Shown here in pieces: positions 1-64,000 of a DNA stretch of 64,000 nucleotides. The number at the start of each line of letters is the position of its first letter. Position 1 is the stretch's first letter. The stretch lies in contig OZ025783.1 of assembly GCA_964019425.1 (NCBI GenBank), positions 496,001-560,000 of the forward strand, in the 5' to 3' direction. The notes beneath the pieces are model-generated. The model was not told the origin of the DNA, ran no database searches, and saw only the letters and a program-made list of their open reading frames with translations. The translations under genes and the position numbers were made by a program. The stretch comes from Flectonema sp. DT1601 (taxonomy: Eukaryota).

Positions 1-252
1 TCCATCCGCCTTGCACCAGCATAACAGTGATATTGGCTTCTTCAAATCGACAAAGGACTTCTTCAGTTATCTGCCCCCTAAACTGGGCATATACTGCGAG
101 GCCAGGGTGATCCGATTGGAGTGTTTTTTAGTTAGTTTAGATCCGATTGGAGCGTTTCTTAATAAAGTATGGGATTATTGCTCCAGAAACCTTGACCGAG
201 CTGATAGGAGTTCTGCTTCAGGCGCTACTTTCGCAGTGGTTCCAAGACGGTA
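1..252 (-). mobile_element. Fragment of pogo-like (DDE_1) transposon
   Basis: Near-identical to ~38814-39064 inside the TIR-bounded pogo-like element. Truncated at ~252, where S-family inner sequence begins. Confidence 0.8.
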
Positions 253-343
253 TCCACGGTCCTAGTCAAGACCTTAAACTGACTAATCGGTCTTAACTTT
301 AACTAAGTGAATGAACCCTTTCCGTTTTCCTTTTCCCTTTATT

Positions 344-3300
344 AGGTTGAATTTCCAGGTGAGATTTGGACTGTTAGCTTTTGGCTAAGGCCCTCCCTGA
401 AGAGCAAGAACAAAAAAACTACTCACACCTGAAGAAAACATACACAAAGAACACACTGTAAGCTGTGTGTGTATTTTGTGTTTGTCACAACAGGAGAGAA
501 AAGAAAGAATGTCAAGGTTGGTCACCTTGCCTATCAACGCACAACATTGGTGGTCTCTACTAGACCCTGAGTGATCCCACTGGATCTCTCATCGTTCATA
601 GTACCCTGTGTGAGAGTTGAGTTTACCAGGTGAGATTTGGACTGTTAGCTTTTGGCTAAGGCCCTCCCTGAAGAGCAAGAACAAAAAAACTACTCACACC
701 TGAAGAAAACATACACAAAGAACACACTGTAAGCTGTGTGTGTATTTTGTGTTTGTCACAACAGGAGAGAAAAGAAAGAATGTCAAGGTTGGTCACCTTG
801 CCTATCAACGCACAACATTGGTGGTCTCTACTAGACCCTGAGTGATCCCACTGGATCTCTCATCGTTCATAGTACCCTGTGTGAAGTTATAAAATCAAAG
901 GTAAACTATGAACTACAAATGACTTAGCCTGTTATTATAATGCCACAGGCAGGCCCTGCATTCAGCAACTATCCAGCAGTGCTTGGATGTCCTGATCTTC
1001 TTCTAAAAAAAAGAAAGAAAAACAAAACTGTAGCTGGGATCACTCAGGATCAACAGACTACCAATGCTACCTGTTGTACTTGCTCACTATGGGGGGTGAT
1101 GCCAAACACCCAGAAGTACTAAACTACTTTCCTTCTTGCTGCCCAGGAGTTTCTGACCAGAACTAATAGAAAATAAAAAGTAGATGGGAAACAATAAAAA
1201 GTAAAATGGATATAACTGAAGTTAAACAAGACAAATGAAGTAACAGACCAGAACAGAAAGAGAATTGTAATAGAAGATTACAAATAAGAAAATGCAAGTA
1301 TCAACACATAATCAAGATACACCAGCAGCTAACAAACAACATAAAATTGAAGATCAGTTGCCAGAGTATTTCAACCATGGTAGAATACTCGCCCCTCTGG
1401 CAGGGATTATCCCAGACTTGTCCTTTAATTTAGTTGGACACCATGGCTTACAACCCTTCCAGAGGGAAGCACCATTATGACTTCTATTTTTTTTCTTCAA
1501 GAAAATCATAAGGTGGGAACAAAGAAAAATGCTAAGAGGAACCCCTTATTAACACCTAAGACATCTAAACTGCAGCCCAGCTTATGCCCAATGCACTAAC
1601 AGGTCATTCCCTCACACTCAGATCAAAAAAATCAAAGTTCAGAGTGCATCTTAGCATGAATGAGAGAATTTCCTCCCGCTTTTTTTGAACAAAAGGGATA
1701 GGAGAAGGGATAGAAAACGAACATAACAATAAGATTCTAAGTGAGAAACACTTAGCAAAAATACTTAGCAGCTTTTAAGGAGCTGAAAAGCAAAAAAAAA
1801 AATCTAAGTGAGAAACACTTAGTAGAAACACTTTGTAGCTAATTGAGCTGAAAATAAAAAAATAAAAAAAATTTCTAAGTGAGAGATACTTAGCAACTTT
1901 TAGAACAAATATTTCAGTAAATAACCTGTTGAAATGGTAGTTAATGTAACCATTACAGGTTTGATGCCAATACTGACAAAGACTGAGTTGAGCCCACTGA
2001 GTGATCCCACTGGATCTCTCATCGTTCATAGTACCCTGTGTGAGAGTTGAGTTTACCAGGTGAGATTTGGACTGTTAGCTTTTGGCTAAGGCCCTCCCTG
2101 AAGAGCAAGAACAAAAAAACTACTCACACCTGAAGAAAACATACACAAAGAACACACTGTAAGCTGTGTGTGTATTTTGTGTTTGTCACAACAGGAGAGA
2201 AAAGAAAGAATGTCAAGGTTGGTCACCTTGCCTATCAACGCACAACATTGGTGGTCTCTACTAGACCCTGAGTGATCCCACTGGATCTCTCATCGTTCAT
2301 AGTACCCTGTGTGAAGTTATAAAATCAAAGGTAAACTATGAACTACAAATGACTTAGCCTGTTATTATAATGCCACAGGCAGGCCCTGCATTCAGCAACT
2401 ATCCAGCAGTGCTTGAATGTCCTGATCTTCTTCTAAAAAAAAGAAAGAAAAACAAAACTGTAGCTGGGATCACTCAGGATCAACAGACTACCAATGCTAC
2501 CTGTTGTACTTGCTCACTATGGGGGGTGATGCCAAACACCCAGAAGTACTAAACTGCTTTCCTTCTTGCTGCCCAGGGGTTTCTGACCAGAACTAATAGA
2601 AAATAAAAACAGATGGGAAACAATAAAAAGTAAAATGAATATAACTGAAGTTAAACAAGAATGTTGGTCCTAGACAAGACCTTAAACTGACTAACCGGTC
2701 TTAATTTTAACTAAGTGTTAACCTAGTTTCCTAGTTTCTAATATGAAATCTTTTTCTTTTTTTTTCTTTTTGAACAAAATGTAATTATTAGTGTAAAAAA
2801 ATGAAGAAACAGACCAGAACAGATAGAGAATAAAAAAGAAAAGATAATTGCAAGAGTTATTGTAGTAAAAGATTACAAATAAAAAAAAATGCAAGTATCA
2901 ACACATGATCGAGATACACCAGCAGCTAACAAACAACATAAAATTGAAGATCAGTTGCCAGAGTATTTCAACCATGGTAGAATACTCGCCCCTCTGGCAG
3001 GGATTATCCCAGACTTGTCCTTTAATTTAGTTGGACACCATGGCTTACAACCCTTCCAGAGGGAAGCACCATTATGACTTCTATTTTTTTTCTTCAAGAA
3101 AATCATAAGGTGGGAACAAAGAAAAATGCTAAGAGGAACCCCCTATTAACACCTAAGACATCTAAACTGCAGCCCAGCCTATGCCCAATGCACTAACAGG
3201 TCATTCCCTCACACTCAGATCAAAAAATCAAAGTTCAGAGTGCATCTTAGCGTGAATGAGAGAATTTCCTCCCGCTTATTTTGAACAAAAGGGATAGGAG

Positions 3301-3652
3301 AAGGGATAGAAAACGAACATAAAAATAAAATTCTAAGTGAGAAACACTTAGCAGAAACACTTAGCAGCTTTTAAGGAGCTGAAAAGCAAAAAAAAAAACT
3401 AAGTGAGAAACACTTAGTAGAAACAATTTGTAGCTAATTAAGCTGAAAATAAAAAAATAAAAAATTTCTAAGTGAGAAATACTTAGCAACTTTTAGAACA
3501 AATATTTCAGTAAATAACCTGTAATGATTAAACCATTACAAGTTTGATGCCAAAACTGACAAAGACTGAGTTGAATTTCCAGGTGAGATTTGGACTGTTA
3601 GCTTTTGGCTAAGGCCCTCCCTGAAGAGCAAGAACAAAAAAACTACTCACAC
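344..3652 (-). repeat. Family A tandem array (~1.4-1.5 kb units with a ~270-bp terminally repeated segment), left part
   Basis: The segment gagttga..ccaggtgagatttggactg...catagtaccctgtgt recurs at 344, 614, 2044 and 3568 (the last cut at 3652). Unit bodies are near-identical. Strand is inferred from the terminal stem-loop. Confidence 0.9.
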
Positions 3653-4253
3653 TTTTTTTGATAAAGTGGGAAGTAACGGACTGGGAGCTTTTGGCTCCTG
3701 CCCTATTCCCGATGTAAACTTTCTTTTTTATTTTTTATTTTTTTTAACAGGCCCAAAGGGCGACAATGATGGTTGCTGACCAAGGAATAATATTCAAATG
3801 AATTTTCGTTTCAAAGAAACGAACAGAATTAAGAGAGAGGCAGAGAAAAAAAAGAAAAAAAAGAAAGAAAAGAAAAAAGAAAAAAAATATGAAGAGGAAA
3901 TAATCAAACATGAAAAAAAAAAAAAAAAATATATATAAATAAAAAAACGTTGTATGAAAAAGGAAAAAAAAAAAAAAATAAAGACCAGAAAAGGAAAGAG
4001 AAAATGAAAAGGTATAATATTATTGTGGGGATATGAGGGATAGCAGGGAGATGCTCTTTTTTTTTTTTTTTTTTATTTTTTTTTTTTTTTTATTTATTAT
4101 TTAAAAAAAAAGGAAACAATCAGTTTAGCGTCTCGATCAGGACGGAAAATAGAAATTAATCGACATAGTCGATCGATAGAAAAAAAAACAATGATAACAT
4201 TGTTTATTCTTTTTTTTTTTTTTTTTTTTTTTTAAACCCTTTTAATTATTTTA

Positions 4254-5985
4254 GGAAAATTCTCCGTTGCTACCCCAAAACTTTATTTTTCTCCGTTGTA
4301 GTCCACCTAAAAGAATTTTTCTCCGTTGTGTTTTTTTTTCTTTTTTTTTTTCGCTGTTGTGTGCCACCTAAACTTTTTTTTCGCTGTTGTGTGCCACCTA
4401 TATTTTTTTTTCGCTATTGTGTGCCACCTGTACTTTTTTTTCGCTGTTGTGTGTCACCTGACCTTTTCCCCTTTTTTTTTTTTTTTTTTTTTTTTTTCTC
4501 GTTTTTTTTTTTTTTTTTTCGGAAGATTTTTTTTTTTTTTTGTGCACCTGTCGACCTGGTTAGTTAGATACACTCATCTGATGGATTGATTGAAAGCTAA
4601 TAACACAAACGGTTAAGGATGTGATGGCTTGGGAAATGATAAAAGTAATCTTCTCTCTGGAACTTCTGCTCAGTACATGCAAATGCATCTTGACACGCGG
4701 GAACCCTTCGGGCAGTACTGCGCTCTTGATAATTCAAAGTAGCCTTAAAAAAGCTCTCATGCTTGCATGAGTTAGATACCCTGATAACCCGGTCAGAAAC
4801 AGGAGTGTCGCTTGCGACCAGGCTGTCTGTAACTCGCAGGTGTCTTGACTTTGAAATTCGGTTGGAATGACGTGTAAGAGGACAACAGTTCTCTGTAAGG
4901 TGACCCAGCCCTGCACACATACCGTTCTTTGCATACACTCAGTAAAACTTCCAGAGGCTGAGAACACTATCAGGACCTGACGAACAACCCAACCTATCCG
5001 TGAGTATTTGTCTTTGCTAATCTCGTCAAGCCGGATGAACATCATACAAACGTTATCTCAACATCCGTGTGCGGGTGTTATCTTCCTCATCTCGGTTTAG
5101 CCCTGCACCATCTGCGGAACTGGTAGCCTACGATGCTTCAGTAAAACGTTCAGGTTCCTAACCACAAACGTTTTTCTCTCTAGGCTTTTACTCTTTTACT
5201 ACGGACTCTCGCTTAAAGAGATTAAGAAAATCTCCAAGTGCGTAGCTGACTATGTGCACATATGAAAAAAGTTGGAGGAATTGCTAGTTTGTTGGGTTAT
5301 ATTCGTAGCAGCTTCACGGTGACGGCGGCCTTACCGAGAATTATCCCTGGTTATTACGTGTTGAAAGTCACAGGTTATAGTGTCAAAATAATACTCGCGT
5401 GGGTAGTTGCTCTCTTCGGAGAGCATAACTTCAGACCCGTCAATTCGCGGCGCTTATATTTACGCACATCAATTAGTTGAACGAGTTCAAGTCACTTCCC
5501 TGCATAGCAGATCCGTGTCCTCTGTACTAACGCTATACTAAGTGTGACTGTGACTGATACACGTAATGGTTGGGTTCTTTAAGTACTCAGGACTGGTTGC
5601 TTGCTAATGTGAATGCTGACGTTCGAATTCTCCGACTTTCAAGTAAATTTAGGTGAATGATCTCTTGTTTTCTGTCTGACGCTTGTGATGCACCTCTTGT
5701 ATTCTAAGTCACAGGTGTATGAGTAATACTTGGTAAGAGGAGCCCCAGGTCCAACAAGAGGAGCCACATGTTTTGTGCATTTTGGTGCCAGGTGGTCATA
5801 ACCCATTTTTTTTTTTTTTTTCCCCGAGAAAAAAAAAAAGTGCTGGTACCCAACAGCGAAAAAAAAAAAAGAGTTGTTCACAACAGCGAAAAAACTTTTT
5901 GGGTGCAGGCAACGGAGAAAAAAAAGTTAAGGTGACAGGCAACGGAGAAAAAACTTTTTTTTATGTAGGCAACGGAGAATTCTCC
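4254..5985. mobile_element. MULE/Mutator-like non-autonomous DNA transposon with subterminal tandem repeats
   Basis: TIRs gga(a/g)aattctccgttgc. 9-bp TSD attatttta (4245-4253 and 5986-5994). Subterminal ~30-bp repeats ttttcgctgttgtgtgccacc. Internal ORFs are broken. Confidence 0.8.
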
Positions 5986-6326
5986 ATTATTTTAAAGAAA
6001 AAACTTCCGTTTAGCGTCTTGACCAGGACAGAAAATAGAAAGTAATCGACATAGTCGATCGATAAAAAAAAAAAACAATGATAACATTGTTTATTCTTTT
6101 TTTTTTTTTTTTTTTTTTTAACTTTTTATTAATTTCTTAAAGAAAAAACAATCAGTTTAGCGTCCTGACCAGGACGGAAAATAGAAAGTAATCGACATAG
6201 TCGATCGATAAAAAAAACAATGATAACATTGTTTATTCTTTTTTTTTATTTTAAAAAATATAAATAAAAAAACAATGATAACATTGTTTATTCTTTTTTT
6301 TTATTTTAGAAAACGAATTAGAACAA

Positions 6327-7529
6327 ATGAAAGAACGAATTTTTTATGTTCTATTTTTATTTTACTTTAATGCGATGTCAGCCTCCCTCGAGAAAGACAA
6401 GCAGTTACTAAACGGATTACCTGTTGAGATCAAAGCTACCAACCAGGATCCATCCTCACTTCCTCCTGCGCCCCCTGTTTTAATTATTGAAAAAGATAGA
6501 AAAGAATATGAACTTCTGGAAGGAGTAATTCAACGGTTAACAGTAGAACGCGATGAATCGAAGACTTCTCTTTCCGCACTAGTTCGTCAATATGACTTAG
6601 TGGAAGATTACAGGAAACGTGAGCTCGCAAATCTGACTCAGAAAGCAGACCTATCGGAAATGGCGCTTTTCAATTACCATCAAAGGTTTGTTCTTCTGTC
6701 GAACGAATTGGAGACCAAATGTAATGAGGAAAGAGAAAGTAAAATAAGACTTTTCTATACTCAACAGGAGGTCGAGAGTTTGCGTGCCGCACGTCCCCAC
6801 ATGACCCACTTTAGTCAACAAGTTTCCCCCCGATCCCCTATTTTGTATGAATCTGTTGCTATGATGAAGATAGCAAAGAGCTACCTCTCGCTCTTTACAA
6901 CTACGAGTAGTCTTTTTACTCCTCTTATTAAACCCCTTATCCCTACCCTTAATTATATCACCCCTCTTTGTCCTCTAGCCTCAATTCCTCCGACAATGCC
7001 GCAGAGTGAAGCTCTCGACCGCACGCCGACCAAGATTTTACGACAAGAGAGTCACGTTATCTCCGTTAAAGAGAATACACCTATTGCGAGACAATGGTCC
7101 GAGGGTAGGATTGACTTACTCGAGAACTACTGTCGAGCAGTAGATGACTCTCTCGAAACAAACGAGAAAGCGGCAGAGCTCTCAGAACAACTTTTGGATG
7201 CCCAACTTCGCCTATCGGAGCTGAATCACCAACGGTGTACAACTCACGCAGAGCAGCTTGAGCAATCCATGATGTTAACGGGACTGGCGAGCGATTTAAA
7301 TGTTCAACTCGCCTTGGCACGGTCTCAAATTGCGGCCCTGAAGTTCCAATTAGCTTCATGGGCAGAAGGTTTGAGTCCGCCAGACACAGAAGAACATGAG
7401 GAAATTGAAACTCCGCCGAGAAAGTCTGAGCGTTCAACTCTGAAAAAACGGACCCCTCCATCAAGATATCGTTATAATCGAAGGAGATGTTCTGCTGATG
7501 ACGTTCACGGTGACTCCACCCCCTTGTAA
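6327..7529 (+). CDS. Uncharacterised predicted coiled-coil protein (start may be ATG ~6375, MSASLEK)
   Basis: Uninterrupted 400-codon ORF in decayed AT-rich surroundings. It has two E/L/Q/R-rich heptad-like regions, a Pro/Thr linker and a basic C-terminal tail. Confidence 0.6.
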   Translation: MKERIFYVLFLFYFNAMSASLEKDKQLLNGLPVEIKATNQDPSSLPPAPPVLIIEKDRKEYELLEGVIQRLTVERDESKTSLSALVRQYDLVEDYRKRELANLTQKADLSEMALFNYHQRFVLLSNELETKCNEERESKIRLFYTQQEVESLRAARPHMTHFSQQVSPRSPILYESVAMMKIAKSYLSLFTTTSSLFTPLIKPLIPTLNYITPLCPLASIPPTMPQSEALDRTPTKILRQESHVISVKENTPIARQWSEGRIDLLENYCRAVDDSLETNEKAAELSEQLLDAQLRLSELNHQRCTTHAEQLEQSMMLTGLASDLNVQLALARSQIAALKFQLASWAEGLSPPDTEEHEEIETPPRKSERSTLKKRTPPSRYRYNRRRCSADDVHGDSTPL

Positions 7530-8017
7530 TTCTCTTTTTCCTTACTTTCACATCACTTTGTTTATTTAGTTTATTAGCTTATTTATTATTTATTGTTCGT
7601 TTTGTTTGTAATATTTTGTCGATATGTTTATGTCCGTCAGATCATAACGTTAATCAGGTTAATTGTTAATTGTTAATTATAAATGGTCTAAACCCCAATC
7701 CAAGTTCCCAAGGCTTGGCATAGATTTGAGTGACGCCTTACTGGCCTCCTCATCCTCTATGAGTGGTGAGGGGGCCAGCAATGGTTTTTTTCTTTTTTTC
7801 TCTTATCTCTTTTTTTTCTTTTTCTTTTACTCTAATATGAAATATTTTTGAACAAAATGTGATTATTAATTTAAAAAAAAAAAAAAAAAATAATGTAAAT
7901 GAATAATAAAAAAAAAAAAAAAAAACATGCCTTGGGAATACAACCAAAGCCCCAATTAATCGGTCCTTTCTTTTTTCCTTCTTGTCAAGTGATCGCTCCA
8001 CTCGTCGATCACCAAAA

Positions 8018-8440
8018 CCGATTGTATTTATATCTGTTCTTTTCTCAACGATCGGCTATACCGATCATTTTTTTTTAAAATAATTGTTTTCTTCTTCTCG
8101 ACGATCAGATCCAATTGATCGACCTTTTTTTTTTTTTTTTTTTTTTTTCCTTTATTCTTTCCATCCCTCCCGCTCCCCTTATTTTAATAAAAACAAGATC
8201 AGCTCAGCTTGATCGTTAATCTTTTTTTTTTTTTTTTTTTAAATTTAAACTGATTGTATTTATATCTGGTTATTTTTTCTCAACGATCGGCTATGCCGAT
8301 CGACCTTTAAAATAATTGTCTTCTTCTTCTCGACGATCAGATCCAATTGATCGACCTTTTCTTTTTTTTTCCTTTATTCCTCCCATCCCTCCCGCTCCCC
8401 TTATTTTAATAAAAACAAGATCAGCTCAGCTTGATCGTTA
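8018..8440 (+). repeat. Two tandem ~200-bp units of the S inner region
   Basis: gattgtatttatatctg...gatcagatccaattgatcgacc...gatcagctcagcttgatcgtta occurs twice. A reverse copy lies at ~13720-14010. Confidence 0.8.
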
Positions 8441-9628
8441 TTTTTTTTTTTTTTTTTGTTGGTCCTAGTCAAGACCTTAAACTGACTAATCGGTCTTAAC
8501 TTTAACTAAGTGAATGAACCCTTCCCGTTTTCCTTTTCCCTTTATTACTCTCTATCTGGTCTGTTATGTCATAAATCTCATTTAATTTTATCATTCATTT
8601 TAATTTTCACTGTTTCCCATCTACATTTTATTTTCAAATAGTTCCGGTCTGTCTTTAATGTTAAATAAAACTGATCATGTTAACTCAATTTTTTTTTATG
8701 TGCAAGAGATACCAACACGCAAGAGATACCAACGCACATACGAGATACCAGCACTTCCGAGATACCGACACACAAGAGATACCAAGACACTTAAGATACC
8801 AGCAAGGACAATGAGAGGTAGAATGAACTCTCCTCCTTGTGTCCGATCCTGATTATTTTTTGTTGAATTGGTAGTGTTACCTCAGTTTGCGACTCTCGTA
8901 TCTGTGTTGTGTTAACTCATGTAAGTGATCTTAACTCCTGTTAAAAAATAAATAAAAAGAATTTAAAATAAAAAAAAAAAAAAAGAATAAACAATGTTAT
9001 CATTGTTTTTTTTATCGTTCGACTTTGTCGACTAATTTCTATTTTCAGTTTTTTTCTTTAAAAAATAAATAAAAAGAACTTAAAATAAAAAAAAGAATAA
9101 ACAATGTTATCATTGTTTTCTTATCGATCGACTATGTCGATTACTTTCTATTTTCCGTCCTGGTCAAGACGCTAAACTGATTGTTTTTTTTTTTTTTTTT
9201 CAAAATTAATAAAAAAGAATAAAAAAAAAAAAAAAATAAAAAAAAGAATAAACAATGTTATCATTGTTTTTTTTTCATCGTTCGACTTTGTCGACTAATT
9301 TCTATTTTCCGTTTTTTTTTTCTTTAAAAAATAAATAAAAAGAATTTAAAATAAAAAAAAAGAATAAACAATGTTATCATTGTTTTTTTATCGATCGACT
9401 ATGTCGATCACTTTCTATTTTCCGTCCTGGTCAAGACGATAAACTGATTGTTTTTTTTTTATAAATAAAAAGAAATAAAAAAAAAAAAAAAGAATAAACA
9501 ATGTTATCATTGTTTTTTTATCGTACGATTTTTTCCTTTTTCATACAACGTTTTTTATTTATATTTTATTTTTTTTTTTTTATTTTTTTCATGTTTGATT
9601 ATTTCCTCTTCATATTTTTTTTTTTTTT

Positions 9629-9660
<32 letters not shown>

Positions 9661-9849
9661 CTCTGCCTCTCTCTTAATTCTGTTCGTTTCTTTGAAACGA
9701 AAATTCATTTGAATATTATTCCTTGGTCAGCAACAGTCATTGTCGCCCTCTGGGCCTGTTAAAAAAAAAAAAATAAAAAGAAAGTTTACATCGGGAATAG
9801 GGCAGGAGCCAAAAGCTCCCAGTCCGTTACTTCCCACTCTATCGAATTC

Positions 9850-10426
9850 GTTTATTCCTTTTTTTTTTTTTTTTTTTTATTTATCTTTTTATTTATTTTT
9901 TAAAGAAAAAAATAATCAGTTTAGCGTCTTGACCAGGACGGAAAATAGAAATTAGTCGACAAAGTCGATCGATAAGAAACAATGATAACATTGTTTATTC
10001 ATTTTTTTTTTTTTTTTATATTCTTTTTATTAATTTTTAAAAAAAAAAAAAAAACAATCAGTTTAGCGTCTTGACCAGGACGGAAAGTAGACAGTAATCG
10101 ACAAAGTCGATCGATAAAAAAAACAATGATAACATTGTTTATTTCTTTTTTTTTTTTTTTTTTTTATATCTTTTATTTATTTTTTAAAAGAATAAACAAT
10201 CAGTTTAGGGTCTTGACCAGGACGGAAAATAGAAATTAGTCGACAAAGTCGATCGATAAGAAACAGTGATAACATTGTTTATTCATTTTTTTTTTTTTTT
10301 TTTTTATTCTTTTTATTTATTTTTTAAAGAAAAAAATATTCAGTTTAGCGTCTTGACCAGGACGGAAAATAGAAATTAGTCGACAAAGTCGATCGATAAA
10401 AAAAAACAATGATAACATTGTTTATT

Positions 10427-10462
<36 letters not shown>

Positions 10463-11086
10463 TCTTTTATTTATTTTTAAAGAAAAAACAATCAGTTTAG
10501 CGTCTTGACCAGGACGGAAAATAGAAATTAGTCGACAAAGTCGATCGATAAGAAACAATGATAACATTGTTTATTCTTTTTTTTTTATTTTTTTTTTTAT
10601 ATTCTTTTTATTTATTTTTAAAAAAAAACAATCAGTTTAGCATCTTGACCAGGACGGAAAATAGAAAGTAATCGACATAGTCGATCGATAAAAAAAACAA
10701 TGATAACATTGTTTATTCTTTTTTTTTTTTTTTTTTTTTTAAATTCTTTTTATTTATTTTTTAAAGAAAAAGAAAACGGAAAATAGAAATTAGTCGACAG
10801 AGTCGATCGATAAAAAAACAATGATAACATTGTTTATTCTTTTTTTTATTTTTTTTTTTATTCTTTTAATTATTTTTAGAAAAACAATCAGTTTAGCGTC
10901 TTGACCAGGACGGAAAATAGAAATTAGTCGACAAAGTCGATCGATAAGAAACAATGATAACATTGTTTATTCTTTTTTTTTTATTTTTTTTTTTAAATTC
11001 TTTTTATTTATTTTTTAAAGAAAAAGAAAACGGAAAATAGAAATTAGTCGACAGAGTCGATCGATAAAAAAACAATGATAACATTG

Positions 11087-11117
<31 letters not shown>

Positions 11118-12003
11118 CTTTTTATTTATTTTTTAAAGAAAAAGAAAACGGAAAATAGAAATTAGTCGACAGAGTCGATCGATAAAAAAACAATGATAAC
11201 ATTGTTTATTCTTTTTTTTATTTATTTTTTTATTCTTTTTATTTATTTTTAGAAAAACAATCAGTTTAGCGTCTTGACCAGGACGGAAAATAGAAATTAA
11301 TCGACATAGTCGATCGATAAAAAAAAACAATGATAACATTGTTTATTCTTTTTTTTTTTTTTTTTTTTTAAATTCTTTTTATTTATTTTTTAAAGAAAAA
11401 GAAAACGGAAAATAGAAATTAGTCGACAGAGTCGATCGATAAAAAAACAATGATAACATTGTTTATTCTTTTTTTTTATTTTTTTTTTTATTCTTTTTAT
11501 TTATTTTTAGAAAAACAATCAGTTTAGCGTCTTGACCAGGACGGAAAATAGAAATTAATCGACATAGTCGATCGATAAAAAAAAACAATGATAACATTGT
11601 TTATTCTTTTTTTTTTTTTTTTTTTTTTTAAATTCTTTTTATTTATTTTTTAAAGAAAAAGAAAACGGAAAATAGAAATTAGTCGACAGAGTCGATCGAT
11701 AAAAAAACAATGATAACATTGTTTATTCTTTTTTTTAATTTTTTTTTTATTCTTTTTATTTATTTTTAGAAAAACAATCAGTTTAGCGTCTTGACCAGGA
11801 CGGAAAATAGAAAGTAATCGACATAGTCGATCGATAAAAAAAACAATGATAACATTGTTTATTCCCTTTTTTTTTTTTTTTTTTTTTTTTATTCTTTTTA
11901 ATTATTTTTAGAAAAAACAATCAGTTTAGCGTCTTGACCAGGACGGAAAATAGAAATTAGTCGACAAAGTCGATCGATAAAAACAATGATAACATAGTTT
12001 ATT

Positions 12004-12036
<33 letters not shown>

Positions 12037-12534
12037 TTTTTTTTAATTTATTTTTAAAGAAGAAACAATCAATCTAGCGTCTTGACCAGGACGGAAAATA
12101 GAAAGTAATCGACATAGTCGATCGATAAAAAAACAATGATAACATTGTTTATTCTTTTTTTTTTTTTTTTTAAATTCTTTTTTATTTATTTTTAAAGAAA
12201 AAAACGGAAAATAGAAATTAGTCGACAAGGTCGAACGATAAAAAAAACAATGATAACATTGTTTAATCTTTTTTTTTTATTTTTTTTTTATTTTTTTTTT
12301 ATATTCTTTTTTATTAATTTTGAAAAAAACAATCAGTTTAGCGTCTTGACCAGGACGGAAAATAGAAAGTAATCGACATAGTCGATCGATAAAAAAAACA
12401 ATGATAACATTGTTTATTCTTTTTTTTTTTTTTTTTTAAATTCTTTTTATTTATTTTTTAAAGAAAAAAAAGAAAATAGAAATTAGTCGACAGAGTCGAT
12501 CGATAAAAAAAAACAATGATAACATTGTTTATTC

Positions 12535-12565
<31 letters not shown>

Positions 12566-13050
12566 TTCTTTTTTATTAATTTTGAAAAAAAAAACAATCA
12601 GTTTAGCGTCTTGACCAGGACGGAAAATAGAAAGTGATCGACATAGTCGATCGATAAAAAAACAATGATAACATTGTTTATTCTTTTTTTTTTAAATTCT
12701 TTTTATTTATTTTTAAAGAAAAAAAACGGAAAATAGAAATTAGTCGACAAAGTCGAACGATAGAAAAAATAATGATAACATTGTTTATTCTTTTTTTTTT
12801 TTATTTTTTTTTTTATATTCTTTTTTATTAATTTTGAAAAAAACAATCAGTTTAGCGTCTTGACCAGGACGGAAAATAGAAAGTAATCGACATAGTCGAT
12901 CGATAAAAAAACAATGATAACATTGTTTAATCTTTTTTTTTTTTTTTTTTAAATTCTTTTTATTTATTTTTTAAAGAAAAAAAACGGAAAATAGAAATTA
13001 GTCGACAGAGTCGATCGATAAAAAAAAACAATGATAACATTGTTTGATCT
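9850..13050 (-). repeat. S satellite array (alternating ~100-140 bp monomers)
   Basis: Reverse complement of the aaacaatgttatcattgttt / atcgactatgtcgat / cgtcctggtcaagacg units, separated by variable poly-A/T. Confidence 0.95.
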
Positions 13051-14010
13051 TTTATAATTTTTTTTTTATTTGTTTTATTTGTTTTTAAAAAAAAAAAAAA
13101 AAAAACAAGCGGAATTGATCATAATGGGTGGTAGGGGTTGTTATAACTTCGTTTGAAAATTCTTCATTTTTGATTTCTTTTTTTTTTTTTCTTTTTATAG
13201 GAGTTAAGATCACTTTCAGGAGACAACACATGAACAAGAGCAGCAAGCAGAGTTGACACTAACAATTCAAATTTGAAATACCGGGAATTAATTTACAAGG
13301 AGGTATCTCAAGTGACTTGGTATCTCTAGCGTGTCGGTATCTCTGGAGTGCTGGTATCTCGTATGTGCGTTGGTATCTCATGAGTGATGGTATCTCTTGT
13401 GCATTAGAAAAACGAAAAAGAATGTCATGACCATGACGGAAGAATTGAGGAATTGAGTTAACATGTTCAATTTAACTTATTTAAACTTTTTTTTTTTTAA
13501 CAGACCGTAACTATTTGAAAATAAAATGTAGATGGGAAACAGTGAAAAGTAAAATGGATGATAAAATTAATTGAGAAATATGACATAACAGACCAGATAG
13601 AGAGTATTAAAAGGAAAATGAAAAGGAAAAGAGAAACTAGGTTAACACTTATTTAAATTAAGACCGGTTAGTCAGTTTAAGGTCCTGACTAGGACCAACA
13701 AAAAAGAAAGAAAAAAAATTAACGATCAAGCTGAGCTGATCTTGTTTTTATTACAAATAGGGGAGCGGGAGGGATGGAAGGAATAGAGGAAAAAAAAAAA
13801 AAAAGGTTGATCAATTGGATCTGATCGTCGAGAAGAAGAAATTATTTTAAAGGTTGATCGGTATAGCCGATCGTTGAGAAAAATAAACAGATATAAATAC
13901 AATCAGTTTAAATTAAAAGAGAAAAAAAGAGAGAAAGATTAACGATCAAGCTGAGCTGATCTTGTTTTTATTTAAAATTAGGGGAGCGGGAGGGATGGAA
14001 GGAATAAAGG

Positions 14011-15708
14011 TGAAGAAAACATACACAAAGAACACACTGTAAGCTGTGTGTGTATTTTGTGTTTGTCACAACAGGAGAGAAAAGAAAGAATGTCAAGGTT
14101 GGTCACCTTGCCTATCAACGCACAACATTGGTGGTCTCTACTAGACCCTGAGTGATCCCACTGGATCTCTCATCGTTCATAGTACCCTGTGTGAAGTTAT
14201 AAAATCAAAGGTAAACTATGAACTACAAATGACTTAGCCTGTTATTATAATGCCACAGGCAGGCCCTGCATTCAGCAACTATCCAGCAGTGCTTGAATGT
14301 CCTGATCTTCTTCTAAAAAAAAGAAAGAAAAACAAAACTGTAGCTGGGATCACTCAGGATCAACAGACTACCAATGCTACCTGTTGTACTTGCTCACTAT
14401 GGGGGGTGATGCCAAACACCCAGAAGTACTAAACTGCTTTCCTTCTTGCTGCCCAGGGGTTTCTGACCAGAACTAATAGAAAATAAAAACAGATGGGAAA
14501 CAATAAAAAGTAAAATGAATATAACTGAAGTTAAACAAGAATGTTGGTCCTAGACAAGACCTTAAACTGACTAACCGGTCTTAATTTTAACTAAGTGTTA
14601 ACCTAGTTTCCTAGTTTCTAATATGAAATCTTTTTCTTTTTCTTTCTTTTTGAACAAAATGTAATTATTAGTGTAAAAAAATGAAGAAACAGACCAGAAC
14701 AGATAGAGAATAAAAAAGAAAAGATAATTGCAAGAGTTATTGTAGTAAAAGATTACAAATAAAAAAAAATGCAAGTATCAACACATGATCGAGATACACC
14801 AGCAGCTAACAAACAACATAAAATTGAAGATCAGTTGCCAGAGTATTTCAACCATGGTAGAATACTCGCCCCTCTGGCAGGGATTATCCCAGACTTGTCC
14901 TTTAATTTAGTTGGACACCATGGCTTACAACCCTTCCAGAGGGAAGCACCATTATGACTTCTATTTTTTTTCTTCAAGAAAATCATAAGGTGGGAACAAA
15001 GAAAAATGCTAAGAGGAACCCCCTATTAACACCTAAGACATCTAAACTGCAGCCCAGCCTATGCCCAATGCACTAACAGGTCATTCCCTCACACTCAGAT
15101 CAAAAAATCAAAGTTCAGAGTGCATCTTAGCGTGAATGAGAGAATTTCCTCCCGCTTATTTTGAACAAAAGGGATAGGAGAAGGGATAGAAAACGAACAT
15201 AAAAATAAAATTCTAAGTGAGAAACACTTAGCAGAAACACTTAGCAGCTTTTTAGGAGCTGAAAAGCAAAAAAAAAATCTAAGTGAGAAACACTTAGTAG
15301 AAACAATTTGTAGCTAATTAAGCTGAAAATAAAAAAATAAAAAATTTCTAAGTGAGAAATACTTAGCAACTTTTAGAACAAATATTTCAGTAAATAACCT
15401 GTAATGATTAAACCATTACAAGTTTGATGCCAAAACTGACAAAGACTGAGTTGAATTTCCAGGTGAGATTTGGACTGTTAGCTTTTGGCTAAGGCCCTCC
15501 CTGAAGAGCAAGAACAAAAAAACTACTCACACCTGAAGAAAACATACACAAAGAACACACTGTAAGCTGTGTGTGTATTTTGTGTTTGTCACAACAGGAG
15601 AGAAAAGAAAGAATGTCAAGGTTGGTCACCTTGCCTATCAACGCACAACATTGGTGGTCTCTACTAGACCCTGAGTGATCCCACTGGATCTCTCATCGTT
15701 CATAGTAC
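14011..15708 (-). repeat. Family A tandem array, right part
   Basis: Continues the unit broken at 3652 and ends ...catagtac|, joined to ctctctatctgg. This is the continuation of the S inner sequence broken at 343 (compare intact ctttattactctctatctgg at ~8540). Confidence 0.9.
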
Positions 15709-16898
15709 CTCTCTATCTGGTCTGTTATGTCATAAATCTCATTTAATTTTATCATTCATTTTAATTTTCACTGTTTCCCATCTACATTTTATTTTCAAAT
15801 AGTTCCGGTCTGTCTCTGATGATAAATAAAACTGATCATGTTAACTCAATATTTTTTTTTATTATGTGCAAGAGATACCAACACGCAAGAGATACCAACG
15901 CACATACGAGATACCAGCACTTCCGAGATACCGACACACAAGAGATACCAAGACACTTAAGATACCAGCAAGGACAGTGAGAGGTAGAATGAACTCTCCT
16001 CCTTGTGTCCGATCCTGATTATTTTTTGTTGAATTGGTAGTGTTACCTCATTTTGCTACTCTCGTATCTGTGTTGTGTTAACTCATGTAAGTGATCTTAA
16101 CTCCTGTTAAATAAAAAATAAAATTTCAAAAAAAAAGAAATTAAAAAAGAAGAATTTTCAAATGAAGTTATATCAACCCCTGCCACCCATTATGATCAAT
16201 TCCGCTTGTTTTTTTTTTTTTTTTTTTTTTCTTCTTTCTTTTCTTCAAATATAAAAAAAAAATTAAAAAATATAAAAGATGAAACAATGTTATCATTGTT
16301 TTTTTTATCGATCGACTATGTCGATTACTTCCAGTTTTCCGTCCTGGTCAAGACGCTAAACTGATTGTTTTTTTTTTTTTTTTTTTAAAAAATTAATAAA
16401 AAGAATATAAAAAAAAAAAAAAAAAGAATAAACAATGTTATCATTGTTTTTTTTTTTTATCGTTCGACTTTGTCGACTAATTTCTATTTTCCGTTTCTTT
16501 TCTTTAAATAATAAATAAAAAGAATTTAAAATAAAAAAAAAGAATAAACAATGTTATCATTGTTTTTTTATCGATCGACTATGTCGATCACTTTCTATTT
16601 TCCGTCCTGGTCAAGACGCTAAACTGATTGTTTTTTTTTCAAAATTAATAAAAAAGAATAAAAAAAAAAAAAAAAAAAAAGAATAAACAATGTTATCATT
16701 GTTTTTTTTATCGTTCGACTTTGTTGACTAATTTCTATTTTCCGTTTTTTTTCTTTAAAAAATAAATAAAAAGAATTTAAAATAAAAAAAAAGAATAAAC
16801 AATGTTATCATTGTTTTTTTATCGATCGACTATGTCGATCACTTTCTATTTTCCGTCCTGGTCAAGACGCTAAACTGATTGTTTTTTTTTCAAAATTA

Positions 16899-17324
16899 CT
16901 GTAAAGGGAAATATTCTTGTGGGGAAAAACCCGCGAGTTTTTTTTATTTTTTCTAAATCCGCGAGAATTTTTCCCCGCGAGAGTATTTCCCTGCCAGCAT
17001 ACATTTTTATACAGCCATTTTTTTAGTTCCTTTTTGTGAAGAAAATACATGTGTTACAAAGGAAAGTTACAGCAAAAATTATTTTCATTATGCAGCATGG
17101 TTGTTTTAGATGTGTTTGCTGGAAAATAATTCTTTTTTCCAGCTTGCACTTGATGATTCCTCACATTCTTGCACACTTTTGCAAAAGTCCTCTGTGGCAG
17201 GGAAATATTCTTGTGGGGAAAAACCCGCGAGTTTGAAAAAAAATCCCCAAATCCGCGAGAATATTTCCCCACGGGAATATTTCCCCGCAGGAATATTTCC
17301 CCGCGAGAATATTCCCCTTTACAG
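16899..17324. mobile_element. Tc1/mariner-superfamily MITE (426 bp)
   Basis: TIRs ctgtaaaggg(a/g)aatattct. TA duplicated on both sides of satellite site caaaatTAataaaa. Internal repeats (g/a)aatatt(t)cccc. Confidence 0.9.
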
Positions 17325-17344
17325 TAATAAAAAAGAATATAAAA

Positions 17345-18102
17345 CATAGATGGAAGTGCCCTCCAAATTTGGAGGGCGCCTGGTGAAAATCAGCCACAAA
17401 AATTTGTAGGGCCAAAATAGGGCCATTGTAGGGCCAAAATAGGGCCAAAATAGGGCGCTGGAGGGCGCGTAGGGCGCTTTTTTAATTAAATTTAATATAA
17501 TGCCGAGCTCATTTTGACACACCCCTGCCCTCAGCGAGGTCGAATCGCATCTTATTTGACTTTTCTCCGGTTCGCCCGATCAAATGCGTCTCTGGGATAT
17601 CAGTTTACTTGCCACCAGTAAACTTCTTTTTTTTCTCACAAGGTACCGTGAAGACCGGCCTATTAACAGGTTAGCAAGAACGCACTCTCCCTCCTCGAAT
17701 CCCTCTATATTCGACTTGGTGCATTCTGCGGGCTAATCAGCTCCTTGTAGATCTGGGATGCATCGTCCACTGAAATGAGTTTCAGCTTCAGGGATTGCAG
17801 CTCTCAAGGAGTGGTCCATTGTTTTTGCCATTGTTGACCGTCGAACCATGACCTGGAGGTCTCGGGTTCGAACCCCGTGACACCCTTTTTTCTCTTTTTC
17901 GAAAGACTGCCAAGCATGTCAAAAAAAATTTTTTTGGCTTCTGCGTCAAAATACTTGTGCGTCAGTGTAAGTCCCTGTCAATTTAGCTGTCTTATAGTAA
18001 TAAAAAAGGAAAAAAAAAGCGCCCTCCAAAATAATATTTATATTAAAAGCGCCCTACAAGCGCCCTACACGCCCTCCAAATTGTAGGGCACTTCCATCTA
18101 TG
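17345..18102. mobile_element. Non-autonomous DNA transposon, CATAG termini, 6-bp TSD (copy 1)
   Basis: TIR catagatggaagtgccct, TSD ataaaa, subterminal agggc repeats. Confidence 0.9.
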
Positions 18103-20474
18103 ATAAAAAAAAAAAAAAAAAAAGAATAAACAATGTTATCATTGTTTTTTTTTTATCGTTCGACTTTGTCGACTAATTTCTATTTTCCGTTTCTTTTCTT
18201 TAAAGAATAAATAAAAAGAATTTAAAATAAAAAAAAAAAAAAAAAATAAACAATGTTATCATTGTTTTTTTATCGATCGACTATGTCGATCACTTTCTAT
18301 TTTCCGTCCTGGTCAAGACGCTAAACTGATTGTTTTTTTTTTCAAAATTAATAAAAAAGAATATAAAAAAATACAAAAAAAAGAATAAACAATGTTATCA
18401 TTGTTTTTTTTTATCGTTCGACTTTGTCGACTAATTTCTATTTTCCGTTTTTTTTTTCTTTAAAAAATAAATAAAAAGAATTTAAAATAAAAAAAAAAGA
18501 ATAAACAATGTTATCATTGTTTTTTTATCGATCGACTATGTCGATCACTTTCTATTTTCCGTCCTGGTCAAGACGCTAAACTGATTGTTTTTTTTTTTTT
18601 TTCAAAATTAATAAAAAAGAATATTAAAAAAAATACAAAAAAAAAAAGAATAAACAATGTTATCATTGTTCTTTTTTATCGTTCGACTTTGTCGACTAAT
18701 TTCTATTTTCCGTTTCTTTTCTTTAAAGAATAAATAAAAAGAATTTAAAATAAAAAAAAAGAATAAACAATGTTATCATTGTTTTTTTTTTATCGATCGA
18801 CTATGTCGATCACTTTCTATTTTCCGTCCTGGTCAAGACGCTAAACTGATTGTTTTTTTTTTCAAAATTAATAAAAAAGAATATAAAAAAATACAAAAAA
18901 AAAGAATAAACAATGTTATCATTGTTTTTTTTATCGTTCGACTTTGTCGACTAATTTCTATTTTCCGTTTTTTTTTTTCTTTAAAAAATAAATAAAAAGA
19001 ATTTAAAATAAAAAAAAAGAATAAACAATGTTATCATTGTTTTTTTTATCGATCGACTATGTCGATCACTTTCTATTTTCCGTCCTGGTCAAGACGCTAA
19101 ACTGATTGTTTTTTTTTTTTCAAAATTAATAAAAAAGAATATTAAAAAAAATACAAAAAAAAAAAGAATAAACAATGTTATCATTGTTTTTTTTTTTATC
19201 GTTCGACTTTGTCGACTAATTTCTATTTTCCGTTTTTTTTCTTTAAAAAATGAATAAAAAGAATTCAAAATAAAAAAAAAGAATAAACAATGTTATCATT
19301 GTTTTTTTTATCGATCGACTATGTCGATTACTTTCTATTTTCCGTCCTGGTCAAGACGCTAAACTGATTGTTTTTTTTTTCAAAATAAAAAAAAAATATT
19401 AAAAAAAAAAAATAAAAAAAAAAGAATAAACAATGTTATCATTGTTTTTTTTTTATCGTTCGACTTTGTTGACTAATTTCTATTTTCCGTTTTTTTTCTT
19501 TAAAAAATAAATAAAAAGAATTTAAAAAAAAAAAAAAAAAAAAGAATAAACAATGTTATCATTGTTTTTTTTATCGATCGACTATGTCGATTACTTTCTA
19601 TTTTCCGTCCTGGTCAAGACGCTAAACTGATTGTTTTTTTTTCAAAATTAATAAAAAAGAATATAAAAAAATACAAAAAAAGAATAAACAATGTTATCAT
19701 TGTTTTTTTTATCGATCGACTATGTCGATTACTTTCTATTTTCCGTCCTGGTCAAGACGCTAAACTGATTGTTTTTTTTTTCAAAATAAAAAAAAAATAT
19801 TAAAAAAAAAAAAATAAAAAAAAAAGAATAAACAATGTTATCATTGTTTTTTTTTATCGTTCGACTTTGTTGACTAATTTCTATTTTCCGTTTTTTTTCT
19901 TTAAAAAATTAATAAAAAGAATTTAAAAAAAAAAAAAAAAAAAAGAATAAACAATGTTATCATTGTTTTTTTTATCGATCGACTATGTCGATTACTTTCT
20001 ATTTACCGTCCTGGTCAAGACGCTAAACTGATTGTTTTTTTTTCAAAATTAATAAAAAAGAATATGAGAGGATGCCAAAAGTAGGGTACCATTTTGTACC
20101 ACGGGTAACTGCCGGCCTCTAAATCTTGGTCTGAGCACTTTTTTGGCCCACTCTGTATATTAGAAAACTCAATTCCGGGTCTGGGATACAACTTTACTTA
20201 TCACCAGTTCAAAAATTCTGCAATTTTTAGGGGAAATTGACTGTATTACTGTGTTATGTTTTATCGATCGACTATGTCGATTACTTTCTATTTTCCGTCC
20301 TGGTCAAGACGCTAAACTGATTGTTTTTTTTTCAAAATTAATAAAAAAGAATATAAAAAAATACAAAAAAAAGAATAAACAATGTTATCATTGTTTTTTT
20401 TTATCGTTCGACTTTGTCGACTAATTTCTATTTTCCGTTTTTTTTTCTTTAAAAAATAAATAAAAAGAATTTAA

Positions 20475-21587
20475 CATAGATGGAAGTGCCCTACAATTTG
20501 GAGGGCGTGTAGGGCGCTTGTAGGGCGCTTTTAATATAAATATTATTTTGGAGGGCGCTTTTTTTTTCCTTTTTTATTACTATAAGACAGCTAAATTGAC
20601 GTCGACTTACACTGACGCACAAGTATTTTGACGCAGAAGCAAAAAAAAAATTTTGACATGCTTGGCAGTCTTTCGAAAAAGATAAAAAAGGGTGTCGGGG
20701 TTCGAACCCGAGACCTCCAGGTCATGGTTCGGAGGTCAACAATGGCAAAAACAATGGGCTACTCCTTGAGAGCTTCCGGAGCCTGCTGCAATCCCTGAAG
20801 CTGAAACTCAGTTCAGTGGACGATGCATCCCAGATCTACAAGGAGCTGATTAGCCCGCAGAATGCACCGAGTCGAATATAGAGGGATTCGAGGAGGGAGA
20901 GTGCGTTCTTGCTAACCTGTTAATAGGCCGGTCTTCACGGTACCTTGTGAGAAAAAAAAAGAAGTTTACTGGTGGCAAGTAAACTGATATCCCAGAGACG
21001 CATTTGATCAGGCGAACCGGAGAAAAGTCAAATAAGATGCGATTCGACCCTCGCTGAGGGCAGGGGTGTGTCAAAATGAGCTCGGCATTATATTAAATTA
21101 AAGGGCCTGCCTGTGGCATTATAATAACAGGCTAAGTCATTTGTAGTTCATAGTTTACCTTTGATTTTATAACTTCACACAGGGTACTATGAACGATGAG
21201 AGATCCAGTGGGATCACTCAGGGTCTAGTAGAGACCACCAATGTTGTGCGTTGATAGGCAAGGTGACCAACCTTGACATTCTTTCTTTTCTCTCCTGTTG
21301 TGACAAACACAAAATACACACACAGCTTACAGTGTGTTCTTTGTGTATGTTTTCTTCAGGTGTGGGTAGTTTTTTTGTTCTTGCTCTTCAGGGAGGGCCT
21401 TAGCCAAAAGCTAACAGTCCAAATCTCACCTGGAAATTCAACTCAATTAAAAAAGCGCCCTACGCGCCCTCCAGCGCCCTATTTTGGCCCTATTTTGGCC
21501 CTACAATGGCCCTATTTTGGCCCTACAAATTTTTGTGGCTGATTTTCACCAGGCGCCCTCTAAATTTGGAGGGCACTTCCATCTATG
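20475..21587. mobile_element. CATAG-terminal transposon, copy 2 (inverted relative to copy 1)
   Basis: Same TIRs, TSD atttaa. Contains a family A insertion absent from copy 1. Confidence 0.9.
21102..21444 (+). mobile_element. Truncated family A insertion (343 bp)
   Basis: Ends ...cacctggaaattcaactc. The empty site is seen in copy 1 at ~17481-17500. Confidence 0.85.
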
Positions 21588-22123
21588 ATTTAAAATAAAA
21601 AAAAAAAAAAGAATAAACAATGTTATCATTGTTTTTTTATCGATCGACTATGTCGATTACTTTCTATTTTCCGTCCTGGTCAGGACGCTAAACTGATTGT
21701 TTTTTTTTTCAAAATTAATAAAAAAGAATATAAAAAAAATAAAAAAAAAAAGAATAAACAATGTTATCATTGTTTTTTTTTATCGTTCGACTTTGTTGAC
21801 TAATTTCTATTTTCCATTTTTTTTCTTTTTAAAAAATAAATAAAAAGAATTAAAATAAAAAAAAAAAAAAAAGAATAAACAATGTTATCATTGTTTTTTT
21901 TATCGATCGACTATGTCGATTACTTTCTATTTTCCGTCCTGGTCAGGACGCTAAACTGATTGTTTTTTCTTTAAAAATAAATAAAAAGAATAAAAAAAAA
22001 AAAAAAGGAATAAACAATGTTATCATTGTTTTTTTTTTATCGATCGACTATGTCGATTACTTACTATTTTCCGTCCTGGTCAAGACGCTAAACTGATTGT
22101 TTTTTCTTTAAAATAATTAAAAA

Positions 22124-22156
<33 letters not shown>

Positions 22157-22350
22157 AATAAACAATGTTATCAGAGTTTTTTTTTCTATCGATCAACTAT
22201 GTCGATTAATTTCTATTTTCCGTCCTGATCGAGACTAAACTGATTGTTTCCTTTTTTTAAATAATAAATAAGAAAAAAAAAAAAAAAAAAAAAAAAAGAG
22301 CATCTCCCTGCTATCCCTCATATCCCCACAATAATATTATACCTTTTCAT

Positions 22351-22435
22351 TGGGCCTAAAAAAAGAAAGTTTACATCGGGAATAGGGCAGGAGCCAAAAG
22401 CTCCCAGTCCGTTACTTCCCACCTTTTCGAAATTC
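22351..22435 (+). mobile_element. Minimal family S insertion (~85 bp; terminal stem-loop only)
   Basis: Interrupts accttttcattttctctttcc of another S terminal unit and ends cgaaattc. Confidence 0.8.
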
Positions 22436-22568
22436 TCTTTCCTTTTCTGGTCTTTTTTTTTTCTTTTTTTTCCTTTTTCATACAACGTTTTTTATTTATA
22501 TATATATATTTTTTTTTTTTTTTTTTTTTTCATGTTTGATTATTTCCTCTTCATTTTTTTTTTTCTTC

Positions 22569-22599
<31 letters not shown>

Positions 22600-23054
22600 C
22601 CTCTGCCTCTCTCTTAATTCTGTTCGTTTCTTTGAAACGAAAATTCATTTGAATATTATTCCTTGGTCAGCAACCATCATTGTCGCCCTTTGGGCCTGTT
22701 AAAAAAAATAAAAATAAAAAGAAAGTTTACATCGGGAATAGGGCAGGAGCCAAAAGCTCCCAGTCCGTTACTTCCCACTTTATCGAAATTCGTACACACA
22801 CAGGGGGCAGGTTTACTTCACATATCAGACTTCTGCAATTAGATGCATTGTTCTCCGTGGCTGTCGGACTCCATATCCTGGGCAAGCAGACCCATCCCCA
22901 TCCGGTGAATTTAGAAACTGCATGCCAAAATTAATACGTAAGTTTTGGCACAAGCAGCGAAGCTAAGAGGACTGATGATGGACTGATATTGATCATTCGT
23001 GTGCATTCTGCACCTACACTAACTTACTAATAATGTTGTACACACTTACGTTTT

Positions 23055-23552
23055 TTAAGGGGTTACACTGCTACTTGAATCAGAGCTTTCGGATTCAGAA
23101 CGACGATCTGGACAATTTCGGAGATCATGAGTAAGAGAGCTGCACTGGCTGCATTGGCGCTTCTTTCTAACAGGCTTCTCGGGGGCACTTTTCCGTTTGC
23201 AGGCTCGTTGTTGGATTGTGGGCTCCCTGTCTAACCTTTCAAAGAGGGCTTCTTTTCTTGCTCGTTTATTCTTCAGGGAATCGATATGCTGGCTGTGCTC
23301 TATCTCTTCAGACTTGTTGTTGTCCGCGGTTGTGTCAAGGTGTAGATCCAATAAACTCTTCTCAGCTCTAGTAAGGGGAAGCTTATCTGATATTTTGGGC
23401 TTGTGGTTCAGTAGCAAAGTAGCCTTACCTCCATCAAGTGCAAATTGCTGGTTTTCGTCAGAGAAAGCTGTGATATATATCTGACCTGAAGTATCCTTTC
23501 GGTAGGTGGGGATGCTGGTTACGGCTGGGATGCGGAGGTTCTGCACACTCAC
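23055..23552 (-). pseudogene. Probable transposase C-terminal remnant with CCHC zinc knuckle
   Basis: Basic NLS-like stretch followed by CSQCSSLTHDLRNCP. Lies inside the GAG-TIR element. No ATG start and no catalytic domain seen. Confidence 0.55.
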
Positions 23553-24422
23553 TTCTTGCTCTTCAAAGAAGAGGAATACAGGTGTTGTGTCGCTGAGCGC
23601 GGAGTACGCCTGCCACCTCGGTGAGGGTACGCACCGGTGCCCACTCTCGATGAGGTCTGGATGACATTTGATATGCTGCCGAAATGCCTGTCACAGTGGC
23701 TCTCGTTCTAGAGTATCCTTAATTGTCATTGTTATTTGTGAAGCTGTGATTCAAGCGAGTGACACTCTCCTACTACTACCTTACAAATTGGTCTCAACTG
23801 TGCACACACATCTTACAGTGTAATACAGTCAATTTCCCCTAAAAATTGCAGAATTTTTGAACTGGTGATAAGTAAAGTTGTATCCCAGACCCGGAATTGA
23901 GTTTTCTAATATACAGAGTGGGCCAAAAAAGTGCTCAGACCAAGATTTAGAGGCTGGCAGTTACCCGTGGTACAAAATAGGCCCTACTTTTGGCACGTCC
24001 TCATATAAAAAAATACAAAAAAAAGAATAAACAATGTTATCATTGTTTTTTTTTATCGTTCGACTTTGTCGACTAATTTCTATTTTCCGTTTTTTTTTCT
24101 TTAAAAAATAAATAAAAAGAATTTAAAATAAAAAAAAAAAAAAGAATAAACAATGTTATCATTGTTTTTTTATCGATCGACTATGTCGATTACTTTCTAT
24201 TTTCCGTCCTGGTCAAGACGCTAAACTGATTGTTTTTTTTTTCAAAATTAATAAAAAAGAATATAAAAAAAATAAAAAAAAAAAGAATAAACAGTGTTAT
24301 CATTGTTTTTTTTTATCGTTCGACTTTGTTGACTAATTTCTATTTTCCATTTTTTTTCTTTTTAAAAAAATAAATAAAAAGAATTAAAATAAAAAAAAAA
24401 AAAAAAGAATAAACAATGTTAT

Positions 24423-24681
24423 TTGATTATTTCCTCTTCATATTTTTTTTTCTATTCTTTCTTTTTTTTTTTTTTTTTTTTTTTTCTCTGCCTCTCTCTC
24501 AATTCTGTTCGTTTCTTTGAAACGAAAATTCATTTGAATATTATTCCTTGGTCAGCAACCATCATTGTCGCCCTTTGGGCCTGTTAAAAAAAAAAAAAAA
24601 AAAATAAAAAGAAAGTTTACATCGGGAATAGGGCAGGAGCCAAAAGCTCCCAGTCCGTTACTTCCCACTTTATCGAAATTC
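24423..24681 (+). mobile_element. Truncated family S insertion (~260 bp)
   Basis: Replaces ~20 bp of a satellite monomer (aaacaatgttat|...gaaattc|cgactatgtcg). Confidence 0.8.
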
Positions 24682-25046
24682 CGACTATGTCGATTACTTT
24701 CTATTTTCCGTCCTGGTCAGGACGCTAAACTGATTGTTTTTTCTTTAAAAATAAATAAAAAGAATAAAAAATAAAAAAAAAGGAATAAACAATGTTATCA
24801 TTGTTTTTTTTTTATCGATCGACTATGTCGATTACTTACTATTTTCCGTCCTGGTCAAGACGCTAAACTGATTGTTTTTTCTTTAAAATAATTAAAAAGA
24901 TTTAAAAAAAAAAAAAAAAAAAAAATGAATAAACAATGTTATCATAGTTTTTTTTTCTATCGATCAACTATGTCGATTAATTTCTATTTTCCGTCCTGAT
25001 CGAGACGCTAAACTGATTGTTTCCTTTTTTTAAAATAATAAATAAG

Positions 25047-25078
<32 letters not shown>

Positions 25079-27340
25079 ATCTCCCTGCTATCCCTCATAT
25101 CCCCACAATAATATTATACCTTTTCATTTTCTCTTTCCTTTTCTGGTAATAGTTTCTTCTCCGACTACGTCGGTACAAAAAAAAAAGAATAAACAATGTT
25201 ATCATTGTTTTTTTTATCGATCGACTATGTCGATTACTTTCTATTTTCCGTCCTGGTCAAGACGCTAAACTGATTGTTTTTTTTTTTTTCAAAATTAATA
25301 AAAAAGAATACAAAAAAAAAAAATAAAAAATAGAATAAACAATGTTATCATTGTTTTTTTTTTATCGTTCGACTTTGTCGACTAATTTCTATTTTCCGTT
25401 TTTTTCTTTAAAAATAAATAAAAAGAATTTAAAATAATAAAAAAAAAGAATAAACAATGTTATCATTGTTTTTTTTATCGATCGACTATGTCGATTACTT
25501 TCTATTTTCCGTCCTGGTCAAGACGCTAAACTGATTGTTTTTTTTTTCAAAATTAATAAAAAAGAATATAAAAAAAATAAAATAAAAAATAGAATAAACA
25601 ATGTTATCATTGTTTTTTTTTTATCGTTCGACTTTGTCGACTAATTTCTATTTTCCATTTTTTTTTCTTAAAAATAATAAAAAGAATTTAAAATAAAAAA
25701 AAAAGAATAAACAATGTTATCATTGTTTTTTTTATCGATCGACTATGTCGATCACTTTCTATTTTCCGTCCTGGTCAAGACGCTAAACTGATTGTTTTTT
25801 TTTTCAAAATTAATAAAAAAGAATATAAAAAAAAAAAAATAAAAAATAGAATAAACAATGTTATCATTGTTTTTTTTTATCGTTCGACTTTGTCGACTAA
25901 TTTCTATTTTCCGTTTTTTTTCTTTAAAAATAAATAAAAAGAATTTAAAATAAAAAAAAAGAATAAACAATGTTATCATTGTTTTTTTTATCGATCGACT
26001 ATGTCGATTACTTTCTATTTTCCGTCCTGGTCAAGACGCTAAACTGATTGTTTTTTTTTCAAAATTAATAAAAAAGAATAGAAAAAAAAAATAAAAAATA
26101 GAATAAACAATGTTATCATTGTTTTTTTTTTATCGTTCGACTTTGTCGACTAATTTCTATTTTCCATTTTTTTTTCTTAAAAATAATAAAAAGAATTTAA
26201 AATAAAAAAAAAAGAATAAACAATGTTATCATTGTTTTTTTTATCGATCGACTATGTCGATCACTTTCTATTTTCCGTCCTGGTCAAGACGCTAAACTGA
26301 TTGTTTTTTTTTTTTTTTTCAAAATTAATAAAAAAGAATATAAAAAAAAATACAAAAAAAAGAATAAACAATGTTATCATTGTTTTTTTTATCGTTCGAC
26401 TTTGTCGACTAATTTCTATTTTCCGTTTTTTTTCTTTAAAAAATAAATAAAAAGAATTTAAAATAAAAAAAAAAGAATAAACAATGTTATCATTGTTTTT
26501 TTATCGATCGACTATGTCGATCACTTTCTATTTTCCGTCCTGGTCAAGACGCTAAACTGATTGTTTTTTCTTTAAAATAATAAAAAGGATTAAAAAAAAA
26601 AAAAAAAAAAAAAAAGAATAAACAATGTTATCATTGTTTTTTATCGATCGACTATGTCGATCACTTTCTATTTTCCGTCCTGGTCAAGACGCTAAACTGA
26701 TTGTTTTTTTTTTTTTCAAAATTAATAAAAAAGAATATAAAAACAAAATAAAAAAAAGAATAACCAATGTTATCATTGTTTTTTTTTTTATCGTTCGACT
26801 TTGTCGACTAATTTCTATTTTCCGTTTTTTTTTCTTTAAAAAATAAATAAAAAGAATTTAAAATAAAAAAAAAAGAATAAACAATGTTATCATTGTTTTT
26901 TTTATCGATCGACTATGTCGATCACTTTCTATTTTCCGTCCTGGTCAAGACGCTAAACTGATTGTTTTTTTTTTCAAAATTAATAAAAAAGAATATAAAA
27001 AAAAAAAAATAAAAAATAGAATAAACAATGTTATCATTGTTTTTTTTTATCGTTCGACTTTGTCGACTAATTTCTATTTTCCGTTTTTTTTCTTTAAAAA
27101 TAAATAAAAAGAATTTAAAATAAAACCATTCAGATTAACCTTATATTTCGTTGAACGCAGACAAAATCCTGTCGCACGGGGAAAATAAATCATGACCATA
27201 AGAAATAATCGGTTTTCAATCTGAATAGTTTCTTCTCCGACTACGTCGGTACAAAAACCATTCAGATTAACCTTATATTTCGTTGAACGCAGCTCATGAC
27301 CCATAGGGACCGCAAAGCGGAAAGAAAGAGAAAGAACATT

Positions 27341-29053
27341 TCACTCGAAGAACTTACATTGCTGAGGTAAACTAGGAAGGCTGATTCCCCCACCTGGCGC
27401 CTTGGTGCCCCGGGTGTACTCGTCCGCACGTTGAGAAGTGGTATCGACCCAGGTGCATCTCACTCGCAAATCAGCCGCGCCGGCTGTCTCATACAATGTG
27501 CACAACATCTCGTTCCCCATGAAGTTGGAGCTGTGGCCTTTGTTAATAGCAGCCACTGCCGCCGTGTTATCCACGCGCAAATCCAGAACGTGACCCGGCC
27601 GCAGTACCGCAGCCAGTCGAACCGCCTGGAGAGCGGCAAACATTTCCTTCAGGAATATATGATGTCTTGAAGAGGGAAAACAGCCCTGAATCACTTCCTC
27701 CGGAACAATCTCCAGCACCGCCGCCCACTCCAAATCCGAAGCATCCGACCACGCAGTCACTTCGGGGTTGTCAGGGACAGCTGAAACCCAGTCGTTCCGT
27801 CGAAGCACATCCAAAACTCCCGCAAGCTCTCGCAATACTGACGGACAGAGTGGTAACGATTCGTCCCACCCGTCTGGCCTAGCTGCCATCTCTCTCCCAG
27901 CTCTCCTTACGAATGCCAGCGTCGATCGCAAGAAACACAAACGGCGTCCCGTCGTGTACCAAAACCATACCAAGCCACCGAAGACCCGGTAAAATTCCCT
28001 CGCCGTCACGGGGCGTCCCCCCATCATCCGTCCCAACGTCTCTGAGGATAACATCTTCTGGACCCAGTCTGGCGCCGATCGATAACGTTGCGGTGTGGCT
28101 GACAAATCAAATTCCAAACCCAGAGCCACGAAGTTCGACTTCGGTTCACCAAACCCTTCAGCATCACTCAGACGGGCACCAACGTAATCCGCCCTACGTT
28201 TGAATTCCGAGTAACGCTGCGCGGTCTCCTCCTCCGACTCTCCCACTACGAAGAAGTTGTCCACCCACGCCACACCATCTGACTCCGGGAGCAGAACCAT
28301 CGCTGAACGATGCGCAATACACGGAGCCCAGCTCCACCCCATACACAGAGCCCGCAGCTTCGCACGCACGAAAGGACCTCTGGCGCCTCCCAAATTCACT
28401 CCGAAGTAATCGTCAACACCTCGTCCGAGAGGGAACTGGTAAAACCAACTCTTACCGTCGTCCTGAGCCACATAGCGTACAGAAAGGAAACGGGCTATCA
28501 CCGATCGGATCCCAGGCAAAAGCATCGGTGGCGGTGGTCGCATCAGACGATTCAATTTTCTTCCATCACACACGAGTCGTAGCCCTCTCGAACTCTTCGG
28601 TACCGTGAACGCCGGAAGTACGACCTTCTGCTGGCTCGTTCGCTCCACCACACCCCACTTCTCCAAGTGTTCCAAATGCCTCATCATATGCCTCGAAGTA
28701 CCACGGGACGCTGACCTGTCCGCCAACGCCTGCATCGCCTCAGGCAGAAATAAGGCCTCAAAAGCAGTTTCGTCTCGAATTACATCTAAGATTCCAGTCA
28801 AAATTCCTTCCGAGTCCAGCTCCACCAGTCTATCTAAATCTAGTCGGGACTCTGAAATCGGAGCTGAATTCGATAGAGTGGGAAGTAACGGACTGGGAGC
28901 TTTTGGCTCCTGCCCTATTCCCGATGTAAACTTTCTTTTTATTTTTTTTTTTTTAACAGGCCCAGAGGGCGACAATGACTGTTGCTGACCAAGGAATAAT
29001 ATTCAAATGAATTTTCGTTTCAAAGAAACGAACAGAATTAAGAGAGAGGCAGA

Positions 29054-29087
<34 letters not shown>

Positions 29088-29477
29088 AAAAAAAAAAAAA
29101 AAATATGAAGAGGAAATAATCAAACATGAAAAAAATAAAAAAAAATAAAATATAAATAAAAAACGTTGTATGAAAAAGGAAAAAAAAGAAGAAAAAAAAA
29201 AAAGACCAGAAAAGGAAAGAGAAAATGAAAAGGTATAATATTATTGTGGGGATATGAGTCAATCACCCGCCTCCCTGTCAGAAGGAGGGGAGACGTGACG
29301 GCCTCCGACAGCTACGGTCGCCACTCCCGAGTACGTCAGCATCACGTCCGGTGCACCAGACTCCTCCCCCAAACTCCTCGCCCTTGGCGGAGGTGGCGGG
29401 GGATCCGGCACTTTGTACTTCACTTGCGGTTCCAGCAGAGCCCTTGGCTGAGCAGGAAACGCGGGACAAAACGGCAT
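27341..29477 (-). CDS. Reverse transcriptase + RNase H (pol), interrupted by an S insertion at 28866-29258
   Basis: RT motifs LRLVCDGRKLN, QDDGKSWFYQF, LCMGWSWAP, WVDNF. RNase H motifs WSDAS, HIFLKEMFA, VDNTAA, RADEYTRG. The likely ATG at 29477 overlaps the YR stop. The track's N-terminus (MSPSGPVKKK) is S-derived. Confidence 0.9.
28866..29258 (-). mobile_element. Truncated family S terminal unit inserted in pol
   Basis: Matches the S terminal unit (e.g. ~39938-40319) and ends ctctatcgaattc on the minus strand. Confidence 0.9.
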
Positions 29478-30430
29478 TACAACTCGGTTCCCAGCTTCCA
29501 GGATGTCTCGGCTGACTGCCTCGCTACATGTGTCTTCCCGGCCGGAAGGTATCTCGCCAAGGCATCCAACGACGAGTGTCTGGAGAGCTGGCGTATCGAT
29601 TCCAGGCCTACTCCCTCCAGCAGTAAAGTGTGCAGTGCGCCCCTCCTCAGCGAGTGTCCCGACAGGTCCTTCCCCTCTCGTCTCAGAGCCGCCACTACCT
29701 TTCGGTAAGAAGTGTCCAGCAGCAAATCGCCCGGACTCAGTCCCGTCATTGCCGTCTGAAGCGCGTTCCTCCACTTGTCGGCCAGGTACAGTCCCGTAGT
29801 CCGTCCCAAGCGGAAGGGGTCTGACTTCGTTTCCGACCAGTTCACCGCCACGTATTCTCGTTCCAGAGTGATGTCTCCCACCTTCAATCGGATCACATCG
29901 GACACCCTTGCCGCGCCCGCCCAGCATAGTACGATCGCCAACTGTGTGTCCCTGTCTACTTCCTTCCGCACCGCCTCCATCACCTGCTCTCCCACGGCCG
30001 GTACCGCTTGACGTTGTGGACGGAGCGCGCCGGCTCTTTTTAAAGCTCTCACGTAATCGGTCAGCATCTGGCCTTCTACGATGGAAATTCCCGTCCTTCT
30101 CAATGCCGCTTGGGCCCGTCCTACGTATTCCAGCGCCGTTGAGTTCGAAATTGGACCCTCGGTCCGAGACCTCTGTCTCTCCACCCAGTAAATGATCGCC
30201 AGATCCCACGACAACAAGACTCCCGTCGTCGCGTGCCAACTGTTCCGAAACTGAATCAGCCGACGCTGTGCCGCCTCCAGCCCGCGCCACCTCGAGTGTG
30301 ATAGTGCATTTCCCACCATCTGAAGAGCCGACTTCGTCACAGTCATCGCCTTCGGCTTCGTCACCTCCTCCTCCGTCATTCTCGGTCGACCCACGTCTCG
30401 CACCGACAATATTCCCAGTCCCTCTAGCAT
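29477..30430 (-). CDS. Tyrosine recombinase (317 aa from ATG 30430)
   Basis: Catalytic set: AARVSD (R), ETKSDP (K), HSLRRG (HxxR), SRHSS (H), LARYL (Y). The ATG lies 5 nt after the gag stop. Confidence 0.92.
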   Translation of the reverse strand: MLEGLGILSVRDVGRPRMTEEEVTKPKAMTVTKSALQMVGNALSHSRWRGLEAAQRRLIQFRNSWHATTGVLLSWDLAIIYWVERQRSRTEGPISNSTALEYVGRAQAALRRTGISIVEGQMLTDYVRALKRAGALRPQRQAVPAVGEQVMEAVRKEVDRDTQLAIVLCWAGAARVSDVIRLKVGDITLEREYVAVNWSETKSDPFRLGRTTGLYLADKWRNALQTAMTGLSPGDLLLDTSYRKVVAALRREGKDLSGHSLRRGALHTLLLEGVGLESIRQLSRHSSLDALARYLPAGKTHVARQSAETSWKLGTEL

Positions 30431-30435
30431 TGACG

Positions 30436-31650
30436 TCAGTGCCGACTCTTCGTTGCGGGGGGCCTCTGTACCGGTCTTTGCGATGGCTTCTCCGTCTTCC
30501 CTTTTTTCACCCACATCTTCCGCAGAAAAGGTGGTACCGATGGCGCCACAAAGTGCGCATCTTCCATCTCCTGCGCCGCCGTCCAGCCTCCCCCCGTCAC
30601 TCCTTCTCTCAATATCTCCAAACGGGCGATGTTCTCCTTCACCATGTCCCTGATGAGTCGTTCCGCTTCTTCCAGGTTGTCGATGGATGGTAACCTTGCC
30701 ATCACTGTGCCGAGCTCTCGCAATCTGGCGTGTGCTTCGTGCGCTTGGGGACGGGCGTGGGCTCCTGCTTTTGCCTCCACCAGCTCGCGGTAGTGTTCCC
30801 GCTGGTGGACGTGCACTAACGATAAGTGCTCGGCGCTTCCTTCCCACCAGGCGTCCACGTCGATCGACGCCAGACCGCCCATCAGCGGTCCCCTGGTGAT
30901 TTCTTCCAGCTGATGATCGGAACCCACTCCGCCGGTCAGGTGGGCTCCATCGTTTCCCGTCCTTAGGTTCAGCAACTGATCCTGCAACACTCTCTTCTCC
31001 TCCTCGTGGCGTATCTGCCGACGCAGTGAGGCCAGATCCTCCTCTTCGATTCCGGGAGCTTGTGCCTGTGTCGGTGCGGGTAATGGTGATGGTGCTGGTG
31101 CTGGTGCCGGTGCGGTCAGCTTCGCTGTACGTCTCTCCAGCTCTAGCTGGGCTCGTAATCCAGCCAACTCCTTCTCGTGCTTGGCCTCTAACTGGGCTGT
31201 CCTCACTGCCGCCTCCGCTTCGTTCACCATCAGTCCACACTGGGCGCGGGCCGCATCTACCTGCCGTCCGGCTTGGGCCTCCGTCACCGCTACCCCCGCC
31301 TGGGCTCTGGCGTGGTCGACCTCTCTCCCCGCCATCGCCTGGGTCACGGCCACACCCGCCTGTGCCCGTACCGTCTCGATCTCCCTTCCCGCCTGCGCAT
31401 AAGTAACGGCTTGTGAGGCCGCTGAGTTGGTCGCCGCAATCGCGGCGTTTCCTTCTGCGTATAACGCCCGGATTTCTCCGGCGGCTGCTGCTTCTGTCGC
31501 CCTCGTGTGTGCCTCGGCGGTGTGGGCGGCTATCGCGGCCTGGGCCACGAGTACCGTGTTATCCACGGCCGACTGGGGTGCTAGTTGGGGCTGGCCCCTT
31601 CCGGCTCCAGCCGACAATTGCAGCACTGTATTTGGGTTGACTCCTGGCAT
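30436..31650 (-). CDS. Gag-like ORF1 (Ala-rich repeats, coiled coil)
   Basis: First ORF after repeat A1, 404 aa from ATG 31650, with three ~20-aa repeats. Assigned by position only. Confidence 0.75.
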   Translation of the reverse strand: MPGVNPNTVLQLSAGAGRGQPQLAPQSAVDNTVLVAQAAIAAHTAEAHTRATEAAAAGEIRALYAEGNAAIAATNSAASQAVTYAQAGREIETVRAQAGVAVTQAMAGREVDHARAQAGVAVTEAQAGRQVDAARAQCGLMVNEAEAAVRTAQLEAKHEKELAGLRAQLELERRTAKLTAPAPAPAPSPLPAPTQAQAPGIEEEDLASLRRQIRHEEEKRVLQDQLLNLRTGNDGAHLTGGVGSDHQLEEITRGPLMGGLASIDVDAWWEGSAEHLSLVHVHQREHYRELVEAKAGAHARPQAHEAHARLRELGTVMARLPSIDNLEEAERLIRDMVKENIARLEILREGVTGGGWTAAQEMEDAHFVAPSVPPFLRKMWVKKGKTEKPSQRPVQRPPATKSRH

Positions 31651-31765
31651 AGTTGTTTTTTCGTTGAACGCAGACAAAATCCTGTCGCACGGGGAAAATA
31701 AATCATGACCATAAGAAATAATCGGTTTTCAATCTGAATAGTTTCTTCTCCGACTACGTCGGTAC

Positions 31766-34700
31766 AAAAAAAAAAGAATAAACAATGTTATCATTGTTTT
31801 TTTTATCGATCGACTATGTCGATTACTTTCTATTTTCCGTCCTGGTCAAGACGCTAAACTGATTGTTTTTTTTTTTTTCAAAATTAATAAAAAAGAATAC
31901 AAAAAAAAAAAATAAAAAATAGAATAAACAATGTTATCATTGTTTTTTTTTTATCGTTCGACTTTGTCGACTAATTTCTATTTTCCGTTTTTTTCTTTAA
32001 AAATAAATAAAAAGAATTTAAAATAATAAATAAAAAGAATAAACAATGTTATCATTGTTTTTTTTATCGATCGACTATGTCGATTACTTTCTATTTTCCG
32101 TCCTGGTCAAGACGCTAAACTGATTGTTTTTTTTTTCAAAATTAATAAAAAAGAATATAAAAAAAAAAAAATAAAAAATAGAATAAACAATGTTATCATT
32201 GTTTTTTTTTTATCGTTCGACTTTGTCGACTAATTTCTATTTTCCATTTTTTTTTCTTAAAAATAATAAAAAGAATTTAAAATAAAAAAAAAAGAATAAA
32301 CAATGTTATCATTGTTTTTTTTATCGATCGACTATGTCGATCACTTTCTATTTTCCGTCCTGGTCAAGACGCTAAACTGATTGTTTTTTTTTTCAAAATT
32401 AATAAAAAAGAATATAAAAAAAAAAAAATAAAAAATAGAATAAACAATGTTATCATTGTTTTTTTTTATCGTTCGACTTTGTCGACTAATTTCTATTTTC
32501 CGTTTTTTTTCTTTAAAAATAAATAAAAAGAATTTAAAATAAAAAAAAAGAATAAACAATGTTATCATTGTTTTTTTTATCGATCGACTATGTCGATTAC
32601 TTTCTATTTTCCGTCCTGGTCAAGACGCTAAACTGATTGTTTTTTTTTCAAAATTAATAAAAAAGAATAGAAAAAAAAAATAAAAAATAGAATAAACAAT
32701 GTTATCATTGTTTTTTTTTTATCGTTCGACTTTGTCGACTAATTTCTATTTTCCATTTTTTTTTCTTAAAAATAATAAAAAGAATTTAAAATAAAAAAAA
32801 AAGAATAAACAATGTTATCATTGTTTTTTTTATCGATCGACTATGTCGATCACTTTCTATTTTCCGTCCTGGTCAAGACGCTAAACTGATTGTTTTTTTT
32901 TTTTTTTCAAAATTAATAAAAAAGAATATAAAAAAAATACAAAAAAAAGAATAAACAATGTTATCATTGTTTTTTTTTATCGGTCGACTTTGTCGACTAA
33001 TTTCTATTTTCCGTTTTTTTTCTTTAAAAAATAAATAAAAAGAATTTAAAATAAAAAAAAAGAATAAACAATGTTATCATTGTTTTTTTATCGATCGACT
33101 ATGTCAATCACTTTCTATTTTCCGTCCTGGTCAAGACGCTAAACTGATTGTTTTTTTTTTTTTTTTCAAAATCAAAAAAAATGAATAGAAAAAAAAAAAA
33201 ATAAAAAAATAGAATAAACAATGTTATCATTGTTTTTTTTATCGTTCGACTTTGTCGACTAATTTCTATTTTCCATTTTTTTCTTTAAAAAAAAAAAAAG
33301 GGAAAACCTACAGATCCACCCCCAGGTTTGGGGAAACGTACACTACGGTCACGGCCTTGTGTAACTTTTTTGACCCCTATATGCTCGATTCTTTGTTTTT
33401 TCCTTATCGATGGTAGGAATGGTAACCGAATTAGCTTCATGTGTCCAATTTCAAGGACGCGTGACCATTTATTTTTTTTCCGTTGCCGCTCTTCTTACGT
33501 CCCGAACGAATATTAAAAAAAAAAAAAAAAAAAGAATAAACAATGTTATCATTGTTTTTTTTATCGTTCGACTTTGTCGACTAATTTCTATTTTCCGTTT
33601 CTTTTCTTTAAAGAATAAATAAAAAGAATTTAAAATAAAAAAAAAGAATAAACAATGTTATCATTGTTTTTTTTATCGATCGACTATGTCGATCACTTTC
33701 TATTTTCCGTCCTGGTCAAGACGCTAAACTGATTGTTTTTTTTTTCAAAATTAATAAAAAAGAATATAAAAAAATACAAAAAAAGAATAAACAATGTTAT
33801 CATTGTTTTTTTTTTATCGTTCGACTTTGTCGACTAATTTCTATTTTCCGTTTCTTTTCTTTAAAGAATAAATAAAAAGAATTTAAAATAAAAAAAAAGA
33901 ATAAACAATGTTATCATTGTTTTTTTTTATCGATCGACTATGTCGATTACTTTCTATTCTCCGTCCTGGTCAAGACGCTAAACTGATTGTTTTTTTTTTT
34001 TCAAAATTAATAAAAAAGAATATTAAAAAAAATACAAAAAAAAAAGAATAAACAATGTTATCATTGTTTTTTTTTTTATCGTTCGACTTTGTCGACTAAT
34101 TTCTATTTTCCGTTTTTTTTCTTTAAAAAATAAATAAAAAGAATTTAAAATAAAAAAAAAGAATAAACAATGTTATCATTGTTTTTTTTTATCGATCGAC
34201 TATGTCGATTACTTTCTATTCTCCGTCCTGGTCAAGACGCTAAACTGATTGTTTTTTTTTTCAAAATAAAAAAAAAATATTAAAAAAAAAAAATAAAAAA
34301 AAAGAATAAACAATGTTATCATTGTTTTTTTTTATCGTTCGACTTTGTTGACTAATTTCTATTTTCCGTTTTTTTTCTTTAAAAAATAAATAAAAAGAAT
34401 TTAAAAAAAAAAAAAAAAAAAAAGAATAAACAATGTTATCATTGTTTTTTTTATCGATCGACTATGTCGATTACTTTCTATTTTCCGTCCTGGTCAAGAC
34501 GCTAAACTGATTGTTTTTTTTTCAAAATAAAAAAAAAAATATTAAAAAAAAAAAACAAAAAAAAAGAATAAACAATGTTATCATTGTTTTTTTTTTATCG
34601 TTCGACTTTGTTGACTAATTTCTATTTTCCGTTTTTTTTCTTTAAAAAATTAATAAAAAGAATTTAAAAAAAAAAAAAAAAAAAAAGAATAAACAATGTT

Positions 34701-35814
34701 ATCATTGTTTTTTTTATCGATCGACTATGTCGATTACTTTCTATTTTCCGTCCTGGTCAAGACGCTAAACTGATTGTTTTTTTTTCAAAATTAATAAAAA
34801 AGAATATAAAAAAATACAAAAAAAAGAATAAACAATGTTATCATTGTTTTTTTTTATCGTTCGACTTTGTCGACTAATTTCTATTTTCCGTTTTTTTTCT
34901 TTAAAAAATAAATAAAAAGAATTTAAAATAAAAAAAAAAAAGAATAAACAATGTTATCATTGTTTTTTTTATCGATTGACTATGTCGATTACTTTCTATT
35001 TTCCGTCCTGGTCAAGACGCTAAACTGATTGTTTTTTTTTTCAAAATTAATAAAAAAGAATATAAAAAAATAAAAAAAAAAAGAATAAACAATGTTATCA
35101 TTGTGTTTTTTTTATCGTTCGACTTTGTTGACTAATTTCTATTTTCCATTTTTTTTCTTTTTAAAAAATAAATAAAAAGAATTAAAATAAAAAAAAAAAA
35201 AAGAATAAACAATGTTATCATTGTTTTTTTTTATCGATCGACTATGTCGATTACTTTCTATTCTCCGTCCTGGTCAGGACGCTAAACTGATTGTTTTTTC
35301 TTTAAAAATAAATAAAAAGAATAAAAAAAAAAAAAAAAGGAATAAACAATGTTATCATTGTTTTTTTTTTATCGATCGACTATGTCGATTACTTACTCTT
35401 TTCCGTCCTGGTCAAGACGCTAAACTGATTGTTTTTTCTTTAAAATAATTAAAAAGATTTAAAAAAAAAAAAAAAAAAAAAAAAATGAATAAACAATGTT
35501 ATCATTGTTTTTTTTTCTATCGATCAACTATGTCGATTAATTTCTATTTTCCGTCCTGATCGAGACGCTAAACTGATTGTTTCCTTTTTTTAAATAATAA
35601 ATAAGAAAAAAAAAAAAAAAAAAAAAAAAGAGCATCTCCCTGCTATCCCTCATATCCCCACAATAATATTATACCTTTTCATTTTCTCTTTCCTTTTCTG
35701 GTCTTTTTTTTTTCTTTTTTTTACTTTTTCATACAACGTTTTTTATTTATATATATATTTTTTTTTTTTTTTTTTTTTCATGTTTGATTATTTCCTCTTC
35801 ATTTTTTTTTTTTC

Positions 35815-35845
<31 letters not shown>

Positions 35846-37980
35846 CCTCTGCCTCTCTCTTAATTCTGTTCGTTTCTTTGAAACGAAAATTCATTTGAAT
35901 ATTATTCCTTGGTCAGCAACCATCATTGTCGCCCTTTGGGCCTGTTAAAAAAAATAAAAATAAAAAGAAAGTTTACATCGGGAATAGGGCAGGAGCCAAA
36001 AGCTCCCAGTCCGTTACTTCCCACTTTATCGAAATTCAGCAAGCTGAATAAGAAATTTGGGAGAGGAATAGGGGCAGTGAACTTTTGATTCAGGCCCTTC
36101 CCATCGAACAGGACGAAAACTTCTAAAACCTGAGATGAACCAATTGAGTTGAAACAAACAAATAACAGAGACGCAACACATACCGGAACATCATCGCAAG
36201 CAATGCTTCGGACCTCCGTCTTTCTATTTTCCGTCCTGGTCAAGACGCTAAAGTGATTGTTTTTTTTTTCAATATTAATAAAAAAGAATATAAAAAAAAT
36301 AAAAAAAAAAGAATAAACAATGTTATCATTGTTTTTTTTTATCGTTCGACTTTGTTGACTAATTTCTATTTTCCATTTTTTTTTCTTTTTAAAAATAAAT
36401 AAAAGGAATTAAAAAAAAAAAAAAAAGAATAAACAATGTTATCATTGTTTTTTTTATCGATCGACTATGTCGATTACTTTCTATTTCCCGTCCTGGTCAG
36501 GACGCTAAACTGATTGTTTTTTATTAAAAAATAAATAAAAAGAATAAAAAAAAAAAAAAAAGGAATAAACAATGTTATCATTGTTTTTTTTTATCGATCG
36601 ACTATGTCGATTACTTTCTATTTTCCGTCCTGGTCAAGACGATAAACTGATTGTTTTTTCTTTAAAATAATTAAAAGGATTTAAAAAAAAAAAAAAAAAA
36701 GAATATACAATGTTATCATTGTTTTTTTTTCTATCGATCGACTATGTCGATTAATTTCTATTTTCCGTCCTGATCGAGACGCTAAACTGATTGTTTCTTT
36801 TTTTTAAATAACAAATAAGAAAAAAAAGAAGAAAAAAAAAAGAAGAGCAATAAACAGAGCAATAAACAATATTATCATTGTTTTTTTATCGATCGACTAT
36901 GTCGATCACTTTCTATTTTCAGTCCTGGTCAAGACGCTAAACTGATTGTTTTTTTTTTTTCAAAATTAATAGAAAAGAATATAAAAAAAATACAAAAAAA
37001 AGAATAAACAATGTTATCATTGTTTTTTTTTATCGTTCGACTTTGTCGACTAATTTCTATTTTCCGTTTTTTTCTTTAAAATAAATAAAAAGAATTTAAA
37101 ATAAAAAAAAAGAATAAACAATGTTATCATTGTTTTCTTATCGATCGACTATGTCGATCGCTTTCTATTTTCCGTCCTGGTCAAGACGCTAAACTGATTG
37201 TTTTTTTTTCAAAATTAATTTAAAAAAAAAAATATAAAAAAAATAAAAAAAAAGAATAAACAATGTTATCATTGTTTTTTTTTATCGTTCGACTTTGTCG
37301 ACTAATTTCTATTTTCCGTTTTTTTTCTTTAAAATAAATAAAAAGAATTTAAAATAAAAAAAAGAATAAACAATGTTATCATTGTTTTCTTATCGATCGA
37401 CTATGTCGATCGCTTTCTATTTTCCGTCCTGGTCAAGACGCTAAACTGATTGTTTTTTTTTCAAAATTAATTTAAAAAAAAAAAATATAAAAAAAATAAA
37501 AAAAAAGAATAAACAATGTTATCATTGTTTTTTTTTTATCGTTCGACTTTGTCGACTAATTTCTATTTTCCGTTTTTTTTCTTTAAAAATAAATAAAAAG
37601 AATTTAAAAAAAAAAGATTAAACAATGTTATCATTGTTTTTTTATCGATCGACTATGTCGATTACTTTCTATTTTCCGTCCTGGTCAAGATGCTAAACTG
37701 ATTGTTTTTTTTTTTCAAAATTAATAAAAAAGAATATAAAAAAAAAACAAAAAAAAAAAGAATAAACAATGTTATCACTGTTTTTTTTATCGTTCGACTT
37801 TGTCGACTAATTTTTATTTTCCGTTTTTTTTTTCTTTAAAAAATAAATAATAAGAATTTAAAAAAAAAAAAAAAAGAATAAACAATGTTATCATTGTTTT
37901 TTTATCGATCGACTATGTCGATCACTTTCTATTTTCCGTCCTGGTCAAGACGCTAAACTGATTGTTTTTTCTTTAAAATA
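31766..37980 (+). repeat. S satellite array with terminal unit ending at 36037
   Basis: Same monomers. Terminal unit ~35628-36037. Confidence 0.95.
33300..33508. mobile_element. Single terminus of a probable MULE-like DNA transposon
   Basis: Unique block starting gggaaaacctacagatccaccccc in a poly-A tract. No partner TIR seen. Confidence 0.35.
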
Positions 37981-39740
37981 CCGTAATTATAAATATCATG
38001 GTGTATAAAAAGTCTCCAAATCAGCAAAAAATGGCCGAATCCACCATCTTTATTATATCCAAAGTTTTTTTAGTACAATCATTCACAGAAAACACTTAGC
38101 AAAATTCGGATTCCAGAAAAAAAAAACTTTTTTTTTTGACCTTTTTCTTTTGACTTTGGTACTAAATTATCGACATTTTGAACTGGTTAAAGTTCTACAG
38201 GCTAGTCTTGTGTACCAACCTGGTGGGGGATTGATAACTAATGTTGAAGTTGCTTCCAGATACATATCAGGACAACATATCCACAAATAACGTTGTTGGT
38301 AGCTGGTTGCACACCAGTCTTAATGAATGATGTCAAAATTCCTAAAAGCAGCAAGTAGTAGTCTAGACGAGGCCAACTACAACTAAGGAGTTCTTCTCCA
38401 ATCGTTGTAATACACCGAGGTATGAGGTGCGGTATTAAGAAACATGAACTCATGTTCACAACTACAGACTTCAGGAGCTCGGGTGGATTTGCAGGATTGA
38501 CAATACCTGCTTTTATAAAACCAGCCATGATAGTATTTTTCGTAATACTATCAAGGGCTGTCACTATCCACCCAATTTGCGACTTCGTTTTTGTGAGCTC
38601 CTTCATCCATTTTGACATGGGTTCGGATTCAGGAGCTCCCTTTGGACCCTTCCCTTTCGCAGCGCGCTTTAAAGTTTCTATCAGCTTTTTGCTTTGATTT
38701 TTTCAACTTTTCCTCCCGCTTGCGCATCTGCTCTGTCATCCACTCACCAAGAAAGCTTGATGCTTCTTTGAAGTTGGCCATGACAGTTAGATCCAGCGGC
38801 CGGAGATGAGAAGTCCATCCGCCTTGCACCACCATAACCGTGATATTGGCTTCTTCAAATCGACGAAGGACTTCTTCAGTTATCTGCCCCCTAAACTGGG
38901 CATATACTGCGAGGCCAGGGTGATCCGATTGGAGTGTTTTTTAGTTAGTTTAGATCCGATTGGAGCGTTTCTTAATAAAGTATGGGATTATTGCCCAGAA
39001 ACCTTGACCGAGCTGATAGGAGTTCTGCTTCAGGCGCTACTTTCGCAGTGGTTCCAAGACGGTAACCAACCCTTCCGTTCCAGGAACTTGTAGGTCCATG
39101 TTGCTTGTAGGGAACCGGAATCCACGCGTTCCGGCGTATCACCTGTGCTTGAAACCAGAGAAGAGAAGCAAACACAGAGCCACCATAGGCACGGATATTC
39201 TCAATTAAATCGAGCACCCGCTTCCTCATCAGTGGTTAAGATGGTTGGTCTCCCAGATTTCACCTGCCCTTCTATTGGTTCTCCCTTTGTCTTCCTCTTT
39301 TGTTCTTCAACCAAGAGCTTCATTGCCCTGCCTGCACTGTTGATCTCTTCTTATGGTCCGTGTTGAAGTATGCAATCGCCCTTGACACATTGGTGGCAGA
39401 GTTCACCATCTCACCAACGTTAAGCAACTCCCCCCTTGACCACTTCTCATAGCAGCGAGACGTTGGTGCTCTTTTACCCGCTCCTCTTTCTTTATCAAAC
39501 CCAGCTCCACCTTGCTTACCGACGTCTTCAGGGGTTCAAAAGGATCCCGTTTTTTCAAAAAATTCCGCATAGTGTGAAAAATTTCATCCCCAAAAACTAC
39601 TATTTTACAGTCAAAATGTGTACTTTCATACTTTTTTATAAAAATCCACCAAGTTTTTTTTCCGAGAATCCACCATCTTTTTTATATCCAAAGTTGTTAT
39701 ACTCCAAATTTTTTATACACCGTGATATTTATAATTACAG
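37981..39740 (-). mobile_element. pogo/Tigger-like transposon with degenerate transposase
   Basis: ~31-bp TIRs c(c/t)gtaattataaatatca(t/c)ggtgtataaaa and TA TSD. Minus-strand fragments WTSHLRPLDLTVMANFK (DDE_1-type) and WIVTALDSITKNTIMAGFIKAGI. Confidence 0.88.
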
Positions 39741-40440
39741 TAATTAAAAGGATTTAAAAAAAAAAAAAAAAAAAAAAAAATAAACAATGTTATCATTGTT
39801 TTTTTTTCTATCGATCGACTATGTCGATTAATTTCTATTTTCCGTCCCGATCGAGACGCTAAACTGATTGTTTCCTTTTTTTTAAATAATAAATAAAAAA
39901 AAAAAAAAAAAAAAAAAAAAGAGCATCTCCCTGCTATCCTCATATCCCCACAATAATATTATACCTTTTCATTTTCTCTTTCCTTTTCTGGTCTTTTTTT
40001 TTTTTTCTTTTTTTTCCTTTTTCATACAACGTTTTTTATTTATATTTTATTTTTTTTTTATTTTTTTCATGTTTGATTATTTCCTCTTCATATTTTTTTT
40101 TTCTTTTCTTTCTTTTTTTTTTTTTTTCTCTGCCTCTCTCTTAATTCTGTTCGTTTCTTTGAAACGAAAATTCATTTGAATATTATTCCTTGGTCAGCAA
40201 CAGTCATTGTCGCCCTCTGGGCCTGTTAAAAAAAGAAAAAAAATAAAAAGAAAGTTTACATCGGGAATAGGGCAGGAGCCAAAAGCTCCCAGTCCGTTAC
40301 TTCCCACTCTATCGAATTCAGCTCTCCCTGCTATCCTCATATCCCCACAATAATATTATACCTTTTCATTTTCTCTTTCCTTTTCTGGTCTTTTTTTTTT
40401 TCTTTTTTTTCCTTTTTCATACAACGTTTTTTATTTATAT
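39741..40440 (+). repeat. S satellite end, terminal unit (ends 40319) and partial second terminal unit
   Basis: ...ctctatcgaattc at 40319 is followed by a repeat of tctccctgctatcc. Confidence 0.85.
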
Positions 40441-40500
40441 GAGGTGGTGTAGAAACCCCCCCCCCCCCCCCCCAATTGCAGTTTTTGCCTACAGAATAAT

Positions 40501-41397
40501 TTATGATTTTCTTGAAGAAAAAAAATAGAAGTCATAATGGTGCTTCCCTCTGGAAGGGTTGTAAGCCATGGTGTCCAACTAAATTAAAGGACAAGTCTGG
40601 GATAATCCCTGCCAGAGGGGCGAGTATTCTACCATGGTTGAAATACTCTGGCAACTGATCTTCAATTTTATGTTGTTTGTTAGCTGCTGGTGTATCCTGA
40701 TCATGTGTTGATACTTGCATTTTTTTTATTTGTAATCTTCTATTACAATTCTCTTTCTGTTCTGGTCTGTTACTTCATTTGTCTTGTTTAACTTCAGTTA
40801 TATCCATTTTACTTTTTATTGTTTCCCATCTACTTTTTATTTTCTATTAGTTCTGGTCAGAAACTCCTGGGCAGCAAGAAGGAAAGCAGTTTAGTACTTC
40901 TGGGTGTTTGGCATCACCCCCCATAGTGAGCAAGTACAACAGGTAGCATTGGTAGTCTGTTGATCCTGAGTGATCCCAGCTACAGTTTTGTTTTTCTTTC
41001 TTTTTTTTAGAAGAAGATCAGGACATCCTAGCACTGCTGGATAGTTGCTGAATGCAGGGCCTGCCTGTGGCATTATAATAACAGGCTAAGTCATTTGTAG
41101 TTCATAGTTTACCTTTGATTTTATAACTTCACATAGGTACTATGAACGATGAGAGATCCAGTGGGATCACTCAGGGTCTAGTAGAGACCACCAATGTTGT
41201 GCGTTGATAGGCAAGGTGACCAACCTTGACATTCTTTCTTTTCTCTCCTGTTGTGACAAACACAAAATACACACACAGCTTACAGTGTGTTCTTTGTGTA
41301 TGTTTTCTTCAGGTGTGAGTAGTTTTTTTGTTCTTGCTCTTCAGGGAGGGCCTTAGCCAAAAGCTAACAGTCCAAATCTCACCTGGTAACTTAACTC
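40501..41397 (+). mobile_element. Truncated family A copy (~900 bp)
   Basis: Reverse complement of ~614-1511. Ends cacctggtaacttaactc. Confidence 0.9.
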
Positions 41398-41656
41398 ATT
41401 CGATGGAAATAGTTTTAGGGATTTTAATTTTTGACTGAAAACATGGGATAGTCATGGGCAACCTGGCTAAGACTGTTCCCAGTGCAGAAAAAAAGAAATG
41501 AACTTTTTCTCAGAAAAAGCTGGTGATTTTTGCAGCACGATCCCACATAAAATTTGTCATTTTTGGGCAGCTCTGGCTCCACCCTTGTACTCACTTTGTC
41601 AAAAAAAAAAAAACGCAAAAGGCCACTTTTGTGGCCTTAAGGGCTTAAAGGGCTAA
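41398..41656. mobile_element. Possible piggyBac-like terminus
   Basis: Ends ggccacttttgtggccttaagggcttaaaggg|ctaa, resembling a ...GGG-TTAA end. Partner end not found. Confidence 0.4.
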
Positions 41657-41659
41657 TTA

Positions 41660-42195
41660 TTCCTTTTTTTTAAAAAGGAAATAATCAGTTTAGCGTCTCG
41701 ATCAGTCTTGACCAGGACGGAAAATAGGAATTAATTGACATAGTCGATCGATAAAAGAAAACAATGATAACATTGTTTATTTTTTTTTTTATATTCTTTT
41801 TATTTATTTTTTATAAAAAAATTCCAGTTTAGTGTTTTGACCAGGACGGAATATAGAAATTAATCACTGCTATGTTTTGCATCATATAAGTGAAGAGCAT
41901 CACCGCTTTTTGAAAAACAACAATACTTCACAAGATAGTGTCTTGTCTAGGACAAACGAAACGTTAGGGAGAGAAAAAAAAAAAGAAAAAAAAAAAAAAC
42001 AAGCAGAATGGATCTAAATGAGCGGTAGGGGTTGTTATAACTTTGTTTGAAAATTCTTCTTTTTAATTTTAATTTTGATTTTGAAATTTTTTTTTTTTTT
42101 AGACAGGAGTTAAGTTCACTTACTTGAGAGAACACAGATACCAAGAGCAGAAAGATGAGATGACACTACCAATTCAACATAGAATATCAGGAAAC
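41660..42195 (-). repeat. Diverged family S remnant
   Basis: Degenerate satellite monomers plus an inner segment similar to 13100-13270. Confidence 0.75.
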
Positions 42196-42302
42196 ACCAG
42201 GAAGTCCAACAACGAAGACATCGACATCGATCGCTGCTCTGCAAATCCGGCGGGTGTGCTAGTCAGAGTAAGACAAGTTTAAGCGCCTCTACCCCCCTTC
42301 AT

Positions 42303-45030
42303 TTGAATAGACTCCGGTTCCGATCGTTTGGACAAGAGTGGAAGGAAATACAAAAGTCAGCAGAAGAAGAACTCCCTGCTTTTATCTCTGATCTTCCTAA
42401 CTCCTCTAATGCTGCACAGAGCCTTCAAGATTTAAACTTGAAAATTTACGAGATTTGTAGTGCGCATTTCCCAGAGGTTAAAGGAAATGGAAAGGGAAAA
42501 AAAATTCTCTCACGTGAAGAGAGCATCCTTAAACAAGAAAAGAAAGAATGCCTACTAGTTTTGAAAGAACTATGTCGAGATTTAAGGACAAACGGGCACT
42601 CTTATCAAAACACATTAGAGTGGAAAGAGGCCCGTAAAAGGATGAAGAGAATCTTTCACATGTATGAGAGAATCAAACAGAAGAATAATTTCAAAAAAAT
42701 GCAAAGCGAATTTCAGAACAACCCTTTCGAAGCAATTAAAAATGAATTAAAAAAAGACGACCCACCTCCTCCCCCATTAGACGTTGCAAAAGAAGAAATA
42801 ATTGAACATTTCCGTCATTGTTATTCAGATAAAGAGAAAGATAATGTTTATTTACACCCTGATGTTTACCAACAAGTGATGGCTCGATTATGAGCGAAGT
42901 AGAATTTCCAAGTTTGGCAGCGTTTGTATGTATTATGGAAAAGAAAAAAAACAAGTGCGCACCTGGGCCAAACTGTTTGCCTTGTTTAGTTTGGAAAAAG
43001 GTTCCAATTTTTGCGGAAGCACTTTACAAAGTCTTTGAGATGATCTTTACAAAGAAACAATACCCAGAGAGCTGGGGGCTTGCTTATGTCAGTATGCTTC
43101 CCAAGCCAAACTCTGATGGTAAAGACATCACAAAGGCGAGACCGATTGCAGTAGGTAATTGTGATGGGAAGCTATACAATTCCTTTCTGCAAGAGGCAAT
43201 TGCGACTCACACGCTTGCGAAATTCCCGTTTCAAAAGGGATTCCTGAGAGGTGTACCATGTATCGAACATGCTTCGATAACAGGAGAAGCACTGAAGGAA
43301 GCCAAGATGAACAAGAGAAATTTGGTAACAAAGGATGAGAAAACAGTTATTGGGGATGCACAGTACCAACGTGATGCTGTTGATGAGGTGGTGGAAGAGG
43401 TCGACCACAGCAAGCTCGTAAGGACGCTTCAAAACAAGAGGGAGAGAATAGATCAGTTGTTTGCAAAACTCAAGAAAGACTATGAGAATAATAAAAAATT
43501 GCCAGTCACTCAAGCAAGTGAAACATGGGACAAACAGCCCCCACAACAATTAAGAAAAAAAGAAAGAAACGGACCTGTGGGACATGGGCCCCAAATCACG
43601 ATAGCAGGAATTGCCCTGACGGTAGCTCTTCTGAGAGTTCCACTCAGAGCTCTTGCCCTGTACCTCACCGATTTGCAGTATCGGAATGAAGGCGTGTACT
43701 GGGATGTACAAAAGAGGGAGGACGGGGCGTTTCAGAGGTTGTTCTGGACGTTCCTGCAACCCACTTCCCTTGACCGCCTGCTGCCGATTTTGTGCAGTGA
43801 TGCTTGCAGCCTCACCGGTCCCTACGGTGGGTGCTTGTACATCACAGTGGGTGTAGATGCCGAAAGGCATGTTGTTCCGCTGGCATACTCTGTTGGCAAT
43901 GCGGAAGACAAGGACGGTTGGTGCTACCATAACACCCACCTCCTTGAACACTACGGAGGGCGCCTTACACGGTGTGTAGTGTTCTCAGACCGACAGAAGG
44001 GGAGGCAGACACTACCTTGACCGAAGTCGTGTTACACCAGGCGTTGTGCGTCAAGCACCTCGTTAACAACGTGGTGACGCAGACGAAGTTCCCACAACGG
44101 AATGCATCCACCGTTGTGTGGAAATTGGCGAAAACAGAGTGCAGAGAAGAAGCAGAACAGTACCTGCGGGAGATCAAGCAAACTTATGGGCCAGGCACTT
44201 ACAAGTATCTTCTGGACACGGGGCTGCAACGTTGGTCAGACGCCTACTGAGACGCCTACAAGCTACATATCATTCCAGTTAAGAGCAACAGTAAACACTC
44301 TCCCCAGTCAGGACAATTTAAAGAGATGGGTATCTCAAATGCAGACCAGTTATGCATGCTCTGCGGAAGAGTAAACCCCACCTTGAGGCATGTTCTGACC
44401 GGATGCCCTGTTGCACTCAACCAAGGACGTTATATTTGGAGACATGACAGTGTCCTCAAGAGAATTATACTCTTCTTGGAAGAGTTACTAGAAAAGTACA
44501 ACCAGGGGAAGTTGTACTTGCCTCCACCATCAAAGACTTTTTTGAAACCGGGAGAAGAAAAGGCCACAGCAAGACAACCACGCGACAGTGGGGAATTAGC
44601 TCTTGCTAAAGACTGGGTGATGCTTGATGACTTGGGAGAGAAGCATCTGATTATGCCAACTGAGGTCACTCATGTAGCAACCAGTTTAAGATCGGATATA
44701 TTTCTATATTCTCTCAGTGCCAAACGAGCCGTAATCCTGGAGCTGACCTGTCCTAATGAGGACGGGTTTGAGATTTCAAAGAAGCTGAAAGAGGACAGGT
44801 ACATCAACCTCCAAAAGCAGATAATAGCCAATGGATTCGATTGTAACATTTACACAATCGAAGTTGGTGTAAGGGGAAACATCGATTTAGACCAACTCAC
44901 ATTTGGGAACACCACTTAGGTACTCCACGCAATGCGACCATGTTCTGTGAATGCACAAGGATCAGCAGACAATTCTCCTATGTGATATTCCAGACTCGGA
45001 ACATGGACAAGTGGTGTAAGAGACCCTTCA
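42303..45030 (+). pseudogene. Decayed non-LTR retrotransposon with restriction-like endonuclease (R2/NeSL/HERO-type)
   Basis: RT N-terminal motifs APGPN, RPIAVGN, QKGFLRGVPCIEH. CCHC region CMLCGR...TLRHVLTGC...GRYIWRHDSVL. RLE region RSDIFL...ILELTCPNE...KEDRY. Frameshifted, RT core absent. Confidence 0.88.
43640..44250 (+). pseudogene. MULE transposase fragment inside the non-LTR element
   Basis: DACSLTGPYGGCL...GVDAERHVVPLAY...E...W...FSDRQKG and HQALCVKHL (CxxH) match the MULE transposase pattern. One frameshift. Confidence 0.85.
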
Positions 45031-45344
45031 TGTCAAGCAGACTTGAAGAGACTTCTTCGATGGTTATCAGTAAGACGGGTGCTGAGATATTTCCTCGGGA
45101 AAAAGTCTCCTTCAACGAAGCGCCGACGGATAGACTAACAACAACAAAAAAAAAAACGACGTCTATCACGATCGAGAAGCCATGGAGGGAGAAGTTGATA
45201 GTTATAAGAGCATGTTATGCCGGGACTCTACTCGCACTAACTTCAGCAACATTGACACTGGAGGACGAGTCCCTTTCTATTATTACTACTACTGCGACCC
45301 CGTCTGTTACAACCTTTTCGACTGTTTCGATGAAATTGTCAGAT

Positions 45345-45450
45345 GCGCTATTATTATCGTCATCATCATCGCAATCTACTACGGCATCATCGATATCGTC
45401 GTCATCACAATCATCGTCATCATCATCATCATTCTCCTCATCATCCTCAA
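45345..45450. repeat. Degenerate (TCA/TCG)n microsatellite
   Basis: tcatcatcatcg runs. Confidence 0.8.
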
Positions 45451-46078
45451 CGCTGTCACTAACTGGTAAGCAGGCAATTAGAAAGATAAGCAATGAGGAA
45501 TTCCCATCAGACCCGGTACTCCATGTAGAAATGGAAGATAAAGCGACGCAATTTCTAGCATGGAGGATCGCCGATGCAAGCGTTCAAACAGAATCCTGGG
45601 AGACGGACATCATTCTGAATAAGTTTCAGGCATCACTGATGGAGAACCAGTCAACTTCCCAGCGACTTGCTCATGAGAACAATGTCTTAAAGCAATCGCT
45701 AATTGAAGAAAGGACTGAGTCAGGTTGGCTTAGGCTTGCTGCTCAACAGGCAGAGGCTAAGACTTATGTGGAAACAGAAACGCAATCTGTACCACAATGC
45801 TTGAGTGCTGTGACACAGACGGCCAACCTATAGCGAGCAAGCGCAACAGGTATCTTTTGTTGGTCTGTCAATCCTATGAGATCCAGCTACGGTTTTGTTT
45901 GTTCCTTTAAATAAGCAACATGTACCACTGGATAGAGTTTACAAGTAGTGATCCCCGGTAAGACATTTTTCATTCAAGAGAAGAAAGTGAATCCTGGTCT
46001 GCTGTTGTAGCTTCAGATTGTTATGTTAGTGTCAGTGGTTATGTAATTTTGCTTACAATTTAGATTTTGAACAACAAA

Positions 46079-47982
46079 ATGTCAAAAGCGTTGTCTTTGG
46101 GTGGTGAACAAGCTATTGAGGCGCTTGATAAAAAAGATTGCGATGATCAGAAGGGAGATGATAATCTTGAAGACGAAGGAGAAGCAGACGATGGACCTGA
46201 AGCAATCCCGTGGCCAGCTGGGAACACATCACTCGGCAACGATAAGAGAATTGTGATCGATGATGAAAAGAGCTGTTGGATGGAGGCAAACCTGGGACTG
46301 TACTCGATGACGTTAATCAGCACTTTCACTTTCCCTGTTATGTTACACAAATATGGTGGTCTTACTTTTCTAATAATTTATGTAATTTGTACAATATTAA
46401 TATCAATACCGATGGTGCTTGCCGAGCTTGCTTGGGGGCAAAGCTCGAAGCTTAGTACTTACGATTTCTTTAAGGATGTTCATCCAAAGTGGTCAGGAAT
46501 GGGGGTGTCAGCGACCCTCGCATTAATTTGTGTGGCATCGTTTTCAGTTGTTCCTACAGCATATGCATTGATGTATTTATTTAACTCGTTCTCTTTGCCG
46601 TGGAATGGCTTCGATGGTCACATCAGTTATTGGTTAGAGAATATCGATCCCCAGAATAATGCCATCTTCTCTGAAACTTTTGTTGTGAGTTATCTCTGTG
46701 TTATTCTTGCAGTCTGTGTAATGTTTCGATTCTCACCGAACTTCTCTTCGGAAATAGCATATTTCACTCTCCCTATTACAATTATTACGTTCACTTCCTT
46801 TATGGTGAAAGCAATTCTGGCTGACGGTGCTGGTGATGGAATATATTATTTCTTCCGCTTCGATAGTCGTTTCTTTATACGTGGCGACACTTGGATTGTA
46901 GCAGCGGGACAAGGAATCCTCTCTATGGGTGCTGTAGGATCTGGAAACTTAATAACTTATTCCCGTTGTTTGGAAGTAGGAACTGATGGTATGCCTTTAC
47001 TTTGTCTGCATTCTTTGCACATTGCGATGTCGGAATGAAAAATGTTTTTTCTTCGAAATAAAAAACAGCTTATGCAGTATGCTACCGGATGGCCACAAGA
47101 AGCTTTCTGTTTAATACATACACAGCTGTAGTAATCGCTGCACTTTTTGGTGCTGCTGTTAACGATGAACGACTGAAGTACTCAGGAGTGGAGGAAGCTG
47201 CTGATGCTTGTGGGTACGGAATATCATATATTGCGTTTATGACTGGTAGTGAAGGAATCGGAAAAGGCGGGGGTGCAGTGACTGTGCTGTTCTTAGCCAG
47301 CCTAGTAGGACTCGGTTTGCCGGCACCAGCAATGTTTTTTCATTCGATTGCTAGTGTAGTTGATAATAGCTTAATGACTATCTGCAGGCCTTGCAGCAAA
47401 GTAGTGAGGTCCGGAATTCTCGGAATCGTAATTGCTCTCATTGGCTTTCTGTTTTTAAATAAGGAGAGCGATAAATACATTTCTGTAATTCATTTCAAGG
47501 TGTGCTGCCAGTTTTTGGTCTTATTATGCGGTATTGAGGCGGTAATTCTTAGATTAGACTACTCAGCTGGAAGGGTTGAGCGGCATCTTCATGTTGCATC
47601 AAAGCGAGTACTTGAGAAGTATTGGAAAGCCTCGTGGTACTATTCCACACCGTTAACAGTTTTCTGTATTTTATTTTGGTCTGTTTTAGAAGAAATAGTT
47701 GAAGGTAGCAGCAGTAAGATGTGGGTTGGATGGTTGTTGTTTTCAATCTTGTTGGTTCCGCTGTTGTTTATTCTCTCTCCTTGTTCGCCCCGTGAGTCTC
47801 ATATGAACTTAGCGCGAGCTCCGTCGAATCCAACGAGGCAGCCGCATGAGCGCGAGTATCTCAGAAGTTCTTCTGTAATTCCGATACATCTTCTTGACTC
47901 AGCGACTGTTTCTGTTACATCGATTCCATCTCGTTACCAGTCTGACATTGAAGAGGTTTCTTCTGGTGAGTCTGACAATTAA
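46079..47982 (+). CDS. Sodium:neurotransmitter symporter (SLC6/NSS) family transporter; exons 46079-46988, 47069-47982
   Basis: FPVMLHKYGGLTFLIIY...IPMVLAELAWGQ, GAGDGIYYFF, WIVAAGQ and many TM segments. A phase-1 GT-AG intron joins the two ORFs in frame. Confidence 0.85.
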
Positions 47983-48301
47983 CCAATTCTGCTACATTCC
48001 CTTTACGGTAGTCCTTGGCTCCCAACAATCTTTATCCCCATTTACCGGTTGGGCTTCCCTCCAATTCACTTACGCGTCTTTGGTTGTAATGCCCACATTT
48101 TCTGCCCAAATACTGATATCAGTTGAGGTGTAAATTATATTTTATTCCTTCCCAGTCTAATGTTATGTGAGGGCAGAAATGGATGCGGAGTTCAAATCAG
48201 CAGAGGACAAGTGGTTTATTATAACATCGATTACCTCGATATTGTTTCGCTTTACTTAATTTACTCCAAAAGGAATGTTTAAAACACGGATAGATAATTA
48301 A

Positions 48302-51300
48302 ATGGTATATCTCAATGTCGCGGAAAAGCCTTCCGTGGCACGGGAGATGTCACGCACGTTGGGTGGGGGAAGATGCCAATCCAGGCCTGGAATTTCGCAG
48401 TACAATCAAGTTTATGACTTTAGGGCTCGTGTTTCGGTATGTTATTCACTTACGCACTATAGACAGGGTTTTCTTTGGATAATATAGGCGGGGATTGCCT
48501 GAACGTAATTTATGCAAAAAAAAAAAATAGGGAAGCGAAGTTGAAATGACAGTCACGTCTGTTTGTGGCCATTTAATGGAATTGGAATTTCCGCAAAGCA
48601 CAAAAAATTGGAGAACGACACCCGACGCCGCGCTATTTGACCAACCCGTTCGAAAAGTCGTTAAGGATGAAGGGATAGAAAAGAATTTAATAAAGGAGGC
48701 AAAGAAGGCGACCCACCTGGTCTGCTGGCTGGATTGTGATAGAGAGGGAGAAAATATCAGCTACGAGGTTATTCAAGTTTGTCGGATAGCCAACCCAAGG
48801 CTGAAAATATTAAGAGCGCGGTTTTCATCCTTAACCCAGAGAGACTTACAGAGAGCGTTAGACACTTTGGGGCCTCCGGATGAAAAGTCATCGCTCGCTG
48901 TTGATGCGAGACAGGAAATAGATCTTCGAATAGGTTCTGTCTTTACCCGATGGCAGACAAAGCTACTTCGTGATCGTTTTCAAGGAATTCAGGGAGTTGT
49001 GAGTTACGGCCCCTGCCAGTTCCCGACCCTCGGCTTCGTAGTTTCCCGCTACTGGGAACAGAAGGGATTCTCACCTGAGCAGTTTCATTACATTTCGTTA
49101 GAACATAAAACTGATACTTCGAATGTTAAATTTAAGTGGGCACGTGATCGAATATATGACTTTACTGCTGCAGCTCTGATGTACCAGCGATGCTGCGAAG
49201 ACGGCAAAGTTAAAATTCAAAAGGTTGTTCGAAAATCGAAGAGCAAATGGAGACCCGTTCCGTTGGCTACTGTCGAATTACAAAAATTGGCTGCACGGCA
49301 CCTGAGATTTGGATCGGAGAAGACAATGAAAATTGCAGAAACACTTTATCAGGAGACGGTTCTGTCATACCCGAGAACAGAAACCGATATATTCACGATG
49401 ACAGATGGAGAACTTCAAAATTTAATAAAGGTTCAGTCAACCGACGATAATCACACCTGGTCTCCTTATGCTATTAACCTTCTCAACCCCGAATCAAATA
49501 AATACCAGCGACCTCGTGCTGGTGGTCACGACGACAAGGCTCATCCTCCAATCCATCCCACGAAGTCCGGTGGTCACCTCACGGGTGACAAGAAATTACT
49601 TTATGAACTCGTATCGCGACACTTTCTTGCATGCTGTTCAAAAGATGCTTTGGCTGACGAGGTATGTCTTGATGATTTTTTTTTTTTTTTTGGAAATTTC
49701 TTCCTTTCCGATCATCAAACTCCATGTTAACCTTGACAATAACAAGTGTTGGACAGACCAAGCCTTCTGAGACCCATACAGTGGCATGGCGTCGACTTTT
49801 TTTAAAAAATTCCTAGTAAAAGTGGTCAGGCGCTCTCTCAATTTCTGTTCTTTGGCGTTCGGCTCAAACCAGCGCCCGAGGTATTTGAACTCTCCAGCTT
49901 CCTGGAGATTCGTAATCGGAACATTGTTAATCTTCAGGTCCGTGTTAGCTGGTTTCCCTTGTACAAAGCTGTGGGCAATGCATTTCTGGGGTTTCGCTTT
50001 CATACGAGACCAGGAAAGAAACTGTTCAAGCGACTTGATTAGCAATTTTGCCCCCGCCTTTGATGACGTGGTAAGTTGTAAATCATCAGCAAAAGCTGCA
50101 ACTAATAGTTGGAGGGATTTATTGTTAAACTCGCATCGCGTGCGGTGGGTTTAATCACTGAGGGGCCCATTCTCGTTCAGACTGTTCTGTTCTGTTCTAT
50201 CTGATGTTGTGTTGTGAGTGACAAGAACCGCGTGTTGCTTTTTTCCTACAAGAAAAAAACAGGTCATAGTATTCGGTGAATGTGGTGGGGAAGGGTTTTC
50301 AACTTCTGGACAGACGATTATCGCAAAAAACTATTTAGAAGTTTATACTTACGACAGATGGTCTGACAGTACGATACCTAATTATGAAGAAGGTGAAGTA
50401 ATAACTCCAACCTCATGTACATTGAGTGACGGGACTACAACAGCACCACCACTTCTAGCAGAAGTAGATTTAATTGCTACGATGGACAGGAATCAAATAG
50501 GAACGGATGCCACCATCGCTCAGCACATTAAAACAATAAAGGATCGTGGATATGTTACTGTAGAAAACATGCATTATTCTCCAACTAAGTTAGGCATTGC
50601 ACTTGTCGAGGCGTATGATGTGATGGGCTTCGCAGCGCTGTCGCTCCCAAAACTTCGCGCAGCAATGGAAGCTGATCTTTCTCAAGTTGTTTCTGGCCGC
50701 CGTTCTCACGAAGATGTCATTGCGACATATGTTGGAAGTTATCGAGAGATATTTAATGAAGTTCAATCCAAAACTACGCTTCTGGTGAATATCGTTTCCC
50801 GATGGTATCCCGCAAGCGAAGTGTCCGTTCGTGTCCTCACGCCAGATTTTTCAACATGCGGTAACTGCGGGCAAAAAGGTTTGTACCGTTTTACTGTTTA
50901 CAGATATTGCTCTTGTATTATAATTTATGAAACAAAATACAAAAAACAGGACAATTGGTTGTCTCAGGTGACGAAGACAAGTCATTCAAGTGTCAGCCGT
51001 GTGATATTCTGTATCCACTCCCTAAGGGTACCTTCCGACCTAAGGCGTTCAACTGCCCGCTGTGCGGTTTTGAAGTTTTCGATGTTGCCAGTGACAAGGA
51101 TCCGAATAAAATAACACACCAACTTTGTCCGCATTGCTTTTCGAATCCACCACCTAATTTTGGGCGTGTGGGTGAAATTGAAAATGCTCCAACTGGTAGT
51201 ATGCGCTGTTTTCAGTGTCAGAATTCCTCGTGTTCTCTCGCATCGCAGCAGCAACAAGTTTGGACTTGTCCGAATAGAAATTGTGGACAAGATCTTACAT

Positions 51301-52747
51301 TGGCCCGTTCCAAACGTGGGGACGATGCCTTCTGGATCGGCTGCAGAGGATTTAAAACAACAAACTGCAATCACAGCGTGTCATTTCCAAATGGTGCAGA
51401 GGTCACAGTCCTTTCGCAGAAGTGTCCAGCACACGGTGCATCTCTGGTGAAAATTCAATTCAAGTTTGTGATTTCTTTTTCTGTTTTTCATTTTCTGGTA
51501 AATGCCGTTATAACAAGTGTTTTGAAGTTGGCACTTCCAATGATAATTTGCGATGAACATATTAAGGCCTCCTAACTGAGCGCCAATAGAAATCACTTGT
51601 CCTCAGCAAAATCTGTTTTACTCGAAGCAGCGCCATCTTCCTGTCTGTTTAGTGGCAGGAGAGTTGGTGCAGTTGTCCTTCTTGAATACAGTTGTGGACC
51701 TGCCCAGTTGTGATTTACCTGTGTGGATAATCAGTTTCGCGCATGGTTTTGGCCTGGTGATACATTTATTACTTCAGATATGAGTTCATTATCAGATTCG
51801 TTAAGTTATTGAATTCAAGTCACAGCTTTCCCGGGCAGCACATATCCTGTTTGCCCAGATTAACCTGAAAAGAGTGGATTGTCAATCGGCAGTCCATAAA
51901 ATCGTGAGGCTGTTGCTTTACGAACTTTAACATTTTGATGATAATTACCTTTGCGATGAATCATCGAGTTGCTGAAGTGTACGCACACTCTTTTCTACCC
52001 AGGTGTTCATGCCCGTGTAGACAATTAGTTCTGTTCGGGTTATTGCCTGAGGATACAAGTCTTTTGTCCTTTCTTTGGGTTCGTATTATCAAATAAAAGG
52101 ACTGGATTTCAGTAATTGAAAAATAGGTTCGGCCGTCACAATCCTGAGTGGATGATGTTTTGCGAACCAGACTTCTCTGTTGTGGTATGTTATTAATTTA
52201 TTAAAAAAATACTTTCAGAAGTTCATTTACTTAAACTTGTCTCATAAATTGATAACAGACATGCTGTTGGTGTGAAGAACGTTTTGATGGTGAGATTCGT
52301 GTGAGAGGTTATCAACCTGCCTCGATAAGGGGAGGCAGAAGTCACACAACAGTTAGTCAACAGGCTCAGAAGCCGTTACAACAAATAAATCGAATTGGAT
52401 TGGGAAGCAGGAATGGTTCGCCCTCACCGCCTCCTACTTATGGACAGCAGGGAGCTGCTCAGTCAGGTTCTCCACCAAAGTGCGTTTGTGGTCTAGTAAG
52501 CGACCTTCGGACTGCCAACACGGAAGCTAATCGAGGTCGTCAGTTTTACTGCTGCCAAAAACGGGCAAACGAAAAGTGCAACTACTTTCAGTGGGTCGAC
52601 GCATACATTCCGGAAGCAAACACACCAATGTGTACCTGTAATGAATTATGCATTATCAAGACTGCTGCAACTGAACACAACAAGGGAAGGCGGTTTGCAA
52701 AGTGCTCAACCGGGAAGTGTGGATTCTTCGATTGGTTAGATAATTGA
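48302..52747 (+). CDS. TOP3A: DNA topoisomerase III alpha; exons 48302-48436, 48531-49661, 50263-50878, 50950-51463, 52127-52184, 52259-52747
   Basis: VAEKPSVA, DCDREGENI, SYGPCQFPTLGFVV, catalytic SYPRTET, GTDAT, C4 zinc ribbons and two C-terminal GRF zinc fingers. All five introns checked for phase. Confidence 0.95.
49705..50105 (-). pseudogene. Non-LTR RT core/thumb fragment in TOP3A intron 2
   Basis: AFADDL...MKAKPQKC...FKYLG...SRLTWSLMI on the minus strand. Confidence 0.85.
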
Positions 52748-53001
52748 CCGAAGCCGTTTGCGAGGACTCCGACGCATATCGTCGGAATCTTATTTTCTCT
52801 TTGTTTTCCCCCACAGTCGCGTTCTTCAACGTTGTCACTGAGGTTGCCTCAGGCACGGGATGTGTACTGATTGCCTGTAGGCGATCTGTCTCTAAGATAT
52901 TTGTCTAACCTGCGGCTTTCTCTGCAGAGGGCAATTGTTCAAAAATTTATTTCGACGATGTGATCAGACAAGGTATTTATTTCTTACAGGAATCCCCAGA
53001 A

Positions 53002-56000
53002 ATGGATCGAAAATCCAGCACGGCACCAGTAGCTGCGGCTCCACCAGCTGACTTCTACAAAGGATCAACTATGGTCACTATGAAGTTAACAGAGCGAATG
53101 CTGGTAGATGAGCAAAACGCACGGATCAAACGAGCGGTGACAACTGCAAGGAAAAAAGGACCGACGAAAGACAGCGAGATGGGAGCGTGGACACTTCGAC
53201 AGCCTACAGCATTCGAGGACAGGATAATGACAAATGCTAAAGTAAAAATGAAGAAGAACATTATAAAGAAACAGATCGTATTGGGTAAGGAATATAAAGG
53301 TGCTGCTTTTCTGGCGTCACCCCCACAGGTTATATTTAAGGATTTTGAAGTTGGCAAGGAAGAAGTTCAGAAGATTGTTCTCAGCAACGTGTCGTGGACT
53401 TTCAACACTTTTAGAATATTAGATTTCAGTGTAGAGATTTCTGACTTTTTTGAAATTACTTATGAGCGACCTGGTGAGATGTCTGCTGGTATGACTTGTG
53501 AAATATTCATACACTTCACACCAAAGATTAATCAGGATATTAATGATGAAATTAAGATTCTAACTAAAACTGGTCCGCTATCAATTCCACTTATCGCCAG
53601 CACTAAGAAAGTTGACATCTCTATTACACCAGAGAAGACTCCAGGTATTGGTCGTCAACTCGATCTGGGGCAGGTGGTTTTGGCAGAAAGTGTCACTCGT
53701 ACTATTGTGGTGAGTAATTCGGGTGCTTTGTCTTCTAAATTAGAATTACTTGGTGATATTACAAACCATCCAGAAATATCAATTCTTCCTTCAAAGTATG
53801 GCGCAATCCACATCGCACCTCATTCAACTGAACAGATTAGCATAACATACGCCCCGAAGGAAGTTCAATCGATTATGTGTTCAGCGCTACTCCACTTTTC
53901 CTCTCCTGAAGTTGAGGATGTCGTAGTGTCGGTAGTTGGTGAAGGATCAGAAGTTCCAGTTTATGTTCATGAGAATAGCAATGTTCTTGATTTTAGTTGT
54001 TGTTATGTCGACACGCTGTACCGCGATGAGCTTATAATATGTAATCGAGGCAGGACTAGTATGAGAGTAAAACCAAACGTTCCTCACTGGCTTCGACCTT
54101 ATTTAGAATATGTTCCGAAGTTTGGATTCGTTCAGCCTGACAGCTTTTTGTCTTACCAATTGAAGTTTCGACCATCACGAAGTATTTTAAAGTTTTCAGA
54201 TTTAGGTAAACTCTCTCCATCTGGTCAGCTTGATGTTCAGATACCAATTATGGCTCATGGCCAAGCTCTTCCCATTAGCTATCGACTACGAGCGTTGTTA
54301 ACGACTTCAGATCTCATGTTCAGTGAGACAGAGATGAATTTCGGTCTCTGTACTGCTAACGTTGGAGTGTCAAAAGTTCTCACTGTCATAAATAAAAGTG
54401 ATTTACCGCAAGAGATAGGCTTTACGGAGCTGCCCCCAAAGATTAGCGTAGAACCGAATAAAGGCTTTGCGAATCTACAGCCAAAACAATCAAAAGATTT
54501 TTGTATTTGCTACAAAGGATCGAGTCCGTCTTTTAGTGGAAAGATTGTTGTTAAAACTGAGAGAAATGAAGCTCACCAGATAAAGGTTGCTGCGACCTGT
54601 AGAAAACCTCCGTTACAGCTTTCAAGTACGTCGCTTAGATTTCCTGCGGCGGAAATAGATGAAAGGTTGACTGCTTCTCTTCTAATTAGAAATACTGAAA
54701 CTGGTTGTAGTCCACAAGTTTATTCGATTCATACTCCTGACAATTGTTTTATATCTGTGTCACCAGCTTGTGGTGAAATATGTAGTGGAGATGTGGAACC
54801 GTTGTTGTTAACATTTCATCCGACGATTCAAACTATCACTTCAGAAGTACTGACAGAATGGACTCTCGACGTTCGGGAAGACGGAAACCCTTCGTATCAT
54901 AGAACCTTTCGTATTCCCTGTTTTATTAAAAACTCTGAGGTATCAACTATTCACATAGAAGCTCGGTTGTGTATTGTTTTCCCAAAGATTGTCATATCTC
55001 CTCTCATTAGTAATAATCCTCAGCCATCACAACGCAAGGCCAGCGAAGCAAAAATTGAAGTTCATGCAAAGGGTAAGAAACCACAAAAAGCAGATGACAA
55101 GAAAGGAACTCAAAAGGGAAACAAAACCTCAGCACCTGCTGCTGAAATAAAAGAAGAAGTTGATCCGATTGATAAACAGGGACAGGAGAGTGAAACTATT
55201 CAAAATATGCTCTCAGCACCTCCGAATTTCTCTGATCGTGAAGCCACTCTGTCGTGGCTGAAAGTAGTGTCTACCGCGAACTTACATTTCGGAGAAGTGC
55301 CTGCATTCAAAACCACGACTTGTACATTTCAGGTGACTAATCTACCGACTTCTTCTGATTGTGATTTAGTAATCAAACCGTTGGATCCTTTTGGACCCTT
55401 TTCGTTACTAAAACCTCCCTTCCCACTCCGCCCTGGGCAGATGTGTGAAATCGTAATTCAGTTTTGTCCCAGCACTGCAGCTGTTTATGAGGATGAGTTG
55501 TTAATTACTACCAAAAGTGGTAATGTGAAAGTAATTAGAATGAAAGGTATTGGACTTGAACCAACTCTCACAGTAACTTTAGATAATGATGTAATTACTG
55601 ATCTCACAAATCCAGTAGATATCAACATGGGAGCAGTACTCTCATCAAGTGTCTTACATCAGAATGGGTTCAGTCCTTCACAAGTTGTCCAGGAAGTTAA
55701 GAAAAGACAACTCACATTAACTAGCAAATGCAATTTTGATATTCCGTTTTCCATATCATTCGTAGAGAACAGTGTGGAGCCTCTCTGTGCGTCGGGTGAT
55801 ATTCCGTTTGTAGTCCAACCAGCTGTCGGTATTGTACCAGCGGGTGAGAGTATAAAGTTATCTCTCGAGTTTCAACCTGACCACGAAAGTGATCTTTACC
55901 GAGGTGATGCTATTTGTGAATACGGAGGACTCGATAAACACGTTCGGTTACGTTTCATTGGAACATCATGGAATACCGGTATTTATGTTCAGTGTTTGGG

Positions 56001-56562
56001 CGCATTGGATCTACAACGGCGAGTTGAAAGGTGTGGAGAAGATGTCGTTCAACATCATTCTCTGTGTGATGATTATTTAACTTCATTTGATAGTCTTCCG
56101 AGTAACGTACTTGTTGAGAAATCTCAAGAGAGTAAGCGACACTTTCAATATGACTTCTACCCTGTTTTCTCAAGAGAGAGATTACTTGAGAGTGATGCCA
56201 AGCACACCATTTACGTCGGAAATACCAAAACATCCGACCCGAAGGGTTCCGTTCCAGGAGAAGCGTTTATCGATCCCAAAGAACTTGCGGAAGCAGAGCT
56301 CTTCGGGTTTCGGTTCTCTAATATGCCAGGCGGCCGTGTTTCAATACCTCCGGGTACTGAGATACCCATCGATATCTCTTTTTCACCGAAAGACAGCTCT
56401 GGGTACCTTTCTCAGGATGTGTATAATCAGCTACCAGTCCCTGGTGTATTGTTGAATGTTGAAACACAACTTAAAATTTATCTTAAAGGCGGGTGGCCAT
56501 CTTCTGACTCCGGAGAGATTACACTTCTTCTTAAAGGAAATGTTAAAATTCCAGACATGTAA
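53002..56562 (+). CDS. CFAP74: Cilia- and flagella-associated protein 74 (ASH/Hydin-like domains)
   Basis: KQIVLGKEYKG...IFKDFEVGK...NVSWTFN...PGEMSAGMTC...FTPKINQDI, recognised as CFAP74. Repeated Ig-like ASH segments. Single exon. Confidence 0.85.
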   Translation: MDRKSSTAPVAAAPPADFYKGSTMVTMKLTERMLVDEQNARIKRAVTTARKKGPTKDSEMGAWTLRQPTAFEDRIMTNAKVKMKKNIIKKQIVLGKEYKGAAFLASPPQVIFKDFEVGKEEVQKIVLSNVSWTFNTFRILDFSVEISDFFEITYERPGEMSAGMTCEIFIHFTPKINQDINDEIKILTKTGPLSIPLIASTKKVDISITPEKTPGIGRQLDLGQVVLAESVTRTIVVSNSGALSSKLELLGDITNHPEISILPSKYGAIHIAPHSTEQISITYAPKEVQSIMCSALLHFSSPEVEDVVVSVVGEGSEVPVYVHENSNVLDFSCCYVDTLYRDELIICNRGRTSMRVKPNVPHWLRPYLEYVPKFGFVQPDSFLSYQLKFRPSRSILKFSDLGKLSPSGQLDVQIPIMAHGQALPISYRLRALLTTSDLMFSETEMNFGLCTANVGVSKVLTVINKSDLPQEIGFTELPPKISVEPNKGFANLQPKQSKDFCICYKGSSPSFSGKIVVKTERNEAHQIKVAATCRKPPLQLSSTSLRFPAAEIDERLTASLLIRNTETGCSPQVYSIHTPDNCFISVSPACGEICSGDVEPLLLTFHPTIQTITSEVLTEWTLDVREDGNPSYHRTFRIPCFIKNSEVSTIHIEARLCIVFPKIVISPLISNNPQPSQRKASEAKIEVHAKGKKPQKADDKKGTQKGNKTSAPAAEIKEEVDPIDKQGQESETIQNMLSAPPNFSDREATLSWLKVVSTANLHFGEVPAFKTTTCTFQVTNLPTSSDCDLVIKPLDPFGPFSLLKPPFPLRPGQMCEIVIQFCPSTAAVYEDELLITTKSGNVKVIRMKGIGLEPTLTVTLDNDVITDLTNPVDINMGAVLSSSVLHQNGFSPSQVVQEVKKRQLTLTSKCNFDIPFSISFVENSVEPLCASGDIPFVVQPAVGIVPAGESIKLSLEFQPDHESDLYRGDAICEYGGLDKHVRLRFIGTSWNTGIYVQCLGALDLQRRVERCGEDVVQHHSLCDDYLTSFDSLPSNVLVEKSQESKRHFQYDFYPVFSRERLLESDAKHTIYVGNTKTSDPKGSVPGEAFIDPKELAEAELFGFRFSNMPGGRVSIPPGTEIPIDISFSPKDSSGYLSQDVYNQLPVPGVLLNVETQLKIYLKGGWPSSDSGEITLLLKGNVKIPDM

Positions 56563-56956
56563 GGATGTCGTCGCTTACGGAGTGTTAGTCAGCCATTTTA
56601 CTGGTCAGCTAACTTAAACCTTTATTATCATAACTGGTGTCAACTTGTGGAGGGTAATTTAAAAAAATCATTTCCACACCCAACTTGTTAATAATCCTTT
56701 CCCCAGTTAGTTTTGGTACTTATTCAACTCTTGCTTGTCGGGCTGAAATTGCCTTTTGAATGCATTCGATGGAAGTTTCTGAAGATTTAATCAACTTATT
56801 TTACATACAGGTGTGAATTATTCAAATCTAAATTAGCAAGAGCTCTTTATAGTTCTTTCTTCACTTCAAGTCAACACATTGACGACCCCAATTGAGTCAA
56901 ACGATTTGTTGGATACCTTTTACGTTATTTCCATTTTACAGCCCACCCATCCCCAA

Positions 56957-58611
56957 ATGTCAGCCCAAAAAGATGCCGACTACTACACAAAGAGAATAAC
57001 AACTCTCAAGTCGGTACACCAGAGTGAAGCTGAGCGCTGTAAACATCTTCAGAAAGCTGTGCAACTGTCGAAGATTGAAGTCTCAGAATTCTTAAAGAGA
57101 CACGAAGAGAATGAGAGAGAAAGACAGCGTCAGACAGAGTACGTTCAGAAACTGGAAGAAGGTGTTCAGGAAAGAGAGGAACATGTTACTTCTCTAAAGA
57201 GGAAGATTGCACAGGTTCGACGAGAGCTTCAAGAGAGAGACGTTAACACGCAAACTATCCGTCAGCAAGTAAAACGAGTTCAGATGCGAGCGAGGAATGC
57301 GGAGGAGTTGCAGGCTCTCAAGAGTGACGCGCAGGGTACTGAAATTGACGTCAAAAGCAGACAACTTGCTCTACTCGCAGCAATTCGTTACACCAATCAA
57401 CGTATTAAACAACTCGAAGGTGAGAAGTTGGGTGCAGTTCACAGAGATCTTGATGACCAGGACTCGAGGACTCTCCAGCAGAGAAAGACAAATCAAATTC
57501 TAAAAGAAGAAAATGATAAGACGCAGCACAGCATTAATGAAGAGATGGATTTGCAGAGGAAGTACATCGAAGATGTCGCAGCAAAGATTGAAGTCACTCG
57601 CAAGGAGATCGCTCAGTTGGAAGCCTCATATGAGGAACTTGAAACAGCTCCGCAGAGTATCGAACTATCAACAGAAGTACTTCAAGGAGTCATCCAACAT
57701 CTTAAAGATCAGATCGCTCAAACAGAACGCGATCGCGCTGCTATTGACGAAGAGAAGAAAACTCTTATTCAGCGTATTATGCGCAGTAGTGACCCAGATG
57801 CTAAGATGAGAGAGTGCATGATGCTTCTAAAGTCCGCTGTAATTAATCTTTGGAAAGATTACCAGTCTATTGGACAAGTTCGTGACAAAATCAGTATGTA
57901 CCAAACATTATTAAACTTGTGACCTCACCTGACTTTCTCCCGAAAACATATTTCAATTAAATACAAAACAGTGAAAAGACCTGATCAGGAAGCAGTTTTT
58001 AAAGAGGCCCACAACACAATTAAGACTGCAATCAAAAGTATTGAGCGCGGTCCCAAGTCTCGGTTCACTGGAGACGAAGTGCCTGTTAGAGGACAGAGAA
58101 AGGAGCCAGCCAAGTATGTTTTTTACAAATTATTCTTGTGATGGTTTCAAGGTAGTGTCAGTCGCACACATCATCAAACAGGTGGAATGTTAGTGAGAAG
58201 GATATCGAGAAGTTGGACGCCCACAAAGTCAGAACAATCTTTAGAGCGCTTCAGGAGATGGTTATCGCATGGGATGTTATGCCAACAGAACGTAAGGCGA
58301 ATATGGCAACTTGTGAGGAAGTTGTAGCAAACTCGTTATTGTTGTACTCTCTGGCTAGACACACGCTGACACAGCAGAACAAAACTTTGATGGAAAAGAA
58401 GGCGCAGCTTGACCAAAGTGAGTCCAGACTTACAAAGAGAGGAGCTTATACTTTACCAAGAGACGATGAAGGTACTGTTGTTCCATCACCGCAACCAACT
58501 CGCAGACTTCAAGCAACTCCTTCAACTGCCGCTCGAAAGCCTGTAACTCATGTTGATCCTATTTATGAATCTGCTCGTGCTGGTTCTCACTCACCTGGTT
58601 CATTCTTATAG
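56957..58611 (+). CDS. Uncharacterised coiled-coil protein; exons 56957-57893, 57972-58113, 58182-58611
   Basis: Long heptad-rich ORF. Two gtatgt...aacag introns join the frames correctly. Confidence 0.8.
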
Positions 58612-59486
58612 TGTTCTACTAATGAAAGATAAAATATTTAATTATTAGTTATTGACTGTTGACTTGTATCCGATACCTCCGTTGCACAGCATTTTATTAT
58701 TTCTGCCAGCAGCTACTGTAGTACAGATTCCTCCCCACTCTTGTAATTAATGTTTCGGTACTTCCCCTTCCCAACCTCATTAGAGTTCTTGTGTTGTCTA
58801 CTTGTTCCCTTTGTTTTTTGTTTCCTTTCCCCTGTTTTTGCATTCAACAATTGCATGGCTGTGGATAGTCTGGGAAAATGAATGTGTTTATAGTTAATGA
58901 ACACTTCATAACAAACAGCTGCCTTGACTTAAACCACACCGTTATGTCACTCAATTTCATGTTTTCATAATCCAGCTTATAGTTGTTGTTTGTTGTATCC
59001 CTCCCAGCAGTCAGCGCGGTCTGCTTGTCCCTTTCTGCAATTTGTGTCACAAATAACTTCACCTGGCGGTGAAGGCAAATTTGCCAAATTTGCACTGAGC
59101 CAAACTTTTGATTAGGAAATAGCGTTTGCGTACTTGAGAAAGCAAACGGAAAAATATATGCTGCCTGACTCCCAGTTCTCCCGCCCATGCACCCTGTGTG
59201 ATTTTAGTTAAGGCTGCACATTGTACAGTTAAAGAAATGTAAATTATATTGTTCCTTTTATTAGAGACAGGTATTATGTGCAGGCAGACACTACATCAAT
59301 CATTTGAAAAGGAAACCGTTGCCAATAAAGGTTTAGTGAATCATTGTCTTTTTTAGAAAAATGCTTATTCACTTGTTAAGATATATCTCCTTCCCCAGCA
59401 GTGTTTTGTTTTCTTCCCCCCACAAAACTCTGTTAAGTCGGGGGGGGGGCAATGCAATTTGGTTTGCCGTAGTCTATCCTCCCGCC

Positions 59487-60210
59487 ATGGGATGTGGTGT
59501 TAGTAAGGACAACCATCCGTTTTACGGGATTGGTTCTAATGCTGACAAGGAAAGCAAAGATATGAAAAAGCGAAGTGGTCCAAAGAAGAAACGGAAAAGG
59601 AAAGCAAAGAAGGGAGGGAAAGGTGCCCGAAAAAACAGCCACGAGACCACAAACGGAAAACATCAAGCGATTGATTTGGGCTCCGGGTTTAGTCACACGG
59701 CAGAGTTAACTAACTTCTTAGATAAAGAAACAATTTATAAAGTTGAAGAGTGGCTATTTGATGCTGCTGAAGATATCGAATTTCAAAAGCAAACGGTTCC
59801 TGGGAGATCTGTGAAACGACCGAGTCGTCCCACCATCAGTCCAATGGATCGAAGTCGAAATAAAAATGTTCATCACTTGAAGAGATTATCTATTAGAGAA
59901 TTCACTACTCTCGTACCGGATACCTTACCACGCACTGCACGTCAGGGTTCTGATGCACTTTCTAGTAATGTATGTAAACACTTTCTTGCATTGATTCTTG
60001 AAATTTCAACGAAGCAAAAACAAACAACAACAGAAATCGGTTGGGGTTGACGGCAATGAGCTTCGAAGTTGCATGTCCACTACCCGGGGTTCTATAACAA
60101 CAGGGTCGTCGAGGGGTCACAGAACGTCTAATGAAAAACTGTCATCACCTACTTCAGCCTCAGCCACTGCAAATCAAACTAATGTTTCTAAGTCAAATTT
60201 AGTTGCGTAA
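59487..60210 (+). CDS. Putative myristoylated/palmitoylated basic protein; exons 59487-59969, 60034-60210
   Basis: N-terminus MGCGVSK, polybasic tract, phase-0 intron. Confidence 0.75.
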
Positions 60211-61486
60211 AATGTAACAAAAGCTTTGTCTGCAATATTCTTTTTGGCTTAAGTTAGGAAATAAAAATTTCAGTTGGAGAAAACCCTTGTTTCAAAGAAC
60301 AGAAGAAAAAAAAAAAAAACAGTTCCTGAGATTCTTTTTGGGTGCGGTTTCTGTTGTTGCTAACATTGGTCATGAAAAGTTATCTCATGTGTGCGGTGTT
60401 GTAATTACTGTAAAATATAAATATTCTTTTCGGGGTGATAGTAACAGTTAGTCAAAGATACATTTAGTTGATATTTAGTTTTAACTAAACCGGTCGTTTA
60501 TTTCTGCTGCAGGTTGCGAACATATTTCATAAGCAACGCTATCTTTAATCTTTCTCTCTTATCTGTCCAGCCAACATTTGAGTGTTGTCTGATCCGAAGT
60601 GTTTGTTTTTTGTAGGCTGCGGCATTGACTTTGTGTTTGACTAATTCTAAAAAAAAACGGGGAAAAAAAAAAAAAAAACAGTAGTTGTAAATGTAGCAAA
60701 GAAGAGAGCAATAGTAAGGCAGTAAGAGTAACTCCGTCACCCTTCACACACTTTATACTGTTTGCTTGTTGAAATATCTCCCCTTCCACTTTATCTTTTA
60801 AACTCTCCCCAACTTCTTAATAATAAAAGCAATTTTACTCACCTATTCCGAAGTCACTTACGTGAATGCGGCAGGTGACCTACTGTTAGCTCGATGATTT
60901 TTTTTCTTTCTCCCACCGATTCAAAGAGGTTTGACCTGACTTGTGAATGTTGGATTCTTCAATTTGTGTTCGCAATTGATGTAATGTTTTTATCACTATC
61001 AAACTTTGTACATTTCAATTAATGAAGAAAGGAATGCCTGTGATCTATTTATTTGTTTACTAACAACGTGTGCTATCCAAAGCATGATTAACAACATAAT
61101 CGTTAATTTTTCGATTCAAATTTGGTGACTACGTTTTTGATAGTAGTTGGGAACTTTAATTCCTTTGCAATGGTTAAGGGAGTGTGCGTCAGCAAGTCTA
61201 AATAAATGGAGCTTGCTAAAACCTTACCTTACAGTGATGACATTCTCTTGATTAGATATTTACACCTGATGGTCAAGATGAGAAACCTTATTTAACCAGA
61301 CCCTTTTCTCAAGTTCCTCTCCCACGTCACCATATTTTTCTAACTTGTGTATTATCATTTTCATTGTAATTCTTCTTTCTGTTTCAAAAGGGCAGGGGAG
61401 ATGTGAGGAAATGCTGATAACTTTTGTAGCTTCATGGAGTTTTTGTTCAGATTCACATTTCCCTCCTACAGTATTTTGATCGCAGT

Positions 61487-62272
61487 ATGAAGTTGGTTGC
61501 CGCTGCCGTAGTTGCAATTACCACCGCCCTTCAACCAGTAGGGGCCACCGTTGTGTATGGGCTGCGTCCCTATGAGATTACTGGAATTAGTGAAAAGGAT
61601 ACAGCGAGTCCTTTGGGTGAGATATTCTTCCTGTTCGCAGATAGAATCGCTCAAAGTCAGAAGTGCGCAGCTAATCCGGGCGGGTTTTTTTGCAAGTGCG
61701 AAGTTACCTGCGAAGACAATGTTTACACCGCATACAACATCACGACACCTGATGGAATGGATCACGCGTATGGTGCTTGTAACCCGAGAGGTGATTTAAA
61801 ACATCCTGATTACTCTTGTAGAGGAGGAGATCCATTTTATCCTGGTTCTACTCTGGTCAACACACGTTATAATTCTGTTGGAGAAGGATGTGTCCCACCG
61901 CATGAGAATCCTCCGTTCGACCCGTCTTGCAATTGGAAATTCAAAACTTCAAAGCACATTGGAGGTAACTGGTACAGCACCCCTTCAGCTGGTGATTGTT
62001 CTGTTGATCCGAGCAACTGCTCTTGGAAAATAGAATCAACAATAAAGGTTGTAAATGAAACCTGTGTTAATGGTGTTCTGTTGTCCCATGTCACTAAGGG
62101 TGCCAACACCTGCATTCAGAAATGCCCACAACCATCTAACACAACTTCAACTTGTTATTTGGATTGCTTTTTCGATTCTGTTTGGGAAACTCCAGCAACC
62201 AAGTTTGAGGAAATATTCCTCAATGCTTTTGACAACTGCCCTGGCAGAAAGCCTTATGTGCCTTCTGAATGA
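61487..62272 (+). CDS. Secreted cysteine-rich protein
   Basis: Signal-peptide-like MKLVAAAVVAITTA, many Cys, N-glycosylation sequons. Confidence 0.8.
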   Translation: MKLVAAAVVAITTALQPVGATVVYGLRPYEITGISEKDTASPLGEIFFLFADRIAQSQKCAANPGGFFCKCEVTCEDNVYTAYNITTPDGMDHAYGACNPRGDLKHPDYSCRGGDPFYPGSTLVNTRYNSVGEGCVPPHENPPFDPSCNWKFKTSKHIGGNWYSTPSAGDCSVDPSNCSWKIESTIKVVNETCVNGVLLSHVTKGANTCIQKCPQPSNTTSTCYLDCFFDSVWETPATKFEEIFLNAFDNCPGRKPYVPSE

Positions 62273-62789
62273 TTTAAGTGTTGGACAGTCAGATACTTCT
62301 TTTTTGAGGTGCATACCTGCAGCTCAACTTCTTATCCATTTGTTAGAATCAATGAGACGAACTTCTCAGCTATCTTTCTTTTACAAAACGAGGTTTGTGG
62401 AGTGTAACGAAAATATTTTTACTAATTCTTTGATTCTTTCTGCATGATTGGATAAAGTTATCAGGTGATACCATTTTCTCGCACATGCTAAACCTGTCTA
62501 TCGAAAAGATTGCATCTTCTGGCAACGAGAAATGTCTCTCTGTGCATTTAATGTGATCCTTCCCTTCCTCCATTTGTGCTTGCCGCCAGGTTAGCTGATC
62601 TGATCTTGGTGGATTGTGGCACCAATCAATATTTCACTATGCGTGTTTCAAGGGGAAAAAAAAAAACGTGTGCCGTGTTTCTGACTTAGTGATGCAATGC
62701 CTTTGTTTTCCTTTTTCACAACAATGTATTTTCCCTGAAATATCATTCTGTTAAGCGAAGACAGTCATTTAACCTTTCCAGGCATAAAG

Positions 62790-63250
62790 ATGGTGGCGCC
62801 CAAAAAGCCTGCAGCAAAAGCAGTCACAAAGAAGAGACGAAAATCTTCTGCAGCTCAGCCGATGGTATGTAACTAAATTACTTCGAAGTTGTGTTTGTGG
62901 AAAAGGACTATGCAAACAAACAGGGCGGGTGGCCTATCGAGGATTATGTTGAGAAAATAATTGACAATCTCAGTGATATTCCGAGTGATTTGCGAATTCA
63001 GTGGAAAAAGGATTATAAACGGATTCTTGAAGAGGAGGGCTACTTCACATTTGACTCCCTCCGCACCTCGATGACTCAGGGGCCTGTGCAGAGTACTTCG
63101 GCGGCTTCTAGTGCCAGTGACTGGGAACAATTTTGTGATCGCAAAGGCATCGCTGATGTTTTCATGAAAGCAGTTAAAGGCGATTTATATCAACAGGACA
63201 ACAGCTTTAAATTTTGTGGGATTTGTACAATGTCATGTCCTTTCATGTAA
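62790..63250 (+). CDS. Small uncharacterised protein, basic N-terminus and CaaX-like C-terminus; exons 62790-62864, 62924-63250
   Basis: MVAPKKPAAKAVTKKRRK exon joined in phase 0 to GGWPIEDY...SCPFM. Confidence 0.7.
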
Positions 63251-63421
63251 CCGCTTAATTGTTGAGACCGAAGGAAATAGATTGCTTTGTCACTTACACT
63301 TCTGTTTCATTTGTTGTTTGTTTGCTGTTGCCCCAACTTATTTCTATTTTGTTTCCAGGAATAGAAGAATACAAGATGGAATAAGGAAACATTTCTTCCA
63401 CGGGAACCTGGAGACAAAAAT

Positions 63422-63493
63422 CAACCGTGGCAGGACTCGAACCTGCAACCGCCTGATCCGTAGTCAGGCGCTCTTCCATTGAGCCACACGGTC
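63422..63493 (-). tRNA. tRNA-Arg(ACG)
   Basis: GACCGTG/CACGGTT acceptor stem, anticodon arm cctga-ctACGga-tcagg, GGTTCGAGTCC T-arm, followed by a TTTTT terminator. Confidence 0.97.
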
Positions 63494-64000
63494 TTGTTTT
63501 CAGAAAAAGTTTTTTACTTCTTTCTTCAGAAGAAGTCTAATATTTATTCTTTCTTCCTTATTTCCCTTTTTCTCTATAGGCGAAACCTACACTCTGCCGT
63601 ATTCCATTATACCTGGTTTTTGTTTCCGGCTCACAATTAATTCGTAATTGAATAACACGATTCCGTACTGCACTGAATGACAACACGGAAAAAGAGACAT
63701 GTATGCAGATAAGTTAGAAACATTGATTATAATGTAGAGCAAGTAAGTCATTTGCAGAGTGTTAGCCTGTAACATTTTAGTCACCGTGTCATGAGTTTTT
63801 GTAATTTTATTATTGAGTTCTGATACAATACAGAGATTTATATTCGTATGAACCTAATCAAACCGTCTTTTCCCCCTTACCCCTTTATTTAATAAAATCT
63901 TCCTTTTCCATTCTTTAGAAAAATACTGTTTGTGTCTGGGTGGCCTTGAATGCCTTACATTTTTACAGGATGCTCATTCAGTCCGAGTCATATCTTGGGC

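Follow-up and report, generated by a model that had tools for sequence, protein, structure and literature searches.

The question raised by this locus is why repeat families of different sequence end in the same small hairpin, and which enzyme might use it. The window, that is, the whole 64,000-nucleotide stretch of Flectonema sp. DT1601 DNA analyzed here, contains 15 exact matches to the pattern GGGCNNNNGCCAAAAGCNNNCAGTCC, and none is found in 100 dinucleotide shuffles. Eight of these matches belong to family S and seven to family A, which confirms all of the copies that a sequence-only reading of this DNA had claimed. The S cores are located at 9800-9825, 22385-22410 (in a short 3' fragment within another S copy), 22741-22766, 24631-24656, 35987-36012 (following a long satellite array) and 40270-40295 on the plus strand, and at 3678-3703 and 28890-28915 on the minus strand. 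The A cores are located at 368-393, 639-664, 2069-2094, 3592-3617 and 15472-15497 on the minus strand, and at 21395-21420 and 41348-41373 on the plus strand.

The S and A cores are identical at 21 of the 26 positions, and the five that differ are accounted for by the bulge base together with two compensatory pairs, so that the swap of two inner pairs claimed in the sequence-only reading is borne out. The same reading had counted two families with the hairpin. This count holds for S and A, but is too low, because a third family, C, has the same fold on the minus strand (36072-36097) and adds a third compensatory pair. When S, A and C are aligned, 117 of 117 cells are paired, three pairs are changed on both sides and two on one side, and the loop is invariant. 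The chance that all pairs are kept with two two-sided changes is 0.001-0.002 for each family pair. Three two-sided pairs are likewise reached by 36 of 500 column shuffles, and the covariation amounts to three events rather than a family-wide statistic, because only three haplotypes are independent. Two G-U pairs turn into mismatches on the opposite strand, and the strand preference previously claimed from a G-U pair is seen for S and A, while the outer helix of C forms equally well on either strand. For family A, a competing fold is preferred at one of the five lengths of sequence folded, and the core pair probability is 0.08-0.44. The hairpin is a predicted small RNA stem-loop common to the ends of three repeat families.

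A covariance model of the motif, when searched against the window, gives 18 rows, of which 16 are strong matches, every one at a unit end; the other two have E values above 3. Four A hairpins (639, 2069, 3592 and 15472) are internal only because A units are arranged head to tail. Rfam, proposed earlier as a check for a known motif, yields nothing in the window at E<=1 beyond one tRNA match and two weak matches to lncRNAs. A pattern scan of JGI metagenomes gives six matches, none with a fully paired inner stem or with the tail, which are taken as chance, and that of viral contigs gives none. Among the papers listed by literature searches, none covers this motif, a HERO 3' stem-loop or a comparable diplonemid LINE.

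The sequence downstream of the hairpin is less constant than the hairpin itself. The terminal GAAATTC claimed for both families follows four of the eight S and four of the seven A hairpins (8/15), but it is not fixed, since 8 of the 16 ends lack it when C is counted. The remaining S tails are GAATTC (three copies) and A7 (one copy), and the remaining three A tails are GTAAACTC or GTAACTT, plus AACTC. The flanks had been described as dissimilar, but they are not entirely unrelated. The 150 nt directly upstream of the hairpin align only weakly (the S/A score is matched by 1 of 300 shuffles and the A/C score by 74 of 300), but A has two segments in common with LINE 3' UTRs. One of 107 nt is 79% identical to the UTR leading to S (8549-8649, plus strand), and the other of 83 nt is 78% identical to the 3' UTR of a second, older LINE, directly after its stop codon (45827-45908, plus strand). 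The alignment scores are 110 and 83, as compared with shuffle maxima of 61 and 33; so scored, A is homologous to the 3' UTR of each LINE.

The nature of S is shown by a single copy (6303-9849, plus strand), a 5'-truncated RLE LINE in which an ORF tail open to the 5' junction, a long 3' UTR, satellite units and an S end with the hairpin at 9800-9825 follow one another in contiguous sequence. The ORF (6303-7529) is 97.8-99.0% identical to the ends of P0009, P0011, P0013, P0016 and P0017 over the C-terminal 408 aa, and by this protein comparison it encodes the coiled-coil-like C-terminal tail of an RT-RLE protein. Thus, S as read from this copy makes up the final 400 nt of a long LINE 3' UTR that contains a satellite array, and the earlier view that S is non-autonomous is incorrect, because S terminates a copy whose ORF represents the C-terminus of an RT-CCHC-RLE protein. 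The S hairpin lies on the coding strand of the LINE. Only one of the eight S copies reaches the ORF, and the satellite-to-S junction of that copy lacks the first 75 nt of S. At other loci, LINE coding sequence adjoins an S end in 7 of 59 family proteins and an A end in 1 of 59, with the same terminus.

The linked LINE protein (P0001, P0016) contains an RT, a CCHC zinc knuckle and a PD-(D/E)xK endonuclease in one ORF. In P0016, FADD is located at position 65, CCHC at 401 and RPDI...ELTCP at 513-529, and the segment matching the window ORF begins at 781. Pfam detects RVT_1 and zf-RVT, and no APE domain, in P0001 and P0016. The best relatives of known structure are R2 proteins (E 3.8e-32). Two CxxC...H N-terminal zinc-finger motifs can be read by eye in P0018, although they are not scored by Pfam. 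The copies have fixed 3' ends and variable 5' truncations, and neither LTRs nor TIRs. These features indicate, at the level of sequence, that the autonomous element is an RLE-encoding non-LTR retrotransposon of the R2 group, whose protein motifs we take to be HERO-like. In an RT tree that contains no named HERO sequence, the RT falls in a 15-row clade (98/96) that is separate from named rows of Caenorhabditis, Trichuris and Aphanomyces; look-alike clusters are mostly chordate and cnidarian. The protein continues for 612 aa past the RLE motif, as compared with 50-77 aa in all 12 scorable relatives. There are two protein subfamilies, which are nearly identical in the RT/RLE region (699/700 aa) and only ~51% identical in the tail; of the ~600 aa that follow the endonuclease, the final 400 differ.

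Two other LINE remnants lie in the window. The older LINE (42200-45908, plus strand) is a broken RLE LINE of the same family with a MULE insertion and frameshifts; its own 3' end is missing, and the covariance model search detects no hairpin in it. Direct comparison of ORF 6327 with the tail of this LINE gives nothing. An RT fragment of the young LINE (49710-50132, minus strand), 98.6% identical to P0001, is located inside a topoisomerase III gene without a hairpin end.

Family A is a 1.4-1.5 kb non-coding unit that occurs in head-to-tail multimers. The array runs on the minus strand from 15709 to 344, and begins with a 5'-truncated leading copy (hairpin at 15472-15497), followed by unit 1 (hairpin at 3592-3617), which is split by a nested S-type element, unit 2 (hairpin at 2069-2094) and unit 3 (hairpin at 639-664), before the 3' end of the array (hairpin at 368-393). 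A complete unit at 2053-3566 (minus strand) is 1514 nt long, with a longest open frame below 70 aa. Two 5'-truncated copies are solo (21102-21444 and 40501-41397, plus strand). One and the same A 5' start recurs at three head-to-tail junctions and is found in two variants of the sequence (4/1513 and 27/1346 differences). Unlike a SINE, which is short and has a Pol III head, A has no B-box, tRNA or Rfam match. In an R2-type SIDE, the ribozyme-bearing 5' end of the LINE is joined to the 3' end of that LINE. The match of A to the older LINE is confined to the 3' UTR; no HDV match is found, and the 5' UTR of the young LINE lies outside the window. Thirteen sequencing runs match with small shares, and no RNA run is among those listed. 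Four of the 13 were examined; three carry A at ~99% and two carry RT contigs at ~98%, and one shows RT without coverage of A, which is not taken as evidence. Two of the three A contigs in these runs end within 1 nt of the A end, which is only a weak hint. Family C is known from one 5'-truncated copy of 183 nt (36041-36222, minus strand), whose 3' end meets an S end at 36037. C probably represents the terminus either of a sister LINE or of a different dependent unit.

Three targets can be reconstructed, with no duplication and a deletion of 0-1 nt. At the 5'-truncated S in satellite (24631-24656), ~18 nt of the target is deleted. The S-to-A join at 3653 is not a template jump, because the empty site shows that a UTR-satellite-S element (14010 to 3653) is nested in an A unit. 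Targets include satellite, a MITE, the tyrosine-recombinase retrotransposon (with a 5'-truncated S at 28890-28915 inside its RT ORF), A and the LINE ORF itself, a low target specificity of the HERO type. Target-primed reverse transcription is consistent with this pattern, in which 3' ends are fixed, 5' ends are ragged and targets are blunt or carry slight deletions, and because one of the hairpin families is the tail of an RT-encoding LINE, the hairpin is likely to be the handle by which these RNAs are copied. We therefore consider, with a probability of roughly 0.72, that an R2-group LINE and related repeats end in this predicted 26-nt stem-loop with its short tail, which is likely the RT-binding signal of the LINE, and that this signal is likely used in trans by A. 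The earlier proposal that one enzyme mobilizes these families through a conserved structure is well supported by this result, which names the enzyme as an RLE-type non-LTR RT, but its ssDNA, Helitron, GIY-YIG and ribozyme options receive no support. According to this model, the LINE protein would nick DNA with little site preference, and its RT would bind the stem-loop to begin target-primed reverse transcription, holding the RNA through the invariant CAAAA loop and the GGGC helix. cDNA synthesis would start within the (A)ATTC-A(A/G)CTC tail, 20-30 nt further downstream, with slippage or microhomology of a few nucleotides. A, which consists in part of pieces from LINE 3' UTRs, would serve the LINE enzyme as a template in trans, and its multimers may arise from template jumps.

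It is unlikely that A and C instead each terminate the 3' UTR of an autonomous sister LINE of their own, with a hairpin inherited by descent, acting only in cis and mobilizing nothing in trans. A second subfamily with the 699/700-aa RT/RLE match and the ~51% tail does exist, A matches the older LINE directly after the stop codon, and C is represented by a single fragment; for C this explanation is as likely as the preferred one. For A, however, the repeated start at three junctions in two variants, the lack of any frame above 70 aa, and the ~1 kb of A preceding the post-stop segment, which has no coding similarity to any family protein, all argue against it. It is less probable still that the hairpin is kept for another RNA function, such as 3' end formation, exonuclease protection or self-cleavage, or that the paired changes reflect fold-back copying and not selection, with an RT that reads the short tail or has no specific recognition. 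The two S/A changes lie next to each other and could represent a single event, and the distance of the motif from the RNA end, 20-30 nt, is one at which stability elements occur too. Nevertheless, C alters different pairs and introduces a wobble pair, which would be lost under fold-back copying. The bulges and loop persist where the flanking sequence has decayed almost to shuffle level, and no ribozyme family is matched.

It is very improbable that A is mobilized through the hairpin, as an RNA or ssDNA signal, by a Penelope-like element, by a Helitron or by the tyrosine-recombinase retrotransposon at 27341-31728. The A array resembles Penelope pseudo-LTRs, which have a partial-unit plus full-unit layout, and Helitron-type elements have hairpins and satellite arrays. 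However, GIY-YIG and Rep/helicase domains are absent from the 16 window ORFs scanned, no hammerhead is found by Rfam (E<=1) or a core regex, and the linked protein is RT-CCHC-RLE, not a Penelope-type RT with GIY-YIG. The ends are not TC...CTRR and the targets are not A^T, as would be expected for a Helitron, and the tyrosine-recombinase element has its own repeats, lacks a hairpin of its own and is itself an S target. For S, these candidates are already weakened by the link to the RLE ORF. The best reading of the motif is a stringent LINE 3' recognition stem-loop, acting in cis for the LINE and likely in trans for A.

As outlined in PMC3747384, eel UnaL2, silkworm SART1 and plant L1/SINE systems have a shared 3' tail, a hairpin with a conserved loop, compensatory changes and a terminal repeat linked to slippage. 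The present families are similar to these stringent LINE/SINE pairs in sharing a 3' stem-loop with compensatory changes, here in three haplotypes, but those pairs consist of APE-type LINEs and short SINEs, whereas here the LINE is RLE-type and A measures 1.4-1.5 kb without a B-box. For R2, accounts in PMC3414825 and bioRxiv 10.1101/2024.11.11.623112 describe an RLE protein that requires structured 3' UTR RNA, an RT that jumps templates, non-autonomous SIDEs that retain the 3' structure through compensatory changes, and divergent 3' UTRs that share one terminal fold. Unlike R2 as described there, with its 28S rDNA target and 5' HDV ribozyme, the element here has varied targets and no ribozyme was found; its putative signal, a bulged hairpin with CAAAA in the loop, is unlike the pseudoknot-hinge-stem of avian R2. 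It is similar to the HERO clade as outlined in PMC4640811 and PMC9004415 in its RLE endonuclease and little target specificity, but is set apart by the 612-aa run past the RLE and the multi-kb 3' UTR with a satellite array. The principle is already known from LINE/SINE pairs and R2 SIDEs, and what is new is the host, a protist of a little-studied group and likely a diplonemid, the motif and the ~600-aa tail.

To our knowledge, what is understood of template choice by RLE retrotransposons comes almost entirely from site-specific R2, an element under development for gene insertion. Because three natural signal variants and a nameable protein occur in a young, high-copy family, the rule by which a non-site-specific RLE element recognizes its template becomes directly testable. 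A more tentative suggestion is that this lineage combines a constant RT-endonuclease core with exchangeable 3' cassettes (the 400-aa coiled-coil tail, the multi-kb satellite UTR and perhaps its own 5' UTR copied in inverted orientation), and that the portable 26-nt hairpin and short tail might suffice to make a template of any RNA. If so, a template signal would for the first time be defined for a non-site-specific RLE retrotransposon, and satellite DNA would have a way to be spread by a LINE. The repeat cluster itself is largely explained, with satellite, S and A as products of one LINE system nesting into itself.

The hairpin that the sequence-only reading placed at the 3' ends of the repeat families S and A is real, and the evidence for it is stronger than was reported: its exact pattern is matched 15 times in the window (8 S and 7 A) and never in 100 shuffles, and it is shared by a third family. 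A structure-only scan of the window gives 17 matches, which are the 15 known ones, one at 61375 and a new one at 36097-36072 (−). The match at 61375 is unrelated, with 0.23 matches expected per shuffle. The new match, GGGC-C-TGAAT-CAAAA-GTTCA-CT-GCCC, represents the third family, C, and its predicted fold has the 4-1-5-loop-5-2-4 shape as in S and A. In an alignment of 13 distinct rows, which represent three haplotypes only, pairing is kept in 117 of 117 cells; three pairs are changed on both sides and two on one side, and the loop is invariant. When the observed differences are placed at random, the outcome of two two-sided changes with every pair kept arises in 0.1-0.2% of the trials per family pair. 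A covariance model gives 16 strong matches in the window and two further rows with E above 3. On the sense strand of S and C, the core, which is the paired part with its CAAAA loop, is the dominant predicted fold at every length tried; for A there is one length among the five at which the predicted pair probability of the core drops to 0.08-0.44. The GAAATTC previously read as a fixed end follows 8 of the 16 cores but not the other eight, and the tails are better described as degenerate (A)ATTC-A(A/G)CTC, variably clipped.

S is the final 400 nt of a longer element, in which a unique UTR is followed by an array of satellite units of 115-145 nt each and then by S. In the copy at 6303-9849, an ORF on the same strand, open to the 5' junction, precedes this UTR-satellite-S order. 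A protein search with the endonuclease region of the broken, older LINE at 42-46 kb gave four clusters of 235, 47, 1 and 14 members, from ENA only and probably from the source assembly or a close strain. The C-terminal 408 aa of 5 of the 45 members examined are 97.8-99.0% identical to the ORF at 6303-7526. In one LINE protein, P0016, the RT motif FADD, a CCHC knuckle and the motif of a restriction-like endonuclease (RLE) all lie ahead of this segment. Pfam identifies RVT_1 and zf-RVT and no APE domain in the LINE protein, and the closest solved structures are those of R2 proteins. In a tree of 27 rows, the RT belongs to a clade (98/96) that excludes the named Caenorhabditis, Trichuris and Aphanomyces rows. 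HERO is the RLE clade with mostly non-specific insertion (PMC4640811), and the LINE is a likely candidate for membership.

The LINE protein extends 612 aa beyond the RLE motif, and its distant relatives extend 50-77 aa (12 of 17 scorable). The part of this extension encoded in the window (6303-7529) resembles a generic coiled coil and matches no recognised family. Two subfamilies, represented by P0016 and P0030, share 699 of 700 residues across RT and RLE, but in the next 292 aligned residues their tails are only about 51% identical, and the last 400 aa of the ~600-aa extension differ. These sequences point to exchange of 3' cassettes. The 3' UTR may also contain the LINE's own 5' UTR in inverted form, because the ~220 nt preceding the ORF of the older LINE (41975-42200 (+)) match, in reverse complement and at 67-73% identity, the UTR segment adjoining the satellite and continue into the ORF start; the basis is a single copy together with nine residues of P0018. 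Satellite remnants lie near the older LINE at 41660-41865.

Every copy is anchored at its 3' end and ragged at its 5' end. At the three targets whose empty site is known, there is no duplication and 0, 1 and 1 nt are deleted; a fourth, in satellite, has lost about 18 nt, and the ORF-bearing copy has a possible duplication of 15-20 nt that is ambiguous in poly-T. The 3' ends of S and C abut head to head at 36037-36041, where they form a short palindrome, which suggests that the end of a copy already in place served for priming. Contigs of three unrelated sequencing runs carry A at about 99%, and those of two runs carry the RT at about 98% (4/13 runs examined).

A single A array runs from 15709 to 344 on the minus strand within an S-type UTR, and a whole S-type element was inserted into it later. 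Its three units (1363-1525 nt) have a common 5' start and two sequence variants, and none contains a frame over 70 aa. Searches of A for Pol III boxes, tRNAs and Rfam families find none. A stretch of 107 nt in A is 79% identical to the S-type UTR, and another of 83 nt is 78% identical to the sequence directly after the older LINE stop codon; each match scores above all 40 shuffles. The most plausible reading of A is a long dependent element assembled from pieces of the LINE 3' UTR. Among 59 family proteins from other loci, seven pass through an S end and one through an A end straight into LINE coding sequence, at the same terminus, as judged from translation.

The repeat cluster, at positions 1-46,000, contains other elements. 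A tyrosine-recombinase retrotransposon at 27100-31770 (−), presumably TATE/VIPER-like, has a gag-like ORF, YR and an RT/RNase H-like ORF. Its terminal repeats may include satellite, because 25148-25447 and 31737-32036 are identical over 300 nt and similar satellite arrays follow both. A 1.7-kb insertion in satellite (4245-5995) is bounded by inverted repetitive ends, rich in T or A and about 300 nt long, and has no convincing ORF. Inserts bounded by inverted repeats are nested in satellite at 20064-24003 and 16895-18100, and 17480-18100 recurs inverted at about 20480-21100, the site of an A insertion. Two DDE_1 transposase fragments (38632-38940 (−) and 1-257) and a MULE transposase fragment (43330-44260) are also present. 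The window DNA is eukaryotic. Between 46 and 63 kb, a single strand carries the genes for an SLC6 transporter, topoisomerase III and CFAP74. A tRNA-Arg(ACG) gene lies at 63422-63493 (−). The host is likely a diplonemid, judging from topoisomerase III, which clusters with that of Diplonema papillatum (support 99/94; 17 rows). An RT fragment near-identical to the young LINE, without its 3' end, lies at 49710-50132 (−) in an apparent topoisomerase III intron.

Target-primed reverse transcription is the insertion route of RLE elements, which need a structured 3' UTR RNA. We favour, with a probability of roughly 70%, the reading that the LINE RT would bind the CAAAA hairpin, would begin copying in the tail, and would copy S in cis and A in trans. 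The main rival explanation is that A and C are the ends of sister LINEs of their own. The earlier proposal that one enzyme mobilises two non-autonomous families in trans is right in outline but wrong in counting S as non-autonomous, since S ends a LINE copy with the tail of an RT-RLE ORF. The divergent UTRs of avian and turtle R2 have one terminal fold in common, and activity is rescued by compensatory mutation (bioRxiv 10.1101/2024.11.11.623112). R2 SIDEs retain the 3' structure, and template jumps occur in R2 (PMC3414825). In stringent LINE/SINE pairs, both partners have a common 3' stem-loop, the stems of which show compensatory changes and the loops of which are conserved; slippage is helped by short terminal repeats (PMC3747384). 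No published description of the feature was found in the literature searched, which excludes Repbase and supplements. The system is of a known kind, and it offers a minimal signal that can be tested, together with an unusual protein.
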